NCBI RefSeq assembly: GCF_050920415.1
Contig: NZ_CP169309.1
DNA length: 64,000 bases
Source of the DNA: Escherichia coli
GTDB taxonomy: Bacteria; Pseudomonadota; Gammaproteobacteria; Enterobacterales; Enterobacteriaceae
Reading direction: 5' to 3' (one strand)
Shown: one piece after another, positions 1 to 64,000 of the stretch
Position numbering within the stretch: the first letter of the stretch is position 1
Layout of the letters: every line of letters starts with the position of its first letter
Notes under the pieces: generated by a model
Database searches by the model: none
What the model was told of the DNA's origin: nothing
Seen by the model: only the letters and a program-made list of their open reading frames with translations
Position numbers and translations under genes: made by a program

Positions 1-563
1 CCCTTCGTCTCAGCCGTTACGCGCTCTGCCGCTTCGGCAATGGCGTTATCTGCCGCCGGGGTAGTAACTTCATCTTCTGTACCCGCAGAACCGGAGTTCA
101 GCGCGTCACGTACTTCCAGGGTCAGACGACCACGAGAATCGGTGACGATGTCTTTCACATCCAGACGACCAATTTCAGAACGCAGACGGTCAGAGAACTT
201 ACGTTTCAACAGCACTTCCGCTTGCGAAATGTCGCCACCGCCCGTTGCCAGGTAGTAACGGCTAAAATCACTGATGCGCCATTTGATGTAAGAGTCGACG
301 ATCAGGTCTTTCTTCTCTTTAGTCACAAAGCGGTCGGCCTGGTTGTCCATGGTCTGAATACGTGCATCAAGCATTTTCACCGTTTCAATGAACGGTATCT
401 TGAAATGCAGACCCGGCTCATAAACCAGAGGTTTGTTGTCATCGTCACGCAGTACCTTACCAAAACGCAGCGTAATACCGCGCTCACCTTCTTTGACGAC
501 AAAGACAGACATGTAAAGCACTACCAGCACGATGATGATAATCGCGATAACTGACTTACGCAT
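1..563 (-). CDS. hflC: HflC, FtsH protease modulator (partial; C-terminal part lies beyond window start)
   Basis: Reverse complement of 541-563 encodes MRKSVIAI..., start ATG at 561-563, 2 bp after the hflK stop; frame stays open to the window edge, so absent from the ORF track. Confidence 0.8.
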   Translation of the reverse strand, partial: MRKSVIAIIIIVLVVLYMSVFVVKEGERGITLRFGKVLRDDDNKPLVYEPGLHFKIPFIETVKMLDARIQTMDNQADRFVTKEKKDLIVDSYIKWRISDFSRYYLATGGGDISQAEVLLKRKFSDRLRSEIGRLDVKDIVTDSRGRLTLEVRDALNSGSAGTEDEVTTPAADNAIAEAAERVTAETK

Positions 564-565
564 CG

Positions 566-1825
566 TTATTCCCCCTGACGCTGGTAGTCGTTACGCTGCG
601 CGTTAGCGCGGCGTTGGTCCATAATATCGCCCTGACTGGTGGACGACGTGTTGCTTGCACCACTGGTTGTGGAGGAAGAGGCTGGCGGCAGACGCAGCAG
701 ATTGCTGGCACCGTTATCGCTCTTCGCCGCAGGGGCATTGCCACCTTTCAGCATCTGGTCTAACGGCAGAACCATCAGGTTGCCACCTTTATCGTTAACC
801 AGCACTTTGCGGGTGTTGCCCAACACTTTTTCCATCGTCTCGATATACAGACGCTCGCGGGTAATTTCCGGCGCAGCTTTATATTCCGGCAGAAGTTTAG
901 CAAAGCGTGCCACTTCACCCTGGGCTTCCAGGATAGTCTGAGCCTTGTACGCACGCGCCTCTTCGAGGATACGTTGCGCCTGACCGTTCGCACGCGGCTG
1001 AACTTCGTTGGTATACGCTTCTGCTTCACGAATGTATTGCTGTTCGTTTTCACGCGCGGCAATCGCATCGTCAAACGCCGCTTTTACTTCTTCCGGCGGA
1101 CGAGCTGCCTGGAAGTTGACGTCCAGCAGAGTGATACCCATGTCATACGGACGAATCGTCTCTTCCAGTTCGCGCTGAGTATCGCTACGAATCACGGTAC
1201 GACCTTCCGTCAGAATGCGGTCCATGGTGTATTTACCGATAACCCCACGCAGGGCGCTGTCGGTAGCCTGACGCAGGCTGTCATCCGGACTGGTCACGCT
1301 ATACAGATATTTTTCCGGATTGGTGACGCGGTACTGTACGTTCATCTCAACGCGCACCACGTTTTCGTCCGACGTCAGCATCACACCGGAAGCAGCCAGT
1401 TCACGCACGGCTTCCACGTTCACCGGTTTGACTTCGTCGATAAACGTCGGTTTCCAGTTCAGACCCGGCTCAACCAGATGGCTGAATTTACCAAAGCGTG
1501 TTACCACGCCGCGTTCGGCTTCTTTAATGGTGTAGAAACCACTGGCCGCCCAAATAATGACAATCGCTGCCGCTGCGATGGTAACGACACGACCGCCAAG
1601 CTGCGGGCGCGGGCCTTGCGATGAATTACCACCGCCAGATCCGGTGCCTTTACCGCCGCCCAGACCACCGAGCTTTTTGCTCAGTTTGCGGAAGATATCA
1701 TCTAAATCAGGTGGCCCTTGATCGCGACCGCCTTTGTTTCCATTTCCCTCAGAGTTGCCGCCAGGTTTGCTGCTTCCCCACGGGTCGCGGTCTTGTCCGT
1801 TATTACCGGGCTGATTCCACGCCAT
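566..1825 (-). CDS. hflK: HflK, FtsH protease modulator
   Basis: 419-aa ORF with band-7/SPFH-like sequence and Gly-rich N-terminus; operon position hflX-hflK-hflC. Confidence 0.93.
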   Translation of the reverse strand: MAWNQPGNNGQDRDPWGSSKPGGNSEGNGNKGGRDQGPPDLDDIFRKLSKKLGGLGGGKGTGSGGGNSSQGPRPQLGGRVVTIAAAAIVIIWAASGFYTIKEAERGVVTRFGKFSHLVEPGLNWKPTFIDEVKPVNVEAVRELAASGVMLTSDENVVRVEMNVQYRVTNPEKYLYSVTSPDDSLRQATDSALRGVIGKYTMDRILTEGRTVIRSDTQRELEETIRPYDMGITLLDVNFQAARPPEEVKAAFDDAIAARENEQQYIREAEAYTNEVQPRANGQAQRILEEARAYKAQTILEAQGEVARFAKLLPEYKAAPEITRERLYIETMEKVLGNTRKVLVNDKGGNLMVLPLDQMLKGGNAPAAKSDNGASNLLRLPPASSSTTSGASNTSSTSQGDIMDQRRANAQRNDYQRQGE

Positions 1826-1910
1826 GTTTGTGCTCCATATTTGTTATGCGGTGATCCCTGTTGTCTTTCGACGCCAGAGGATATGACTCCACGCTTCAGA
1901 CGCTACGCCG

Positions 1911-3191
1911 TTAGATCAAGTAATCGATCAACGCCGGTTCTTGTTTGCAGAGGCGACGCCAGTCAACGATCGGCATACGAACTTGCAGACTTACGCTGCC
2001 GTCCTCCTCCATCCACTCTTTTTCTATTGCCTGAAGCTGATAAAAACGACTTCTCAGACGCCCTTCCTGCGGCGGCAGACGCAATGTATGCTGCGCCACC
2101 TCGCCGGAAAGACGCTCCGTCAAAGCCTGAAAAAGCTGTGGTATCCCCGCTCCGGTCTGCGCAGAAAGCCAGACACGGATCGGTTTGTTCTCTTCGTCCC
2201 GATCAATACGCGGTTCAAAATCTTCCAGCATATCGATCTTGTTCATCACCAGCAGGGTTGGGATCTCGTGAGCATCGATCTCTTCAAGAACCGTATTCAC
2301 CGCTTCGATGTTTTCTTGTACTCGCACATCTGCCGCGTCAATGACGTGCAGCAGCAATGTGGCTTGCCGCGTCTCTTGTAACGTGGCTTTAAATGCCGCC
2401 ACCAGATCGTGCGGCAGGTGGCGAATAAACCCTACGGTATCTGCCAGCACGGTTTCACCGACATCCGCGACGTCAATACGCCGCAACGTCGGGTCGAGGG
2501 TGGCAAACAACTGGTCTGCCGCATAGACCCGCGCTTCGGTGATGCGATTGAAAAGGGTAGATTTACCGGCGTTGGTATATCCCACCAGCGAAACAGTAGG
2601 AACGTCGGCTTTGATACGCGATTGCCGCCCCTGCTCACGCTGTTTTTCAACTCTTTCCAGGCGCGACTGTATCTGCACGATGCGATTACGCAACAAACGA
2701 CGGTCGGTTTCGAGCTGGGTTTCACCCGGACCACGCAAACCGATCCCGCCTTTCTGTCTTTCAAGGTGGGTCCAGCCACGCACCAGGCGCGTAGCCAGAT
2801 GGCGCAACTGCGCCAGCTCAACCTGCAACTTACCCTCATGGGTACGCGCACGTTGGGCGAAAATATCTAAAATAAGGCCGGTGCGGTCGATAACACGACA
2901 CTCGCACAAACGCTCCAGGTTACGCTCTTGCGCCGGGCTCAGGGCATGGTCAAAAAGAACGACCGAAGCACCCGTCGCTTTGACAGCTTCCGCAATTTCA
3001 ACTGCTTTACCTTCACCTACAAAATACTTTGGGTGCGGCGCTTTACGGCTACCGGTAATCACCTGCAATGCTTCGACACCGGCGGAAGAGACCAGAGATT
3101 CAAACTCCTGGAGGTCTTCCATATCTTTGTCTTGCGTAAAATAGATGTGTACCAGTACCGCCTGCTCACCAGCATCATAACGGTCAAACAA
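1911..3191 (-). CDS. hflX: GTPase HflX
   Basis: 426-aa ORF with G-domain motifs ([18 protein letters not shown]). Confidence 0.93.
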
Positions 3192-3267
3192 GCGTATAAC
3201 CCTCTAAATAGATCAGCGGGGAACGCAGGATCGCTGGCTCCCCGTGTAAAAAAAACAGCATGAAACC

Positions 3268-3588
<321 letters not shown>

Positions 3589-3661
3589 TTATATGCTTAT
3601 TTGTACTTTGAACCTTTCGATTCTGAAAAAATTGCGCACGATACGTCTCAATTGTACACAT

Positions 3662-4612
3662 TCAGCCTGCGATAGCACCAACAACCTGTAATACTTCGTC
3701 ACGCGCCTGTTCTGGTTTTTCACTGTCAAGCCAGTGAACCCCTTCCCAACCACGCAGCCAGGTTATCTGCCGCTTCGCCAACTGTCTCGTGGCGCAAACA
3801 CCTCGATAAACCATTTCATCGTATGAGATTTCGCCTTCAAGGTAAGACCACATCTGGCGATAACCCACACAACGAATGGAAGGCAAGTCCGTATGCAAAT
3901 CTCCTCGGGCAAAAAGCGCCCGGACTTCTGCTTCAAAACCTGAAGCCAACATCTGATGAAAACGCTGCTCAATTCGTTGATGGAGCAGTTCACGGCTCGC
4001 CGGGGCGATGGCGAACTGATGCACCTGATACGGTAGAGCGTCTCCTGACGTTTGCGTCAGTTCCGTTAAAGTTTTACCCGAAATGAAAAAAACTTCCAGT
4101 GCCCGGGAAAGCCTTTGTGGATCATTTGGATGAATCCTTGCTGCCGCAACCGGATCTACCTCCTGAAGTTGACGATGCAATGACTCCCAACCTTGCTCTG
4201 CCGCCTGTTGCTCAATTCTGGCCCGTACTTCGGGGTCTGCCGACGGTAGCGGCGACAACCCTTCCAGCAATGCCTTGAAATACAACATCGTACCGCCCAC
4301 TAATAGTGGGATCCGCCCCGCCGCGGTGATATCGGCCATTTCCGCCAGCGCATCGCGGCGAAAATCAGCGGCCGAATAAGCCTGCGACGGATCGCGAATA
4401 TCCAGCAATCGGTGCGGCGCGGCGAGTAACTCTTCAGCGTTCGGCTTCGCCGTCCCGATATCCATCCCTTTGTAAATAAGGGCAGAATCAACGCTTATCA
4501 ACTCTACTGGTAAAATTTTACGCAGCTCAATGGCTAACGCCGTTTTACCGGAGGCCGTCGGCCCCATCAAAAAAATCGCCTTAGGCAGGCTCGCCTTACT
4601 GATATCACTCAT
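3662..4612 (-). CDS. miaA: tRNA dimethylallyltransferase MiaA
   Basis: 316-aa ORF, P-loop GPTASGKT, overlaps mutL 3' end by 8 bp. Confidence 0.95.
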
Positions 4613-6452
4613 CTTTCAGGGCTTTTATCGCCGGATGTAAATCAACAGATTGTAACAGCCCACCCGGCGGCGTTTTCACAAGTTGCGGACATAACCGTTC
4701 CACGTCCGCCAGCAGGGTGATGGCCTGTGCCATTGACCACTGCGCATGTTCGCTCATCAGATTTCGTGCAATCCACTGCGCAATATTGCCAGGTTCGAAT
4801 ACGGACTGCTTCGCCAGGTAGCCTATCAGTTCAGGAATCAAGATTTGTAAATTTTGTTGGCGTAAGGGTAAAGGCACGGCCCTGATGGTCACATACTGTG
4901 CATCGGACTGGAAATCAATACCCAATTCCGCCAGGGCAGACTGCGCTTTTTCTAATGCCGATTTTTCTTCGCCAGAAACTTTTAGCCGCAACGGAATAAG
5001 CAACGGCTGGGCGCAAACTGGCGTTTCACCCGGCGTCAACTGCGCCTGACGCAGCCAACGTTCTGCCACTGGCAGGGCTAAAAGTGAAATGTTGCCGTCG
5101 CGCTCCAGCAACGCACAGTCGGAATGGACGATAGTCAGTACCCGACCAAAACTCTGACTGTTCGCCGCAAGCGCTGGCTCCTGCGGTTCAGGTGCTTTTG
5201 GTTTTTGCATCGGCGCAGGCGTTTGCAAAAGCTGGCGATACACTTCACCTTGCTGTTTCTGGTAGCCTGGCTGCGCATTTGGCCAGGGGGCAGCCGGACG
5301 ACTGCCTGAGGCGGGCGCAGGAGTGTAGCGCGGAGCTACTGGCTCACGAACTGCCGGTTCAGCAAAATGATTGCGCCCCGCCGCCACGCGGTTTTCCGGG
5401 ATGGCGCGCGGTGCGGGTTGTGGTTCATCGTCCAGCGGTAGCGGCGTTTCCAGTTGCTGTTGTAGCACGCTCAGCACGCCCTGATAGATAAAGTCATGCA
5501 CCAGACGCGACTGATGGAAACGCACTTCGTGTTTGGCAGGGTGCACGTTGACGTCCACCTGATGTGGGTCGATCTCCAGATACAGCACAAATGCCGGTTG
5601 CTGATCGGCCCCCAGTTTGTCTTCACAGGCCTGGCGGATCGCGTGATTGATCAGGCGATCGCGCATCATGCGACCATTCACGTAGCAATACTGAATTTCT
5701 GCCAGTGTGGGCGTGGTGTGGTTTGGATCTGCCACCCAACCGCGCAGCGTGAGATCGCCGTGCTGCCATTCAATCGCCAGCGCATGTTCGAGAAAAGCGG
5801 TGCCGCAAATCGCGCCTAAACGCCGTTCTTTTTGCCCGCCTTCCGGCACTGCGCGGTACTGGCGAACTATTTTGCCGTTATGCGACAGATTGATAGTGAC
5901 GTCGAAACGCGCCAGCGCAATGCGGCGGATGATTTCATCAATATGGTTAAATTCGGTTTTCTCGGTACGCAGGAATTTGCGCCGCGCCGGGGTATTGTAG
6001 AACAGATCCAGCACTTCCAGCGTCGTTCCCACCGGATGCGCCGCCGGTTTAACCGTCACGTCCATATCGCGCCCTTCGGCATACGCTTGCCATGCCTCCT
6101 GCTGCTCTGCGGTGCGCGAAGTGAGCGTCAGACGGGAAACTGAACTGATACTCGCCAGCGCCTCACCGCGGAACCCCAGGCTGATAATAGCTTCGAGATC
6201 GTCCAGAGAGGCGATCTTACTGGTAGCATGACGCGCCAGCGCCAGCGCCAGTTCATCTTTTTTGATACCGCAGCCGTTATCACGAATGCGGATAAGTTTC
6301 GCCCCACCGCGTTCGATATCAATATCAATACGCGTCGCACCCGCATCGAGGCTGTTTTCCACCAGTTCTTTGACTACCGACGCAGGTCGCTCGACCACCT
6401 CACCTGCGGCAATCTGGTTCGCCAGTTGTGGCGGTAAGACCTGAATTGGCAT
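4605..6452 (-). CDS. mutL: DNA mismatch repair protein MutL
   Basis: ORF-track 616 aa; start set at second Met ([23 protein letters not shown]...), GHKL ATPase motifs. Confidence 0.95.
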
Positions 6453-6461
6453 CAATCATCC

Positions 6462-7799
6462 TTAGTTTGGCAGCGTGCGATCTGGCGTCGTCACCGTGCT
6501 GGCCGTTTGTGCCGTTGCCCCCTGCGGCGCAGATTGCATCGGATGCGCAAGGAAATAATTGCGCAGGCCTTTGTAAATGGCTTCTGCCAGCTGTTGTTGG
6601 TAATCGTCGCTCGCCAGCAAACGTTCTTCGCTGTTGTTGCTGATAAAACCGGTTTCGACCAGTACTGATGGGATATCCGGCGAACGCAGAACGCCAAGGC
6701 TGGCATGTTCTGGTCGACGTTTATGAATTTCGCCGATGCGTTGCAACTGACTGATCATACTGGTCGCCACATCATACCCTACCCGCTGGGAATGACCGAA
6801 CTGTAAATCCAGCACCGCCTGGCTTAAATAGGGGTCAGACTGACTGTTCGCCAGCACATCGCCCGCTCCGCCCAGCAGCTCCGACTGTTTCTCATGCTGC
6901 TCCAGCCAGCTGGCCATTTCGCTGTTGGCGCGACGGTTAGAGAGCACCCATACGGAAGCGCCAGTCGCACTGCGGTTCGGTGCGGCATCAGCGTGAATCG
7001 AGACGAGGAAATTGGCGTTTTGCTTACGTGCCACATCGCTGCGCCCCATTACCGAGATAAAGTAATCCCCGTCACGGGTTAAAACGCCCTTAAACATCGG
7101 ATCATCATTGAGTAAAGTACGCAATTTACGTGCGATGGCGATGGTGACATTTTTCTCCCGCGTACCACCAGGGCCGATAGCGCCAGGATCCTGACCGCCG
7201 TGTCCGGCATCAATAGCGATGATAATTTTATCGCCTGTGTTAGCCGTCGCGCGCGCTGCCGGACGCGTTACCGTATTACTGCTGATAACACCCGTAGTGC
7301 GGTTACTTTCCGTTTTAAACGGATTGCGCGCCGGTTCGCTGACGCGCGGTGCGACAACCGCAGGCGTTTCAACGCGCTTCGCAACCACTGGCGGCGGTGG
7401 AGGCGGTGGCGGCGCATCAGCGTTAATCGTAAAGACGACAGTGTAATTGCTACCATTCTGCCGCTTCACCGCTTCGGTTTTACCGTTTTCGGTGAGATCG
7501 ACCACCAGCCGTAGCGTTTGTGCATCTTTAGGCGTTCCAGAGCGAATCGCCTTCACCAGATTATTACCGCTGAACAACAACGGTAGCCCCTGAATCACGC
7601 CCGTTTGTTTGATATCGAGCGCCACGGTGCGTTTGTTTTGATGGCTAAACGCGTAATCAGGATCGCCAGTAAAACTCAATGTTATTCGCGCCTGTTGATT
7701 ACCGTTAGAAACCTGAATATCAGAGAGCGTAGCGGCGCCAGCCTGCGCGCACAGCAGCAGCAACGTCGCTACCAACCAATTTCTGATGCGATACATCAT
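6462..7799 (-). CDS. amiB: N-acetylmuramoyl-L-alanine amidase AmiB
   Basis: ORF-track 450 aa; start set at internal Met (MMYRIRNW...); signal peptide, poly-Pro linker, amidase_3 domain. Confidence 0.9.
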
Positions 7800-7817
7800 C
7801 CCGCCACCTTTCAAAGG

Positions 7818-9796
<1,979 letters not shown>

Positions 9797-9798
<2 letters not shown>

Positions 9799-10936
9799 GT
9801 CAGAGCCCCTCGATCTCAATCAGTTAGCGCAAAAAATTAAACAGTGGGGGCTGGAACTGGGCTTTCAGCAGGTAGGTATTACCGATACCGATCTCAGCGC
9901 GTCCGAGCCCAAACTGCAAGCATGGCTGGACAAACAATACCACGGCGAAATGGACTGGATGGCGCGTCACGGTATGCTGCGCGCTCGCCCCCATGAGTTA
10001 TTGCCTGGTACGCTGCGCGTCATCAGCGTGCGGATGAATTACCTTCCTGCTAACGCCGCATTTGCCAGCACGCTGAAAAACCCCAAACTCGGCTATGTAA
10101 GTCGTTATGCGTTGGGCCGTGACTATCACAAACTTCTGCGCAACCGACTCAAAAAGCTGGGCGAGATGATTCAGCAACATTGTGTTTCGCTGAATTTTAG
10201 ACCGTTTGTCGATTCTGCGCCTATTCTCGAGCGCCCGTTAGCTGAAAAAGCAGGTCTTGGCTGGACAGGTAAGCACTCACTTATCCTCAATCGCGAGGCC
10301 GGTTCGTTCTTCTTTTTAGGTGAATTACTGGTCGATATTCCGCTGCCCGTGGATCAACCGGTCGAGGAAGGATGCGGTAAATGCGTGGCCTGTATGACGA
10401 TTTGCCCGACCGGCGCCATCGTCGAGCCATATACCGTCGATGCTCGCCGCTGTATCTCTTATCTCACCATTGAACTGGAAGGGGCGATCCCGGAAGAGCT
10501 GCGTCCATTGATGGGAAACCGTATTTACGGTTGCGATGACTGCCAGCTTATCTGCCCGTGGAATCGCTATTCGCAACTCACTAAAGAAGACGATTTCAGC
10601 CCGCGCAAACCACTACACGCACCGGAACTCATTGAGTTATTCGCCTGGAGTGAAGAGAAGTTTTTAAAAGTCACGGAAGGTTCGGCGATTCGCCGTATAG
10701 GTCACCTGCGTTGGCTGCGTAATATCGCCGTGGCATTAGGCAATGCCCCCTGGGATAAAACGATTTTGACAGCGCTGGAAAGTCGTAAAGGTGAGCACCC
10801 ACTTCTTGATGAGCACATAGCGTGGGCGATTGCGCAGCAAATCGAGAGGCGAAATGCGTGCGTCGTAGAGGTACAACTACCGAAAAAACAGCGTCTGGTT
10901 CGGGTGATTGAAAAAGGGTTACCGCGTGACGCCTGA
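9797..10936 (+). CDS. queG: Epoxyqueuosine reductase QueG
   Basis: ORF-track 394 aa; start set at MSEPLDLNQLAQKIK...; 4Fe-4S cysteine motifs (CGKCVACMTICP, CDDCQLICP). Confidence 0.9.
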
Positions 10937-11205
10937 TTCATCCACAGCTTGTGAATAAAAATAAAAACGCATTGCAATTCAAGGCGAATAAAATCGTCAA
11001 GTGATCGACTCGACAAAACGAGATCTTAATTTTCAACCTATATATCAATAAGTTAAAAAAATACTATTCACCGTGCGAAGTTTCTTTGAAATTAAGATTA
11101 CGACATGAGGCTGTGGATAACTCTGTTTACAAGAGTTTGTCAGAGACAACAAAAACCAGCAATAACGCATCGCGTCGCTGTGGATATTTTATTGAGAGAA
11201 GAATT

Positions 11206-11281
<76 letters not shown>

Positions 11282-11316
11282 TTGGGTGGTCTGTGCTTTG
11301 CAGCACTTTCAAATTT

Positions 11317-11392
<76 letters not shown>

Positions 11393-11602
11393 GTACTGCT
11401 TAATTTTGCTTTCGTAATTTTCGCATTTCTGCGTCGTTACGGGAGGCGCATTATACGAGAAATCTTTCCCTCTGCAACCCCCCTAAAAAAATTTTTTTGA
11501 GTTTTTATCTCAAGTGCTGAAATTATCAGCAAGACGTTCAATTTAGCGTCAAAATCACGCCGCCGCAAGTGGATTCCGGCGCTTACGTGACCAGGAAAAA
11601 TT

Positions 11603-12148
11603 TTACAGCTTGATAAAATGCTCGCGGTAGTAAGCCAGTTCTGCCACCGACTCACGGATATCATCCATCGCCTGATGCGTCCCCTGCTTGGTAAAGCCGT
11701 CAAGAATTTCCGGCTTCCAGCGGCGCGCCAGCTCTTTCAGTGTGCTGACATCCAGATAACGGTAGTGGAAGTAGGCTTCCAGCTCCGGCATGTATTTAAA
11801 CAGGAAGCGACGATCCTGGCCGATGCTGTTACCGCAAATCGGCGATTTTCCCGCAGGCACCCACTGTTTTAAGAATTCGAGCGTTGCCAGTTCAGCTTCA
11901 CGATCGCCCATTGTGCTCGCTTTCACGCGCTCCACCAGCCCGCTGGCGGTATGGGTGCGCACGTTCCAGTCATCCATCAGCGCCAGCTGTTCATCAGACT
12001 GGTGTACTGCAATGGTCGGCCCTTCTGCCAGAATATTCAGGTTGGCATCGGTCACCAGCGTGGCAATCTCAATAATGCGATCGCGCTCGGGATCCAGACC
12101 GGTCATCTCAAGATCGATCCAAATCAGGTTGTTTTCATTGGCACTCAT
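11603..12148 (-). CDS. orn: Oligoribonuclease Orn
   Basis: ORF-track 229 aa; start set at [18 protein letters not shown]... (181 aa), DEDDh exonuclease. Confidence 0.92.
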
Positions 12149-12242
12149 GCTATTTTCCACCCATTCACAGTGACTATATTGATCCACAATTGCGTGTATC
12201 ATAGATGTTTTGCCCATCAGGGGCGACCAGGAGTCAGTACGA

Positions 12243-13295
12243 TTGAGTAAAAATAAACTCTCCAAAGGCCAGCAGCGCCGCGTGAACGCCAATCACCAGC
12301 GTCGTCTTAAAACGTCTAAGGAGAAGCCCGACTACGACGACAATCTGTTTGGCGAGCCTGATGAAGGTATCGTCATCAGCCGCTTTGGTATGCACGCTGA
12401 TGTGGAATCCGCCGATGGCGACGTTCACCGCTGCAATATTCGCCGTACCATCCGTTCGCTGGTGACCGGCGATCGCGTAGTCTGGCGTCCGGGTAAACCG
12501 GCGGCAGAAGGCGTAAATGTCAAAGGGATCGTGGAAGCGGTGCATGAGCGCACCTCAGTGTTGACGCGCCCGGATTTCTACGACGGTGTGAAACCCATTG
12601 CTGCCAACATCGACCAGATTGTCATTGTCTCCGCGATTTTGCCGGAGCTGTCGCTCAATATTATCGACCGTTACCTGGTGGCCTGCGAAACCTTGCAGAT
12701 TGAGCCGATTATTGTGCTCAACAAGATAGACCTGCTGGACGACGAAGGCATGGAATTCGTCAACGAGCAGATGGATATCTACCGCAATATCGGTTATCGC
12801 GTATTGATGGTTTCCAGCCATACTCAGGATGGACTGAAACCGCTGGAAGAGGCGTTGACCGGGCGCATCAGTATTTTTGCCGGGCAGTCTGGCGTCGGCA
12901 AATCCAGCCTGCTGAACGCGTTGCTGGGGCTGCAAAAAGAGATCCTGACCAACGACGTCTCGGATAACTCGGGGCTTGGTCAGCACACCACGACTGCCGC
13001 GCGGCTGTATCACTTCCCGCACGGCGGTGATGTGATTGATTCCCCAGGTGTGCGTGAGTTTGGTCTCTGGCATCTGGAACCGGAACAAATTACTCGGGGT
13101 TTTGTCGAATTCCATGACTACTTAGGTCTGTGTAAATATCGCGATTGCAAACACGATACCGATCCGGGCTGCGCTATCCGGGAAGCAGTTGAGGAAGGGA
13201 AAATCGCGGAAACCCGTTTCGAAAACTATCACCGTATTCTGGAAAGCATGGCGCAGGTAAAAACGCGTAAAAACTTTTCTGATACGGATGACTGA
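12243..13295 (+). CDS. rsgA: Ribosome small-subunit biogenesis GTPase RsgA
   Basis: 350 aa from apparent TTG start ([13 protein letters not shown]...); GTPase motifs, C-terminal Cys cluster. Confidence 0.9.
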
Positions 13296-13391
13296 CAATT
13301 AAGCTAACCGTCGTTAGAATCGTCCCCTTTTTTTCAGGATCCGGCATGTAGGCCGGATCAGGAACGACAAAACAATGGCCTGGAGGCTACC

Positions 13392-14360
13392 TTGTTAAAT
13401 TCATTTAAACTTTCGCTACAGTACATTCTGCCGAAATTATGGCTTACTCGCCTGGCGGGTTGGGGCGCAAGCAAGCGGGCAGGATGGCTGACAAAACTGG
13501 TTATCGATCTGTTCGTTAAATACTACAAGGTCGACATGAAAGAGGCGCAAAAGCCGGACACCGCCAGCTACCGCACCTTTAACGAATTCTTTGTCCGTCC
13601 GCTGCGTGACGAAGTACGCCCAATCGATACCGATCCTAATGTACTGGTCATGCCTGCCGATGGCGTTATCAGCCAGTTAGGTAAAATCGAAGAAGATAAA
13701 ATCCTGCAAGCTAAAGGCCACAACTACAGCCTCGAAGCTCTGCTGGCAGGGAACTATCTGATGGCGGATCTTTTCCGTAACGGTACGTTTGTGACCACTT
13801 ACCTCTCTCCGCGTGACTACCACCGCGTGCACATGCCGTGCAACGGTATTCTGCGTGAGATGATCTATGTGCCGGGCGATCTCTTCTCCGTTAACCATCT
13901 CACCGCTCAGAACGTGCCGAATCTGTTTGCCCGTAACGAACGCGTGATCTGCCTGTTCGATACCGAATTTGGCACGATGGCGCAGATTCTGGTCGGGGCG
14001 ACGATTGTTGGCAGCATTGAAACTGTCTGGGCGGGCACCATTACGCCGCCGCGCGAAGGCATCATCAAGCGCTGGACCTGGCCTGCCGGAGAAAACGACG
14101 GTTCAGTGGCGCTGCTGAAAGGCCAGGAAATGGGTCGCTTTAAACTCGGCTCTACCGTTATCAACCTGTTTGCACCGGGTAAAGTTAATCTGGTTGAGCA
14201 ACTGGAAAGCCTGTCTGTCACGAAAATTGGTCAGCCGCTGGCAGTATCTACCGAAACCTTTGTTGCGCCAGACGCAGAACCTGCCCCGCTTCCTGCCGAA
14301 GAGATCGAGGCAGAACACGACGCCAGCCCATTGGTTGACGACAAAAAAGACCAGGTCTAA
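13392..14360 (+). CDS. psd: Phosphatidylserine decarboxylase proenzyme
   Basis: 322-aa [18 protein letters not shown]...; apparent TTG start; LGST self-cleavage motif. Confidence 0.93.
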
Positions 14361-14381
14361 TCCATCAAAGGAAACGCTGAC

Positions 14382-17300
14382 GTGCGCCTGATTATCACTT
14401 TTCTGATGGCCTGGTGCCTCAGTTGGGGGGCGTACGCCGCGACGGCCCCCGATAGTAAACAAATCACCCAGGAACTGGAGCAGGCAAAAGCGGCGAAACC
14501 CGCGCAGCCGGAAGTCGTAGAGGCACTCCAGTCCGCCTTAAATGCGCTTGAGGAACGAAAAGGTTCCCTTGAGCGCATCAAGCAATATCAAGAAGTCATT
14601 GATAATTACCCGAAACTTTCCGCTACTCTGCGCGCGCAATTAAACAACATGCGTGACGAGCCGCGCAGCGTATCGCCGGGAATGTCTACCGACGCGCTGA
14701 ATCAGGAAATTCTCCAGGTCAGCAGCCAGTTGCTGGATAAGAGCCGTCAGGCCCAGCAGGAACAGGAACGTGCCCGCGAGATTGCCGATTCGCTGAATCA
14801 ATTACCGCAACAGCAAACCGACGCTCGCCGTCAGTTGAATGAAATCGAGCGGCGGCTGGGAACACTTACCGGCAATACCCCGCTTAATCAGGCACAAAAT
14901 TTCGCGTTGCAATCTGACTCTGCACGACTGAAGGCGCTCGTTGATGAACTGGAATTGGCGCAGCTGTCTGCCAATAACCGCCAGGAATTAGCGCGTTTAC
15001 GCTCAGAGCTGGCGGAAAAAGAGAGCCAGCAGCTGGATGCATATTTGCAGGCCTTGCGTAATCAGTTGAACAGCCAACGTCAGCTTGAGGCGGAGCGGGC
15101 GCTGGAAAGCACCGAACTTCTGGCGGAAAACAGTGCCGATTTGCCGAAAGATATCGTCGCGCAATTCAAAATTAACCGCGAGCTGTCGGCGGCGTTGAAT
15201 CAACAGGCGCAGCGGATGGATCTCGTTGCCTCGCAACAGCGTCAGGCTGCCAGCCAGACGTTACAGGTCCGGCAGGCGTTGAATACGCTGCGTGAACAAT
15301 CACAATGGCTGGGATCGTCCAACCTACTCGGTGAAGCGTTGCGGGCGCAGGTGGCACGGCTGCCGGAAATGCCAAAACCACAACAGCTTGATACCGAAAT
15401 GGCGCAGTTGCGTGTGCAACGGTTACGTTATGAGGATCTGCTCAATAAACAGCCGCTGCTACGGCAAATCCATCAGGCAGACGGTCAGCCGCTGACCGCC
15501 GAGCAAAACCGTATTCTGGAAGCACAGCTACGCACTCAGCGTGAGTTGCTGAACTCATTGTTGCAGGGTGGTGACACGTTACTGCTGGAGCTGACCAAGT
15601 TGAAAGTCTCCAACGGGCAACTGGAAGATGCGCTGAAAGAAGTGAATGAAGCGACGCACCGCTACCTGTTCTGGACTTCTGACGTGCGCCCGATGACCAT
15701 CGCCTGGCCGCTGGAGATCGCTCAGGATCTGCGTCGTCTCATTTCGCTGGACACCTTCAGTCAGTTGGGCAAAGCCAGCGTAATGATGCTGACCAGCAAA
15801 GAGACGATTTTGCCGCTGTTTGGCGCGTTGATTCTGGTCGGTTGCAGTATTTACTCACGCCGCTATTTCACCCGTTTTCTTGAACGTTCGGCGGCGAAAG
15901 TCGGCAAAGTGACTCAGGATCACTTCTGGCTGACGTTGCGCACCCTTTTCTGGTCGATTCTCGTCGCATCACCGCTACCGGTGCTGTGGATGACGCTGGG
16001 TTACGGCTTGCGCGAGGCGTGGCCTTATCCGCTGGCGGTCGCAATTGGTGATGGCGTAACGGCCACCGTACCGCTGCTGTGGGTAGTGATGATTTGCGCC
16101 ACCTTTGCCCGTCCGAACGGCTTGTTTATCGCTCATTTCGGCTGGCCACGCGAACGGGTTTCCCGGGGGATGCGTTACTACCTGATGAGCATCGGGCTTA
16201 TTGTGCCGCTGATTATGGCGCTGATGATGTTCGATAACCTCGACGACCGTGAATTCTCCGGTTCGCTGGGACGGCTTTGTTTTATCCTCATTTGCGGTGC
16301 GCTGGCGGTGGTCACCCTCAGCCTGAAAAAGGCCGGCATTCCGTTGTATCTCAACAAAGAAGGCAGCGGCGACAACATTACCAACCATATGCTGTGGAAC
16401 ATGATGATTGGCGCGCCGTTGGTTGCCATTCTGGCGTCGGCGGTGGGTTATCTGGCAACGGCGCAGGCGCTGTTAGCGAGGCTTGAAACCTCGGTTGCCA
16501 TCTGGTTCCTGCTACTGGTGGTTTATCACGTTATCCGCCGCTGGATGCTGATCCAACGCCGCAGGCTGGCGTTTGACCGGGCGAAGCATCGCCGGGCAGA
16601 GATGTTAGCGCAGCGTGCGCGTGGCGAAGAGGAAGCGCATCATCACAGTAGCCCGGAAGGGGCAATTGAAGTCGATGAAAGTGAAGTCGATCTCGATGCC
16701 ATCAGTGCACAATCCTTGCGGCTGGTGCGCTCAATCCTGATGTTGATCGCCCTACTTTCAGTCATTGTGCTGTGGTCAGAAATCCATTCCGCTTTCGGCT
16801 TCCTCGAAAATATTTCGCTGTGGGATGTCACTTCCACGGTACAGGGCGTGGAAAGCCTGGAGCCGATTACCCTCGGTGCGGTGCTAATTGCCATTCTGGT
16901 GTTTATCATCACCACGCAGCTGGTGCGCAACCTGCCCGCGCTGCTGGAACTGGCGATTTTGCAGCACCTCGATTTAACGCCGGGTACCGGCTACGCCATC
17001 ACCACCATCACCAAATATCTATTGATGCTGATTGGCGGGCTGGTAGGTTTCTCGATGATTGGTATTGAGTGGTCGAAATTACAGTGGCTGGTCGCCGCGC
17101 TCGGTGTTGGTCTGGGCTTTGGTTTGCAGGAAATTTTCGCCAACTTTATCTCTGGCCTGATCATCCTGTTCGAAAAACCGATTCGCATTGGCGATACGGT
17201 GACGATCCGCGATCTCACCGGTAGTGTGACGAAAATTAACACCCGCGCCACCACCATCAGCGACTGGGACCGCAAAGAAATTATCGTGCCGAACAAGGCG

Positions 17301-17705
17301 TTTATTACCGAGCAGTTTATCAACTGGTCGCTCTCTGACTCGGTCACGCGCGTGGTGTTGACGATTCCGGCCCCTGCCGATGCCAACAGTGAAGAAGTGA
17401 CGGAAATCCTGCTCACCGCAGCGCGTCGCTGCTCGCTGGTGATCGACAACCCGGCGCCGGAAGTCTTCCTGGTGGATCTGCAGCAGGGGATTCAGATTTT
17501 CGAGCTGCGTATTTACGCCGCTGAGATGGGTCACCGTATGCCGCTACGCCATGAGATCCACCAGCTGATTCTGGCTGGCTTCCACGCCCACGGTATCGAT
17601 ATGCCATTCCCGCCCTTCCAGATGCGTCTGGAAAGCCTCAACGGTAAACAAACGGGGAGAACATTAACTTCTGCGGGCAAAGGTCGTCAGGCAGGAAGTT
17701 TGTAA
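14382..17705 (+). CDS. mscM: Miniconductance mechanosensitive channel MscM (YjeP)
   Basis: 1107-aa ORF, GTG start, signal peptide, long coiled-coil periplasmic region, MscS-like C-terminal domain. Confidence 0.92.
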   Translation: MRLIITFLMAWCLSWGAYAATAPDSKQITQELEQAKAAKPAQPEVVEALQSALNALEERKGSLERIKQYQEVIDNYPKLSATLRAQLNNMRDEPRSVSPGMSTDALNQEILQVSSQLLDKSRQAQQEQERAREIADSLNQLPQQQTDARRQLNEIERRLGTLTGNTPLNQAQNFALQSDSARLKALVDELELAQLSANNRQELARLRSELAEKESQQLDAYLQALRNQLNSQRQLEAERALESTELLAENSADLPKDIVAQFKINRELSAALNQQAQRMDLVASQQRQAASQTLQVRQALNTLREQSQWLGSSNLLGEALRAQVARLPEMPKPQQLDTEMAQLRVQRLRYEDLLNKQPLLRQIHQADGQPLTAEQNRILEAQLRTQRELLNSLLQGGDTLLLELTKLKVSNGQLEDALKEVNEATHRYLFWTSDVRPMTIAWPLEIAQDLRRLISLDTFSQLGKASVMMLTSKETILPLFGALILVGCSIYSRRYFTRFLERSAAKVGKVTQDHFWLTLRTLFWSILVASPLPVLWMTLGYGLREAWPYPLAVAIGDGVTATVPLLWVVMICATFARPNGLFIAHFGWPRERVSRGMRYYLMSIGLIVPLIMALMMFDNLDDREFSGSLGRLCFILICGALAVVTLSLKKAGIPLYLNKEGSGDNITNHMLWNMMIGAPLVAILASAVGYLATAQALLARLETSVAIWFLLLVVYHVIRRWMLIQRRRLAFDRAKHRRAEMLAQRARGEEEAHHHSSPEGAIEVDESEVDLDAISAQSLRLVRSILMLIALLSVIVLWSEIHSAFGFLENISLWDVTSTVQGVESLEPITLGAVLIAILVFIITTQLVRNLPALLELAILQHLDLTPGTGYAITTITKYLLMLIGGLVGFSMIGIEWSKLQWLVAALGVGLGFGLQEIFANFISGLIILFEKPIRIGDTVTIRDLTGSVTKINTRATTISDWDRKEIIVPNKAFITEQFINWSLSDSVTRVVLTIPAPADANSEEVTEILLTAARRCSLVIDNPAPEVFLVDLQQGIQIFELRIYAAEMGHRMPLRHEIHQLILAGFHAHGIDMPFPPFQMRLESLNGKQTGRTLTSAGKGRQAGSL

Positions 17706-17735
17706 GGTCTTTGTGGCCGGATGAACCCATCCGGC

Positions 17736-18050
17736 TCACAAGCAAAACTGATAGCGCAGAAAAAACTGCCACAACCAGTAGCCGAAAATAGCCAGGGCGG
17801 TGGCGTACATAAACCAGCCGCGTTTTTTTCGCCACAAAGCGAACCAGAGAAAAGGGAAAAAGAGCGGTAACGTCATTATCACACCGACATCGCGAGTATC
17901 GTCATCTTCGAGATACATCAAAACATCACAGACGTTGTTAATCCCGCGTCCATCAATCATCCACTCTTTGTCCAGCGCGGAGGTAATGGTTATCCAGAGG
18001 AACGCCACAATGAACCAGATGCAGCACAAGACAAACATGCGCGCACTCAT
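17736..18050 (-). CDS. yjeO: Small inner membrane protein YjeO
   Basis: 104-aa hydrophobic ORF at the expected position between mscM and yjeM. Confidence 0.7.
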   Translation of the reverse strand: MSARMFVLCCIWFIVAFLWITITSALDKEWMIDGRGINNVCDVLMYLEDDDTRDVGVIMTLPLFFPFLWFALWRKKRGWFMYATALAIFGYWLWQFFLRYQFCL

Positions 18051-18147
18051 GAGATAATCGGTCGCTTAATTTCGCTATAGCGCATACGAAATCCCGCTAA
18101 TTCCCTGTCATTGCGCCCTATCGTCAGGCAGACGATAGGGCATCGGG

Positions 18148-19650
18148 TTATTCCACCGCCCACTGCGGATTTTTTGCCACTCTGCTGCAATAGTTCTGGT
18201 AAATCGCCATCGCTAACAGCGAGAAGAAGACAGGGCCGCCAATCATCCACAATGTGCTGTCCCAGTCTCCGGCTTCAACCACAGGTTGAATGATGGTGAA
18301 GACGTTCGCAAATGTCACCACCAGTACGACAACCACTGTCGCAATCATTGCCGACATATGTGTTTTGAAAATCACAAACGGTCTGTCGAGATCCTGACGT
18401 GCTTTAAAGAACGGGAAAGCCAGTGCAAGGAACAGGTAAGGAAGCGTCATAGACACGTTCGCCATCAGCGTTAGCTTGTTAAAGAATGCCGATGCGGTGC
18501 CACCACCAAACGAAACCAGCAGGATGAAGACAGTAACCAACCCGCACTGCATCCACATGGCGATAGACGGCATGCCCATCGCATTCAGCCGCGTCATCGG
18601 TTCCGGCCACAACGCTTTCGGCGTCCCCTGGATGATAGCTTTCAACGGTGAATAGCAAAGCGTAAAGAACGCGCCAGTGTAAGCGAGGAACATCGAAAGC
18701 CCGGTAATACGCGCAAACCATACACCCAGCGACAATGACGCTTCAGGTGACAAATGCAGTGCGTTACCCAGCGTCAACCCGAGGCTCTTCATCAGCACAT
18801 AGGTAATATTGCCAAGGTTAACGGAACCATTACTTAATACCTGCTGCCAGTTTGTGCTGACGCCCCATAAAAATATTGCCAGCGAATAACCGATTGAAAT
18901 AACAATAGCGGCAAAAACAATACCTTTGGCAAAGTTCTTTTCTGGATTTTCCGTTTTATCGACCAGACCACCAACCGCTTCAATTCCGCCATAGGCAAAA
19001 ATAGCAAATACCACAAACGATAGCATTGCCAGACCGGACTGATAACCTGGATTCGGTGATGTCAGGAAATTAATATCCTGCGCGAAATGCCCACCATTTA
19101 ATAACAAAATAGTAATGCTTACTAACAGCAATACTAAATTAAGACACATTACTGCAATACCGCCCACCGCAGTAATACGGGCAATTTTATTAATCCCTTT
19201 TGAAGCAACGACGGTGACCAGAATCATCCATGCCACTGCCAGCAGACCAACCACCTGCGTAGGTTCCAGTCCGGCAATACGCCAGTGCTGGGTCATGTCG
19301 CTACCGTAGAGAAATGTTGAGAACGGTACCCAAACTTTCGCGGAGGTGCTCACCATCCAGATGATATAAGAGGAAAACCACATAAACGTACCAATGAAGG
19401 CAAAACGTGGTCCGACACTATTATTCATCCAGGAATAGATACCGCCTTCTTCTTTGCGATACGCAGCGCCCATTTCAGCCATCATTAAGGCGAATGGAAT
19501 AAAGAATAACAATGCAGAAAATATATAAAAGGGAATCGCACTATAACCCATTAAGTAATAAGCCGATGGGCTATTGGCAAATCCAAATACAGAAGTAAAG
19601 ATCATCAATATGAGCCCTATCAGACTCATCTTTTTTATCGTGTGAGGCAT
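18148..19650 (-). CDS. yjeM: Putative amino acid/polyamine (APC family) transporter YjeM
   Basis: ORF-track 505 aa; start set at MPHTIKKMSLIG...; multi-TM permease. Confidence 0.85.
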   Translation of the reverse strand: MPHTIKKMSLIGLILMIFTSVFGFANSPSAYYLMGYSAIPFYIFSALLFFIPFALMMAEMGAAYRKEEGGIYSWMNNSVGPRFAFIGTFMWFSSYIIWMVSTSAKVWVPFSTFLYGSDMTQHWRIAGLEPTQVVGLLAVAWMILVTVVASKGINKIARITAVGGIAVMCLNLVLLLVSITILLLNGGHFAQDINFLTSPNPGYQSGLAMLSFVVFAIFAYGGIEAVGGLVDKTENPEKNFAKGIVFAAIVISIGYSLAIFLWGVSTNWQQVLSNGSVNLGNITYVLMKSLGLTLGNALHLSPEASLSLGVWFARITGLSMFLAYTGAFFTLCYSPLKAIIQGTPKALWPEPMTRLNAMGMPSIAMWMQCGLVTVFILLVSFGGGTASAFFNKLTLMANVSMTLPYLFLALAFPFFKARQDLDRPFVIFKTHMSAMIATVVVVLVVTFANVFTIIQPVVEAGDWDSTLWMIGGPVFFSLLAMAIYQNYCSRVAKNPQWAVE

Positions 19651-19869
19651 GAAACCATCCTTCATTTCAGCGCGTGTCTAAAACGCGCCCACTGAACTGC
19701 ACTACCCTATCATTGAGTGGGCAGCGTAAAAACCAATACAGAATTGATACCTGGATGATATCAAATATCCAGTCTTAAATTGTGGCCTTTAGCGGAAAAA
19801 TGAAAACATATGCTACAGAATGGCGCTCATCACGCCATTCTTCGCGGTTAATTCAGTAATTTTTCAGAA

Positions 19870-20847
19870 TTATGCCCGGTCAACGCTAAAGGCGATGACT
19901 TCAGCCAGTGTCTCCGCACCCAGCGCCAACATCACCAGACGATCAACGCCTAATGCCACGCCGGAACAGTCAGGCATACCGACTTTCAAGGCTTCAATAA
20001 GATTCTCGTCAATGGGGTGCTGCGGCAAACCGCGCGCCGCGCGCTTACGGTTATCTTGTTCAAAACGTTGTTGCTGCTCACGGGCATCCGTCAATTCATG
20101 GAAACCATTCGCCAGCTCAATACCTTTATAATAAACCTCAAAGCGTTCAGCGACCCGATGATCTTCGGTACTGATTTGCGCCAGTGATGCCTGGCTGGCC
20201 GGAAAGTGGTACACAAAGGTCGGTTTTTCTTTGCCAATATTTGGCTCTACGCCAAAGGTAAACAGCAGTTGTAGCAGCGTGTCGCGGTCTTCTTCGGTAT
20301 CGGCAACGTTGCTCAAATCCAGTTTCGCTGCCACTTCCCGCAGTTGCGTTTTGTCGGCAGAGAGCGGGTCAATTTCCAGATAACGCAAGAAAGCTTGTTG
20401 ATAAGAAAGACTTTCTGCTGCCGGGCAGTCCAGCACCTGTTGCAAGAGATCGTCCACCTCGTTCATCAACCGGTACATATCATAGTGCGGTCGATACCAC
20501 TCAAGCATAGTGAACTCAGGGTTGTGATAACGCCCCATCTCTTCATTACGGAAGCTGCGGCACAGCTGGAATACCGGCCCACAACCGGCAACCAGCAGGC
20601 GTTTCATGTGGTATTCCGGGCTGGTCATTAACCAGAGATTCATCCCCTGCGAATGCCCGGGGCCAACGAAACGCGTCTCAAACGGGACCAAATGAATATC
20701 GGTTACCGTCGCCTGGCTCATACAAGGCGTCTCCACCTCCAGCACTCCACGATCGGCAAAGAAACGACGGATCTCCGCCATAATCGCCGCGCGTTTTAAT
20801 AAGTTAGGAATGGATGCGCTCGGCTGCCAGGATGCCGTTTCGCTCAT
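19870..20847 (-). CDS. epmA: EF-P lysine-lysyltransferase EpmA (PoxA/GenX)
   Basis: ORF-track 340 aa; start set at [12 protein letters not shown]...; class II aaRS-like fold without anticodon-binding domain. Confidence 0.92.
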
Positions 20848-21025
20848 AGTTAAATCTCCATTTTTTGACAAGGGCACGAAGTCTACTCGCAACGCGGCGG
20901 CAAGACAAATTTTACGCAGGTATCAATCAACGGTGGGCGGTGACTAAAAAAAGCACGATCTGATGGTTTAGTAATTAAATTAATCATCTTCAGTGATAAT
21001 TTAGCCCTCTTGCGCACTAAAAAAA

Positions 21026-21039
21026 TCGATCTCGTCAAA
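21026..21039 (+). promoter_or_regulatory. FNR-box-like site in the frdA promoter region
   Basis: TCGAT-N4-TCAAA about 135 bp upstream of the frdA GTG start, close to the FNR consensus TTGAT-N4-ATCAA. Confidence 0.5.
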
Positions 21040-21171
21040 TTTCAGACTTATCCATCAGACTATACTGTTGTACCTATAAAGGAGCAGTGGAATAGCGTTC
21101 GCAGACCGTAACTTTCAGGCACTTACCCTGAAGTACGGGGCTGTGGGATAAAAACAATCTGGAGGAATGTC

Positions 21172-22972
21172 GTGCAAACCTTTCAAGCCGATCTTGCCAT
21201 TGTAGGCGCCGGTGGCGCGGGATTACGTGCTGCAATTGCTGCCGCGCAGGCAAATCCAAATGCAAAAATCGCACTAATCTCAAAAGTATACCCTATGCGT
21301 AGCCATACCGTTGCTGCAGAAGGGGGCTCCGCCGCTGTCGCGCAGGATCATGACAGCTTCGAATATCACTTTCACGATACAGTAGCGGGTGGCGACTGGT
21401 TGTGTGAGCAGGATGTCGTGGATTATTTCGTCCACCACTGCCCAACCGAAATGACCCAACTGGAACTGTGGGGATGCCCATGGAGCCGTCGCCCGGATGG
21501 TAGCGTCAACGTACGTCGCTTCGGCGGCATGAAAATCGAGCGTACCTGGTTCGCCGCCGATAAGACCGGCTTCCATATGCTGCACACGCTGTTCCAGACC
21601 TCTCTGCAATTCCCGCAGATCCAGCGTTTTGACGAACATTTCGTGCTGGATATTCTGGTTGATGATGGTCATGTTCGCGGCCTGGTAGCAATGAACATGA
21701 TGGAAGGCACGCTGGTGCAGATCCGTGCTAACGCGGTCGTTATGGCTACCGGCGGTGCAGGTCGCGTTTATCGTTACAACACCAACGGCGGCATCGTTAC
21801 CGGTGACGGTATGGGTATGGCGCTAAGCCACGGCGTTCCGCTGCGTGACATGGAATTCGTTCAATATCACCCAACTGGTCTGCCAGGTTCCGGTATCCTG
21901 ATGACCGAAGGCTGCCGCGGTGAAGGCGGTATTCTGGTCAACAAAAATGGCTACCGTTATCTGCAAGATTACGGCATGGGTCCGGAAACTCCACTGGGCG
22001 AGCCGAAAAACAAATATATGGAACTGGGTCCACGCGACAAAGTTTCTCAGGCCTTCTGGCACGAATGGCGTAAAGGCAACACCATCTCCACACCGCGTGG
22101 CGATGTGGTTTATCTCGACCTGCGTCACCTCGGCGAGAAAAAACTGCATGAACGTCTGCCGTTCATCTGCGAACTGGCGAAAGCGTACGTTGGCGTCGAT
22201 CCGGTTAAAGAACCGATTCCAGTACGTCCGACCGCACACTACACCATGGGCGGTATCGAAACCGATCAGAACTGTGAAACCCGCATTAAAGGTCTGTTCG
22301 CCGTGGGTGAATGTTCCTCTGTTGGTCTGCACGGCGCAAACCGTCTGGGCTCCAACTCCCTGGCGGAACTGGTGGTCTTCGGTCGTCTGGCCGGTGAACA
22401 AGCGACAGAACGTGCAGCAACTGCCGGTAATGGCAACGAAGCGGCAATTGAAGCGCAGGCAGCTGGCGTTGAACAACGTCTGAAAGATCTGGTTAACCAG
22501 GATGGCGGCGAAAACTGGGCGAAGATCCGCGACGAAATGGGCCTGGCAATGGAAGAAGGTTGCGGTATCTACCGTACGCCGGAACTGATGCAGAAAACCA
22601 TCGACAAGCTGGCTGAGCTACAGGAACGCTTCAAGCGCGTGCGCATCACCGACACCTCCAGCGTGTTCAACACCGACCTGCTCTACACCATTGAACTGGG
22701 CCACGGTCTGAACGTTGCTGAATGTATGGCGCACTCTGCAATGGCACGTAAAGAGTCTCGCGGCGCGCACCAGCGCCTGGACGAAGGTTGCACCGAGCGT
22801 GACGACGTCAACTTCCTCAAACACACCCTCGCCTTCCGCGATGCTGATGGCACTACTCGCCTGGAGTACAGCGACGTGAAGATTACTACGCTGCCGCCAG
22901 CTAAACGCGTTTACGGTGGCGAAGCGGATGCAGCCGATAAGGCGGAAGCAGCCAATAAGAAGGAGAAGGCGA

Positions 22973-22980
<8 letters not shown>
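21172..22980 (+). CDS. frdA: Fumarate reductase flavoprotein subunit
   Basis: 602-aa ORF, GTG start, FAD-binding [10 protein letters not shown] motif. Confidence 0.96.
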
Positions 22981-24113
<1,133 letters not shown>

Positions 24114-24123
24114 GGAGCCTGAG

Positions 24124-25679
<1,556 letters not shown>

Positions 25680-25687
25680 AATTTCAT

Positions 25688-25712
25688 CGGGTCCGAATTT
25701 TCGGACATTTTT
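25688..25712 (+). terminator. Rho-independent terminator after ampC
   Basis: Hairpin GTCCGA-ATTT-TCGGAC followed by a T-run. Confidence 0.5.
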
Positions 25713-25768
25713 CTCCGCTTTTCCTTGCTGTCATCTACACTTAGAAAAAAACCAGTAAGGAAACATTT

Positions 25769-26302
25769 ATGCGCCTGCTCCCTCTCGTTGCCGCAGCGAC
25801 AGCTGCATTCCTGGTCGTTGCCTGCAGTTCTCCTACGCCGCCGCGTGGCGTGACAGTAGTGAATAATTTCGACGCCAAACGTTATCTCGGTACCTGGTAT
25901 GAGATTGCCCGTTTTGATCACCGCTTTGAACGTGGACTGGAAAAAGTCACCGCAACATACAGTCTGCGGGATGATGGCGGCCTGAATGTCATTAATAAAG
26001 GCTATAATCCTGACAGAGAAATGTGGCAGCAGAGTGAAGGGAAAGCGTACTTTACCGGCGCACCAACTCGCGCTGCGCTGAAAGTGTCATTCTTTGGTCC
26101 TTTCTATGGCGGTTATAACGTTATTGCACTCGATCGGGAATACCGCCATGCGCTGGTTTGCGGCCCGGACCGCGACTACCTGTGGATACTCTCCCGCACG
26201 CCAACCATTTCTGACGAAGTGAAACAGGAAATGCTGGCAGTCGCGACCCGGGAAGGGTTTGATGTCAGTAAGTTTATTTGGGTACAGCAGCCCGGTAGTT
26301 AG
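25769..26302 (+). CDS. blc: Outer membrane lipoprotein Blc (bacterial lipocalin)
   Basis: 177-aa ORF with lipobox (VVACSS) and lipocalin motif GTWYEIA. Confidence 0.93.
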
Positions 26303-26616
26303 TGAGTGCTGAGTTTCAGACCAATAATCCCCAATACGATTAACGCCAGGCTCGCCAGGCGCATCGGGTTAGCGGACTCACCGAGCAGCACAATACCGGT
26401 GATGGCCGCGCCGACTGCGCCAATACCCGTCCACACGGCATAAGCTGTCCCTACTGGTAACGATTTCATCGCCCAGGCAAGTAGCGCCATACTGACAATC
26501 ATCGCCGTCACGGTAATAACACTTGGCGTCAAACGACTAAAGCCGTGGGTATATTTCAGGCCAACGGCCCATACCACTTCCAGCAGGCCAGCAATAACTA
26601 AGATAATCCAGGACAT
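26299..26616 (-). CDS. gdx: Guanidinium exporter Gdx (SugE), SMR family
   Basis: ORF-track 126 aa; start set at [21 protein letters not shown]... (105 aa), four-TM SMR protein. Confidence 0.9.
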
Positions 26617-26634
26617 ATCAGGCTCCGGAGAATT

Positions 26635-26680
26635 GGGGCCGTCCCCGGTGAAAAGAGGCGTTTGCAGGTCGTCCTGCAAA
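26635..26680 (-). promoter_or_regulatory. Guanidine-II riboswitch (mini-ykkC) in the gdx leader
   Basis: On the minus strand, two hairpins with ACGR tetraloops (GCAGG-ACGA-CCTGC and GGGG-ACGG-CCCC) about 15 nt apart, immediately upstream of the gdx SD/ATG. Confidence 0.6.
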
Positions 26681-26790
26681 GCTGATGGTTGAACGGGTAT
26701 TTTGCCAGGTGGCAGGGGAATTTCAACTATTACCTTAGTGACTATCGCAAAAAAACAAACGGCACGACACAGCTGTCGTACCGTTATTGC

Positions 26791-26937
26791 TTATTGCTGT
26801 GCTTTTGTTGCTGCACCAGAAATCGCGTTACCGCCATCAGAGATATCTTCACCAACGCCACGCGTGGTGTTGCAGGCAGTTAATACTGTTGAAAGCACCA
26901 GAACAGAAAAGATCGCTGCAATTGTCTTCTTCACCAT
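26791..26937 (-). CDS. ecnB: Entericidin B lipoprotein
   Basis: 48-aa [51 protein letters not shown]; below the ORF-track size cut-off; lipobox LTAC. Confidence 0.85.
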
Positions 26938-27047
26938 AACGTCTTCCTTTTAGGTAATGTTATTTATGTTTGCCTATAGCAAATTAATAATAGACAACAT
27001 CGCCAAAAATGATGGAAATCTGATGATTTTTCGGAAGAGAAGAAAAA

Positions 27048-27173
27048 TTAGCTGGCAGCGCGGGAGATGGAGTTGCCGAGATGTTTGATATCTTCGCCGA
27101 AACCGCGAGCGGTGTTACAGCCCGTGAGCAGCGTGCTGGCAAGCAAAACAAGAACGATAAGGCGTTTCATCAT
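27048..27173 (-). CDS. ecnA: Entericidin A lipoprotein
   Basis: 41-aa [44 protein letters not shown]; lipobox LTGC. Confidence 0.85.
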
Positions 27174-27228
27174 CTCTGACCAGAATAAGTGAGTGATGGT
27201 GCAGCCAACAGGCCGCACCAAAACCGCA

Positions 27229-27795
27229 TTACTTCACGCGAGAGACGTATTCACCAGAGCGGGTATCCACTTTGATGACTTCGCCGATCTGCACGAACAG
27301 CGGAACTTTAACCACAGCGCCAGTAGACAGGGTAGCCGGTTTGCCGCCAGTACCTGCGGTATCCCCTTTCAGGCCTGGATCGGTATCAACGATTTCCAGT
27401 TCAACAAAGTTCGGCGGAGTAACGGAGATCGGCTGACCATTCCACAGAGTTACGATACACTCTGCCTGATCCAGCAACCATTTAGCGTTGTCGCCAATTG
27501 CTTTTGCATCAGCAGACAGTTGCTCGAAAGTTTCGTTGTTCATGAAGTGCCAGAACTCACCGTCGTTGTACAGGTAAGTCAGGTTCATATCGACAACATC
27601 AGCGCCTTCAGCGGAATCAGTAGATTTGAAGGTTTTTTCTACGCGAGTACCGGTCAGCAGACGACGCAGTTTAACGCGAGCAAATGCCTGGCCTTTACCC
27701 GGTTTTACGAATTCACTCGCTTCAACCGCGTAAGGTTCGCCGTCTAACATGATTTTAAGACCAGCACGAAAATCGTTGCTATAGTACGTTGCCAT
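27229..27795 (-). CDS. efp: Elongation factor P
   Basis: 188-aa [50 protein letters not shown]... Confidence 0.96.
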
Positions 27796-27836
27796 AAGGC
27801 CCTCTGAAATTTGTTAATTGGTAGCTAAGCCACAAA

Positions 27837-28865
27837 ATGGCGCATATTGTAACCCTAAATACCCCATCCAGAGAAGATTGGTTAACGCAACTTGCCGATG
27901 TTGTGACCGATCCTGATGAACTTCTGCGTCTTTTGAATATAGACGCGGACGAAAAACTGTTGGCCGGACGCAGCGCCAAAAAGCTGTTTGCCCTGCGTGT
28001 TCCCCGCTCATTTATCGATCGCATGGAGAAAGGCAATCCGGACGATCCACTTTTGCGTCAGGTACTTACCTCGCAAGATGAGTTTGTCGTCGCGCCCGGA
28101 TTCTCCACCGACCCGCTGGAAGAACAGCACAGCGTAGTGCCTGGTTTGTTGCATAAATACCACAACCGGGCGCTATTGCTGGTCAAAGGCGGCTGTGCGG
28201 TAAATTGCCGTTATTGCTTTCGTCGCCATTTCCCGTATGCCGAAAATCAGGGCAACAAGCGAAACTGGCAGACGGCACTTGAGTATGTTGCAGCGCATCC
28301 GGAACTGGACGAGATGATTTTCTCCGGCGGCGATCCGCTGATGGCGAAAGATCACGAGCTGGACTGGTTGCTCACACAACTGGAAGCCATCCCGCATATC
28401 AAACGTCTGCGGATTCACAGCCGTCTGCCGATTGTGATCCCGGCACGCATCACAGATGCGCTGGTCGAACGCTTTTCACATTCTACGCTGCAAATCTTGC
28501 TGGTGAATCACATCAACCATGCCAATGAGGTAGATGAAACATTCCGCCAGGCGATGGCTAAGTTGCGCCGGGTAGGCGTTACTTTGCTGAACCAGAGCGT
28601 TCTGTTACGTGGTGTGAACGATAACGCACAAACGCTGGCAAACCTGAGTAATGCGTTGTTCGATGCGGGCGTGATGCCGTATTACCTGCATGTGCTCGAT
28701 AAAGTACAGGGCGCGGCGCATTTTATGGTGAGTGATGACGAAGCACGGCAGATTATGCGTGAGCTGCTGACGCTGGTATCTGGATATATGGTGCCGAAAC
28801 TGGCGCGCGAGATTGGCGGCGAACCCAGCAAAACGCCGCTGGATCTCCAGCTACCCCAGCAGTAA
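27837..28865 (+). CDS. epmB: EF-P beta-lysylation protein EpmB (lysine 2,3-aminomutase-like, radical SAM)
   Basis: 342-aa ORF with radical-SAM CxxxCxxC motif (CAVNCRYCFRR); divergent from efp. Confidence 0.93.
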   Translation: MAHIVTLNTPSREDWLTQLADVVTDPDELLRLLNIDADEKLLAGRSAKKLFALRVPRSFIDRMEKGNPDDPLLRQVLTSQDEFVVAPGFSTDPLEEQHSVVPGLLHKYHNRALLLVKGGCAVNCRYCFRRHFPYAENQGNKRNWQTALEYVAAHPELDEMIFSGGDPLMAKDHELDWLLTQLEAIPHIKRLRIHSRLPIVIPARITDALVERFSHSTLQILLVNHINHANEVDETFRQAMAKLRRVGVTLLNQSVLLRGVNDNAQTLANLSNALFDAGVMPYYLHVLDKVQGAAHFMVSDDEARQIMRELLTLVSGYMVPKLAREIGGEPSKTPLDLQLPQQ

Positions 28866-29099
28866 CTGATTAAACAGGGAAGTTTAATCTTTGCACGTTG
28901 CATAACCTTTAATTATTCATATACATTGCTGTTATTACTTTTTATATAACCAACACCAATAATTAACCTTTCTTTTCTGTTTATATAGAGTGAGCACGGC
29001 TATTTATGTTATTTTAACAACTATTACTACCAAGCCCATTTATCTGGCTTATAAATTAAAATTAATTATTTAATTGAGAAATGGTTAGGGAGAACCTAC

Positions 29100-29969
29100 A
29101 TGGCCATAAGCATCAAGGGTGTTAATACCGGTGTTATTCGCAAGAGTAATAATTTCATTGCACTGGCGCTGAAAATTAAAGAGCCTCGCAATAAAGAATC
29201 GTTGTTCTTTCTGTCTGTCATGGAACTGCGCGACCTGCTGATTGCGCTGGAAAGCCGTCTGCATCAAAAGCATAAACTGGATGCTGCAGCACGCCTTCAG
29301 TATGAGCAAGCTCGCGATAAAGTCATTAAGAAAATGGCAGAAAATATCCCAGAAATTCTGGTTGATGAGCTTAAAAATGCCGATATTAATCGTCGAGTTA
29401 ACACGCTGGAACTTACCGATAATCAGGGTGAAAATCTTACCTTCGTATTAACGCTACATGACGGTAGCAAATGTGAGTTAGTCATCAATGAGTTGCAGAT
29501 TGAAATGCTGGCGCGAGCAATCATTCATGCAATTAATAATGCGGAAATGCGTGAACTGGCATTACGTATTACCTCACTGTTAGATTTCCTGCCGTTATAC
29601 GACGTTGACTGCCAGGACAATGGCAATCTGGAATATGACACCTATTCCCAACCAGAATGGAAACATAACTTGTTCAACCATTATCTGGCAGTGCTTTATC
29701 GCTTTAAAGATGAAAATGGCAAAGAGCAATTTAGCGGCGCGGTGGTGAAAACGCGTGAAGCAACGCCGGGTAAAGAAGTGGAGGCGATCACTCGCCGAAT
29801 GCTTGATTTCAGCCCTAGACTGAAAAAACTCGCGGGTGTGCCATGTCAGGTCTATGTTCGCACCGTAGCGGCAAATAACACCCAACCGCTAACCCAGGAT
29901 CAATGCTTACGCGCGCTGCATCACTTACGTGTTCAGTCCATCAGCAAAAGTGCACCACAAGCGAAATAA
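29100..29969 (+). CDS. yjeJ: Uncharacterised protein YjeJ
   Basis: 289-aa ORF, visibly AT-rich relative to neighbours, no recognisable catalytic motif. Confidence 0.75.
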   Translation: MAISIKGVNTGVIRKSNNFIALALKIKEPRNKESLFFLSVMELRDLLIALESRLHQKHKLDAAARLQYEQARDKVIKKMAENIPEILVDELKNADINRRVNTLELTDNQGENLTFVLTLHDGSKCELVINELQIEMLARAIIHAINNAEMRELALRITSLLDFLPLYDVDCQDNGNLEYDTYSQPEWKHNLFNHYLAVLYRFKDENGKEQFSGAVVKTREATPGKEVEAITRRMLDFSPRLKKLAGVPCQVYVRTVAANNTQPLTQDQCLRALHHLRVQSISKSAPQAK

Positions 29970-30018
29970 TCTCATCTTTGCTAATGCGAGGCTGGAGTCA
30001 TCCAGCCTCTGAATCACA

Positions 30019-30372
30019 TCAATTCGGGCACTTATATACCTGGCCGATAATCTGGCTATCCGTCGGGACAAAACTGGACAACATTCCCTGCGACGGGCTG
30101 CTGATACCATAAATCACGTTACCACCCATTGCCGCTGCCTGGTTGCGCAGATCGTTTGCCGCACCACGCATAGAACCGCCTTCTTCACCGTGTTGCCCGG
30201 AAAGCCAGTTACTTTGCTTACCTGTCGCAGTACCAATCAACTGGCACTCTGCGCCTGGCTGCTCGTCCACAATGCGTACACTCTGACCGGCAGCACTCAA
30301 TTCGTTGCTGGAGCTACAACCCGCCATCAGTAGCGCGGCACCGACAATCCCTGCTAAGTATTTTACGTGCAT
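30019..30372 (-). CDS. yjeI: Putative lipoprotein YjeI
   Basis: ORF-track 128 aa; start set at MHVKYLAGIVGAALLMAGCSSS (lipobox). Confidence 0.75.
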   Translation of the reverse strand: MHVKYLAGIVGAALLMAGCSSSNELSAAGQSVRIVDEQPGAECQLIGTATGKQSNWLSGQHGEEGGSMRGAANDLRNQAAAMGGNVIYGISSPSQGMLSSFVPTDSQIIGQVYKCPN

Positions 30373-30450
30373 GTTATTCCCCATAATCAATGAGCTGGAC
30401 GCCACTCGCGTCGTCCGTGTCTGAATCTTATACTAGAAAGATGACCAAAA

Positions 30451-30480
30451 GAAAAACCCCCAGACATTTCTGCCCGGGGG
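30451..30480 (-). terminator. Rho-independent terminator of groESL
   Basis: Minus-strand hairpin CCCCCGGGCAGAAATGTCTGGGGG followed by TTTTT, just downstream of the groL stop. Confidence 0.55.
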
Positions 30481-30509
30481 TTTGTTTATTTCTGCGAGGT
30501 GCAGGGCAA

Positions 30510-32168
<1,659 letters not shown>

Positions 32169-32199
32169 TTAAATTCGTATGTTCAGTGTCGTGCGCGGA

Positions 32200-32544
<345 letters not shown>

Positions 32545-32572
32545 TTAAGTGGTTTCCCGGCTGGTGACCAGA

Positions 32573-32605
32573 GAAATGGGGGTGAGGCTTCGCCCCTTCA
32601 AGGGG
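32573..32605 (-). promoter_or_regulatory. Sigma-32 heat-shock promoter of groESL
   Basis: Minus strand CCCTTGAA (-35) and CCCCATTTC (-10) separated by 15 nt, matching the sigma-32 consensus (CTTGAAA ... CCCCATNT). Confidence 0.6.
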
Positions 32606-32768
32606 GAAAATGAAAAAAAATTCTGATCAGCACAAAATCAGGTGAAAACACTGATTCACCTCACATTTCATCGCAATTTATTCATCGCCGTCATAAGCGA
32701 ATCTGATTGTGCTACCATCGAAAATCTACGCAGTTGCCCAAGATTTGGGCGCAATCGGACATCAACCC

Positions 32769-34025
32769 ATGAGTGGACTCAAACAAGAACTGGGGCTGGC
32801 CCAGGGCATCGGCCTGCTATCGACGTCATTATTAGGCACTGGCGTGTTTGCCGTTCCTGCGTTAGCTGCACTGGTAGCAGGCAATACCAGCCTGTGGGCG
32901 TGGCCCGTTTTGATTATCTTAGTGTTCCCGATTGCAATTGTGTTTGCGATTCTGGGTCGCCACTATCCCAGTGCAGGCGGCGTCGCACACTTCGTCGGTA
33001 TGGCGTTTGGTTCGCGGCTTGAGCGAGTCACCGGCTGGTTATTTTTATCGGTCATTCCCGTGGGTTTGCCTGCCGCGCTACAAATTGCTGCCGGGTTCGG
33101 CCAGGCGATGTTTGGCTGGCATAGCTGGCAACTGTTGTTAGCAGAACTCGGTACGCTGGCGTTGGTGTGGTATATCGGTACTCGCGGTGCCAATTCCAGT
33201 GCTAATCTACAAACAGTTATTGCCGGACTTATCGTCGCGCTGATTGTCGCTATCTGGTGGGCGGGTGATATCCAACCTGCGAATATCCCCTTCCCTGCAC
33301 CTGGTAATATCGAACTTACCGGGTTATTTGCTGCGTTATCAGTGATGTTCTGGTGCTTTGTCGGTCTGGAAGCATTTGCCCATCTTGCCTCGGAATTTAA
33401 AAATCCAGAGCGTGATTTTCCTCGCGCGTTGATGATTGGTCTGCTGCTGGCAGGATTAGTCTACTGGGGCTGTACGGTAGTCGTCTTACACTTCGACGCC
33501 TACGGTGAAAAAATGGCAGCGGCAGCATCGCTTCCAAAAATTGTGGTGCAGCTGTTCGGTGTAGGGGCGTTATGGATTGCCTGCGTGATTGGCTATCTGG
33601 CCTGCTTTGCCAGTCTCAACATTTATATACAGAGTTTCGCCCGCCTGGTCTGGTCACAAGCGCAACATAATCCTGACCACTACCTGGCACGCCTCTCTTC
33701 TCGTCATATTCCGCGTAATGCCCTCAATGCGGTGCTCGGCTGCTGCGTGGTGAGCACGTTGGTGATTCATGCTTTAGAGATCAATCTGGACGCACTTATC
33801 ATCTATGCCAATGGCATCTTTATTATGATTTATCTGTTATGCATGCTGGCAGGCTGTAAATTATTGCAAGGACGTTATCGACTACTGGCGGTGGTTGGCG
33901 GGCTGTTATGCGTTCTGTTACTGGCAATGGTCGGCTGGAAAAGTCTCTATGCGCTGATCATGCTGGCGGGGTTATGGCTGTTTCTGCCAAAACGAAAAAC
34001 GCCGGAAAATGGCATAACCACATAA
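32769..34025 (+). CDS. yjeH: APC-family amino acid exporter YjeH
   Basis: ORF-track 438 aa; start set at MSGLKQELGLAQGIGLL...; multi-TM APC permease. Confidence 0.88.
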   Translation: MSGLKQELGLAQGIGLLSTSLLGTGVFAVPALAALVAGNTSLWAWPVLIILVFPIAIVFAILGRHYPSAGGVAHFVGMAFGSRLERVTGWLFLSVIPVGLPAALQIAAGFGQAMFGWHSWQLLLAELGTLALVWYIGTRGANSSANLQTVIAGLIVALIVAIWWAGDIQPANIPFPAPGNIELTGLFAALSVMFWCFVGLEAFAHLASEFKNPERDFPRALMIGLLLAGLVYWGCTVVVLHFDAYGEKMAAAASLPKIVVQLFGVGALWIACVIGYLACFASLNIYIQSFARLVWSQAQHNPDHYLARLSSRHIPRNALNAVLGCCVVSTLVIHALEINLDALIIYANGIFIMIYLLCMLAGCKLLQGRYRLLAVVGGLLCVLLLAMVGWKSLYALIMLAGLWLFLPKRKTPENGITT

Positions 34026-34040
34026 TCCGGCGTTTCGGCA

Positions 34041-34517
34041 TTAATCCTGGCGATCGTCTTTATGATCAAGGCGGTCGCGCTCATCATCCTTTCGCTGGTA
34101 CTCACCATCAAAAGTATTACCGCCACCGGTCCCGGCGCTAAAACCGCCGCCTGGCATGCGAGAAAAGCGCAAATGCGGCATCAACTTCACCGTCAGATGC
34201 TTTTGCACCGGCGGTAATAAAAGCAGAAGGCCGAGGAAGTCGGTGAAAAAGCCCGGTAATAAAAGCAGCAAACCGGCAATGATCAGCGAAACACTTTTAA
34301 TCATCTCCGCCGCTGGGTTTTCACCTGCCGCCATTTTTTGCTGCATCAGCACGAAATTCTTAAAGCCCTGGTTACGTACCAGTGACATACCGATAACTGA
34401 CGTGAATATAACCAGCACGAGGGTCAGCAATACCCCCAATACATGGGCAACCTGAATAAAGATTGAAATCTCAATATAGACATAAAGGAAAATGGCAATA
34501 AAAGGTAACCAGCGCAA
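34041..34517 (-). CDS. fxsA: Inner membrane protein FxsA
   Basis: 158-aa ORF MRWLPFIAIFLYVYIEISIFIQVAHVLGV... Confidence 0.9.
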   Translation of the reverse strand: MRWLPFIAIFLYVYIEISIFIQVAHVLGVLLTLVLVIFTSVIGMSLVRNQGFKNFVLMQQKMAAGENPAAEMIKSVSLIIAGLLLLLPGFFTDFLGLLLLLPPVQKHLTVKLMPHLRFSRMPGGGFSAGTGGGNTFDGEYQRKDDERDRLDHKDDRQD

Positions 34518-34853
34518 AGGTTTCTCCTGTAATAGCAGCCGGTTAAACCCGGCTACCTGAATGGGTTGCGAATCGCGTTCAGCTTATATTGTGGTCATTA
34601 GCAAAATTTCAAGATGTTTGCGCAACTATTTTTGGTAGTAATCCCAAAGCGGTGATCTATTTCACAAATTAATAATTAAGGGGTAAAAACCGACACTTAA
34701 AGTGATCCAGATTACGGTAGAAATCCTCAAGCAGCATATGATCTCGGGTATTCGGTCGATGCAGGGGATAATCGTCGGTCGAAAAACATTCGAAACCACA
34801 TATATTCTGTGTGTTTAAAGCAAATCATTGGCAGCTTGAAAAAGAAGGTTCAC

Positions 34854-36290
34854 ATGTCAAACAACATTCGTATCGAAGAAGATCTGTTGGGTACCAGGGA
34901 AGTTCCAGCTGATGCCTACTATGGTGTTCACACTCTGAGAGCGATTGAAAACTTCTATATCAGCAACAACAAAATCAGTGATATTCCTGAATTTGTTCGC
35001 GGTATGGTAATGGTTAAAAAAGCCGCAGCTATGGCAAACAAAGAGCTGCAAACCATTCCTAAAAGTGTAGCGAATGCCATCATTGCCGCATGTGATGAAG
35101 TCCTGAACAACGGAAAATGCATGGATCAGTTCCCGGTAGACGTCTACCAGGGCGGCGCAGGTACTTCCGTAAACATGAACACCAACGAAGTGCTGGCCAA
35201 TATCGGTCTGGAACTGATGGGTCACCAGAAAGGTGAATATCAGTACCTGAACCCGAACGACCATGTTAACAAATGTCAGTCCACTAACGACGCCTACCCG
35301 ACCGGTTTCCGTATCGCAGTTTACTCTTCCCTGATTAAGCTGGTAGATGCGATTAACCAACTGCGTGAAGGCTTTGAACGTAAAGCTGTCGAATTCCAGG
35401 ACATCCTGAAAATGGGTCGTACCCAGCTACAGGACGCAGTACCGATGACCCTCGGTCAGGAATTCCGCGCTTTCAGCATCCTGCTGAAAGAAGAAGTGAA
35501 AAATATTCAACGTACCGCTGAGCTGCTGCTGGAAGTTAACCTTGGCGCAACAGCAATCGGTACTGGTCTGAACACGCCGAAAGAGTACTCTCCGCTGGCA
35601 GTGAAAAAACTGGCTGAAGTCACTGGCTTCCCATGCGTACCGGCTGAAGACCTGATCGAAGCGACCTCTGACTGCGGCGCTTATGTTATGGTTCACGGCG
35701 CGCTGAAACGCCTGGCTGTGAAGATGTCCAAAATCTGTAACGACCTGCGCTTGCTCTCTTCTGGTCCACGTGCCGGCCTGAACGAGATCAACCTGCCGGA
35801 ACTGCAGGCGGGCTCTTCCATCATGCCAGCTAAAGTAAACCCGGTTGTTCCGGAAGTGGTTAACCAGGTATGCTTCAAAGTCATCGGTAACGACACCACT
35901 GTTACCATGGCAGCAGAAGCAGGTCAGCTGCAGTTGAACGTTATGGAGCCGGTCATTGGCCAGGCTATGTTCGAATCCGTTCACATTCTGACCAACGCTT
36001 GCTACAACCTGCTGGAAAAATGCATTAACGGCATCACGGCTAACAAAGAAGTGTGCGAAGGTTACGTTTACAACTCTATCGGTATCGTTACTTACCTGAA
36101 CCCGTTCATCGGTCACCACAACGGTGACATCGTGGGTAAAATCTGTGCCGAAACCGGTAAGAGTGTACGTGAAGTCGTTCTGGAACGCGGTCTGTTGACT
36201 GAAGCGGAACTTGACGATATTTTCTCCGTACAGAATCTGATGCACCCGGCTTACAAAGCAAAACGCTATACTGATGAAAGCGAACAGTAA
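34854..36290 (+). CDS. aspA: Aspartate ammonia-lyase
   Basis: ORF-track 493 aa; start set at [24 protein letters not shown]... (478 aa); fumarase/aspartase signature [10 protein letters not shown]. Confidence 0.97.
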
Positions 36291-36314
36291 TCGTACAGGG
36301 TAGTACAAATAGAG

Positions 36315-36342
36315 AAGGCACGTCAGATGACGTGCCTTTTTT
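36315..36342 (+). terminator. Rho-independent terminator after aspA
   Basis: Hairpin GGCACGTCA-GAT-GACGTGCC followed by TTTTTT. Confidence 0.6.
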
Positions 36343-36407
36343 CTTGTGAGCAGTAACTTAAAAATAACAATCTAATATCAACTTGTTAAAAAACAAGGAA
36401 GGCTAAT

Positions 36408-37709
36408 ATGCTAGTTGTAGAACTCATCATAGTTTTGCTGGCGATCTTCTTGGGCGCCAGATTGGGGGGAATAGGTATTGGTTTTGCAGGCGGATTGGGG
36501 GTGCTGGTTCTTGCCGCTATTGGCGTTAAACCCGGTAACATCCCGTTCGATGTCATTTCCATTATCATGGCGGTTATCGCCGCTATTTCTGCCATGCAGG
36601 TTGCTGGCGGTCTGGACTATCTGGTTCATCAGACAGAAAAGCTGCTGCGCCGTAACCCGAAATACATCACGATCCTCGCACCGATCGTGACCTATTTCCT
36701 GACAATCTTTGCTGGTACTGGCAACATCTCTCTGGCAACGCTGCCTGTTATCGCTGAAGTTGCGAAGGAACAAGGCGTTAAACCGTGCCGTCCGCTGTCT
36801 ACTGCAGTGGTATCCGCGCAGATTGCGATCACCGCATCGCCAATCTCAGCGGCCGTGGTTTACATGTCTTCCGTAATGGAAGGTCATGGCATCAGCTACC
36901 TCCATCTGCTCTCCGTGGTCATCCCGTCCACCTTGCTGGCGGTTCTGGTGATGTCCTTCCTGGTCACTATGCTGTTCAACTCCAAACTCTCTGACGATCC
37001 GATTTATCGCAAGCGTCTGGAAGAAGGCCTCGTTGAACTGCGCGGTGAAAAGCAGATTGAAATCAAATCCGGTGCAAAAACGTCCGTCTGGCTGTTCCTG
37101 CTGGGCGTAGTTGGCGTGGTTATCTATGCAATCATCAACAGCCCAAGCATGGGTCTGGTTGAAAAACCGCTGATGAACACCACCAACGCAATCCTGATCA
37201 TCATGCTCAGCGTTGCAACTCTGACCACCGTTATCTGTAAAGTCGATACCGACAACATCCTCAACTCCAGCACCTTCAAAGCAGGTATGAGCGCCTGTAT
37301 TTGTATCCTGGGTGTTGCGTGGCTGGGCGATACTTTCGTTTCCAACAACATCGACTGGATCAAAGATACCGCTGGTGAAGTGATTCAGGGTCATCCGTGG
37401 CTGCTGGCCGTCATCTTCTTCTTTGCTTCTGCTCTGCTGTACTCTCAGGCTGCAACCGCAAAAGCACTGATGCCGATGGCTCTGGCACTGAACGTTTCTC
37501 CGCTGACCGCTGTTGCTTCTTTCGCTGCGGTGTCTGGTCTGTTCATTCTGCCGACCTACCCGACGCTGGTTGCTGCGGTACAGATGGATGACACGGGTAC
37601 TACCCGTATCGGTAAATTCGTCTTCAACCATCCGTTCTTCATCCCGGGTACTCTGGGTGTTGCCCTGGCCGTTTGCTTCGGCTTCTTGCTGGGTAGCTTC
37701 ATGCTGTAA
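36408..37709 (+). CDS. dcuA: Anaerobic C4-dicarboxylate transporter DcuA
   Basis: 433-aa ORF MLVVELIIVLLAIFLGARLGGIGIG..., paralogous to the dcuB product at 54452. Confidence 0.95.
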   Translation: MLVVELIIVLLAIFLGARLGGIGIGFAGGLGVLVLAAIGVKPGNIPFDVISIIMAVIAAISAMQVAGGLDYLVHQTEKLLRRNPKYITILAPIVTYFLTIFAGTGNISLATLPVIAEVAKEQGVKPCRPLSTAVVSAQIAITASPISAAVVYMSSVMEGHGISYLHLLSVVIPSTLLAVLVMSFLVTMLFNSKLSDDPIYRKRLEEGLVELRGEKQIEIKSGAKTSVWLFLLGVVGVVIYAIINSPSMGLVEKPLMNTTNAILIIMLSVATLTTVICKVDTDNILNSSTFKAGMSACICILGVAWLGDTFVSNNIDWIKDTAGEVIQGHPWLLAVIFFFASALLYSQAATAKALMPMALALNVSPLTAVASFAAVSGLFILPTYPTLVAAVQMDDTGTTRIGKFVFNHPFFIPGTLGVALAVCFGFLLGSFML

Positions 37710-37717
37710 TGACCAAT

Positions 37718-37742
37718 CGCGGGGCTTCAGGCCCCGCTTTCT
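37718..37742 (+). terminator. Terminator-like hairpin after dcuA
   Basis: GCGGGGC-TTCAG-GCCCCGC followed by TTTCTTT. Confidence 0.5.
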
Positions 37743-37823
37743 TTCCCGCCGACTAACATCCTTCCCCCGTCCGTTGTATAGTGACCTCTCTCTTGCGGTT
37801 CCATCTGTTCTTGCGAGGTGTTT

Positions 37824-38162
37824 ATGCTTGATGAAAAAAGTTCGAATACCGCGTCTGTCGTGGTGCTATGTACGGCACCGGATGAAGCGACAGCCCAGGA
37901 TTTAGCCGCCAAAGTGCTGGCGGAAAAACTGGCGGCCTGCGCGACCTTGATCCCCGGCGCTACCTCTCTCTATTACTGGGAAGGTAAGCTGGAGCAAGAA
38001 TACGAAGTGCAGATGATTTTAAAAACTACCGTATCTCTCCAGCAGGCACTGCTGGAATGCCTGAAGGCTCATCATCCATATCAAACCCCGGAACTTCTGG
38101 TTTTACCTGTTACACACGGAGACACAGATTACCTCTCATGGCTCAACGCATCTTTACGCTGA
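37824..38162 (+). CDS. cutA: Divalent-cation tolerance protein CutA
   Basis: ORF-track 114 aa; start set at [21 protein letters not shown]...; 3' end overlaps the dsbD start. Confidence 0.9.
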
Positions 38163-39835
38163 TCCTGCTACTTTGCAGCACTTCCGTTTTTGCCGGATTA
38201 TTCGACGCGCCGGGACGTTCACAATTTGTCCCCGCAGATCAAGCCTTTGCTTTTGATTTTCAGCAAAACCAACATGACCTGAATCTGACCTGGCAGATCA
38301 AAGACGGTTACTACCTCTACCGTAAACAGGTCCGCATTACGCCGGAACACGCGAAAATTGCCGACGTGCAGCTGCCGCAAGGCGTCTGGCATGAAGATGA
38401 GTTTTACGGCAAAAGCGAGATTTACCGCGATCGGCTGACGCTTCCCGTAACCATCAACCAGGCGAGTGCGGGAGCGACGTTAACTGTCATCTACCAGGGC
38501 TGTGCTGATGCTGGTTTCTGTTATCCGCCAGAAACCAAAACCGTTCCGTTAAGCGAAGTGGTCGCCAACAACGCAGCGTCACAGCTTGTGTCTGTTCCGC
38601 AGCAAGAGCAGCCCACCGCGCAATTGCCCTTTTCCGCGCTCTGGGCGTTGTTGATCGGTATTGGTATCGCCTTTACGCCATGCGTGCTGCCAATGTACCC
38701 ACTGATTTCTGGCATCGTGCTGGGCGGTAAACAGCGGCTCTCCACTGCCAGAGCATTGTTGCTGACCTTTATTTATGTGCAGGGGATGGCGCTGACTTAC
38801 ACTGCACTGGGTCTGGTGGTTGCCGCCGCAGGGTTACAGTTCCAGGCGGCGCTACAGCACCCATACGTGCTCATTGGCCTCGCTATCGTCTTTACCTTGC
38901 TGGCGATGTCAATGTTTGGCTTGTTTACCCTGCAACTCCCCTCTTCGCTGCAAACGCGCCTCACGCTGATGAGCAATCGCCAACAGGGCGGCTCACCTGG
39001 CGGTGTATTTGTTATGGGGGCGATTGCCGGACTGATCTGTTCACCATGCACCACCGCACCGCTTAGCGCGATTCTGCTGTATATCGCCCAAAGCGGGAAC
39101 ATGTGGCTGGGCGGCGGCACGCTTTATCTCTATGCGTTGGGCATGGGCCTGCCGCTGATGCTAATTACCGTCTTTGGTAACCGCTTGCTGCCGAAAAGCG
39201 GCCCGTGGATGGAACAAGTCAAAACCGCGTTTGGTTTTGTGATCCTCGCACTGCCGGTCTTCCTGCTGGAGCGAGTGATTGGTGATATATGGGGATTACG
39301 CTTGTGGTCGGCGCTTGGTGTCGCATTCTTTGGCTGGGCCTTTATCACCAGCCTACAGGCCAAACGCGGCTGGATGAGCGTAGTGCAAATAATTCTGCTG
39401 GCAGCAGCATTGGTTAGCGTGCGCCCACTTCAGGATTGGGCATTTGGTGCGACGCATACCGCGCAAACTCAGACGCATCTCAACTTTACACAAATCAAAA
39501 CGGTAGATGAGTTAAATCAGGCGCTCGTTGAAGCCAAAGGCAAACCAGTGATGTTAGATCTCTATGCCGACTGGTGCGTCGCCTGTAAAGAGTTTGAGAA
39601 ATACACCTTCAGCGACCCGCAGGTGCAAAAAGCGTTAGCAGACACGGTATTACTTCAGGCCAACGTCACTGCCAACGACGCCCAAGATGTGGCGCTGTTA
39701 AAGCATCTTAATGTCCTTGGCCTACCGACAATTCTCTTTTTTGACGGACAAGGCCAGGAGCATCCACAAGCACGCGTCACGGGCTTTATGGATGCTGAAA
39801 CCTTCAGCGCACATTTGCGCGATCGCCAACCGTGA
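38138..39835 (+). CDS. dsbD: Thiol:disulfide interchange protein DsbD
   Basis: ORF-track 592 aa; start set at [19 protein letters not shown]...; thioredoxin-like C-terminal CVAC motif. Confidence 0.93.
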
Positions 39836-39871
39836 ACGACACTTGCAGTGGGAAAGACGGAGGAAAATAGC

Positions 39872-40447
39872 GTGCAACGTGAAGATGTACTGGGAGAAGC
39901 CCTGAAATTATTAGAATTACAAGGGATTGCCAACACCACGCTGGAGATGGTTGCTGAACGTGTGGATTATCCACTGGACGAGCTACGCCGCTTCTGGCCA
40001 GACAAAGAGGCAATCCTCTATGATGCGCTGCGCTATCTTAGCCAACAGATAGATGTCTGGCGTCGTCAGCTGATGCTGGACGAAACGCAAACCGCCGAAC
40101 AAAAGCTGCTGGCACGTTATCAGGCGTTATCGGAGTGCGTTAAAAACAACCGCTATCCGGGCTGTCTGTTTATCGCTGCCTGTACGTTTTATCCCGATCC
40201 TGGCCACCCTATTCATCAACTGGCCGATCAGCAAAAAAGCGCGGCCTACGATTTCACCCACGAACTGTTAACCACGCTGGAAGTTGACGATCCGGCGATG
40301 GTAGCAAAGCAGATGGAACTGGTGCTGGAAGGCTGTTTAAGCCGAATGCTGGTGAATCGTAGCCACGCGGATGTCGACACCGCACATCGGCTGGCAGAAG
40401 ATATCCTGCGCTTCGCTCGCTGCCGCCAGGGTGGCGCACTGACCTGA
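39872..40447 (+). CDS. yjdC: TetR-family transcriptional regulator YjdC
   Basis: About 191 aa from an apparent GTG start ([31 protein letters not shown]...), HTH TetR N-terminus. Confidence 0.8.
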
Positions 40448-40553
40448 CAGAAACACAGAAAAGAAGCGATTTGCCGCAATCTTAAGCAGTTGAATCGCTT
40501 TTACTGAAATTAGGTTGACGAGATGTGCAGATTACGGTTTAATGCGCCCCGTT

Positions 40554-40629
40554 GCCCGGATAGCTCAGTCGGTAGAGCAGGGGATTGAAAATCCCCGTGT
40601 CCTTGGTTCGATTCCGAGTCCGGGCACCA
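40554..40629 (+). tRNA. pheU: tRNA-Phe (anticodon GAA)
   Basis: GCCCGGATAGCTCAGTCGGTAGAGCAGGGGATTGAAAATCCCCGTGTCCTTGGTTCGATTCCGAGTCCGGGCACCA. Confidence 0.95.
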
Positions 40630-40638
40630 AATTCATAT

Positions 40639-40667
40639 AAACGGACCTCCACGGAGGTCCGTTTTTC
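40639..40667 (+). terminator. Rho-independent terminator after tRNA-Phe
   Basis: Hairpin GGACCTCC...GGAGGTCC followed by TTTTT. Confidence 0.7.
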
Positions 40668-40670
40668 GTT

Positions 40671-40946
40671 TCAGGACGCCATGTGATTTAAGCGTTCTGC
40701 CTTCAAATCATTTCTAACAATCTCAACCAAATTTTCCCACATCGCCAGCATGTTGCGGGTATACCCCAGCTCTGGGAAATTTATCCCTAAGCTATGAATG
40801 ACTCTCACGAAATGTCGTGCGGCTGCGTGATGCAGTTGAAAATCAAATGATGTCATCAAGAGCTTAACGGTATCGTTGCCGATGACATATATAAAGCACA
40901 ACCTCGGGCAGAACGCCGACTGATGAGATTTTCTGAATGAGAACAA
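40671..40946 (-). pseudogene. Possible degenerate integrase-like remnant ORF next to tRNA-Phe (uncertain)
   Basis: 91-aa ORF next to the tRNA 3' end; contains H-x-x-x-R and L-G-Y segments loosely resembling tyrosine-recombinase C-terminal motifs; no full-length partner. Confidence 0.3.
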
Positions 40947-41260
40947 AGAGAAATGTATCAGTCCGCTTGCTCATGCAAAGACTAACAATCCATAAAAATA
41001 GTAAGCGCGCCGGGCAATTTCCCATGGATTATTTTCTGAACATTTTTCTTTGGCAAAGATGATGAATTTTGATGATAAGGAATATTACTTCTGGTTCTCA
41101 GTAAAATCCTTTCGTAATACTATGTAATCAAGAAGTTTATGGCTGGTAAAAATAACGTCTTGCATTCACCAATTATATGTAAATAAAACCATCTATAGAT
41201 GGTAAAAATAGGTTGTGGCAATTATCATTGAACCATTCCCTTTTCGAATGAGTTTCTATT

Positions 41261-42799
41261 ATGCAACAACCTGTAGTTCGCGTTGGCGAATGGCTTGTTA
41301 CTCCGTCCATAAACCAAATTAGTCGCAATGGGCGTCAACTTACCCTTGAGCCGAGATTAATCGATCTTCTGGTTTTCTTTGCTCAACACAGTGGCGAAGT
41401 ACTTAGCAGGGATGAACTTATCGATAATGTCTGGAAGAGAAGTATTGTCACCAATCACGTTGTGACGCAGAGTATCTCAGAACTACGTAAGTCATTAAAA
41501 GATAATGATGAAGATAGTCCTGTCTATATCGCTACTGTACCAAAGCGCGGCTATAAATTAATGGTGCCGGTTATCTGGTACAGCGAAGAAGAGGGAGAGG
41601 AAATAATGCTATCTTCGCCTCCCCCTATACCAGAGGCGGTTCCTGACACAGATTCTCCCTCCCAAAGTCTTAACATTCAAAGCACCGCAACACCACCTGA
41701 ACAATCCCCAGTTAAAAGCAAACGATTCACTACCTTTTGGGTATGGTTTTTTTTCCTGTTGTCGTTAGGTATCTGTGTAGCACTGGTAGCGTTTTCAAGT
41801 CTTGATACACGTCTTCCTATGAGCAAATCGCGTATTTTGCTCAATCCACGCGATATTGACATTAATATGGTAAATAAAAGTTGTAACAGCTGGAGTTCCC
41901 CGTATCAGCTCTCTTACGCGATAGGCGTGGGTGATTTGGTGGCGACATCACTTAACACCTTCTCCACCTTTATGGTGCATGACAAAATCAACTACAACAT
42001 TGATGAACCGAGCAGTTCCGGTAAAACATTATCTATTGCGTTTGTTAATCAGCGCCAATACCGTGCTCAACAATGCTTTATGTCGGTAAAATTGGTAGAC
42101 AATGCAGATGGTTCAACCATGCTGGATAAACGTTATGTCATCACTAACGGTAATCAGCTGGCGATTCAAAATGATTTACTGGAGAGTTTATCAAAAGCGT
42201 TAAACCAACCGTGGCCACAACGAATGCAGGAGATGCTCCAGCAAATTTTGCCGCATCGTGGTGCGTTATTAACTAATTTTTATCAGGCTCATGATTATTT
42301 ACTGCATGGCGATGATAAATCATTGAACCGTGCCAGTGAATTACTAGGTGAGATTGTTCAATCATCCCCCGAATTTACCTACGCGAGAGCAGAAAAAGCA
42401 TTAGTTGATATCGTGCGCCATTCTCAACATCCTTTAGATGAAAAACAATTAGCAGCACTGAATACAGAAATAGATAACATTGTTACACTGCCGGAATTGA
42501 ACAACCTGTCCATTATATATCAAATAAAAGCGGTCAGTGCTCTGGTAAAAGGTAAAACAGATGAGTCTTACCAGGCGATAAATACTGGCATTGATCTTGA
42601 AATGTCCTGGCTAAATTATGTGTTGCTTGGCAAGGTTTATGAAATGAAGGGGATGAACCGGGAAGCAGCTGATGCATATCTCACCGCCTTTAATTTACGC
42701 CCAGGGGCAAACACCCTTTACTGGATTGAAAATGGTATATTCCAGACTTCTGTTCCTTATGTTGTACCTTATCTCGACAAATTTCTCGCCTCAGAATAA
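41261..42799 (+). CDS. cadC: Membrane-integrated transcriptional activator CadC (ToxR-like)
   Basis: 512-aa ORF MQQPVVRVGEWLVTPSINQISRNGRQLTLEPRLIDLLVFF...; winged-helix N-terminus, single TM, periplasmic sensor. Confidence 0.95.
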   Translation: MQQPVVRVGEWLVTPSINQISRNGRQLTLEPRLIDLLVFFAQHSGEVLSRDELIDNVWKRSIVTNHVVTQSISELRKSLKDNDEDSPVYIATVPKRGYKLMVPVIWYSEEEGEEIMLSSPPPIPEAVPDTDSPSQSLNIQSTATPPEQSPVKSKRFTTFWVWFFFLLSLGICVALVAFSSLDTRLPMSKSRILLNPRDIDINMVNKSCNSWSSPYQLSYAIGVGDLVATSLNTFSTFMVHDKINYNIDEPSSSGKTLSIAFVNQRQYRAQQCFMSVKLVDNADGSTMLDKRYVITNGNQLAIQNDLLESLSKALNQPWPQRMQEMLQQILPHRGALLTNFYQAHDYLLHGDDKSLNRASELLGEIVQSSPEFTYARAEKALVDIVRHSQHPLDEKQLAALNTEIDNIVTLPELNNLSIIYQIKAVSALVKGKTDESYQAINTGIDLEMSWLNYVLLGKVYEMKGMNREAADAYLTAFNLRPGANTLYWIENGIFQTSVPYVVPYLDKFLASE

Positions 42800-42874
42800 G
42801 TGACTCCCGGGTTGACTCATGCTCGGGAATATTTGTTGTTGATTTTTTGTATGTTATTGTTGATATAATATGTT

Positions 42875-42900
42875 GCGGCAATTTATTTGCCGCATATTTT
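42875..42900 (+). terminator. Terminator-like hairpin after cadC
   Basis: GCGGCAAAT-TT-ATTTGCCGC followed by a T-rich run. Confidence 0.5.
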
Positions 42901-42989
42901 TTATAACAGAAATTTAACCGAAAAACATCTCTTAATTCATTGTAAATATTGAATGTTTATCTTTTCATGATATCAACTTGCGATCCTGA

Positions 42990-43163
42990 TGTGTTAATAA
43001 AAAACCTCAAGTTCTCACTTACAGAAACTTTTGTGTTATTTCACCTAATCTTTAGGATTAATCTTTTTTTTTGAGTAATCTTGTCGCCAGTTTGGTCTGG
43101 TCAGTAAATAGTTACGCATCATGACCCGGACTCCAAATTCAAAAATGAAATTAGGAGAAGAGC
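42990..43163 (+). promoter_or_regulatory. cadBA promoter region (Pcad), CadC-dependent
   Basis: AT-rich region directly upstream of cadB; individual CadC sites not resolved by eye. Confidence 0.4.
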
Positions 43164-44498
43164 ATGAGTTCTGCCAAGAAGATCGGGCTATTTGCCTGTA
43201 CCGGTGTTGTTGCCGGTAATATGATGGGGAGCGGCATTGCATTATTGCCTGCGAACCTTGCAAGTATCGGTGGTATTGCTATCTGGGGTTGGATTATCTC
43301 TATTATTGGTGCAATGTCGTTGGCTTATGTATATGCCCGACTGGCAACAAAAAACCCGCAACAAGGTGGCCCAATTGCTTATGCCGGAGAAATTTCTCCT
43401 GCATTTGGTTTTCAGACAGGTGTTCTTTATTACCATGCTAACTGGATTGGTAACCTGGCGATTGGTATTACCGCTGTATCTTATCTTTCCACCTTCTTCC
43501 CTGTATTAAATGATCCTGTTCCGGCGGGTATCGCTTGTATTGCTATCGTCTGGGTATTTACCTTTGTAAATATGCTCGGCGGTACCTGGGTAAGCCGTTT
43601 AACCACTATTGGTCTGGTGCTGGTTCTTATTCCTGTAGTTATGACTGCTATTGTTGGCTGGCATTGGTTTGATGCTGCAACTTATGCTGCTAACTGGAAT
43701 ACCGCAGGTACTACTGATGGTCATGCGATCATTAAAAGTATTCTGCTCTGCCTGTGGGCCTTCGTGGGTGTTGAATCCGCAGCGGTAAGTACTGGTATGG
43801 TTAAAAACCCGAAACGTACCGTTCCGCTGGCAACCATGCTGGGTACTGGTTTAGCAGGTATTGTTTACATCGCTGCGACTCAGGTGCTTTCCGGTATGTA
43901 TCCGTCTTCTGTAATGGCAGGCTCCGGTGCTCCGTTTGCAATCAGTGCTTCTACTATCCTGGGTAACTGGGCTGCGCCGATGGTTTCTGCATTCACCGCT
44001 TTTGCGTGCCTGACTTCTCTGGGTTCCTGGATGATGCTGGTAGGTCAGGCAGGTGTGCGTGCCGCTAACGACGGTAACTTCCCGAAAGTTTATGGTGAAG
44101 TCGACAGCAACGGTATTCCGAAAAAAGGTCTGCTGCTGGCTGCAGTGAAAATGACTGCCCTGATGATCCTCATCACTCTGATGAACTCTGCCGGTGGTAA
44201 AGCATCTGACCTGTTCGGTGAACTGACCGGTATCGCAGTACTGCTGACTATGCTGCCGTACTTCTACTCTTGCGTTGACCTGATTCGTTTTGAAGGCGTT
44301 AACATCCGCAACTTTGTCAGCCTGATCTGCTCTGTACTGGGTTGCGTGTTCTGCTTCATCGCGCTGATGGGCGCAAGCTCCTTCGAGCTGGCAGGTACCT
44401 TCATCGTCAGCCTGATTATCCTGATGTTCTACGCTCGCAAAATGCACGAGCGCCAGAGCCACTCAATGGATAACCACACAGCGTCTAACGCACATTAA
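43164..44498 (+). CDS. cadB: Lysine/cadaverine antiporter CadB
   Basis: 444-aa APC-family ORF MSSAKKIGLFACTGVVAGNMMGSGIALLPANLA... Confidence 0.95.
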   Translation: MSSAKKIGLFACTGVVAGNMMGSGIALLPANLASIGGIAIWGWIISIIGAMSLAYVYARLATKNPQQGGPIAYAGEISPAFGFQTGVLYYHANWIGNLAIGITAVSYLSTFFPVLNDPVPAGIACIAIVWVFTFVNMLGGTWVSRLTTIGLVLVLIPVVMTAIVGWHWFDAATYAANWNTAGTTDGHAIIKSILLCLWAFVGVESAAVSTGMVKNPKRTVPLATMLGTGLAGIVYIAATQVLSGMYPSSVMAGSGAPFAISASTILGNWAAPMVSAFTAFACLTSLGSWMMLVGQAGVRAANDGNFPKVYGEVDSNGIPKKGLLLAAVKMTALMILITLMNSAGGKASDLFGELTGIAVLLTMLPYFYSCVDLIRFEGVNIRNFVSLICSVLGCVFCFIALMGASSFELAGTFIVSLIILMFYARKMHERQSHSMDNHTASNAH

Positions 44499-44577
44499 TT
44501 AAAAGTATTTTCCGAGGCTCCTCCTTTCATTTTGTCCCATGTGTTGGGAGGGGCCTTTTTTACCTGGAGATATGACT

Positions 44578-46725
44578 ATGAACGTTATTGCAATATTGAA
44601 TCACATGGGGGTTTATTTTAAAGAAGAACCCATCCGTGAACTTCATCGCGCGCTTGAACGTCTGAACTTCCAGATTGTTTACCCGAATGACCGTGACGAC
44701 TTATTAAAACTGATCGAAAACAATGCGCGTCTGTGCGGTGTTATTTTTGACTGGGATAAATATAATCTCGAGCTGTGCGAAGAAATTAGCAAAATGAACG
44801 AGAACCTGCCGTTGTACGCGTTCGCTAATACGTATTCCACTCTCGATGTCAGCCTGAATGACCTGCGTTTACAGATTAGCTTCTTTGAATATGCGCTGGG
44901 TGCTGCTGATGATATTGCTAACAAGATCAAGCAGACCACTGACGAATATATCAACACTATTCTGCCTCCGCTGACCAAAGCACTGTTTAAATATGTTCGT
45001 GAAGGTAAATATACTTTCTGTACTCCTGGTCACATGGGCGGTACTGCATTCCAGAAAAGCCCGGTAGGTAGCCTGTTCTATGATTTCTTTGGTCCGAACA
45101 CCATGAAATCTGATATTTCCATTTCAGTATCTGAATTGGGTTCTCTGCTGGATCACAGCGGTCCGCACAAAGAAGCAGAACAGTATATCGCTCGCGTATT
45201 TAACGCAGACCGCAGCTACATGGTGACCAACGGTACTTCCACTGCGAACAAAATTGTTGGTATGTACTCTGCTCCGGCAGGCAGCACCATTCTGATTGAC
45301 CGTAACTGCCACAAATCGCTGACCCACCTGATGATGATGAGCGATGTTACGCCAATCTATTTCCGCCCGACCCGTAACGCTTACGGTATTCTTGGTGGTA
45401 TCCCACAGAGTGAATTCCAGCACGCTACCATTGCTAAGCGCGTAAAAGAAACACCAAACGCGACCTGGCCGGTACATGCCGTAATTACTAACTCTACCTA
45501 TGATGGCCTGCTGTACAACACCGACTTCATCAAGAAAACACTGGATGTAAAATCCATCCACTTTGACTCCGCGTGGGTGCCTTACACCAACTTCTCACCG
45601 ATTTACGAAGGTAAATGCGGTATGAGCGGTGGCCGTGTAGAAGGGAAAGTGATTTACGAAACCCAGTCTACTCACAAACTGCTGGCGGCGTTCTCTCAGG
45701 CTTCCATGATCCACGTTAAAGGTGATGTAAACGAAGAAACCTTTAACGAAGCCTACATGATGCACACCACCACTTCTCCGCACTACGGTATCGTGGCGTC
45801 CACTGAAACCGCTGCGGCGATGATGAAAGGTAATGCTGGTAAGCGTCTGATCAACGGTTCCATTGAACGTGCGATCAAGTTCCGTAAAGAGATCAAACGC
45901 CTGAGAACGGAATCTGATGGCTGGTTCTTTGATGTATGGCAGCCGGATCATATCGATACCACTGAATGCTGGCCGCTGCGTTCTGACAGCTCCTGGCACG
46001 GCTTCAAGAACATCGACAATGAGCACATGTATCTTGACCCGATCAAAGTCACCCTGCTGACCCCGGGGATGGAAAAAGACGGCACCATGAGCGACTTTGG
46101 TATTCCGGCCAGCATCGTGGCGAAATACCTCGACGAACATGGCATCGTTGTTGAGAAAACCGGCCCGTATAACCTGCTGTTCCTGTTCAGCATCGGTATT
46201 GATAAGACCAAAGCATTGAGCCTGCTGCGTGCTCTGACTGACTTCAAACGTGCGTTCGACCTGAACCTGCGTGTGAAAAACATGCTGCCGTCTCTGTATC
46301 GTGAAGATCCTGAATTCTATGAAGATATGCGTATTCAGGAACTGGCTCAGAATATCCACAAACTGATTGTTCACCACAATCTGCCGGATCTGATGTATCG
46401 CGCATTTGAAGTGCTGCCGACAATGGTAATGACTCCGTATGCTGCGTTCCAGAAAGAGCTGCACGGTATGACCGAAGAAGTTTACCTCGACGAAATGGTA
46501 GGTCGTATTAACGCCAATATGATCCTTCCGTATCCGCCGGGAGTTCCTCTGGTAATGCCGGGTGAAATGATCACCGAAGAAAGCCGTCCGGTGCTGGAGT
46601 TCCTGCAGATGCTGTGTGAAATCGGCGCTCACTATCCGGGCTTTGAAACCGATATTCACGGTGCATACCGTCAGGCTGATGGTCGCTATACCGTTAAGGT
46701 ATTGAAAGAAGAAAGCAAAAAATAA
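44578..46725 (+). CDS. cadA: Inducible lysine decarboxylase CadA
   Basis: ORF-track 728 aa; start set at MNVIAILNHMGVYFKEEPIREL... (715 aa); PLP fold. Confidence 0.96.
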   Translation: MNVIAILNHMGVYFKEEPIRELHRALERLNFQIVYPNDRDDLLKLIENNARLCGVIFDWDKYNLELCEEISKMNENLPLYAFANTYSTLDVSLNDLRLQISFFEYALGAADDIANKIKQTTDEYINTILPPLTKALFKYVREGKYTFCTPGHMGGTAFQKSPVGSLFYDFFGPNTMKSDISISVSELGSLLDHSGPHKEAEQYIARVFNADRSYMVTNGTSTANKIVGMYSAPAGSTILIDRNCHKSLTHLMMMSDVTPIYFRPTRNAYGILGGIPQSEFQHATIAKRVKETPNATWPVHAVITNSTYDGLLYNTDFIKKTLDVKSIHFDSAWVPYTNFSPIYEGKCGMSGGRVEGKVIYETQSTHKLLAAFSQASMIHVKGDVNEETFNEAYMMHTTTSPHYGIVASTETAAAMMKGNAGKRLINGSIERAIKFRKEIKRLRTESDGWFFDVWQPDHIDTTECWPLRSDSSWHGFKNIDNEHMYLDPIKVTLLTPGMEKDGTMSDFGIPASIVAKYLDEHGIVVEKTGPYNLLFLFSIGIDKTKALSLLRALTDFKRAFDLNLRVKNMLPSLYREDPEFYEDMRIQELAQNIHKLIVHHNLPDLMYRAFEVLPTMVMTPYAAFQKELHGMTEEVYLDEMVGRINANMILPYPPGVPLVMPGEMITEESRPVLEFLQMLCEIGAHYPGFETDIHGAYRQADGRYTVKVLKEESKK

Positions 46726-46783
46726 TTAGCTCGTACAAGGGAAGTGGCTTGCCACTTCCCTTTTTTGCTCATAAGGAGAACAC

Positions 46784-48241
46784 ATGAAAACACCCTCACA
46801 GCCGCGCGCGATATACTATATCGTGGCGATCCAAATCTGGGAGTACTTCAGTTTTTACGGCATGCGTGCCTTACTCATTCTCTACCTCACCCATCAGCTT
46901 GGTTTTGATGATAACCATGCCATCAGTCTGTTCAGCGCATATGCTTCTCTGGTTTACGTTACCCCTATTCTCGGCGGCTGGCTTGCCGACCGCCTGCTCG
47001 GCAACCGCACTGCAGTGATTGCCGGCGCGCTGTTAATGACCCTTGGCCATGTGGTGCTGGGCATTGATACAAATTCAACCTTTAGCCTGTATCTGGCGCT
47101 GGCAATCATTATTTGTGGCTACGGTTTATTCAAATCGAACATCAGCTGTTTGCTTGGCGAGCTCTATGCCCCTGACGATCATCGACGTGATGGCGGTTTT
47201 TCGCTGCTGTATGCTGCGGGCAATATCGGTTCTATCGCAGCCCCCATCGCCTGCGGTCTGGCTGCTCAGTGGTATGGATGGCATGTTGGCTTTGCCCTTG
47301 CGGGTGGTGGCATGTTTATCGGTTTGTTGATTTTCTTAAGCGGTCATCGTCATTTCCAGTCAACGCGTAGTATGGATAAAAAAGCGCTCACTCGCGTGAA
47401 ATTTGCCTTACCGGTATGGAGCTGGTTAGTGGTGATGCTCTGTTTAGCCCCAGTATTTTTTACCCTACTGCTGGAGAACGACTGGTCCGGATATTTGCTG
47501 GCGATCGTTTGCCTTATTGCTGCACAAATCATTGCCCGCATGATGATCAAATACCCCGAACACCGTCGTGCTCTTTGGCAAATAGTATTGTTGATGCTTG
47601 TCGGAACGTTGTTCTGGGTACTGGCACAACAGGGCGGCAGCACCATCAGCTTGTTTATCGATCGCTTTGTGAATCGTCAGGCATTCAATATTGAAGTGCC
47701 GACTGCGCTATTCCAGTCAGTGAATGCGATTGCAGTGATGCTCGCTGGGGTTGTTCTGGCCTGGCTGGCGTCGCCAGAAAGCCGCGGCAATTCAGCATTG
47801 CGCGTCTGGCTGAAGTTTGCCTTTGGCTTACTGCTGATGGCTTGTGGCTTTATGTTGCTGGCATTTGATGCCCGACATGCAGCGGCTGGCGGTCAAGCGT
47901 CAATGGGCGTGATGATATCCGGGCTGGCGCTAATGGGCTTTGCCGAACTCTTTATTGACCCGGTGGCGATTGCGCAAATCACGCGTCTGAAAATGTCTGG
48001 CGTATTAACCGGTATTTATATGCTGGCAACAGGCGCGGTCGCCAACTGGCTGGCAGGCGTCGTGGCACAGCAGACGACAGAGTCGCAAATTAGCGGAATG
48101 GCAATTGCAGCTTACCAGCGATTCTTTTCTCAGATGGGAGAGTGGACGTTGGCTTGTGTCGCGATCATCGTGGTATTGGCCTTTGCTACCCGTTTTCTGT
48201 TTAGCACGCCGACGAATATGATACAGGAGAGCAACGATTAA
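46784..48241 (+). CDS. dtpC: Dipeptide/tripeptide:H+ symporter DtpC (YjdL), POT family
   Basis: 485-aa [39 protein letters not shown]... Confidence 0.92.
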
Positions 48242-48477
48242 CTGTCGTAAAAACAATTGGTTATGAATAAATTAACTTTCAGTTTATCACACTAGCAAAT
48301 CGAGATTAATAAGTCATTTAAACCATTTTTATGGTTATTTATTAGTGATATCAACTTGAGGTAAGCGTTAGTTTCGATAAGATAAACTGAGTTATTAATA
48401 GTCGAGGCAGATAATACAGTGTACCGATCTGTCTCTTTATCTACGCTAAATTGAAAGCTGGATTTAGAGGAACCAAA

Positions 48478-49995
48478 ATGTCTGAACGAGAAACACGGGG
48501 AGCCAATGAGGCTATTGATTTTAACGATGAACTGAGAAATCGCCGCGAAAAACTGGCAGCACTGCGTCAGCAAGGTGTGGCGTTTCCTAATGATTTTCGC
48601 CGCGACCATACCTCTGACCAGTTGCACGAAGAGTTTGATGCGAAGGATAACCAGGAACTGGAATCCTTAAACATTGAAGTCTCGGTTGCTGGCCGAATGA
48701 TGACCCGTCGTATCATGGGGAAAGCCTCCTTTGTAACGTTGCAGGATGTCGGTGGCCGTATTCAACTGTACGTTGCACGAGATAGCCTGCCAGAAGGTGT
48801 TTATAACGATCAGTTTAAAAAATGGGACCTCGGCGACATTATCGGTGCCCGCGGTACGCTGTTTAAGACGCAAACGGGTGAACTTTCCATTCACTGTACT
48901 GAGCTGCGCCTGCTGACTAAAGCACTACGTCCTTTACCAGATAAATTCCATGGTCTGCAGGATCAGGAAGTCCGTTATCGTCAACGTTATCTGGACCTCA
49001 TCGCTAACGATAAATCCCGTCAAACGTTTGTTGTCCGTTCAAAAATTCTGGCCGCTATCCGCCAGTTCATGGTCGCGCGCGGCTTTATGGAAGTAGAAAC
49101 CCCGATGATGCAGGTAATTCCAGGTGGGGCATCTGCTCGCCCGTTTATTACCCATCATAATGCTCTGGATTTGGATATGTACCTGCGTATTGCGCCGGAG
49201 CTATATCTGAAACGTCTGGTTGTAGGTGGTTTTGAACGGGTATTCGAAATCAACCGTAACTTCCGTAATGAAGGTATTTCTGTTCGTCATAATCCTGAGT
49301 TCACGATGATGGAACTCTACATGGCGTATGCGGATTACCACGATTTGATTGAACTGACGGAATCACTGTTCCGCACTCTGGCACAAGAGGTACTGGGTAC
49401 CACTAAAGTCACTTATGGCGAGCATGTGTTTGATTTCGGCAAACCGTTTGAAAAACTCACCATGCGCGAAGCAATCAAAAAATATCGTCCAGAAACCGAT
49501 ATGGCGGACCTGGATAATTTTGATGCTGCTAAAGCATTAGCTGAATCTATCGGAATTACGGTAGAGAAAAGCTGGGGGCTGGGACGCATTGTCACGGAGA
49601 TCTTTGATGAAGTGGCAGAAGCACATCTGATTCAGCCAACCTTTATCACGGAATATCCGGCAGAAGTGTCACCGCTGGCGCGCCGTAATGATGTTAACCC
49701 GGAAATCACCGACCGTTTTGAATTCTTCATCGGTGGTCGTGAAATCGGTAATGGTTTTAGCGAATTAAACGACGCAGAAGATCAGGCGGAACGTTTCCAG
49801 GAACAGGTTAACGCTAAAGCTGCAGGTGACGACGAAGCCATGTTCTATGACGAAGATTACGTGACTGCGCTGGAATATGGTCTGCCGCCAACCGCGGGTC
49901 TGGGTATTGGTATCGACCGAATGATTATGCTGTTTACTAACAGTCATACTATTCGCGACGTTATTCTCTTCCCGGCGATGCGTCCACAGAAATAA
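48478..49995 (+). CDS. lysU: Lysine--tRNA ligase, heat-inducible (LysU)
   Basis: ORF-track 514 aa; start set at [33 protein letters not shown]...; class II aaRS motifs; identified as lysU by its position next to cadBA/dtpC. Confidence 0.93.
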
Positions 49996-50006
49996 ATTTC
50001 ATTTTA

Positions 50007-50040
50007 ACGAACGAAGCAGTCAGACGACTGCTTCGTTCGT
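50007..50040. terminator. Bidirectional terminator-like hairpin between lysU and ghoT
   Basis: Perfect 15-bp inverted repeat ACGAACGAAGCAGTC-AGAC-GACTGCTTCGTTCGT between convergent genes; no strong T-run. Confidence 0.45.
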
Positions 50041-50113
50041 CGTTCCACAAATCCAGTTTCGAGGAGAGACGCTTCGTTTCAAGATAACCAGCGGGTCCAC
50101 TCAACTACAGCTC

Positions 50114-50287
50114 CTAAAAGAGAGAAAAAAGTAATGCCACAGGCAGGCTCATTGGCCAGGTTATTCCGACCAGAAATGCACTAAGTAAACGAATATGTGT
50201 TTTCTCATGTGAGATAAACCAGATAATGACAAAGGATATGTTCACACCAATCACATAAAAAATTAATATTTTAGAGAATAGTGCCAT
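50114..50287 (-). CDS. ghoT: Type V toxin GhoT (small membrane-lytic peptide)
   Basis: 57-aa ORF MALFSKILIFYVIGVNISFVIIWFISHEKTHIRLLSAFLVGITWPMSLPVALLFSLF, immediately downstream of ghoS; below the ORF-track size cut-off. Confidence 0.85.
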   Translation of the reverse strand: MALFSKILIFYVIGVNISFVIIWFISHEKTHIRLLSAFLVGITWPMSLPVALLFSLF

Positions 50288-50314
50288 TTTTTATGTTCTT
50301 CTTATCCTTCCTGA

Positions 50315-50611
50315 CTACTTGTAAAACTGACGGAAATAGTCATCAACGGTCATAATGTTGAGGTCAAAATCAATATCCGGTAAGTCTAAGCATTTGAGCC
50401 TGATTAAATCTTCGATTTCACTTGCGGCTAACGATGTCGTTATTGCGAAGGAATTTTCATTCAATTGTCGTGGTATCCCATATTCATCAGCCACGATAGA
50501 GGAGAAATTCATATCATACATCAATGATCTTAACCTTAAGAACACTGAGGAATAAGATGATGGATAATCAAAAGAAACAACATAAGTATTGAACTTGTTT
50601 TTACCTTCCAT
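50315..50611 (-). CDS. ghoS: Type V antitoxin GhoS (endoribonuclease)
   Basis: 98-aa ORF MEGKNKFNTYVVSFDYPSSYSSVFLRLRSLMYDMNFSS... Confidence 0.88.
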   Translation of the reverse strand: MEGKNKFNTYVVSFDYPSSYSSVFLRLRSLMYDMNFSSIVADEYGIPRQLNENSFAITTSLAASEIEDLIRLKCLDLPDIDFDLNIMTVDDYFRQFYK

Positions 50612-50840
50612 AATATGACTCCTATCAATATTAAAACGATCTGGGGACGCACAACTTATTAACCCCGATCGATGATTCTCATATAGGAGATATTCTTTTT
50701 TTTTTGCTCAGTAAAGGGGATGACTTGGGACAAGAAAACGCTCTCTCTGACCATTCTTTGTGCATCCCCCTACCCTTCAGATTCTCTCCTGCATCACACC
50801 GCGGAGAGCATGAAAAATATCGTGACTCTGTACTCTCCCA

Positions 50841-51113
50841 TCAACTGCGAATATCATCATACTCCCGCGTTTTATCAAATTCGTGTTTCGCAAATGGACA
50901 TAATGGGATAATTTTTCGTTTTTCCCGACGCATTTTTTCCACGACTTTCGCAACCAGCTGTTTACCAATCCCCTGCCCTTTCAGGCTTTCATCGACATCG
51001 GTATGTTCGATAATCGCTAAATTCTTGCCGGTCGGCACAAAGACAATTTCAGCAATTTGCTTGCCCTGTTCGTCATTAATGTAAAATTTATTGTGGCCTT
51101 CGCGTATTTCCAT
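50841..51113 (-). CDS. yjdJ: GNAT-family N-acetyltransferase YjdJ
   Basis: 90-aa ORF with GNAT acetyl-CoA motif ([16 protein letters not shown]). Confidence 0.85.
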
Positions 51114-51124
51114 TTTACCCTCGC

Positions 51125-51355
51125 TTATTTATGACGGTATTTCAGCGCGCCGCTCGGGCACGTATCAATCACTTTAACCACAGTGGCAACGTCGACTTCA
51201 TCCGGCATGATCCACGGCTTTCGTTTGAGATTAAATAACTTGCCGTTGCCACGTACGCAATTGCCAGAATGCTGACATATCGCAGTGTTGAAATAGACAT
51301 CGATCTTTTCGCCGGTATAACAGCGATAACCCCCGTCCAGTAGCGCCTGATCCAT
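51125..51355 (-). CDS. yjdI: Uncharacterised Cys-rich protein YjdI
   Basis: 76-aa ORF with several Cys residues ([25 protein letters not shown]...). Confidence 0.8.
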
Positions 51356-51535
51356 GACCTTCCCTCTCTCATCAGTATGGTTTTCACTATAAGCATAGCC
51401 CTGGAATCTTCATACAGCACTGGCAGTTTCCGTTGCCAGAGTCTCTTCCCCTATATAGCCAATCATTCTTACTCCCTTTGAATTACCCGCCTCATCAGAG
51501 ATAATGCTTAAGAAATTTGTCACACAAGGAAGCTG

Positions 51536-53167
51536 ATGAGACATTCATTGCCCTACCGTATGTTACGCAAACGTCCGATGAAATTGAGTACCACTGTGAT
51601 CTTAATGGTCAGCGCGGTACTGTTCTCGGTGCTATTGGTGGTGCATCTGATTTACTTCTCGCAAATCAGTGATATGACGCGAGACGGGCTAGCCAACAAG
51701 GCACTGGCAGTGGCGCGTACTCTCGCCGACTCGCCGGAAATCCGTCAGGGCTTGCAGAAAAAACCGCAGGAGAGCGGCATCCAGGCCATCGCGGAAGCCG
51801 TGCGCAAACGCAACGATCTGCTGTTTATTGTCGTTACCGATATGCAAAGTCTTCGCTACTCGCATCCTGAAGCCCAGCGTATTGGTCAGCCATTTAAAGG
51901 TGATGACATCCTTAAAGCGCTGAATGGCGAAGAAAATGTCGCTATCAATCGCGGTTTTCTGGCGCAGGCTTTACGCGTATTTACCCCCATCTACGATGAA
52001 AATCATAAACAAATTGGCGTGGTGGCGATCGGCCTTGAGTTAAGTCGCGTGACCCAACAGATCAATGACAGTCGCTGGAGCATCATCTGGTCGGTATTAT
52101 TTGGCATGCTGGTCGGGCTGATTGGCACCTGCATTCTGGTTAAGGTACTGAAAAAAATCCTTTTCGGCCTGGAACCCTACGAAATCTCCACGCTGTTTGA
52201 GCAACGCCAGGCCATGTTGCAGTCTATCAAAGAAGGCGTCGTTGCCGTGGACGATCGCGGCGAGGTCACGCTGATCAACGATGCCGCACAAGAATTGCTG
52301 AATTACCGTAAGTCGCAGGACGATGAGAAACTGTCGACGCTAAGCCACGCGTGGTCACAGGTGGTAGATGTCTCGGAAGTGTTACGCGACGGTACCCCGC
52401 GGCGCGACGAAGAGATTACGATTAAAGACCGGCTATTACTGATCAACACCGTTCCGGTGCGCAGTAATGGCGTTATCATCGGTGCCATTTCAACCTTCAG
52501 GGACAAAACTGAAGTACGTAAACTGATGCAGCGACTCGACGGTCTGGTCAACTATGCTGACGCGCTTCGTGAACGATCCCACGAATTTATGAATAAATTG
52601 CATGTGATTCTCGGATTATTGCATCTGAAGAGTTATAAGCAGTTGGAAGATTACATTCTCAAAACAGCCAATAACTATCAGGAAGAGATTGGCTCTCTGC
52701 TGGGTAAGATCAAATCTCCAGTTATCGCTGGTTTTTTAATCAGCAAGATTAACCGCGCGACCGATTTAGGCCATACGCTGATTTTAAACAGCGAAAGCCA
52801 GTTGCCAGACAGCGGCAGTGAAGACCAGGTCGCGACGCTGATTACCACGCTGGGAAATCTGATAGAAAACGCGCTGGAGGCATTAGGGCCGGAACCCGGT
52901 GGCGAAATTAGCGTAACATTGCACTACCGTCACGGCTGGCTGCACTGTGAAGTTAACGATGATGGACCGGGGATCGCACCCGACAAAATCGATCACATTT
53001 TTGACAAAGGTGTCTCGACAAAAGGAAGCGAGCGAGGCGTCGGTTTAGCACTTGTCAAACAACAGGTAGAAAATCTCGGCGGCAGCATCGCCGTGGAATC
53101 GGAACCCGGGATTTTCACACAATTTTTTGTCCAGATACCCTGGGATGGGGAGAGGTCGAACAGATGA
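51536..53167 (+). CDS. dcuS: C4-dicarboxylate sensor histidine kinase DcuS
   Basis: 543-aa ORF, two TM segments, periplasmic PAS, HATPase motifs. Confidence 0.95.
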   Translation: MRHSLPYRMLRKRPMKLSTTVILMVSAVLFSVLLVVHLIYFSQISDMTRDGLANKALAVARTLADSPEIRQGLQKKPQESGIQAIAEAVRKRNDLLFIVVTDMQSLRYSHPEAQRIGQPFKGDDILKALNGEENVAINRGFLAQALRVFTPIYDENHKQIGVVAIGLELSRVTQQINDSRWSIIWSVLFGMLVGLIGTCILVKVLKKILFGLEPYEISTLFEQRQAMLQSIKEGVVAVDDRGEVTLINDAAQELLNYRKSQDDEKLSTLSHAWSQVVDVSEVLRDGTPRRDEEITIKDRLLLINTVPVRSNGVIIGAISTFRDKTEVRKLMQRLDGLVNYADALRERSHEFMNKLHVILGLLHLKSYKQLEDYILKTANNYQEEIGSLLGKIKSPVIAGFLISKINRATDLGHTLILNSESQLPDSGSEDQVATLITTLGNLIENALEALGPEPGGEISVTLHYRHGWLHCEVNDDGPGIAPDKIDHIFDKGVSTKGSERGVGLALVKQQVENLGGSIAVESEPGIFTQFFVQIPWDGERSNR

Positions 53168-53883
53168 TCAATGTATTAATTATTGATGACGACGCAATGG
53201 TCGCGGAGCTGAATCGTCGATACGTGGCACAAATCCCAGGCTTTCAATGCTGTGGAACGGCCTCGACGCTGGAGAAAGCCAAAGAGATTATCTTCAATAG
53301 CGATACGCCTATCGACCTGATATTGCTCGATATCTATATGCAAAAAGAGAACGGGCTCGATTTACTGCCTGTTCTGCATAATGCGCGTTGCAAAAGTGAT
53401 GTGATTGTTATCTCTTCCGCTGCCGATGCCGCAACCATTAAAGATTCGCTGCATTACGGAGTCGTGGATTACCTGATCAAACCCTTCCAGGCTACCCGCT
53501 TTGAAGAGGCGCTCACCGGCTGGCGGCAAAAGAAAATGGCGCTGGAAAAACATCAGTATTATGACCAGGCCGAGCTTGATCAGCTAATCCACGGCAGCAG
53601 CTCCAACGAGCAGGATCCTCGTCGCTTGCCAAAAGGCTTAACACCACAGACGTTACGCACGCTGTGCCAGTGGATTGACGCGCATCAGGACTATGAGTTT
53701 TCAACCGACGAGCTGGCTAATGAGGTTAACATCTCGCGTGTTTCCTGCCGTAAATATCTCATCTGGCTGGTCAACTGCCACATCTTGTTCACCAGTATCC
53801 ATTATGGCGTCACAGGTCGTCCGGTTTATCGTTATCGTATTCAGGCAGAACATTACTCACTACTTAAACAATATTGCCAATAA
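53164..53883 (+). CDS. dcuR: Response regulator DcuR
   Basis: 239-aa ORF MINVLIIDDDAMVAELNRRYV...; ATGA overlap with the dcuS stop. Confidence 0.95.
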   Translation: MINVLIIDDDAMVAELNRRYVAQIPGFQCCGTASTLEKAKEIIFNSDTPIDLILLDIYMQKENGLDLLPVLHNARCKSDVIVISSAADAATIKDSLHYGVVDYLIKPFQATRFEEALTGWRQKKMALEKHQYYDQAELDQLIHGSSSNEQDPRRLPKGLTPQTLRTLCQWIDAHQDYEFSTDELANEVNISRVSCRKYLIWLVNCHILFTSIHYGVTGRPVYRYRIQAEHYSLLKQYCQ

Positions 53884-54451
53884 CGATCACGGTTATCTGT
53901 AAGTAATAATTATTACAGTAATGCAAAATACCCCTGGCACAAGTTACATCGTTCATCAGTAAAACTTGTGCCAGATCAAATATAATTCCCCCTCTCTCAC
54001 CGCTGAAAATTAATATCTCTTCGGATGAACGGTGTTTTTAATTTCAAAACGCTAACAAAAGTTAATTAACTATTATGTCGCCCACATTATGTGTATTTTT
54101 ACCCACAAATGGGTAGTTAAGAATAATCTATAAACCTGATGATACCTACCCTGAGAACAAAAATTATACCAATAAGTATCAATAAGATAGCAGCAAACAA
54201 AACATTAACATCTGCGTAGTACAAACTATAAACCCATCGCCAGAGAGTATTTCTCTCTGAAAAAACCGCTTATCACAGTGCATAAATTTGCCGCTGCTTT
54301 AATCAGCCAATATTCACTGTGAGGTATTTACTCAAGCCGGTAACGACCAAACGGATATTTAGTCAAGCTCTGAAAACAGTTCATACAAAACAGAACGTGA
54401 CTGTGATCTATTCAGCAAAAATTTAAATAGGATTATCGCGAGGGTTTACAC

Positions 54452-55792
54452 ATGTTATTTACTATCCAACTTATCATAATACTGATATGTCTGTTTTATG
54501 GTGCCAGAAAGGGCGGTATCGCGCTGGGTTTATTAGGCGGTATCGGCCTGGTCATTCTGGTCTTTGTCTTCCACCTTCAGCCAGGTAAACCACCGGTTGA
54601 TGTCATGCTGGTTATCATTGCGGTGGTGGCGGCATCGGCGACCTTGCAAGCTTCGGGCGGTCTTGATGTCATGCTGCAAATTGCCGAGAAGCTGCTGCGC
54701 CGCAATCCGAAATATGTCTCCATTGTCGCACCGTTTGTAACCTGCACGCTGACCATTCTTTGCGGTACGGGCCACGTGGTTTACACCATTCTGCCGATCA
54801 TCTACGACGTTGCTATTAAGAACAACATCCGTCCGGAACGTCCGATGGCGGCAAGTTCTATCGGTGCACAGATGGGGATTATCGCAAGCCCAGTGTCGGT
54901 TGCGGTCGTATCTCTGGTTGCGATGCTGGGTAATGTCACCTTTGATGGTCGCCATCTTGAGTTCCTCGACCTGCTGGCAATCACCATTCCATCGACGTTA
55001 ATCGGTATCCTGGCGATCGGTATCTTCAGTTGGTTCCGCGGTAAAGATCTGGATAAAGATGAAGAGTTCCAGAAATTCATCTCCGTACCGGAAAACCGTG
55101 AGTATGTTTACGGTGATACCGCGACGCTGCTGGATAAAAAACTGCCGAAAAGCAACTGGCTGGCAATGTGGATCTTCCTCGGGGCAATCGCTGTAGTTGC
55201 ACTTCTTGGTGCTGATTCGGACCTGCGTCCATCCTTCGGTGGCAAACCGCTGTCGATGGTACTGGTTATTCAGATGTTTATGCTGCTAACCGGAGCGCTG
55301 ATTATTATCCTGACCAAAACCAATCCCGCGTCTATCTCAAAAAACGAAGTCTTCCGTTCCGGTATGATCGCCATCGTGGCGGTGTACGGTATCGCATGGA
55401 TGGCGGAAACCATGTTCGGTGCGCATATGTCTGAAATTCAGGGCGTACTGGGTGAAATGGTGAAAGAGTATCCGTGGGCCTATGCCATTGTTCTGCTGCT
55501 GGTTTCCAAGTTTGTAAACTCTCAGGCCGCGGCGCTAGCGGCGATTGTTCCGGTCGCGCTGGCGATCGGCGTTGACCCGGCATACATCGTGGCTTCAGCA
55601 CCGGCTTGCTATGGTTATTACATCCTGCCGACTTATCCGAGCGACCTGGCAGCGATTCAGTTTGACCGTTCCGGCACCACCCACATCGGTCGCTTCGTCA
55701 TCAACCACAGCTTTATTCTGCCGGGGTTGATTGGTGTGAGCGTATCGTGCGTCTTCGGCTGGATCTTCGCTGCGATGTACGGGTTCTTATAA
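54452..55792 (+). CDS. dcuB: Anaerobic C4-dicarboxylate antiporter DcuB
   Basis: 446-aa [29 protein letters not shown]...; Dcu family. Confidence 0.95.
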
Positions 55793-55869
55793 ATGCACTT
55801 TGCGTGCCGCCCGTGACTGCGCGGCACGCCATTTTCGAATAACAAATACAGAGTTACAGGCTGGAAGCT

Positions 55870-57516
55870 ATGTCAAACAAACCCTTTATCTACCAGGCAC
55901 CTTTCCCGATGGGGAAAGACAATACCGAATACTATCTACTCACGTCCGATTACGTTAGCGTTGCCGACTTCGACGGCGAAACAATCCTGAAAGTGGAACC
56001 AGAAGCCCTGACTCTGCTGGCGCAGCAAGCCTTCCACGACGCTTCTTTCATGCTCCGCCCGGCACACCAGAAACAGGTTGCTGCAATTCTTCACGATCCA
56101 GAAGCCAGCGAAAACGACAAGTACGTGGCGCTGCAATTCTTAAGAAACTCAGAAATCGCCGCCAAAGGCGTGCTGCCAACCTGCCAGGATACCGGCACCG
56201 CGATCATCGTCGGTAAAAAAGGTCAGCGCGTGTGGACCGGCGGCGGTGATGAAGAAGCGCTGTCGAAAGGCGTCTATAACACCTATATCGAAGATAACCT
56301 GCGCTATTCACAGAATGCGGCGCTGGACATGTACAAAGAGGTCAACACCGGCACTAACCTGCCTGCGCAAATCGACCTGTACGCGGTAGATGGCGATGAG
56401 TACAAATTCCTCTGCGTCGCCAAAGGCGGTGGCTCTGCCAATAAAACGTATCTCTACCAGGAAACCAAAGCCCTGCTGACTCCCGGCAAACTGAAAAACT
56501 TCCTCGTTGAGAAAATGCGTACCCTCGGTACTGCAGCCTGCCCGCCGTACCATATCGCGTTTGTGATTGGCGGTACGTCTGCGGAAACCAACCTGAAAAC
56601 CGTCAAGTTAGCAAGCGCTCACTATTACGATGAACTGCCGACCGAAGGGAACGAACATGGTCAGGCGTTCCGAGATGTCCTGCTTGAACAGGAACTGCTG
56701 GAAGAGGCCCAGAAACTCGGCCTTGGCGCGCAGTTTGGCGGTAAATACTTCGCGCACGACATCCGCGTGATCCGTCTGCCACGTCACGGCGCATCCTGCC
56801 CGGTAGGTATGGGCGTCTCCTGCTCCGCTGACCGTAACATTAAAGCGAAAATCAACCGCGAAGGTATCTGGATCGAAAAACTGGAACACAATCCAGGCCA
56901 GTACATTCCACAAGAACTGCGTCAGGCTGGTGAAGGCGAAGCGGTGAAAGTCGACCTTAACCGCCCGATGAAAGAGATCCTCGCCCAGCTTTCGCAATAC
57001 CCGGTATCCACCCGTTTGTCGCTCACCGGCACTATTATCGTGGGTCGCGATATTGCACATGCCAAGCTGAAAGAGCTGATTGACGCCGGTAAAGAACTGC
57101 CGCAGTACATCAAAGATCACCCGATCTACTACGCGGGTCCGGCGAAAACGCCTGCCGGTTATCCATCAGGTTCACTTGGCCCAACCACCGCAGGTCGTAT
57201 GGACTCCTACGTGGATCTGCTGCAATCCCACGGCGGCAGCATGATCATGCTGGCGAAAGGTAACCGCAGTCAGCAGGTCACCGACGCGTGTCATAAACAC
57301 GGCGGCTTCTACCTCGGTAGTATCGGCGGTCCGGCGGCGGTACTGGCGCAGCAGAGCATCAAGCATCTGGAATGCGTCGCTTATCCGGAGCTGGGTATGG
57401 AAGCTATCTGGAAAATCGAAGTAGAAGATTTCCCGGCGTTTATCCTGGTCGATGACAAAGGCAACGACTTCTTCCAGCAAATCGTCAACAAACAGTGCGC
57501 GAACTGCACTAAGTAA
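55870..57516 (+). CDS. fumB: Class I (Fe-S) fumarate hydratase, anaerobic (FumB)
   Basis: 548-aa [40 protein letters not shown]... Confidence 0.96.
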
Positions 57517-57638
57517 CCTCTTCGGCCCAGCGCCTGGCAGCATGCTGCCAGGTGATCCCCCTGGGCCACCTCTTTTGCGATTGTAATTTCACGCTTGCTG
57601 GTGAATAGTCAGTATTTTCCCTGACTTGCGAACTCACC

Positions 57639-58289
57639 ATGACCCGCACACTCAAGCCGTTAATTCTTAACACCGGCGCACTGGCGCTAACGTTAATCCT
57701 GATTTATACCGGCATTTCGGCCAATGACAAACTCACCTGGCTGATGGAAGTGACACCGGTGATTATTGTCGTGCCGCTACTGCTTGCCACCGCTAAACGT
57801 TATCCGTTAACGCCGCTGCTCTATACGCTCATTTTCTTTCACGCCATCATCCTGATGGTCGGCGGGCAATACACCTACGCGAAAGTCCCCGTTGGTTTTG
57901 AGGTGCAGGAATGGCTGGGGTTGAGCCGTAATCCGTATGACAAGCTGGGGCATTTTTTCCAGGGGCTGGTGCCTGCACTGGTGGCGCGAGAAATTCTCGT
58001 TCGCGGGATGTACGTGCGCGGACGTAAAATGGTGGCGTTTCTGGTCTGCTGCGTGGCGCTGGCGATAAGCGCGATGTATGAATTAATCGAGTGGTGGGCA
58101 GCGCTGGCAATGGGTCAGGGAGCGGATGATTTTCTCGGTACCCAGGGCGACCAATGGGACACACAATCCGATATGTTCTGCGCGCTGCTTGGTGCATTAA
58201 CTACGGTGATATTCCTTGCTCGCTTTCATTGCCGCCAGCTACGGCGCTATGGCTTAATCACCAGAGCGCCGGAAGCGATTACCTCTTAA
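57639..58289 (+). CDS. yjdF: Inner membrane protein YjdF (DUF2238)
   Basis: 216-aa hydrophobic ORF MTRTLKPLILNTGALALTLILIYTG...; stop codon overlaps the melA stop. Confidence 0.8.
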   Translation: MTRTLKPLILNTGALALTLILIYTGISANDKLTWLMEVTPVIIVVPLLLATAKRYPLTPLLYTLIFFHAIILMVGGQYTYAKVPVGFEVQEWLGLSRNPYDKLGHFFQGLVPALVAREILVRGMYVRGRKMVAFLVCCVALAISAMYELIEWWAALAMGQGADDFLGTQGDQWDTQSDMFCALLGALTTVIFLARFHCRQLRRYGLITRAPEAITS

Positions 58290-59641
58290 CGGTGTAACCA
58301 GCCTGGCAGCCAGTCGCCGTGGGCGGCAATCAGGTCGTCAATAAGAGCATAGATTTCATCAATGCCCAGCACGGCAGCGGTATGTGGGTCCATCATCGCG
58401 GCATGGTAAACACGGTCGCGATTTTCTGTGAGAATGGCTTCCGTCAGCAGCGTCTGTACGTTGATATTGGTTTGCATCAGGGCGGCCAGATGCGAAGGTA
58501 GCGTACCGACTTTGGTCGGCTGAATGCCATTAGCATCAACTAAACAGGCCACTTCCACGCAACATCCTTGTGGCAGGTTATCAATCAAACCATCGTTACG
58601 GACGTTGCCATAAATCACACTCGGCTCGCCAGTCCAGATAGCGTTCATGATTGTGCTGGCATATTCCCGTGACGGTTTAATATCAATCCGGGAGGCGTTC
58701 TTATACTCCTCCAGCTCTTTATGCCAGTTTGCCAATTGTTCGACGCAGCGTTTCGGGTACTCATCCAGCGGCACTTTATAACGCTCAATCAAATCCTCAC
58801 GACCAGGCTTAATAAACCACGGTGTGTATTCAGCAAAATGTTCTGACGATTCCGTGACGAAGTAGCCCAGCTTTTTGAACATTTCATAACGCACAATATT
58901 CTGGCAGCGAGTATTGCCATGAATATTCGGCTTCGGTGCCTGCCCTGCGTCATACGCTGCCAGCAGTTCTGGGTAGAGATTCACGTAACTGCCGTCGGCG
59001 GTTTTGCGCTCCAGTTCCAGGTAAAACGCCATATGGTTGATACCCGCGCAACGGTAACGCAACGTAGCTGGGTCGATATTGAGATCACGCGCCAGCTCTT
59101 CCGCCGTTCCCTGCACCGAATGGCACAGCCCTACCTGTTTGATATGCGGATAGCGGGCATACATCGCCCAGGTATTCATCGCCATTGGGTTAACATAGTT
59201 GAGCATAGTGGCATCGGGGCAGACTTCCGTCATGTCCTCGCAAATTTGCCACAGGTGCGGAATGGTACGTAGCGCGCGCATAATACCGCCCGGCCCCAAC
59301 GTATCGGCAATGGTTTGTTCCAGACCGTGGCGCTTACAGACCTCAAAATCAGTCACCGTGCAAGGTTCATAACCGCCAATCTGAAATGCCACTACGACAA
59401 AATCGGCATCCTGTAAGGCTTCTTTCTGTTGGGTGTGGCAGGTGATTTTGCCACTGGCCCCCGCTGAATCCATCAGCTTGCGCACCACAATGTGCGACTC
59501 TTCCAGGCGGATGGGATCAATGTCCATCAGGGCAATATGCGCCGTTTTTAGCGCCTCGCGATGGAACACATCACCAAGAATATTTTTAACGAAAATCGTC
59601 GAACCAGCGCCGATAAATGTAATTTTAGGTGCAGACATCAT
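58286..59641 (-). CDS. melA: Alpha-galactosidase (melibiase) MelA, NAD/Mn-dependent GH4
   Basis: 451-aa ORF MMSAPKITFIGAGSTIFVKNILGDVF... ending ...DWLPGWLHR. Confidence 0.95.
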   Translation of the reverse strand: MMSAPKITFIGAGSTIFVKNILGDVFHREALKTAHIALMDIDPIRLEESHIVVRKLMDSAGASGKITCHTQQKEALQDADFVVVAFQIGGYEPCTVTDFEVCKRHGLEQTIADTLGPGGIMRALRTIPHLWQICEDMTEVCPDATMLNYVNPMAMNTWAMYARYPHIKQVGLCHSVQGTAEELARDLNIDPATLRYRCAGINHMAFYLELERKTADGSYVNLYPELLAAYDAGQAPKPNIHGNTRCQNIVRYEMFKKLGYFVTESSEHFAEYTPWFIKPGREDLIERYKVPLDEYPKRCVEQLANWHKELEEYKNASRIDIKPSREYASTIMNAIWTGEPSVIYGNVRNDGLIDNLPQGCCVEVACLVDANGIQPTKVGTLPSHLAALMQTNINVQTLLTEAILTENRDRVYHAAMMDPHTAAVLGIDEIYALIDDLIAAHGDWLPGWLHR

Positions 59642-59923
59642 GCAGATCTCCTGGCTTGCTTGAATAACTTCATCATGGCAGGCGAATCTGCAGAAAACCT
59701 CCGGCTTCCAGGCTGAGCATTCCCATTAACTCAGATCCTGTGTGAAGCATCAGAAAATCTGAGTTTATGGGAATAAATTAGCTGAAAAGCAGAGTTTTCG
59801 GCCTCATGGTACTCGGATGATCCCTTCGCCCCTCAGGCAAGAGGGCGAAAACCGTGCTCCCACTCGCAGTCATATTCCTACACTCCTGCCATAATTCTGA
59901 TATTCCAGGAAAGAGAGTCATCC
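59642..59923. promoter_or_regulatory. Divergent melR / melA promoter region
   Basis: Intergenic region between divergent melA and melR; individual MelR and CRP sites not resolved by eye. Confidence 0.4.
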
Positions 59924-60832
59924 ATGAATACAGATACTTTTATGTGTAGCAGCGACGAAAAACAGACCCGCAGTCCGCTGTCGCTGTATTCGGAATACCA
60001 GCGGATGGAGATTGAGTTTCGCGCACCGCATATCATGCCCACCAGCCACTGGCATGGTCAGGTCGAAGTGAATGTGCCTTTCGATGGCGATGTGGAATAC
60101 CTGATCAACAATGAAAAAGTGAGTATCAATCAGGGACATATCACGCTGTTCTGGGCCTGTACACCGCACCAACTAACAGATACCGGAACCTGTCAGAGCA
60201 TGGCGATTTTTAATCTGCCGATGCATCTGTTTCTCTCCTGGCCGCTGGATAAAGACCTGATTAACCACGTCACTCACGGCATGGTGATTAAATCACTGGC
60301 GACACAGCAACTTAGCCCGTTTGAAGTGCGCCGCTGGCAGCAGGAATTGAACAGTCCGAACGAGCAAATTCGCCAGCTCGCCATTGATGAAATTGGCCTG
60401 ATGCTCAAGCGATTTAGCCTCTCTGGCTGGGAACCGATTCTGGTCAATAAAACCTCGCGCACACACAAAAACAGCGTCTCGCGCCATGCGCAATTTTATG
60501 TCAGCCAGATGCTGGGCTTTATTGCCGAAAACTATGATCAGGCGCTGACCATCAACGATGTGGCTGAGCACGTCAAACTTAACGCCAACTATGCAATGGG
60601 GATATTCCAGCGGGTCATGCAATTGACGATGAAACAGTACATTACCGCGATGCGCATCAACCACGTTCGCGCGTTACTGAGCGATACCGATAAAAGTATT
60701 CTCGATATTGCCCTGACGGCAGGCTTTCGTTCGAGTAGCCGTTTTTACAGCACGTTCGGCAAATATGTCGGCATGTCACCGCAACAATACCGCAAACTTA
60801 GCCAACAGCGCCGCCAGACGTTTCCCGGCTAA
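59924..60832 (+). CDS. melR: AraC-family melibiose operon activator MelR
   Basis: 302-aa ORF MNTDTFMCSSDEKQTRSPLSLYSEYQRMEIEF..., C-terminal AraC HTH. Confidence 0.93.
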   Translation: MNTDTFMCSSDEKQTRSPLSLYSEYQRMEIEFRAPHIMPTSHWHGQVEVNVPFDGDVEYLINNEKVSINQGHITLFWACTPHQLTDTGTCQSMAIFNLPMHLFLSWPLDKDLINHVTHGMVIKSLATQQLSPFEVRRWQQELNSPNEQIRQLAIDEIGLMLKRFSLSGWEPILVNKTSRTHKNSVSRHAQFYVSQMLGFIAENYDQALTINDVAEHVKLNANYAMGIFQRVMQLTMKQYITAMRINHVRALLSDTDKSILDIALTAGFRSSSRFYSTFGKYVGMSPQQYRKLSQQRRQTFPG

Positions 60833-61030
60833 AGACGATATCAGTATCAGCCAAAAAAATAGTTTAGCCGTCGATAATAAGCAGTGAAAATAAATCAAAA
60901 TAATCACATAACATATTGTTTATAAAAATGAATATTTAAAAAATGTTTGTTTTTCATGCGCTTTACAGCCCGAAAAGGCCGGAAGATACTTGCCCGCAAC
61001 GAAGATTCCTTCATAACCGGGTAAGCAATG

Positions 61031-63298
61031 ATGAAAGTATTAATTGTTGAAAGCGAGTTTCTCCATCAGGACACCTGGGTCGGTAACGCCGTTGAGCGTC
61101 TGGCAGGGGCTTTAAGCCAGCAAAATGTTACCGTGATTAAATCCACCTCCTTTGATGATGGCTTTGCCATTCTCTCTTCAAACGAAGCCATTGACTGCCT
61201 GATGTTCAGCTATCAAATGGAACATCCGGACGAACATCAAAACGTCAGACAATTGATCGGTAAGCTTCATGAGCGCCAACAAAACGTGCCGGTCTTCCTG
61301 TTGGGCGATCGGGAAAAAGCCCTCGCCGCAATGGACCGAGATCTGCTGGAGCTTGTCGATGAATTCGCCTGGATTCTGGAAGATACCGCCGACTTTATCG
61401 CCGGACGCGCCGTTGCCGCAATGACCCGCTACCGCCAGCAGCTGTTGCCGCCACTGTTCAGCGCGCTGATGAAATATAGCGACATCCATGAATATTCCTG
61501 GGCAGCGCCAGGCCACCAGGGCGGCGTTGGCTTTACCAAAACACCCGCCGGACGTTTCTACCATGACTACTATGGTGAAAATCTGTTCCGCACCGACATG
61601 GGCATCGAACGGACTTCCCTCGGTTCTTTGCTTGACCATACTGGCGCATTTGGCGAAAGCGAAAAATATGCCGCACGCGTATTTGGTGCCGATCGCTCCT
61701 GGTCGGTAGTCGTCGGTACTTCCGGCTCTAACCGTACCATCATGCAGGCTTGCATGACCGATAACGATGTAGTGGTCGTTGACCGTAACTGCCATAAATC
61801 CATCGAACAAGGCTTGATGCTGACAGGCGCGAAACCGGTCTACATGGTGCCAAGCCGCAACCGCTACGGCATTATCGGGCCAATTTATCCGCAGGAAATG
61901 CAACCTGAAACCTTGCAGAAGAAAATCAGTGAAAGCCCGCTGACCAAAGACAAAGTCGGGCAAAAACCGTCTTACTGCGTGGTGACCAACTGCACCTATG
62001 ACGGCGTGTGTTATAACGCTAAAGAAGCGCAGGATCTGCTGGAAAAAACTTCCGATCGTCTGCACTTTGACGAAGCCTGGTACGGCTATGCACGTTTCAA
62101 CCCGATCTATGCCGATCACTATGCCATGCACGGTGAACCTGGCGATCACAACGGTCCTACCGTTTTCGCCACCCACTCAACCCACAAACTGCTGAATGCG
62201 CTGTCACAGGCCTCTTACATTCATGTGCGTGAAGGTCGTGGGGCGATTAACTTCTCCCGCTTTAATCAGGCATACATGATGCATGCCACCACCTCCCCGC
62301 TGTATGCCATCTGTGCATCTAACGACGTGGCGGTGTCGATGATGGACGGCAACAGTGGCCTGTCACTGACCCAGGAAGTGATCGACGAAGCGGTTGATTT
62401 CCGTCAAGCGATGGCACGGCTGTATAAAGAGTTCACCCATGACGGTAGCTGGTTCTTCAAACCGTGGAACAAAGAAGTGGTCACCGATCCACAAACCGGC
62501 AAAACCTACGACTTTGCTGACGCGCCAACCAAACTGCTGACCACCGTTCAGGATTGCTGGGTAATGCATCCGGGCGAAAGCTGGCACGGCTTCAAAGATA
62601 TTCCGGATAACTGGAGTATGCTCGACCCAATTAAAGTCAGCATTCTCGCACCGGGAATGGGTGAAGATGGTGAACTGGAAGAAACCGGTGTTCCGGCGGC
62701 GCTGGTCACAGCCTGGCTTGGTCGCCACGGCATTGTGCCTACCCGTACCACTGACTTCCAAATTATGTTCCTGTTCTCTATGGGCGTGACCCGTGGGAAA
62801 TGGGGAACTCTGGTTAACACCCTTTGCTCCTTCAAACGCCACTATGATGCCAACACACCGCTGGCGCAGGTGATGCCGGAACTTGTTGAACAATATCCTG
62901 ACACTTACGCGAACATGGGGATTCACGATCTGGGTGACACCATGTTTGCCTGGCTGAAAGAAAACAACCCTGGCGCACGGTTGAACGAAGCCTATTCCGG
63001 CCTGCCGGTGGCGGAAATCACCCCGCGTGAAGCGTACAACGCAATTGTCGATAACAATGTCGAACTGGTATCCATTGAAAATCTGCCTGGACGCATCGCG
63101 GCAAACTCAGTTATCCCGTATCCGCCAGGAATCCCGATGCTACTGTCTGGTGAAAACTTCGGCGATAAAAACAGTCCACAGGTAAGTTATTTACGCTCCC
63201 TGCAATCCTGGGACCATCATTTCCCTGGATTTGAACACGAAACTGAAGGGACTGAAATTATTGACGGTATTTACCACGTCATGTGTGTGAAAGCGTAA
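61031..63298 (+). CDS. adiA: Biodegradative arginine decarboxylase AdiA
   Basis: ORF-track 756 aa; start set at second Met (MKVLIVESEFLHQDTWVGNAVERLA...); PLP fold paralogous to CadA. Confidence 0.96.
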   Translation: MKVLIVESEFLHQDTWVGNAVERLAGALSQQNVTVIKSTSFDDGFAILSSNEAIDCLMFSYQMEHPDEHQNVRQLIGKLHERQQNVPVFLLGDREKALAAMDRDLLELVDEFAWILEDTADFIAGRAVAAMTRYRQQLLPPLFSALMKYSDIHEYSWAAPGHQGGVGFTKTPAGRFYHDYYGENLFRTDMGIERTSLGSLLDHTGAFGESEKYAARVFGADRSWSVVVGTSGSNRTIMQACMTDNDVVVVDRNCHKSIEQGLMLTGAKPVYMVPSRNRYGIIGPIYPQEMQPETLQKKISESPLTKDKVGQKPSYCVVTNCTYDGVCYNAKEAQDLLEKTSDRLHFDEAWYGYARFNPIYADHYAMHGEPGDHNGPTVFATHSTHKLLNALSQASYIHVREGRGAINFSRFNQAYMMHATTSPLYAICASNDVAVSMMDGNSGLSLTQEVIDEAVDFRQAMARLYKEFTHDGSWFFKPWNKEVVTDPQTGKTYDFADAPTKLLTTVQDCWVMHPGESWHGFKDIPDNWSMLDPIKVSILAPGMGEDGELEETGVPAALVTAWLGRHGIVPTRTTDFQIMFLFSMGVTRGKWGTLVNTLCSFKRHYDANTPLAQVMPELVEQYPDTYANMGIHDLGDTMFAWLKENNPGARLNEAYSGLPVAEITPREAYNAIVDNNVELVSIENLPGRIAANSVIPYPPGIPMLLSGENFGDKNSPQVSYLRSLQSWDHHFPGFEHETEGTEIIDGIYHVMCVKA

Positions 63299-63414
63299 CC
63301 ACTATTCCGCTGAAGGCGTAATTGTTAAATAACATTACGCCGCCTGGCTTGAGGCCCTTTTAGTATGGCAACGTTTTCATAAAAATTGCTGCAAACAAAA
63401 ATGTCATACTTTTT

Positions 63415-63440
63415 GCGCGGTCCCACCCCGCGCTTTTTTT
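63415..63440 (+). terminator. Rho-independent terminator after adiA
   Basis: Hairpin GCGCGG-TCCCACC-CCGCGC followed by TTTTTTT. Confidence 0.65.
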
Positions 63441-63621
63441 CGCCTGTTATTTATCCTGTAAAAAAATATGTACATGAGAAATTACTATAAAAATTTGTAA
63501 TATTAGTAAAACTCGTTATTTTTATGCATGTTTATATTCATCATACAATTATATAACCATTTCCCGGTATCGCTTTGCTTTAGCGAGAACTGGTCTTTTA
63601 TTCGCACTCAGGAGTACATGT

Positions 63622-64000
63622 ATGAGGATTTGCAGCGACCAACCTTGTATTGTTTTATTGACTGAAAAAGATGTCTGGATAAGGGTGAATGGGAAAGAAC
63701 CTATTAGCCTTAAAGCTAACCATATGGCGTTATTAAATTGTGAAAATAATATTATCGACGTCTCCTCTCTTAATAACACTTTGGTTGCTCATATTAGTCA
63801 CGACATCATCAAAGATTACCTCCGGTTTCTGAATAAAGATCTCTCGCAAATACCAGTATGGCAACGTAGTGCTACGCCCATCCTCACCCTGCCATGCCTG
63901 ACGCCAGACGTCTTTCGCGTTGCCGCGCAACATAGCATGATGCCCGCTGAAACTGAGTCAGAAAAGGAACGAACACGTGCATTATTATTCACTGTGCTAT
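63622..64000 (+). CDS. adiY: AraC-family regulator AdiY (partial; continues beyond window end)
   Basis: ATG at 63622 opens MRICSDQPCIVLLTEKDVWIRVNGKEPISLKANHMALLNCENN...; no stop within the window, so absent from the ORF track. Confidence 0.8.
   Translation, partial: MRICSDQPCIVLLTEKDVWIRVNGKEPISLKANHMALLNCENNIIDVSSLNNTLVAHISHDIIKDYLRFLNKDLSQIPVWQRSATPILTLPCLTPDVFRVAAQHSMMPAETESEKERTRALLFTVL

Follow-up and report, generated by a model that had tools for sequence, protein, structure and literature searches.

Gene content of the segment

The window analysed here is a stretch of 64,000 nucleotides of Escherichia coli DNA, and the segment considered below occupies its positions 41261-64000. Gene coordinates were obtained from a list of open reading frames, by carrying over the annotation of two E. 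coli records that are nearly identical to the window, and by tblastn with K-12 proteins. Immediately upstream of the cad block, before 41261, there is a tRNA-Phe gene (pheU, 40554-40629, + strand; Rfam tRNA, 68.3 bits) that is annotated in both E. coli records and in K-12.

The block begins with cadC (41261-42799, + strand), the gene for the membrane-bound ToxR-like activator of cadBA, a protein of 512 aa with 98.8% identity to K-12 CadC that scored 754 bits against the NCBIfam CadC equivalog (cut-off 400). It has the architecture of a ToxR-like regulator, in which the Pfam domains Trans_reg_C (residues 24-100) and CadC_C1 (191-324) are separated by the hydrophobic stretch FTTFWVWFFFLLSLGICVALVAF, and the polyproline SSPPPIPE is present. 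The cadC-cadB spacer (42800-43163, + strand) is 364 bp long, as in K-12, and 91.8% identical to it; by this homology it probably holds the Pcad promoter region. The lysine:cadaverine antiporter gene cadB (43164-44498, + strand) gives a product 99.3% identical to that of K-12 (NCBIfam cadaverine/lysine antiporter equivalog, 916 bits), and a score of 484 bits with TIGR00905 (cut-off 409) places it in the basic amino acid/polyamine antiporter (APA) subfamily of the APC transporters. There follow, all on the + strand, cadA (44578-46725) for the inducible lysine decarboxylase LdcI (715 aa, 99.6% to K-12), dtpC (yjdL, 46784-48241) for a POT-family di/tripeptide permease (98.4% to K-12; Pfam PTR2) and lysU (48478-49995) for the inducible lysyl-tRNA synthetase (505 aa; Pfam tRNA-synt_2 and anticodon OB fold). 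The PGAP name for the last of these is 'lysS', and it was assigned to lysU from its position and its 99.8% identity to K-12 LysU. In K-12, cadC-cadBA specifies a lysine decarboxylase and a lysine/cadaverine antiporter that are induced by low pH and lysine. The window does not show the 'black hole' deletion of the cad operon that is typically found in Shigella and EIEC.

Two short gene pairs on the - strand separate lysU from the dcu genes. The first is the type V toxin-antitoxin pair ghoT (50114-50287) and ghoS (50315-50611), both 100% identical to K-12 and annotated in the two E. coli records, and the second comprises yjdJ (GNAT family, 50841-51113, 97.8%) and yjdI (51125-51355, 100%). The C4-dicarboxylate two-component system is encoded on the + strand by dcuS (51536-53167, 99.8% to K-12) and, downstream of it and overlapping it by 4 nt, the cognate regulator gene dcuR (53164-53883, 99.6%); the Pfam domains of DcuS (sCache_3_2, PAS, SPOB_a and HATPase_c) and DcuR (Response_reg) are those of the CitA/DcuS type. 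The dcuR-dcuB spacer (53884-54451, + strand), by homology the dcuB promoter region, is 568 bp long (570 bp in K-12) and 94% identical; in the otherwise identical strain MFDS1022581 an IS2 transposase is annotated there. The anaerobic C4-dicarboxylate antiporter gene dcuB (54452-55792, + strand; 100% to K-12, Pfam DcuA_DcuB) is followed by fumB (55870-57516, + strand; 99.6% to K-12, Pfam Fumerase and Fumerase_C), the product of which is a class I (Fe-S) fumarate hydratase that scored higher on NCBIfam PRK15391 (1292 bits, cut-off 1094) than on the FumA model (1211 bits). In K-12, dcuSR with dcuB-fumB provide a fumarate-sensing two-component system, an anaerobic C4-dicarboxylate antiporter and an anaerobic fumarase. 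The paralogue dcuA (36408-37709, + strand; 433 aa, 99.8% to K-12) lies outside the segment and is preceded by aspA (34854-36290). Both Dcu proteins matched TIGR00770 (674 bits for DcuB and 696 for DcuA, cut-off 331), and DcuB also matched PF03605 (487 bits).

Beyond the mel genes, which are treated separately, the segment ends in adiA (61031-63298, + strand) for the inducible arginine decarboxylase (755 aa, 99.3% to K-12) and in the 5' half of adiY (63622-64000, + strand; codons 1-126 of 253, with residues 1-126 of K-12 AdiY matching at 100% by tblastn). The window end cuts off the rest of adiY, and adiC lies outside. The adiA product of K-12 is an arginine decarboxylase induced anaerobically at low pH. 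The genes named in a preliminary description of this DNA (cadC, cadBA, lysU, dcuSR, dcuB, fumB, adiA and adiY) are all on the + strand where it had put them, except that adiY is only half inside the window. Genes of the interval that it did not list are dtpC, ghoT/ghoS, yjdJ, yjdI, yjdF, melA and melR.

Conservation among E. coli genomes

By sequence comparison, 41261-64000 is the ordinary 93-94 min segment of the E. coli chromosome, in intact form. A full-length match was found in 5425 of the 5426 complete E. coli genomes, and K-12 was colinear with the window save for one deletion, that of melB, at an overall DNA identity of 97%. The view that the systems here are established and nothing in them novel, put forward when the DNA was first described, is therefore upheld. 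Apart from the truncated adiY, the named genes and dcuA were all full length by tblastn, with 98.8-100% protein identity to K-12; across the segment no frameshifts were seen, proteins were 96.6-100% identical and the intergenic promoter spacers were colinear with those of K-12. Strain MFDS1022581 was 100% identical across all 22.7 kb of the segment and 2013C-4282 was 99.0% identical. A scan of the whole window at the Rfam gathering threshold returned only three tRNAs and a guanidine-II riboswitch upstream of gdx, with no structured RNA inside 41261-64000. The segment can thus be taken for E. coli core genome of the standard kind, completely annotated and with its cad, dcu and adi systems intact; it is already known, and its interest is as context only.

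A mel locus without melB

The absence of melB is a structural difference from K-12 that the preliminary description had missed. In a blastn comparison of the window with K-12, a junction of 23 bp (58263-58285) stood in place of 1668 bp, and the K-12 sequence replaced comprised the melA-melB spacer, melB, the melB-yjdF spacer and the last 6 nt of yjdF. Because the deletion remodelled its 3' end, yjdF (DUF2238; 57639-58289, + strand; NCBIfam PRK09867) has 216 aa instead of the 209 of K-12, with residues 1-208 being 96.6% identical and the tail reading GLITRAPEAITS up to the stop codon. Reduction of 1668 bp to 23 bp also means that the stop codons of yjdF and melA now overlap, in TTAA at 58286-58289. 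The alpha-galactosidase gene melA (58286-59641, - strand; 451 aa, 98.9% to K-12; NCBIfam alpha-galactosidase, 733 bits) is intact, as is melR (59924-60832, + strand; 302 aa, 99.7% to K-12), the gene for the AraC-family regulator of the mel operon. The locus is a melB-deletion allele and not a complete melAB operon, melA being intact and melB, which in K-12 lies between yjdF and melA, being absent. This is the one phenotype-relevant deviation from K-12, and it predicts impaired MelB-dependent uptake of melibiose despite intact melA and melR.

The same yjdF/melA junction occurred in 1264 of the 5426 complete E. coli genomes and so represents a common allele; melB is present in about 76% of E. 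coli. The junction was also found in other Escherichia species (Escherichia sp. E1V33 and E. whittamii), with a remnant in E. albertii. A literature search on a link between phylogroup and melB loss found no paper that combined all its terms. Two simple histories were rejected. Recent import of the K-12 melB from Salmonella or Citrobacter is not supported, the DNA being only 75-78% identical to theirs; the sequences flanking the melB site show 97.5-98% identity between melB+ K-12 and melB- LF82, and no divergent tract was seen in them. A single origin for all melB-less loci was rejected across genera, as the Citrobacter junctions differ, with the yjdF stop followed by a REP-like hairpin and then the melA stop.

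Paralogy of the Cad, Adi and Dcu proteins

The preliminary description had drawn attention to the co-location of the paralogues CadA and AdiA and of DcuA and DcuB. The coordinates given above confirm that both pairs lie close together, and pairwise alignment supported both claims of paralogy: CadA and AdiA were 36% identical over 740 columns (E=1e-162), and DcuA and DcuB were 36% identical with 59% positives over 404 columns (E=9e-80). Since CadB and AdiC (the latter taken from a 99%-identical strain) are also homologous (38% identity, E=1e-109), cad and adi are paralogous as whole decarboxylase-plus-antiporter modules.

Both decarboxylases have the three-domain architecture, with Pfam OKR_DC_1_N, OKR_DC_1 and OKR_DC_1_C all above the gathering score, and their STHK motifs aligned, QSTHKLL of CadA (K367) standing opposite HSTHKLL of AdiA (K386 in the 755-aa numbering); from published structures, we take these two residues to be the PLP lysines. 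CadA scored 1627 bits on the NCBIfam lysine decarboxylase model (cut-off 1056) and AdiA reached 1698 bits with the equivalog for arginine decarboxylase (cut-off 1167), and each fell below the cut-off on the model of the other, so that their assignment as Ldc and Adc is clear. Identity of more than 99% to the characterised K-12 enzymes suggests that enzymatic activity and acid induction would be shared. With the AdiA model CadA gave 572 bits, compared with 424 for the ODC model, and CadB gave 416 bits with the AdiC model, compared with 265 for PotE; by these profile scores, Cad and Adi are each other's nearest modules for both components. All three pairs (CadA/AdiA, CadB/AdiC and DcuA/DcuB) are true but ancient paralogues. 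In a published phylogeny the separation of Ldc from Adc falls deep within Proteobacteria, and ldcI is ancestral in several gammaproteobacterial families (PMC6257575); the split is far older than the genus Escherichia.

Gene order in other genera

Gene order outside E. coli was compared in 80 DcuB-centred loci from other species, with flanks of at most 10 kb. Across this sample, the arrangement dcuSR-dcuB-fumB...adiAYC was common to Escherichia, Salmonella and Citrobacter, whereas cadA-dtpC-lysU was found upstream of dcuS only in Escherichia loci with a long enough upstream flank. Two of these (L006 and L008) carry all three genes; another (L030), with an upstream flank of about 6 kb, has lysU onward, and that of L009, about 4 kb, reaches yjdJ only. 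The other two genera have unrelated genes before dcuS, Salmonella a gene for an Ig-repeat adhesin together with one regulated by SdiA, and Citrobacter a DMSO-reductase-like operon and NicO. In Enterobacterales farther removed, dcuB is present but none of these genes accompanies it. tRNA genes, as a sign of an integration site, were sought upstream of dcuS in the Salmonella and Citrobacter flanks and none were found. The content of these outgroups suggests that the cad block joined the dcuS neighbourhood in Escherichia, rather than having been lost elsewhere. With the adjacency of the block to dcuS confined to Escherichia, the proximity of cad and adi says little about a common origin or function.

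Why the paralogues lie together

We consider the best explanation, with a probability of roughly 0.88, to be that this is an ordinary E. coli segment of independently regulated known operons, the proximity of which is a matter of historical contingency. The dcuSR-dcuB-fumB-(yjdF)-(mel)-adiAYC linkage would date from the ancestor that Escherichia, Salmonella and Citrobacter have in common, and the cadCBA-dtpC-lysU-ghoST-yjdJI block would fill a variable interval between tRNA-Phe (pheU) and dcuS, where it is found only in Escherichia; neither local duplication nor shared regulation would then lie behind the present proximity. Pure chance is not a comfortable account. A simple calculation for a circle of 4.64 Mb gives p ~0.008 for a given pair of genes, here dcuA and dcuB, to fall within 18 kb of each other, and p ~0.07 for at least one pair among the five LAO decarboxylase genes to fall within 16.5 kb; the test is, however, post hoc.

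Two further readings go beyond the textbook view. On the first, the pheU-dcuS interval would be a lineage-variable insertion site at which Escherichia acquired a 'lysine-themed' set, cadCBA-dtpC-lysU, that selection then kept next to the other acid and anaerobic modules. On the second, the melB-less yjdF/melA junction would be ancestral in Escherichia; the melB found in about 76% of E. coli would then have been acquired anew or would be a trans-species polymorphism of long standing. We hold these readings to be tentative and rather unlikely.

It is also conceivable that selection maintains a supra-operonic cluster of genes induced at low pH or anaerobically (frdABCD, aspA-dcuA, cadBA, lysU, dcuSR-dcuB-fumB and adiAYC), which would benefit from having a chromosomal domain, a gene dosage or a nucleoid-protein environment in common. 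Most genes of anaerobic fumarate respiration are indeed in the 64-kb window (frdABCD at 21172-24483, aspA-dcuA, dcuSR and dcuB-fumB), together with two amino-acid-dependent acid-resistance modules, and the dcu-fumB-adi part has been kept in three genera; however, the linkage dissolves beyond Escherichia, Salmonella and Citrobacter, and unrelated genes (ghoST, mel genes, dsbD, cutA, groESL and ampC) intervene. The arrangement is nearly invariant over the 5426 E. coli genomes, but vertical descent alone predicts such invariance within a species, and each operon has its own dedicated regulator, as is well established for K-12. Selection of this kind therefore seems improbable.

The identities of the three pairs are strikingly alike (36%, 36% and 38%), and the order dcuA...cadBA runs parallel to dcuB...adiA-adiC, as a segmental duplication would leave; this runs counter to contingency. 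An ancient duplication of a Dcu transporter, a basic-amino-acid decarboxylase and an antiporter, giving rise to aspA-dcuA...cadBA and dcuB-fumB...adiA-adiC, would also account for three paralogue pairs on one strand with the Dcu gene before the decarboxylase module in both halves, for similar spacings (18.0 kb for dcuA-dcuB and 16.5 kb for cadA-adiA) and for the Cad and Adi modules being nearest to each other. Yet it is hardly credible. The restriction of this cad position to one genus already goes far to refute it, unrelated genes occupying the position in Salmonella and Citrobacter. In addition, the two modules run in opposite internal order (cadB-cadA but adiA-adiY-adiC), CadC (ToxR-like) and AdiY (AraC-like) are unrelated as regulators, and dcuB is without these neighbours in most of the Enterobacterales sampled. 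Ldc and Adc moreover separated well before Enterobacteriaceae (PMC6257575), and synteny would not be expected to last so long; together with the Escherichia-only adjacency of cad and dcuS, this older split led us to reject a duplication origin for the two halves. Historical contingency is thus the reading that we retain, and the proximity of the paralogues is no evidence of a recent duplication or of a shared regulon.

Comparison with known systems

The corresponding region of K-12 MG1655 (4,337,551-4,362,000) contains adiY-adiA-melR-melAB-yjdF-fumB-dcuB-dcuRS-yjdIJ-ghoST-lysU-dtpC-cadABC-pheU, numbered in the opposite direction so that the window has the reverse orientation. Gene content, order and relative orientation are alike and DNA identity is 97.0-97.6%; the differences are the 23 bp that replace the 1668 bp with melB and its flanking spacers, and the 7 additional codons of yjdF. 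MFDS1022581, 2013C-4282 and LF82 all lack melB and have the yjdF/melA junction of the window. The first of these differs by an extra IS2 between dcuR and dcuB, which the window does not have, and LF82, a strain of phylogroup B2, is only ~96% identical to the window across fumB-melR.

The '70mel' allele of E. coli O80:H2 is likewise a natural loss-of-melibiose-utilisation allele at the mel locus (PMC11945584). O80:H2 lacks the mel operon, searches for melA, melB and melR having all been negative, and has a fragment of 70 bp in its place, whereas the window has lost melB only, with a 23-bp junction and with melA and melR intact.

Among the wing-domain AAT-fold Lys/Arg/Orn decarboxylases (LdcI/CadA, LdcC, AdcI/AdiA, OdcI/SpeF and OdcC/SpeC), CadA and AdiA of the window have all three domains and the aligned PLP-lysine motif. 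No difference was seen from this family or from the APA-family antiporters (CadB, AdiC and PotE), of which the proteins of the window are type members.

Gene content of the segment and its surroundings

In a megablast search, 5425 of the 5426 complete E. coli genomes matched the segment at 41261-64000, and MFDS1022581 was the only one 100% identical to it, bar an extra IS2 in that strain; the next best genomes reached 99.0%. The whole window was colinear with K-12 MG1655 in reverse orientation (K-12 4,403,862 to 4,337,551), with 96-98% DNA identity. Genes were mapped by carrying over the annotation of the two closest records, by reference to the K-12 record and by tblastn with every K-12 protein. 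On the + strand were cadC (41261-42799), cadB (43164-44498), cadA (44578-46725), dtpC (46784-48241), lysU (48478-49995), dcuS (51536-53167), dcuR (53164-53883), dcuB (54452-55792), fumB (55870-57516), yjdF (57639-58289), melR (59924-60832), adiA (61031-63298) and the first 126 of the 253 codons of adiY (63622-64000); ghoT/ghoS (50114-50611), yjdJ/yjdI (50841-51355) and melA (58286-59641) were on the - strand. Upstream of the segment lay dcuA (36408-37709) and, from an Rfam scan, tRNA-Phe (pheU, 40554-40629).

All of the genes named in the preliminary description were thus found, with dcuA exactly where it had been placed, but the window ends within adiY and before adiC. As the mapped genes are full length except adiY, and their proteins 96.6-100% identical to those of K-12, the observation was confirmed. 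The architectures of CadC, DcuS/DcuR, FumB, LysU and DtpC were as expected (Pfam, NCBIfam). The segment is standard, already known E. coli core genome made up of intact textbook systems, in agreement with the earlier view that nothing in it was novel.

Since there was no departure from the K-12 systems, we infer from the >96% protein identity and the colinear promoter spacers that the mechanisms are those established in K-12. CadC would sense low pH and lysine and activate cadBA; CadA would use up one proton in decarboxylating lysine, and CadB would exchange cadaverine for lysine. AdiA and AdiC would have the equivalent role for arginine and agmatine when conditions are acid and anaerobic, with AdiY as regulator. 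External C4-dicarboxylates would be sensed by DcuS-DcuR, which would then switch on dcuB-fumB (and frdABCD) for fumarate respiration, and lysU would encode the stress-inducible lysyl-tRNA synthetase.

Several features of the window lie beside these systems. The IS2 of MFDS1022581 (15740-16968 of its record) is in the dcuR-dcuB spacer and none is present in the window, where this spacer (53884-54451) contains the dcuB promoter region and is unusually diverged from K-12 over its first 300 bp (90-94%). The frdABCD genes for fumarate reductase (21172-24483) encode proteins 100% identical to those of K-12 and, together with aspA-dcuA, dcuSR and dcuB-fumB, place most of the anaerobic fumarate-respiration genes inside ~36 kb. 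The genes for EF-P and the two enzymes that lysylate it, epmA (19873-20847), efp (27232-27795) and epmB (27837-28865), are 13-21 kb upstream of cadC; CadC contains a PPP motif (SSPPPIPE), which according to published work makes its translation EF-P dependent. With cadBA, dtpC and lysU, epmA and epmB form a 'lysine-themed' set within the window. A guanidine-II (mini-ykkC) riboswitch, usual in E. coli, is found upstream of gdx/sugE (26634-26680, - strand; Rfam 50.4 bits). Further differences from K-12 were two tandem tRNA-Gly genes only at 11209-11392, where K-12 has three (glyV, glyX and glyY) and one ~111 bp repeat unit is absent; the loss of ~273 bp between yjeO and yjeM (~18091-18100) and yjeN with it, YjeN giving no tblastn match in the window; and two more indels of ~140 bp, one in the epmB/yjeJ spacer near 28870 and one in the yjeJ/yjeI spacer near 30000.

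Paralogy of the decarboxylase and Dcu systems

Both proposed paralogies held when the alignments were run: CadA and AdiA were 36% identical over 740 columns (E=1e-162), an alignment that takes in the S-T-H-K PLP-lysine motif, and DcuA and DcuB 36% identical over 404 columns (E=9e-80). CadA and AdiA both contain the three Orn/Lys/Arg decarboxylase domains of Pfam, and both Dcu proteins matched Dcu family profiles (Pfam/NCBIfam). The paralogy proved wider than had been described, as CadB and AdiC were also homologous (38% identity, E=1e-109). In NCBIfam cross-scores, CadA scored higher on the AdiA model (572 bits) than on that of ODC (424), and CadB higher on AdiC (416) than on PotE (265), so that the nearest relative of each Cad component was its Adi counterpart rather than the ornithine system. 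Thus cad and adi are sister modules, each of a decarboxylase plus an antiporter. In a published phylogeny, lysine and arginine decarboxylases are more closely related to one another than either is to ornithine decarboxylases (PMC6257575). A third nearby pair of paralogues in the window is EpmA and LysU (32% identity, E=5e-45).

Proximity of cad and adi

By simple arithmetic on a 4.64-Mb circle, dcuA and dcuB would fall within 18 kb of each other with a chance probability of ~0.008, and some pair among the five LAO decarboxylase genes would be as close as 16.5 kb with a probability of ~0.07. The parallel order of the two halves, dcuA...cadBA and dcuB...adiA-adiC, and the near-equal identities of the paralogue pairs could suggest an old block duplication. 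This was examined in one DcuB-centred scan of species-representative genomes with 10-kb flanks, each locus being scored with the K-12 protein set. Escherichia loci (a genome labelled E. coli, Escherichia sp. E1V33, E. whittamii and E. albertii) matched the arrangement in the window over the length of flank available: cadA-dtpC-lysU was upstream of dcuS in L006 and L008, whereas the flank of L030 extended back to lysU only and a short E. albertii contig to yjdJ only. Salmonella and Citrobacter kept dcuSR-dcuB-fumB-(yjdF)-(mel)-adiA-adiY-adiC, but within the flanks scanned cadA, dtpC and lysU were not found upstream of dcuS; in S. enterica diarizonae the site instead held genes for an Ig-repeat adhesin and a CBM96 protein along with an SdiA-regulated gene, and in C. 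amalonaticus it held a DMSO-reductase-like operon and a NicO transporter. Presumably, cad in Salmonella sits at another site. In Klebsiella, Raoultella, Proteus, Serratia, Pectobacterium, Dickeya, Morganella and others, dcuB had none of these neighbours within the flanks scanned. In the published phylogeny, ldcI is ancestral in several gammaproteobacterial families (PMC6257575), and the Ldc/Adc split therefore long predates Escherichia. The cross-genus loci and this old split argue that the cad/adi proximity is an Escherichia-specific juxtaposition and no relic of duplication. The cad-dtpC-lysU-ghoST-yjdJI block occupies a variable interval between tRNA-Phe and dcuS, and the dcu-fumB-adi linkage is older than the placement of cad, though still limited to three genera.

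Many of the Citrobacter draft contigs stop at 250-650 bp upstream from dcuS, a sign that this position may hold a repeat or some other element that is difficult to assemble in this genus. No other intergenic stretch is as diverged from K-12 as the pheU-cadC spacer of the window (40630-41260; 88.4% identity, 25 gap positions). tRNA-Phe genes are common integration sites, and the K-12 spacer contains the yjdQ pseudogene, a remnant of a P4-like integrase; no inserted island was found at 40630-41260.

Loss of melB

The one real difference from K-12 in the segment is that melB, present in K-12, is missing. At 58263-58285, 23 bp stand in place of 1668 bp of K-12 between yjdF and melA, which comprise melB, the spacers on its two sides (melA-melB and melB-yjdF) and the final 6 nt of yjdF. 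The change gives yjdF a product of 216 rather than 209 aa, and the stop codons of yjdF and the convergent melA overlap in a TTAA (58286-58289; yjdF/melA junction, 58263-58289). The deletion allele is common in E. coli: its junction occurred in 1264 of the 5426 complete genomes, LF82 among them, and the melB segment in 4137. Escherichia sp. E1V33 and E. whittamii had an identical junction; E. albertii retained it together with 34 nt left over from the 3' end of melA, then a further deletion up to the melR-adiA spacer. The allele may be ancestral to the genus Escherichia. Four Citrobacter genomes with melA and melR also lacked melB, and as their junctions differ from those of Escherichia, these losses were independent. 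There was no sign of a recent import of melB, since the flanks of melB+ K-12 and melB- LF82 are 97.5-98% identical and K-12 melB has only 75-78% DNA identity to that of Salmonella and Citrobacter.

In the divergent melA/melR promoter spacer (59584-59923), LF82 had ~82% identity to the window and ~85% to K-12, far under the level of the flanks. In RefSeq, melR is 933 bp in LF82 and 2013C-4282 and 909 bp in K-12.

No paper on the melB-only allele by phylogroup was found in the literature searched. Besides the Escherichia-specific juxtaposition of cad and adi, the cross-species comparison adds that the strain has the common melB-deletion allele. It differs from that of O80:H2, in which the whole mel operon is absent with a 70-bp fragment instead (PMC11945584), whereas the window has lost melB only.

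Follow-up and report, generated by a model that had tools for sequence, protein, structure and literature searches.

The two minus-strand genes at positions 50114 to 50611 of the window, by which we mean the whole 64-kb stretch of E. coli DNA analysed here, are almost certainly the chromosomal ghoST locus, the prototype type V toxin-antitoxin system, present as an intact copy that encodes wild-type proteins and is expected to work by the published mechanism. The locus is already known and annotated, and this copy is wild-type and without structural novelty. Both proteins are identical to their K-12 counterparts, the gene order is that of K-12, and the locus is found in nearly every complete E. 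coli genome.

Identity and surroundings of the two genes

An earlier note on this DNA, made from the nucleotide sequence, had described a 98-amino-acid ghoS followed on the same strand by a 57-amino-acid hydrophobic open reading frame (ORF) and had proposed that the two form a GhoS/GhoT type V pair. Listing the ORFs of all six frames over 49000..52000, with a floor of 20 amino acids, returned both ORFs, placed and oriented as that note had them. The two genes, the spacer between them and the candidate ribosome-binding elements are as follows:

50315..50611, minus strand: ghoS coding sequence, 98 amino acids plus stop, ATG start (six-frame ORF listing, Pfam)
50114..50287, minus strand: ghoT coding sequence, 57 amino acids plus stop, ATG start (six-frame ORF listing, Pfam)
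50288..50314, minus strand: ghoS-ghoT spacer, 27 nt (read from the sequence; one substitution relative to K-12)
50619..50622, minus strand: Shine-Dalgarno sequence of ghoS, GGAG, 7 nt upstream of the ATG and invariant in seven strains
50312..50305, minus strand: Shine-Dalgarno-like purine-rich element AGGAAGGA in the spacer, 17 nt before the start codon of ghoT

The two genes share a strand, with the antitoxin gene directly ahead of the toxin gene, and the order is yjdJ-ghoS-ghoT-lysU. Neither the ghoS nor the ghoT reading frame contains a frameshift or an internal stop, the kind of defect which, if resequencing showed it, would according to the earlier note refute its reading. The distance from AGGAAGGA to the ghoT start codon exceeds, in our reading, the optimal spacing. 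A 66-amino-acid ORF runs antisense within ghoS (50355..50555, plus strand); it had no Pfam match and is probably a chance frame.

The 98-amino-acid protein matched the Pfam family PF11080 (GhoS) with E=6.1e-41 and a score of 138.8 bits (cut-off 21), with residues 7-94 aligned to profile positions 6-93 of 94. It was identical at 98/98 residues to PDB 2LLZ chain A, which is named 'uncharacterized protein YjdK' and corresponds to K-12 b4128; YjdK is the former name of GhoS. The 57-amino-acid protein matched PF10753 (Toxin_GhoT_OrtT) over its full length (E=8.9e-26; 90.4 bits, cut-off 22.1) and was identical at 57/57 residues to GhoT of K-12 MG1655 (b4559), so that translating 50114..50287 and searching for similar proteins, the check that the earlier note had suggested, led to GhoT. 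No NCBIfam model matched GhoS or GhoT, from which we infer that the RefSeq product names must rest on another kind of evidence.

Compared with the K-12 MG1655 pair (YjdK/YjdO, b4128/b4559), the locus is alike in both proteins (100% identity), gene order, the length of the 27-nt spacer, the flanking genes, the distribution of GCU triplets and the hairpin downstream of ghoT. In a DNA alignment bounded by the stop codons of yjdJ and lysU, the mean column identity with K-12 was 98%. The coding differences are five synonymous substitutions, of which three fall in ghoS and two in ghoT; beyond these we found a few substitutions in the flanks, a run of ten instead of eight adenines and one compensated pair in the hairpin. 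None of these differences appears functional when judged from the sequence.

The window is a segment of the E. coli chromosome that extends from hflC to adiA and is ~99.99% identical to strain MFDS1022581 (NZ_CP169399.1). The local gene order, cadA, dtpC, lysU, ghoT, ghoS, yjdJ, yjdI, dcuS, dcuR, is the same in K-12 and also matches NZ_CP169399.1, the nearest genome, in which RefSeq names ghoS and ghoT (lysU is named lysS by PGAP). Protein identity, synteny and the annotation of the closest genome therefore bear out the type V pair that the earlier note had proposed. The GC content of ghoST is ~35%, compared with roughly 45-55% in the flanks.

Several observations concern other parts of the window. 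NZ_CP169399.1 carries an IS2 between dcuR and dcuB that the window lacks (~53984..53988, where the alignment skips 1331 bp of the reference). A tandem pair of tRNA-Gly(GCC) genes occupies 11206..11281 and 11317..11392 on the minus strand, with a spacing that differs from that in NZ_CP169399.1, which points to recombination inside the array, and a tRNA-Phe(GAA) gene is located at 40554..40629 on the plus strand. Directly upstream of sugE is a Guanidine-II (mini-ykkC) riboswitch (Rfam RF01068; 26634..26680, minus strand), whose 50.4 bits exceed the gathering score of 32. The Rfam scan, which covered the whole window, gave no match at the ghoST locus.

Sequence features and the published mechanism

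The residues and segments to which the literature assigns function are present in both proteins. R28 is reported to be the key catalytic residue of GhoS (PMC4010927), and residue 28 of the GhoS encoded here is arginine, within FLRLRSLMY. GhoT has been described as having two transmembrane domains (PMC4344625, PMC3827094); the protein encoded here has a GRAVY value of +1.5 and two hydrophobic segments, between which lies a polar loop (HEKTHIR). In Kyte-Doolittle windows of 15 residues, hydropathy exceeded 1.6 over residues ~1-27 and ranged from about 1.1 to 1.7 over residues 31-57, with a minimum at residues 23-37, HEKTHIR included. Residue 38 of GhoT is phenylalanine.

According to published work, ghoS contains GCU sites for the toxin MqsR and ghoT lacks them (PMC4344625, PMC4905990). 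We found the same distribution in the window:

50391..50491, minus strand: three GCU (MqsR-type) triplets in ghoS, with first bases at 50491, 50399 and 50391 (ghoS nucleotides 121, 213 and 221)

The 174 nt of ghoT contain no GCU triplet, and this pattern of three and none was identical in 7/7 phylogenetically diverse strains (the window, K-12, ATCC 25922, O157:H7, O111, E308 and STEC307). About 10% of mononucleotide shuffles of ghoT (174 nt, 35% GC) lack GCT, and 64% of ghoS shuffles carry at least three, so that the asymmetry is consistent with the model but statistically weak alone and not independent proof of it.

In K-12, GhoT has been characterised by experiment as a toxin (PMC4344625, PMC3827094), and the K-12 GhoS protein has been shown to be an endoribonuclease that cuts ghoT mRNA (PMC4344625, PMC4010927, PMC3997798), its targets being this mRNA and about 20 other transcripts (PMC4010927). 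A single ghoST transcript has been reported (PMC12282077, PMC11783221). On the basis of this published K-12 work on identical proteins, the copy in the window would be expected to have the RNase activity, the membrane toxicity and the MqsR cascade. According to the published model (PMC4344625, PMC4010927, PMC4905990, PMC3827094, PMC3997798, PMC12282077, PMC11783221), ghoS and ghoT would be co-transcribed from the minus strand, and GhoS, a stable Cas2-like endoribonuclease with a ferredoxin fold, would neither bind the toxin nor repress the promoter but would cleave A/U-rich stretches within the ghoT portion of the transcript, leaving the toxin untranslated. MqsR, a type II toxin that cleaves at GCU, would under stress destroy the ghoS part of the transcript at its three sites and spare the ghoT part, which has none, and the balance would shift to the toxin. 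The 57-residue GhoT, with its two transmembrane segments, would then enter and damage the inner membrane, with loss of proton motive force and ATP and the appearance of 'ghost' cells. The mqsRA genes are not among the genes of the 64-kb window.

Two known systems resemble this arrangement in part. Cas2, the CRISPR-associated endoribonuclease, is reported to be a structural homologue of GhoS, with a ferredoxin-like fold and catalytic residues in common, including R28 (PMC4010927, PMC3997798); the ghoS locus, however, has no CRISPR context, and GhoS is an antitoxin. Type I systems such as Hok/Sok also have a small hydrophobic inner-membrane toxin and control at the level of the toxin mRNA, but unlike their antisense RNA, the GhoS antitoxin is a protein RNase, encoded upstream of the toxin on the same strand (PMC3827094).

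We also looked for signals that could start and end the transcript, and mapped two regions that flank the operon:

50612..50840, minus strand: yjdJ-ghoS intergenic region, 229 nt, presumed ghoST promoter region (K-12 alignment)
50006..50041, minus strand: hairpin (16-bp stem, 4-nt loop) in the gap that separates the convergent genes ghoT and lysU (folding)

A promoter scan called no minus-strand site in the 229-nt yjdJ-ghoS region, and it called no more sites than it did in shuffled sequence; the nearest promoter-like site in the scan, TTGATA-17-GATATT, lies at 50878..50850, inside the end of yjdJ. Within the upstream region, the adenine run at 50696..50705, read in the direction of ghoS, has ten bases (A10) both in the window and in ATCC 25922 but eight (A8) in K-12, O157, O111, E308 and STEC307. 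On the other side of the operon, the hairpin was far more stable than shuffles, whichever strand was folded (z = -4.3 and -5.2; 0/200 shuffles as stable). Its pair 50039/50008 is C-G in the window and U-A in K-12, O157, E308 and STEC307, whereas ATCC 25922 and O111 have a C.A mismatch there; this gives mild support to a conserved structure. This hairpin is probably the transcript-end or terminator hairpin of ghoT and lysU. A simple terminator scan called none at the locus, the hairpin being passed over because its T tract is weak. We found no terminator-like site between ghoS and ghoT, the strong hairpin coming only after ghoT, and the fold of the ghoT mRNA region was like that of shuffles (z = -0.54).

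Distribution, conservation and alternative readings

The 845-bp locus, which is almost always chromosomal, was present in 5342/5426 complete E. coli genomes (median copy number one), and 84 complete genomes had no match to it. Strain ET734 (NZ_CP100922.1) has naturally lost ghoST: homology to the window stops 47 nt past yjdJ at an IS1, beyond which are foreign genes (inovirus-type Gp2, an AlpA regulator and IS903B), and this break at the IS1 indicates that ghoST can be lost via IS-associated rearrangement. A search of the plasmid collection returned nine full matches, all of them in 'non-mobilizable' E. coli records of 94 kb to 4.9 Mb. Most of these nine records are evidently chromosomes or pieces of chromosomes filed as plasmids, and a plasmid-borne ghoST is therefore unsupported. 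The phage genomes gave no DNA match to ghoST, and no PADLOC defence model matched at the locus.

A single alternative is still live, although in our view unlikely, namely that the genes are genuine ghoST and that the published model leaves something out, or errs in part, where physiology is concerned, with GhoT controlled in another way or serving another role, such as phage defence, or none. Such a reading would accommodate the natural loss of the locus, seen in the genomes without a match and next to IS1 in ET734, as well as the weakness of the GCU asymmetry when taken alone. It would also fit the distant Shine-Dalgarno-like element of ghoT, as weak translation could itself restrict the toxin. 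In addition, a passage in PMC11783221 that cites LeRoux et al. 2020 states that when transcription of toxin-antitoxin operons is induced, the toxin is not necessarily active. Independent papers, however, fit the published model: a CRISPRi screen found the fitness cost of ghoS knock-down to be much greater than that of ghoT knock-down (PMC12282077), and at high ppGpp the ghoT transcript is enriched over ghoS (PMC11783221). The lack of a PADLOC match and of a homologue in phage genomes also argues against a different role in defence. We found no sequence evidence against the identification of the locus as ghoST, and the caveats concern its mechanism.

We think it very improbable that ghoST, with its low GC content and its near-fixation despite occasional loss, serves some undescribed primary role, for instance in phage defence by abortive infection or in stabilising the chromosomal region in which it lies. 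If it did, the MqsR/GCU story would be secondary; the present data give no support to this idea.

The identification as ghoST is further distinguished from two other readings of the 57-amino-acid ORF by its variation among the seven strains and by comparison with its relatives. The variation among the strains was as follows:

ghoT: 1.7% variable columns; variable codons 3 synonymous and 0 non-synonymous
ghoS: 3.4% variable columns; variable codons 7 synonymous and 3 non-synonymous
Flanks: roughly 6-10% variable columns, allowing for trimmed ends

The GhoT protein carries the accession WP_001173343.1 in 6/6 RefSeq records whose annotation tables were examined. As read from the aligned sequences, this variation is the pattern that would be expected for expressed, constrained genes under purifying selection.

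OrtT (YdcX), an orphan GhoT-like toxin of E. coli, shares with GhoT the family PF10753, a length of 57 amino acids, two transmembrane segments and membrane damage, but it is only 63% identical and lacks an antitoxin; GhoS does not neutralise it, and its gene contains two GCU sites (PMC4344625). Its locus, ydcR-patD-yncL-ortT, is also a different one. Members of the GhoT/OrtT family without a detectable GhoS exist on Pantoea megaplasmids, in an ortT context in Salmonella and elsewhere, in agreement with OrtT as a published orphan toxin (PMC4344625). Given such relatives, the ORF in the window could in principle be an orphan OrtT-type toxin that by chance lies beside an unrelated gene. We give this reading practically no credence and regard it as ruled out: the protein is 100% and not 63% identical to GhoT, it is encoded 27 nt downstream of a gene for a 100% identical GhoS, and the context is yjdJ...lysU, that is, the synteny of ghoST and not of ortT.

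One GhoS-less family member is encoded on the Pantoea agglomerans plasmid NZ_CP031650.1, where a toxin 56% identical to GhoT has no detectable GhoS and its gene is followed by a 56-amino-acid hypothetical gene. Such a GhoT/OrtT-family gene was found in 78 Pantoea megaplasmid records.

That the ORF is a chance, unexpressed frame in AT-rich DNA, as its short length below the usual cut-offs and the absence of a close Shine-Dalgarno sequence might suggest, is hardly conceivable and is ruled out by the Pfam match, by identity to the K-12 protein, whose toxicity was characterised by experiment, and by conservation, as the protein is identical in seven divergent strains with synonymous changes only, whereas the flanks vary more.

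Small genes and length cut-offs

The earlier note had drawn attention to the absence of the toxin from the ORF track, and we found that the 57-amino-acid ORF does go unlisted at the default cut-off of 60 amino acids. Its broader claim, that a length-filtered annotation would miss the toxin, is correct for a naive filter, which drops ghoT, but not for current pipelines, which call it. RefSeq annotated both ghoS and ghoT in the best 12 matches and in 39/39 full-length matches sampled evenly down the ranking. The K-12 locus tag of ghoT, b4559, is out of series, as it stands between b4128 and b4129, which suggests that ghoT was added after the first annotation of K-12. We therefore consider the point about a missed toxin to be historically right and long since fixed. 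The biology of ghoST has been in print since 2012, Wang et al. 2012 and 2013 reportedly being the primary papers, and RefSeq carries its annotation in practically all E. coli genomes. What remains is a methodological lesson only, namely that ORF tracks with a floor of 60 amino acids conceal genuine small proteins. Two further small genes in the window are also under this cut-off: ecnB (48 amino acids; 26791..26937, minus strand) and ecnA (41 amino acids; 27048..27173, minus strand), which make up the entericidin lipoprotein toxin/antitoxin pair (Pfam PF08085) and are named in the closest RefSeq genome.

Follow-up and report, generated by a model that had tools for sequence, protein, structure and literature searches.

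The nested inverted repeats directly upstream of ghoS in Escherichia coli are, with a probability that we put at roughly 60%, an incidental feature of a transcribed leader and not a dedicated regulatory element. The proximal arm of the outer repeat is the ghoS ribosome-binding site, to whose Shine-Dalgarno (SD) sequence the distal arm would be complementary by chance, and the inner repeat would fold as a small GGGG/CCCC hairpin within the spacer that separates the outer arms. Two derived substitutions in the rare allele carried by the window (the 64-kb stretch of DNA analysed here, to which all positions refer unless K-12 is named) would each lengthen the inner stem by one base pair. The mRNA of this allele is predicted to fold into a nested hairpin that hides the SD and may damp GhoS translation somewhat, and for K-12 and most E. 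coli another fold is predicted, in which the SD would be largely open. Any effect on translation is probably small and not under selection; at most, the folding models point to a weak, strain-specific damper of GhoS translation.

Locus and gene content

The stretch studied is the E. coli lysU / ghoT / ghoS / yjdJ / yjdI / dcuS region. The ORF at 50315..50611 on the minus strand (start codon ATG at 50611..50609, minus strand) encodes a 98-aa product with 99% identity to annotated GhoS (PF11080), the type V antitoxin endoribonuclease. The RefSeq annotation of identical DNA agrees with this assignment, and the order yjdJ - ghoS - ghoT is annotated on identical DNA in RefSeq genomes. The minus strand of the window is equivalent to the K-12 MG1655 plus strand, on which ghoS occupies 4352584-4352880, yjdJ ends at 4352357 and the nested repeats fall at 4352507-4352576. 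To our knowledge, ghoST is the only well-studied type V toxin-antitoxin (TA) system. Its regulation as described so far consists of cleavage of the ghoT mRNA by GhoS, and of cleavage of the ghoS part of the transcript by MqsR.

A scan of genome contigs for GhoS outside E. coli, E. whittamii and two further Escherichia genomes returned one tiny contaminant contig only. The distribution of GhoS is almost restricted to Escherichia, and for this reason a deep phylogenetic covariation test of the ghoS leader is not possible.

Two further features of the locus were observed. For the yjdJ region (window ~50841-51113), a tagB/tagC autotransporter genomic island is reported between yjdI and ghoS (yjdK), with yjdJ sequence duplicated, in some B2 strains (PMC6592367). 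This island and its duplicated yjdJ probably account for those genomes in which the yjdJ part of our query matched 2-3 times. In the convergent gap between lysU and ghoT (window ~50010-50043), a perfect inverted repeat of ~15 bp, ACGAACGAAGCAGTC / GACTGCTTCGTTCGT, is a candidate bidirectional terminator with no clear T-run.

Identity of the outer arms: the ghoS Shine-Dalgarno and its complement

Both repeats described in the initial annotation are present. On the plus strand, the outer 7-bp repeat is exact to the base (CTCCTAT at 50619-50625 and ATAGGAG at 50683-50689; 100% complementary), and the inner imperfect 8-bp repeat pairs GATCTGGGG (50638-50646) with CCCCGATC (50663-50670), leaving one bulged base. 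The arms are spaced 57 nt apart in the outer repeat and 16 nt apart in the inner repeat. The coding-strand sequence up to the ghoS start reads AUAGGAG-UCAUAUU-AUG. The ghoS SD, AGGAG (50623..50619), lies inside the proximal outer arm AUAGGAG (50619..50625, minus strand), 7 nt from the AUG, and this arm, as read from the sequence, is the SD plus two bases; it is invariant in 13/13 Escherichia alleles. The distal outer arm CUCCUAU (50683..50689, minus strand), which a repeat search placed 58 nt upstream, thus constitutes an anti-SD.

Outer pairing is predicted to reach further than previously noted. AAUAU (50694..50690, minus strand), an extension of the distal arm found in MFE structures and with RNAduplex, pairs in the predicted fold with the invariant AUAUU (50616..50612, minus strand) of the SD-to-AUG spacer. 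The extended outer helix of the predicted MFE fold comprises 12 bp with a 2-nt bulge and spans the SD together with the whole spacer. The inner hairpin was delineated using sequence, fold and allele alignment, with a 5' arm GAUCGGGG (AAUCGGGG in K-12) at 50663..50670 and a 3' arm CCCCAGAUC at 50638..50646, both on the minus strand. Only in the window allele does the 5' arm contain a GATC. The 3' arm contains the bulged A; its CCCCAG is invariant and its last bases vary. Just upstream of the distal arm is an A-run (50696..50705, minus strand), which is A10 here and ranges from A8 to A11 among strains. The MFE fold is a nested hairpin on either strand, at -22.8 kcal/mol for the coding strand and -20.2 kcal/mol for the opposite strand.

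Probable transcription of the ghoS leader and an upstream hairpin

A promoter and terminator scan of the 229-nt intergenic region found none on either strand. On the ghoS strand, the one sigma-70-like match upstream of the gene is TTGATA-17-GATATT, located inside the 3' end of yjdJ (50850..50878, minus strand), a weak match by consensus only. Adams et al. 2021 (PMC7815308) report a Term-seq RNA 3' end at MG1655 4352488 (+), 96 nt before the ghoS ATG, which was seen in two of three conditions and follows ...CATCCCCTTTACT. In that study, such 3' ends were kept only with a mapped upstream transcription start (PMC7815308). Since the ghoS 3' end passed this filter, transcription would begin over 116 nt before the ghoS ATG, and the match at 50850..50878 is a candidate for the implied start site. 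The nested repeats lie downstream of this start, and hence probably sit in the transcribed ghoS 5' UTR and not in a promoter. The initial annotation had offered an operator or a 5'-UTR structure. Its 5'-UTR location stands, the region being probably transcribed and the proximal arm being the SD; the operator finds no support, as there is no sigma-70-like promoter within 96 nt before ghoS and the arms are wide and unconserved.

The K-12 3' end at 4352488 maps to the equivalent of 50710. This is the end of T1, a terminator-like hairpin followed by UUUACU (50710..50774, minus strand), which was defined using Term-seq, a single-sequence fold and RNAalifold. RNAalifold yields 24 pairs for T1, with one compensatory change (U-A to G-C in the K-12 haplotype) alongside five one-sided changes in which pairing is preserved. 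T1 is better supported than the nested repeats, and if the ghoS leader has a real RNA element, T1 is the likelier of the two; it may be an attenuator or a yjdJ terminator within the ghoS leader. A 12-nt long-range complementarity on the coding strand, GGGGAUGCACAA / UUGUGCGUCCCC (window 50643-50654 and 50758-50769), links the upstream hairpin, by its 5' arm, to the 3' arm of the inner hairpin. The full 12 bp occur only in the window allele; in every other sampled allele a G-to-T change leaves 9 contiguous bp.

On the opposite strand, a strong Rho termination region is reported at K-12 4352446 (-), with a Rho score of 11 and p 3e-50 (PMC7815308). It corresponds to window ~50750 on the plus strand. 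As this region of Rho-dependent termination is antisense to ghoS, antisense transcripts would cross the region of the repeats, presumably from the lysU side.

Predicted accessibility and variation among Escherichia alleles

With the leader taken from position -95, the predicted probability that the SD is unpaired was 0.02 for the window allele, 0.70 for K-12 and 0.01-0.70 across the alleles tested. When the leader was taken from the candidate start in yjdJ, the corresponding values were 0.03, 0.63 and 0.01-0.78, and predicted SD accessibility is thus independent of the assumed leader start. It did not change between 20 and 42 C, and an RNA thermometer was rejected as no temperature-dependent opening of the SD is predicted in that range. 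Because modelled accessibility varies so widely among close relatives, it is unlikely to be under selection.

The leader is polymorphic to an unusual degree, and the window allele is rare: identity to the window over 121 nt is >=99% in 2 of 5336 matching complete E. coli genomes, and 90-95% in 4792 of them. We aligned 13 distinct alleles, comprising the window itself, nine further E. coli, E. whittamii and two further Escherichia genomes (cryptic-clade). Eleven of the 12 outer-helix pairs never vary and the twelfth is broken once, by an A->C change in the otherwise invariant distal arm of strain SCPM. Being invariant, the outer pairs are uninformative on structure, for or against, and the 3' side of the helix is constrained regardless, as ribosome-binding site. 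The distal arm and AAUAU are nearly invariant across E. coli, E. whittamii and the two cryptic-clade genomes, with flanks about equally conserved.

The inner helix is eroded, with 77.7% of cells paired and its two basal pairs disrupted in 8/13 and 11/13 alleles. Its GGGG arm is altered without compensation in two lineages, SCPM and E1V33 (CGAA and GTGG), and one inner pair is found as G-C, G-U and A-U among the 13 alleles. Where the window has GATC...GATC, K-12 has AATC...GAGC, with the loss of two pairs and both Dam sites. A site controlled by Dam methylation was rejected, given that both GATC are absent from K-12 and most alleles (AATC and GAGC/GAGT). Pairing in the proposed structure exceeded the shuffle control on 0/5 measures over the 13 alleles, 341-492 of 500 shuffles scoring as high. 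Applied to the same 13 alleles, RNAalifold chose another register with 0 compensatory pairs and a covariation term of +0.51.

Larger changes also occur in the leader. In one lineage, Escherichia sp. MOD1-EC7003, the loop of the inner hairpin holds a 53-nt insertion (L003:2401-2453, equivalent to window ~50660). The insert belongs to a dispersed intergenic repeat, of which E. coli genomes have 6 copies at the median and 12 at most; we take it to resemble the ends of an ERIC/IRU element. In E. coli strain Z226-6, IS5 directly follows TTTACTGAG (L024:~439 onward, equivalent to window ~50707); it sits between the upstream hairpin and the A-run and splits yjdJ from any remaining ghoS. An upstream ORF of 31 aa (50659-50754), which runs through the A-run, was rejected, as the variation in A-run length from 8 to 11 shifts its frame among strains.

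Frequency of the repeat pattern by chance

The 301 nt surrounding the repeats contain 21 inverted pairs of at least 6 nt. We compared the pattern with dinucleotide-preserving shuffles of the 229-nt intergenic region and with natural tiles of 229 nt from the 64-kb window. A perfect 7-nt inverted repeat within 110 nt was found in both sets (56% of shuffles, 66% of natural tiles). For the nested arrangement, defined as a perfect 7-nt repeat around 8 bp with at most one bulge, the figures were 2.2% of shuffles versus 7.0% of natural tiles, the latter corresponding to ~39 sites in the 64 kb. Pairing of the ribosome-binding region with the 76 nt upstream reaches -10.5 kcal/mol (RNAduplex), a value equalled by 21.6% of 2000 shuffles and by 45% of 60 other window ORFs paired with their own leaders. 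The repeat pattern is no rarer than chance and its complementarity is at chance level; it is what an AT-rich leader with a Shine-Dalgarno gives by chance. The MFE z-score of the window allele on the coding strand was -1.56 over 101 nt. For the 92-nt core, it was -2.5 (P ~0.012) in the window allele versus -0.6 in K-12.

ghoST loci with other upstream regions

Nested repeats were not found in any of four other ghoST locus types. In the locus with a 92% identical GhoS, the junction falls at the SD itself and no anti-SD is present (L025:558-600). CTCCT was not found upstream in the locus with an 84% identical GhoS. The loci with 77% and 65% identical GhoS keep the upstream block GGGG..CAAAGAATGG and the SD-proximal bases, and are without ~76 nt bearing the distal arm and the inner 5' arm. 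By alignment, this ~76-nt segment (50665..50740, minus strand) contains the 3' half of T1, the A-run, the distal arm and the inner 5' arm, and it occurs in the yjdJ-linked type only. It is missing from L011 and L013, which retain both flanks, and is edged by 4 nt of CGTT/GGTT microhomology. Our 121-nt query matched a median of 1 and a maximum of 2 places per genome in 5336 genomes. The segment was rejected as a current mobile element or dispersed repeat (REP, ERIC, MITE), being single-copy in E. coli.

The GGGG..CAAAGAATGG.. block upstream of ghoS is located at 50745-50775 in the window, L011:2412-2445 and L013:~915-950, and is retained where the upstream gene is an amino-acid permease and not yjdJ. 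This conservation in divergent loci suggests that it belongs to the ghoST module, possibly as a promoter or leader element. An ATG inside the L011 block is in frame with ghoS. The ghoST module is found behind at least five unrelated upstream contexts (L025, L008, L011 and L013 among them). Because the L025 junction falls right at the Shine-Dalgarno, the comparison suggests that ghoST moves or recombines as a compact cassette beside lysU.

Discussion

A translational-control role for the repeats appears doubtful. In this proposal, 50683-50694 would pair with the ghoS ribosome-binding region in the 5' UTR; just as doubtful is its further part, in which the inner hairpin would bring the arms together and the fold would set the output of GhoS antitoxin versus GhoT toxin. 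In its support, the region is probably transcribed, the predicted 12-bp helix with its 2-nt bulge covers SD and spacer, and each outer pair is intact in 12-13 of 13 alleles. The SD is predicted to be 97-98% paired in the window allele, and the alternative register of K-12-type alleles still pairs the AUG region with the distal segment. However, the 13 alleles display no covariation, the complementarity is no greater than chance would give, natural alleles span an up to 70-fold range of predicted occlusion, and four other ghoST locus types are without the repeats. On these grounds, and with predicted accessibility running from 0.01 to 0.78, the earlier suggestion that the repeats control the TA operon is not upheld. 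Further points against a control hairpin are that no temperature response is predicted from 20 to 42 C and that no Rfam family matches: at a permissive threshold, Rfam returned only E>1 eukaryotic or viral noise, none of it over 50612-50700. A literature search found no paper on the ghoS leader, and the yjdK/yjdO entry of a riboswitch screen was set aside, as it concerns a region 5.5 kb away. Several of our results weigh against the incidental reading that we prefer. The nested fold is clearly favoured in the window allele (z -2.5, P ~0.012), whose two derived substitutions both add to the inner stem, one inner pair occurs in G-C, G-U and A-U form, and the distal arm and AAUAU are near-invariant, although their flanks are about as well conserved; invariance cannot disprove function. 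A two-part post-transcriptional gate, in which T1 (-96) would limit read-through and the anti-RBS stem would limit GhoS translation, we regard as rather unlikely. If it did exist, alleles with SD accessibility from 0.01 to 0.78 would have strain-specific antitoxin-to-toxin set-points.

Other explanations place the origin or function of the repeats at the level of DNA or of the opposite strand. It is quite unlikely that they are by-products of an insertion of the ~76-nt segment into an ancestral leader (or of its deletion from one), a scenario which is compatible with an incidental leader. The absence of ~50665-50740 from L011 and L013 with both flanks kept, as well as the 4-nt end microhomology, would fit such an event, but the segment is single-copy in E. 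coli and hence no recognisable mobile element, and the event is not polarisable with the genomes at hand. We consider it very unlikely that the repeats serve as a terminator or stabilising hairpin of an antisense RNA, for transcripts running from lysU across ghoT and ghoS. The plus strand does also give a nested hairpin (-20.2 kcal/mol, z -1.9), a C plus T10 follows the extended stem (50695-50705, plus strand), and antisense transcription is present, as evidenced by the Rho region at K-12 4352446 (-). Yet the terminator scan found none, the AU-rich stem base and 57-nt interior are unlike intrinsic terminators, the T-run varies from 8 to 11 among strains, no Term-seq 3' end falls on that strand from K-12 4352400 to 4352599, and termination there is Rho-dependent. 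Operators usually take the form of inverted repeats, through which type II TA operons typically regulate themselves, and the inner arms of the window allele hold two GATC sites. Nevertheless, a DNA operator, with a transcription factor on the palindromic arms repressing or activating ghoST, is extremely unlikely, because the arms are 57 and 16 nt apart, unlike dimeric operator half-sites, because neither the inner arms nor the GATC sites are conserved within E. coli, and because GhoS is reported to have no part in transcriptional control of ghoST (PMC4344625). In addition, the arms overlap no promoter-like site, the inferred transcription start lying more than 116 nt upstream of the ATG, and the interval between the arms tolerates a 53-nt repeat insertion.

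Were the stem a genuine control on GhoS translation, ghoST regulation would gain a further, cis-acting layer, and strains would differ in how tightly the toxin is restrained. On present evidence the stem matters little, and ghoST modules function with a number of unrelated leaders. Of more use is a side result of the analysis, the conserved hairpin directly upstream, to which an RNA 3' end has been mapped.

Type II TA operators of the mqsRA type resemble the ghoS region in having inverted repeats upstream of a TA operon, the mqsRA palindromes being 5'-AACCT(N)3AGGTT. However, half-sites of type II operators are a few nt apart, in contrast to the 57 and 16 nt between the ghoS arms, and the ghoS repeats do not overlap a promoter and have unconserved arms. 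Unlike type II antitoxins, GhoS is an RNase and is reported not to regulate transcription (PMC4344625).

In SD-sequestering leader hairpins, an upstream anti-SD is present in the same transcript, and the ghoS window allele is probably similar in this respect, with both SD and spacer predicted to be paired. Examples of such hairpins are the ROSE/fourU thermometers and the RBS-hiding fold-back elements of hok-type type I toxin mRNAs. The ghoS leader differs from these in that its fold is unconserved, shows no covariation and pairs at chance level; no melting is predicted from 20 to 42 C, Rfam gave no match, and other ghoST loci are without it. The ghoS leader does belong to the catalogue of premature 3' ends of Adams et al. 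2021 (PMC7815308), with an end at -96 that follows a conserved hairpin. The catalogued element is T1 (50710-50774), which lies upstream of the nested repeats and excludes them.

Follow-up and report, generated by a model that had tools for sequence, protein, structure and literature searches.

The window, by which we mean the whole 64-kb stretch of E. coli DNA that was analysed, carries on its + strand dcuB, the gene of the anaerobic C4-dicarboxylate transporter (54452..55792, with the stop codon TAA read at 55790-55792), followed by fumB, the gene of the class I [4Fe-4S] fumarate hydratase (55870..57516, with its ATG at 55870). The first gene was assigned from the open reading frame list, a match to NCBIfam NF009136 (760.8 bits) and the RefSeq annotation, and the second from NCBIfam NF011920 (1292 bits) and the annotation. 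Between them the sequence leaves a spacer of 77 nt on the same strand (55793-55869), and it is in this spacer that the hairpin under study is present, at a site where RefSeq has no annotated feature. Of the 5426 complete E. coli genomes, 5413 match the 261 bases around the hairpin, the genes annotated beneath the match being dcuB and fumB, and the gene order in the K-12 record is dcuS-dcuR-dcuB-fumB-yjdF. On the far side of fumB, 3′ of its stop codon and before yjdF at 57639, there is a nested GC-rich hairpin (57517-57580; GGCCCAG...CCTGGCAGCATGCTGCCAGG...CTGGGCC, then ACCTCTTTTG) that is probably the real 3′ end of the operon, though the T-run there is modest too.

The first-pass annotation had described a 9-bp GC-rich inverted repeat at 55802-55829 in the dcuB-fumB gap with a weak T-run behind it, and direct reading of the sequence found both exactly as described. 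The 5′ arm GCGTGCCGC (55802..55810, + strand) starts 9 nt past the dcuB stop and is 100% complementary over its 9 bp to the 3′ arm GCGGCACGC (55821..55829, + strand), 8 of the 9 pairs being G-C. The 10-nt gap that separates them is the loop CCGTGACTGC (55811..55820, + strand), within which RNAfold adds one internal C-G pair and leaves 6 nt unpaired. Folded alone the hairpin has an energy of -18.2 kcal/mol, and in the fold of a 340-nt context no stem pair falls below a probability of 0.978. Immediately after the stem come C55830 and A55831, then TTTT at 55832-55835 and then CG (the E. coli tail is CATTTTCGAA), which means that the T-run is offset from the stem by 2 nt. This short run is part of an AU-rich linker, CATTTTCGAATAACAAATACAGAGTTACA (55830..55858, + strand), which is predicted to be unstructured and in which polymerase might weakly terminate or an endonuclease might cut.

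To see how often such a repeat arises by chance, perfect 9-bp inverted repeats with a loop of 3-12 nt and at least 8 G/C per arm were counted in dinucleotide shuffles, which gave an expectation of 0.12 per 64-kb shuffle against 2 observed, or about 1e-4 for one given 77-nt spacer. The minimum free energy of the 77-nt spacer as a whole is unremarkable (z=-0.14 on the + strand and -0.89 on the - strand), because the remainder of the spacer, beyond the hairpin, is AU-rich and unstructured, and the signal is thus a local one. A scan of 53500-58500 against Rfam with E up to 10 gave no match overlapping 55793-55869, and a consensus scan called neither a promoter nor a terminator within the spacer.

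For comparison across species, DcuB was scanned in one genome per species, which yielded 80 loci. Wherever fumB begins 61-96 nt past dcuB, i.e. in Escherichia, Salmonella, Citrobacter and Intestinirhabdus (26 sequences, the window being one of them), a hairpin is always found 7-10 nt past the dcuB stop, and the stem is kept not only in these four genera but also in Leminorella and Budvicia. On aligning the 26 short-spacer sequences with MAFFT, the 9 stem pairs are formed in 98.7% of the alignment cells, and 5 of the 9 pairs show compensatory double changes. None of 500 shuffles matched these values of pairing and covariation, a comparison in which the relatedness of the sequences makes the shuffle controls overstate significance; in a control that preserves relatedness, where the partner was slid by 1-3 columns, pairing was only 14-60%. 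The same stem is recovered independently by RNAalifold. The changes can be followed pair by pair: the top pair is C-G in Escherichia, U·G in C. youngae and U-A in C. werkmanii and others, pair 4 goes from U-A to C-G in Salmonella, and pair 5 from G-C to A-U in C. amalonaticus. Pairwise identity among the 26 taxa is 87.8% in the 5′ arm and 86% in the 3′ arm, with 48.8% in the loop (the length of which varies from 3 to 10 nt between taxa), 52% in the 5′ flank, 44% in the tail and 55-57% at four-fold degenerate positions in the neighbouring codons of dcuB and fumB. Directly behind the stem, a stretch of 10 nt (alignment columns 42-51) has an identity of 43.6%, at or below the level of the four-fold sites, and variation within E. 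coli, in the genomes examined, likewise falls in the loop and the 5′ flank.

By this measure the constraint lies on the stem only, with the loop, flanks and tail drifting at about the neutral rate. The comparison confirms that the hairpin is real and evolutionarily constrained, and that it is the structure and not the sequence that is under selection. On the + strand 8 cells hold a G·U pair and only 1 holds a C·A, so the selected structure is RNA of the mRNA sense; a DNA cruciform or an antisense RNA is contradicted by these + strand wobbles. The earlier proposal of a functional element at the dcuB/fumB boundary therefore stands to the extent that covariation and arm identity point to a selected RNA structure there.

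The same proposal had offered a partial terminator as one of two options for what the element does. An intrinsic terminator typically has a U-rich tract, with 5-6 U or more among the 8 nt directly 3′ of the stem. We scored termination potential as d, taking the best G-C-closed hairpin after dcuB and combining the hairpin energy per length with a decaying T-score; the formula has the form of d'Aubenton Carafa 1990, and its values serve for comparison only. Among the 48 loci where dcuB has no fumB downstream (Klebsiella, Proteus, Pectobacterium, Serratia and others), the median number of T in 8 is 6, the median T-score is 3.46 and d is above zero in 25, against a median of 3, a median T-score of 0.5 and not a single positive d in the 26 short-spacer taxa. 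The hairpin of the window has a T-score of 1.14 and d=-33, its tail CAUUUUCG having 4 T of 8 and none at the first two positions; it thus has the stable GC-rich stem of an intrinsic terminator and lacks the U-tract. In all Escherichia sequences sampled, CATTTTCG with its TTTT run is invariant. The Citrobacter tails (CACCGTTAAG) and the Salmonella tails (ACTTAGAG or CTTAATAC) have no U-tract, with 1-3 T of 8. The control is the hairpin in the aspA-dcuA spacer (36291-36407, between aspA at 34809-36290 and dcuA at 36408-37709), 19 kb away: AAGGCACGTC-AGAT-GACGTGCCTT at 36315-36338, followed by TTTTCTT, has 7 T of 8 and d=+39 and is a canonical terminator. Judged by its tail, the dcuB-fumB hairpin is not one. 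Since Citrobacter and Salmonella keep the stem without a T-run and the tail is neutral, termination cannot be what preserves the stem from genus to genus, and the dcuB-fumB hairpin would terminate weakly at most, and in Escherichia only. Neither gene has an entry in the supplements of Adams 2021, TERMITe 2025 and SMRT-Cappable-seq, and neither is mentioned in Beauchene 2015.

Other hairpins of the window were noted on the way. Three perfect hairpins of 9-11 bp look like ordinary gene-end terminators: CGGCCCGCC-TAT-GGCGGGCCG at 24503-24523, followed by TTTTG; AAACGGACCTCC-AC-GGAGGTCCGTTT at 40639-40664, followed by TTCG; and AAGGGAAGTGGC-TT-GCCACTTCCCTT at 46737-46762, followed by TTTTG. A 13-bp perfect inverted repeat without a T-run, GAACGAAGCAGTC-AGAC-GACTGCTTCGTTC, is present at 50009-50038, right after an open reading frame that ends at 49995 and that we take from its map position to belong to the lysU region.

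Outside the short-spacer taxa, fumB also follows dcuB in Leminorella, Budvicia and Limnobaculum, with a spacer of 285-336 nt. The arms of the hairpin after dcuB are GCGTGCCGC...GCGGCACGC in Leminorella and GCGTGCGC...GCGCACGC in Budvicia aquatica. The hairpins of these two genera share the GCGTGC(C/G)GC arms of the E. coli hairpin, and they are followed by 5-6 T of 8 (GTTTTAAT, TTTTTATA). Across taxa the distance from the hairpin to the dcuB stop is constant at 7-10 nt, and that to the fumB start ranges from ~23 to ~300 nt. Most simply read, the hairpin of E. coli is a former dcuB terminator that lost its U-tract with the collapse of the spacer, the polarity of this change being our inference. 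On this reading the spacer would have shrunk to 61-96 nt and the U-run decayed in Escherichia, Salmonella and Citrobacter, whereby fumB would have come under the dcuB promoter. A search for FNR sites in the long Budviciaceae spacers gave weak matches only, with 2 mismatches. Five of the Budviciaceae loci (L032, L039, L057, L064 and L076) share a conserved block, (C)CTT(A/G)(C/T)(T/C)TTATGGTGTC(C/G)G(C/T)G(G/T)..., some 60-110 nt upstream of fumB, which may belong to the leader or the promoter of a fumB that is transcribed on its own. Trabulsiella odontotermitis has dcuB-fumB spacers of 354-395 nt (L018 4342-4695; L019 4342-4736) that hold a different hairpin of ~20 bp and an apparent conserved small ORF of ~55 codons (…ENTG..AG.KK…QFLLD.FMRKHA.YKQYR…).

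Published data bear on how much transcription passes the hairpin. Driven by a constitutive promoter, a fumB-lacZ fusion that spans -77..+24, i.e. the whole spacer, shows expression, which RyhB represses (PMC4666370), and the Salmonella dcuB-fumB intergenic region in pXG-30sf gives GFP expression that is repressed by SdhX (PMC6393394). The ratio of Δfnr to wild type is 0.055 for fumB (an 18-fold FNR dependence) and 0.028 for dcuB, and the only FNR site listed for the dcuB-fumB operon is upstream of dcuB (PMC3688515). The expression of the spacer reporters and the FNR dependence of fumB together show substantial read-through of the hairpin, which, along with the short, offset and neutrally evolving T-run and its absence in Citrobacter and Salmonella, weakens the partial-terminator option of the first-pass annotation. 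Golby and co-workers are said to have seen a monocistronic fumB transcript and putative degradation products as well, with no primer-extension start for fumB. As far as it is cited in bioRxiv 10.1101/2021.03.01.433382, the work of Golby et al. 1998 has dcuB transcribed alone and also cotranscribed with fumB.

The translation-initiation region of fumB, GGCTGGAAGCTATGTC (55859..55874, + strand), lies 30 nt downstream of the hairpin and is complementary to nt 47-62 of RyhB, the sequence of which was verified by Rfam RF00057. The duplex of the two has an energy of -19.6 kcal/mol, a value reached by 1 of 1000 shuffles. In Salmonella the fumB start region is also the pairing region of SdhX (PMC6393394), and the short-spacer taxa have GGCTGGAAGC conserved there, while the Budviciaceae with their long spacers carry motifs that are nearly identical to it. 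Wang et al. (PMC4666370) found the RyhB effect on fumB to be 1.74 in ribosome occupancy vs 0.27 in mRNA (p=0.48); dcuB is absent from the target lists examined. With so small an effect on the fumB mRNA level, sRNA-triggered decay may not occur here.

On balance we lean, with modest confidence, to the view that the conserved function of the hairpin is to define and protect the 3′ end of dcuB; within this view the exonuclease barrier, the cleavage site and the effect on the expression ratio are each our inference. The other option of the earlier proposal, an mRNA-processing or stability element, is consistent with all the data and fits better than the partial terminator. The features expected of a decay barrier are present, namely a stable structure directly 3′ of dcuB in a polycistronic mRNA and selection on that structure, and a stable U-less hairpin next to an open AU-rich stretch is how an intercistronic decay barrier is classically built. 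The stem-loop begins just far enough past the dcuB stop codon to clear a ribosome halted there, and RNA polymerase would mostly read on into fumB, which would be expressed mainly from the FNR/DcuR-controlled dcuB promoter. After a cut in the downstream AU-rich linker, the stem would block a 3′-to-5′ exonuclease; alternatively, the trigger may be decay from the sRNA-targeted fumB start or an occasional stop of the polymerase in Escherichia, at the weak tail CAUUUUCG. The dcuB part would then end in a stable hairpin and survive as the monocistronic dcuB transcript, and DcuB levels would thereby be uncoupled from FumB levels. Two other fates of the RNA were considered and set aside: the 9-10-bp stem is far below the about two helical turns that an RNase III site needs, and the U-tail is too short for a likely Hfq-dependent 3′UTR sRNA.

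Each of these features can be placed beside known systems. Leaky intra-operon terminators are found at rpsU/dnaG and rplL/rpoB, and intercistronic stabilising stem-loops are exemplified by the malE-malF REP and the Rhodobacter puf hairpins. Like an intrinsic terminator, the dcuB hairpin is GC-rich, lies a few nt past a stop codon and is homologous to the T-run hairpins of Budviciaceae, and like the leaky kind it sits at a point where short and long transcripts have been reported, going by the citing preprint; unlike an intrinsic terminator, it has no adequate U-tract and its tail is not under selection. The GC-rich palindrome in a spacer between co-oriented genes also recalls REP/BIME elements. 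A repeat of this type was rejected, as the sequence occurs at a median of 1 place per genome in the 5413 genomes and has no Rfam match; presumably it is also unrelated to the REP consensus. The aspA-dcuA pair offers a further parallel, since there too a Dcu transporter gene adjoins the gene of an enzyme acting on its substrate and a hairpin occupies the short spacer; unlike that pair, with its 7 T of 8 and d=+39, dcuB-fumB has the reverse gene order and has lost the U-tract. The aspA-dcuA cotranscript is reportedly only minor. In the iscRSUA operon RyhB brings about the loss of iscSUA, from which iscR is spared by a structure between iscR and iscS (Desnoyers 2009, as summarised where it is cited). 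The dcuB hairpin resembles this case in lying directly after the upstream cistron, in having downstream an Fe-S enzyme gene with an sRNA-targeted start, and in the upstream-only transcript (dcuB) that the preprint cites; it differs from iscR-iscS and from the REP stabilisers in being a single short 9-bp hairpin, and from iscRSUA in that RyhB altered fumB translation more than the fumB mRNA level. We propose that the hairpin works like the intercistronic stabilisers, and that it derives from an intrinsic terminator and no longer qualifies as one.

Protection of the dcuB 3′ end has to be weighed against readings that share part of its evidence. A leaky intrinsic terminator, in which the hairpin with CAUUUUCG would release a fixed fraction of the polymerase in Escherichia, give rise directly to the monocistronic dcuB transcript and set fumB below dcuB, is a possible though doubtful explanation. 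It can draw on the -18.2 kcal/mol GC-rich stem with UUUU 2 nt on, on the invariance of TTTT in the Escherichia sampled, on the likeness of the homologous Leminorella and Budvicia hairpins to real terminators and on the monocistronic dcuB transcript known from the preprint's citation; yet there are only 4 T of 8 with C and A next to the stem, d is -33 vs +39 for aspA-dcuA, the consensus scan does not call it, compensatory changes maintain the stem in Citrobacter and Salmonella without a T-run and before a neutral tail, and the reporters and the FNR dependence of fumB show substantial read-through. Rather unlikely, in our estimate, is that the hairpin serves as an insulator, such that RyhB in E. 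coli (iron) or SdhX in Salmonella (TCA-cycle status) silences FumB and the ensuing decay, or loss of RNA free of ribosomes, is kept out of dcuB, with the transporter still being made. The element could instead belong to fumB, either as a stem-loop that a cut between the dcuB stop and the stem makes 5′-terminal and that stabilises a processed monocistronic fumB mRNA in the manner of ompA or as insulation of the ribosome-binding site from dcuB coding RNA. The reported monocistronic fumB without a primer-extension start would suit this, as would a hairpin upstream of an unstructured AU-rich leader with a conserved translation-initiation region and the lack of a promoter-like site in the spacer on the consensus scan; but in Budvicia and Leminorella the hairpin is ~300 nt from fumB and has a T-run, so there it belongs to dcuB, and its distance is constant to the dcuB stop and variable to the fumB start, for which we hold a role on the fumB side to be distinctly improbable.

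That the hairpin has no function, being a chance palindrome or a decayed terminator that persists by shared ancestry, is very improbable. The decayed U-tract and the unremarkable fold energy of the whole spacer would agree with it, and relatedness inflates the significance of the shuffles, but arms that are 86-88% identical against 44-57% for the loop, tail and four-fold sites are hard to reconcile with a relic, as are five pairs that changed on both sides and still pair (the C-G, U·G, U-A series at the top pair among them) and 98.7% pairing vs 14-60% in the slid controls that preserve relatedness. Perfect dyad symmetry and high arm conservation might also suggest a DNA palindrome bound by a dimeric regulator, or a dispersed repeat of the REP/BIME kind. 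This is barely credible, given that the arm spacing varies from 3 to 10 nt, which argues against a dimeric protein site, that complementarity is kept rather than sequence, with strand-specific G·U wobbles, and that a repeat family is at odds with a single copy per E. coli genome and no Rfam family match. Protection of the dcuB 3′ end is thus the reading that we prefer.

Full-text literature searches returned no description of a dcuB-fumB hairpin among the accessible papers, and in that literature the hairpin itself appears not to have been described previously, though the kind of element is well known and the transcript pattern was published in 1998. The understanding of the operon and of fumarate respiration is unchanged by it, and the hairpin would be a small, ordinary element of post-transcriptional tuning. 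If it does protect the dcuB 3′ end, it would account for an old Northern-blot observation, that of separate dcuB, fumB and dcuB-fumB transcripts without a fumB promoter having been found. Should the insulator reading hold, nature would offer with it a second example of discoordinate operon control of the iscRSUA type, one that arose by the change of a full terminator into a U-less barrier upon fusion of the genes into one operon. As a protector of the dcuB end, the hairpin would show how a transporter and an Fe-S enzyme encoded on one mRNA can be given separate dosing and regulation, and it would be a clean evolutionary example of a terminator that loses its U-tract and yet keeps its stem as transcription units merge.

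Follow-up and report, generated by a model that had tools for sequence, protein, structure and literature searches.

The mel locus of the 64-kb stretch of Escherichia coli DNA analysed here (the window) carries melR and melA, which diverge from a common regulatory region, and yjdF, which converges on melA and has fumB and dcuB upstream of it. The features and their coordinates are collected in Table 1. The ends of yjdF and melA run into each other: window positions 58281-58290 read ACCTCTTAAC, the stop codon of yjdF (TAA) lies at 58287-58289 and that of melA is the reverse complement of 58286-58288 (TTA). The arrangement is as the original prediction had read it from the sequence, with two convergent genes whose stop codons share 2 bp and whose reading frames share 4 bp (58286-58289). 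The gene for the melibiose symporter, melB, is not found directly downstream of melA, where the canonical melAB operon has it. When K-12 MelB was searched against the complete 64-kb window by tblastn, no MelB-like sequence was detected (nothing better than E = 1.7), in agreement with the earlier claim that both the gene and any trace of it are absent. A melB remnant at the locus, considered as a candidate, is ruled out by this empty search.

Table 1. Features of the mel locus in the window
Feature	Position	Strand	Length	Description	Source
yjdF	57639..58289	+	216 aa	DUF2238 inner-membrane protein	ORF list and K-12 alignment
Junction filler	58263..58285		23 bp	AGAGCGCCGGAAGCGATTACCTC	K-12 alignment
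TTAA overlap of the yjdF and melA ORFs	58286..58289		4 bp	holds both stops	
melA	58286..59641	-	451 aa	alpha-galactosidase	ORF list
melR-melA divergent regulatory region	59642..59923		282 bp	same length in K-12	
melR	59924..60832	+	302 aa	AraC-family activator of the mel promoter, intact	ORF list

The products of the three genes left at the locus all score far above the curated cut-offs of their families. MelA matches the NCBIfam profile PRK15076 over residues 4-450 with 733 bits (cut-off 486) and differs from K-12 MelA at 5 residues, and MelR matches the equivalog PRK10371 over its full length with 634.8 bits (cut-off 253). YjdF scores 465.6 bits against the equivalog PRK09867 (cut-off 353), covering profile positions 1-208 of 209.

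K-12 has the same neighbourhood and gene order as the window (adiA-melR-melA-melB-yjdF-fumB-dcuB), the same melR and the same regulatory region. There, melA is followed by a 102-bp spacer, melB (1,422 bp), a 138-bp spacer that holds a REP element and a hairpin, and the convergent yjdF of 209 aa. Alignment to this reference locus placed the breakpoints at 58262 on the yjdF side and at 58286 on the melA side. Homology to K-12 stops at the first of these, which is codon 208 of yjdF, and restarts at the second, which is the melA stop. Between them, the window has 23 bp (58263-58285) where K-12 has 1,668 bp, made up of the last 6 nt of yjdF (codon 209 and the stop), the 138-bp spacer, melB and the 102-bp melA-melB spacer. 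In contrast to K-12, the window therefore lacks melB, the spacers and the native yjdF stop, and its genes overlap without a terminator-like hairpin.

Because the deletion took the native stop codon, the yjdF frame runs on through the filler and YjdF is 216 rather than 209 aa long. Residues 1-208 are homologous to K-12 YjdF, whereas residues 209-216 (RAPEAITS) form a new tail of eight residues in place of the last position of the family profile, and the C-terminus reads ...LITRAPEAITS in the window as against ...LITG in K-12. The suspicion that the junction might lie within the 3' end of yjdF was well founded, since the left breakpoint falls in the last two yjdF codons, and the length of about 209 aa that the original prediction gave for YjdF is indeed that of the K-12 protein. 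The suggestion of a clean deletion has to be given up, because the filler occupies the junction.

The filler itself may derive, by decay, from the melA-melB spacer. Locally aligned to that spacer of K-12 (CAGAG..GCGCCGGAA), it scores higher than about 97.5% of shuffles (local p ~0.025); in the shuffle test against the whole deleted segment the match is not significant, and a similar score is also reached against the other spacer. A consensus scan found no terminator-like site at the junction, with fewer sites overall than in shuffles, and RNA folding of the junction gave z-scores of -1.4 and -1.8, not distinguishable from shuffles. A terminator or structured element at this position was ruled out by the scan together with the folding scores. 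The hairpin/REP region that lies downstream of melB in K-12 went with the deletion, and antisense read-through transcription between melA and yjdF would be possible in the window.

MelA was used as a query against one genome per GTDB species, and the neighbours of melA were then typed locus by locus. The unit melR-melA-melB is kept from Vibrio and Photobacterium through the Enterobacteriaceae, and the full order adiA-melR-melA-melB-yjdF-fumB, with the short form of the yjdF end, is present in Citrobacter gillenii, C. amalonaticus, C. portucalensis and C. braakii. The outgroup gene order thus makes a melB gene between melA and yjdF the ancestral state and that of the window a deletion, which upholds the assumption behind the original prediction that melA-melB-yjdF is the usual arrangement. 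Loci without melB also occur in other genera. In the Citrobacter youngae group and in Citrobacter sp. MGH106 / Res13, adiA-melR-melA is convergent with yjdF-fumB and both melA and melR are intact, as in the window. Their junctions are unlike that of the window, with a spacer of about 60 bp that carries a REP-like hairpin and with the native short yjdF end, and these two Citrobacter groups have lost melB independently of Escherichia. In K. oxytoca and Raoultella, where melB has likewise been lost, unrelated genes follow melR-melA.

Within Escherichia, the filler and the overlapping stops of the window are found again in three species representatives, E. whittamii, Escherichia sp. E1V33 and SCPM-O-B-8794. 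SCPM-O-B-8794 is a divergent genome labelled E. coli. The synonymous divergence of melA from the window is 0.31-0.51 in these three genomes and in each of them exceeds that of fumB (0.16-0.30); there is therefore no sign of a recent passage of the melB-less haplotype between species. By this comparison, the haplotype looks older than E. coli itself.

We then consider how common the junction is in E. coli. Of 5,426 complete genomes, 1,264 matched a 201-bp probe across the junction contiguously and 1,267 (~23%) did so with a 2,261-bp probe, while K-12 melB was found in 4,136 (76%). The two sets are nearly complementary, and a hidden K-12-like second melB is therefore not to be expected in the melB-less genomes. 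A hidden second mel locus was at one point suggested by a match in '2 places' in the closest relatives, and was gone once the fumB tail was dropped from the query; K-12 fumA matches this tail at 89% over 83 nt, reflecting fumA/fumB paralogy. Two assemblies that are independent of each other contain the identical junction (99.9-100% identity). The filler is common to MFDS1022581, SCU-172, AVS0747, strain 729 and UTI89 with 1-3 substitutions, and PGAP annotates the 4-bp yjdF/melA overlap in all five. A linked variant at the end of yjdF reads GGCTTAATCACC in every melB-less locus read and GGCTTGATAACC in melB-positive genomes. The common filler and the linked substitutions therefore speak for a single event rather than recurrent deletion, and this indicates that all melB-less Escherichia loci read probably descend from one shared deletion.

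UTI89, a phylogroup B2 strain, has the junction and the filler of the window with 1 SNP, including a 651-nt yjdF that overlaps melA by 4 bp, but the flanks of the window are not B2-like. The window fumB differs from that of B2-type genomes by a dS of about 0.11, equal to its dS against K-12, and the melR-melA spacer of the window is K-12-like, not B2-like. Earlier surveys had listed melB as absent from B2 strains (Touchon et al. 2009, PMC2617782) and found melibiose degradation to be negatively associated with B2 (Touchon et al. 2020, PMC7314097). Our literature search found no published description of the exact junction, the 216-aa YjdF, the occurrence in E. whittamii or the low melB diversity described below. 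The melB-less locus is an ordinary allele, already reported for B2 at the gene level, and the details of the junction refine a known polymorphism. For annotation, this means that a missing melB in E. coli is a normal allele and should be read neither as an error nor as a new deletion, and that a YjdF of 216 aa is its signature.

The window represents a rare lineage that is roughly equidistant (~98%) from the rest of the species: about 11 of the 5,426 genomes lie within ~1.3% of it over 24 kb of core sequence, and the others are at 98.0% or below. No Clermont phylogroup markers were found within the 64-kb window. The closest genome, MFDS1022581, does not differ from the window in the mel locus or in the 24 kb; it carries an IS2 between dcuR and dcuB, where the window has none. 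This close group of about 11 genomes mixes melB-less members with two that are melB-positive, R32_14_1F and 2020CK-00188. R32_14_1F is a mosaic, identical to the window through the end of fumB and the first part of yjdF and K-12-like across melB, with flanks that diverge by 2-6% from K-12.

Synonymous divergence was compared at full length between the melB-positive loci of three genomes, K-12, R32_14_1F and MOD1-EC7003, the last from another species. For melB, dS was 0.003-0.018, as against 0.115-0.134 for melA and 0.046-0.139 for yjdF; for fumB, which could be compared between K-12 and MOD1 only, it was 0.148. Flanking genes at 0.05-0.15 thus stand beside a melB that is 7- to 40-fold less diverged than the adjacent melA in the same genome pairs. 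The same pattern is seen across the species: of the 4,136 genomes that have melB, 4,127 carry it at 99% identity to K-12 or more, a level that melA attains in only 2,926 genomes. The low divergence of melB beside diverged flanks implies a recent exchange of the melB-positive segment between lineages. From these comparisons, the melB-positive allele appears to have spread recently by recombination, while the melB-less haplotypes are deep.

Loss of the symporter gene has left melA and melR intact. Both reading frames are complete in all nine melB-less Escherichia loci read and in Citrobacter youngae. Between pairs of melB-less genomes, dN/dS is 0.013-0.035 for melA and 0.017-0.043 for melR, with dS of up to 0.5, and in an alignment of nine Escherichia loci both the length of the 282-bp melR-melA spacer and its promoter-proximal blocks are conserved. 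The claim that melA and melR are intact is borne out by the full reading frames, by the profile scores above their cut-offs and by the low dN/dS. These values are what would be expected of genes under purifying selection and not of genes in decay, and a dN/dS of about 0.02 indirectly suggests that MelA has retained its alpha-galactosidase activity. The selection could stem in part from melB-positive backgrounds, via recombination within melA between the alleles. We expect melA to be still regulated by MelR.

The original prediction had spoken of an alpha-galactosidase without its cognate symporter. This is correct as far as the absence of melB goes, but it does not amount to a broken pathway, because LacY also transports melibiose. 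To be melibiose-negative, the strain DW2, which is the standard host in MelB assays, has to lack lacY as well as melB (PMC10374971). DW2 (melA+, melB-, lacZ-Y-) resembles the window in having melA without melB, and differs from it in also being without lacY and unable to ferment melibiose, whereas the closest natural genome to the window, MFDS1022581, keeps an intact lacI-lacZ-lacY-lacA. For UTI89, lacY-dependent growth has been reported only on lactose, D-melibiose and methyl-alpha-galactoside (2025 preprint, bioRxiv 10.64898/2025.12.03.691977). Taking lacY from the close relative, LacY together with MelA is the likely route of melibiose use in the strain of the window. This explains why melibiose use in melB-less strains should depend on LacY, and bears on why melibiose fermentation varies in E. 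coli. A textbook figure quoted in PMC11546641 gives about 75% of E. coli as melibiose-positive. The match with the 76% of genomes that have melB could mean that routine tests give a negative result for many melB-less strains, and if they do, LacY-mediated use of melibiose may be weak or conditional.

We consider it highly probable that the window carries a melB-less allele of the Escherichia mel locus that goes back to one old, inherited deletion, with MelR and MelA functional and with LacY as the most likely route of entry. A single deletion of about 1.65 kb would have taken melB, both spacers with the REP element and the hairpin, and the end of yjdF from its last codon on, leaving the 23-bp filler. 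Through this filler, YjdF gains eight new residues and terminates at a TAA overlapping the stop of melA. Since then, the allele would have been inherited and would now segregate in E. coli (~23%, B2 included) and in sister Escherichia species, with melB-positive and melB-less alleles swapped between lineages by homologous recombination. In cells with this allele, melibiose and other alpha-galactosides would most likely enter through LacY and be hydrolysed by MelA, with melA induced via MelR. The locus would then be a compact example of a presence/absence allele that is common to several species and moved by homologous recombination.

A contrast with K-12 alone could also be read as a recent deletion private to this strain, or as an artefact of assembly, and the original prediction had left room for a loss confined to this genome or to a single lineage. 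The chance of this is practically negligible, since about 1,265 further complete genomes and three other Escherichia species representatives have the junction with 1-3 SNPs; in the relatives, the identical junction is inherited, and the haplotypes that carry it differ by a melA dS of 0.17-0.5, which makes the event old. It is very improbable, too, that losing the transporter broke the pathway and left melA and melR as relics in decay. Such a reading can point to the lack of the cognate symporter and to the negative association of the melibiose pathway with B2 (Touchon 2020, PMC7314097), but against it stand the intact frames in all nine melB-less Escherichia loci and in Citrobacter youngae, the dN/dS of ~0.02-0.04 over a dS of up to 0.5, the absence of any PGAP pseudogene flag in MFDS1022581, SCU-172, AVS0747, strain 729 and UTI89, and the use of melibiose by UTI89 (bioRxiv 10.64898/2025.12.03.691977). 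MelA might instead be kept for substrates that need neither MelB nor LacY, being supplied by another permease (for example a plasmid- or island-borne raffinose system) or with melibiose made inside the cell from raffinose. That melR-melA without melB arose repeatedly (at two Citrobacter junctions, in K. oxytoca and in Raoultella) suggests a value of MelA that is independent of MelB. We nevertheless regard this as improbable, for the sole direct phenotype that we found, that of UTI89, is lacY-dependent, and no other alpha-galactoside transporter was found in the window, in a scan that covered MelB-like sequences only.

The history of the two alleles allows readings that depart less from the one we prefer. 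Within Escherichia, melB-less could be the older resident allele, and the K-12-type melB-positive allele a newcomer in most lineages that spread recently, by homologous recombination, from a lineage that had kept melB. The depth of the melB-less haplotypes (melA dS of up to 0.5) agrees with this, as do the junction shared with E. whittamii and E1V33, where melA dS is no lower than fumB dS and recent introgression has left no sign, the near invariance of melB (at least 99% identity in 4,127 of 4,136), its dS of 0.003-0.018 next to 0.115-0.134 in the adjacent melA, and the K-12-like block across melB in the R32 mosaic. On the other hand, the full-length comparison covers only three melB-positive genomes, and since phylogroups A, B1, C and E are close relatives, part of the low diversity of melB is to be expected. 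The deep ancestor was moreover melB-positive, as Citrobacter, Salmonella and Vibrio show, so that melB persisted somewhere in Escherichia. We hold this history to be possible, though tentatively and as the lesser likelihood. A bolder version, which we think rather doubtful, would make the presence or absence of melB an ancient trans-species polymorphism of Escherichia under selection, in which the deep melB-less haplotype predates the split from the cryptic clades and one melB-positive segment of low diversity is now spreading across phylogroups and species by homologous recombination. If it were true, a side consequence would follow from the lack of a terminator between the genes: MelR-induced transcription of melA would run antisense through yjdF and couple the two. 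The low divergence of melB may merit a short population-genetic follow-up, although it does not point to a new kind of system.

A different mel deletion has been described in STEC/EPEC O80:H2, in which melR, melA and melB are all reported absent, with a 70-bp fragment ('70mel') in their place that serves as a melibiose-negative marker (PMC11945584). Both deletions of mel genes are natural and have a short filler at the junction. The one in O80:H2 is reported to take the whole operon, whereas the window has lost melB alone and keeps melR and melA intact.

The melB gene is almost uniform (dS 0.003-0.018) when K-12 is compared with R32_14_1F, which belongs to a deep E. coli lineage, and with a different Escherichia species, Escherichia sp. 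MOD1-EC7003. In the same comparison the adjoining melA, yjdF and fumB genes have a dS of 0.05-0.15. R32_14_1F is visibly mosaic, and its K-12-like block spans melB. Outside Escherichia, the Citrobacter and Raoultella/Klebsiella loci in which melR-melA occurs without melB are independent cases. The Citrobacter loci fall into two junction types, in which the spacer carries a REP-like hairpin. The gene downstream of melA in the Klebsiella/Raoultella loci is cbpA-like and lies on the opposite strand.

Positions of melB-positive segments and of melB-less junctions outside Escherichia, in the coordinates of each fetched locus (L-number)
Feature	Locus	Position
melB-positive segment, R32_14_1F	L002	2100-4000
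melB-positive segment, MOD1-EC7003	L008	1592-3010
melB-less junctions, Citrobacter spp.	L016, L022, L028, L030, L072	about 7350-7430
melR-melA without melB, Raoultella/Klebsiella oxytoca group	L043-L046	downstream of 7344

The mel locus of MFDS1022581, the genome closest to the window, is identical to that of the window. MFDS1022581 carries an IS2 between dcuR and dcuB (1265-2493 of its fetched locus L003), and the corresponding interval of the window (53884-54451) is free of it. Because this IS2 is absent, the window represents a close relative of MFDS1022581 that is distinct from that assembly. Beyond the extent of the window, MFDS1022581 carries drt3a and drt3b, which encode antiviral reverse transcriptases, beside a small integrase-bearing element that also contains ogr/Delta-like, TOPRIM/DUF927 and Icd-like genes; together these genes and the element occupy 30978-34264 and 34883-42975 of a second fetched locus, L091.

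Within the 3′ part of melA, the window has a divergent patch of its own at positions 58350-58500: each of the other fetched Escherichia loci, melB-positive and melB-less alike, differs from it by 10-12 mismatches per 150 nt. The bins beside it differ from R32_14_1F, the closest relative, by 0-5 mismatches. The patch resembles a short segment acquired by recombination from some unsampled donor. MelA differs from the K-12 protein at five residues, and just one of these changes, V434I, falls in or near the patch.

The middle of the melR-melA intergenic region (59700-59850) was observed to be hypervariable among lineages: per 150 nt, B2-type genomes differ from the window by 37-41 mismatches and K-12 by 14. 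Conserved, in contrast, are the overall length of this region (282 bp) and its promoter-proximal blocks. At the 3′ end of fumB (57400-57482), 83 nt are 89% identical to fumA, which suffices for megablast to give spurious second matches when closely related genomes are searched.
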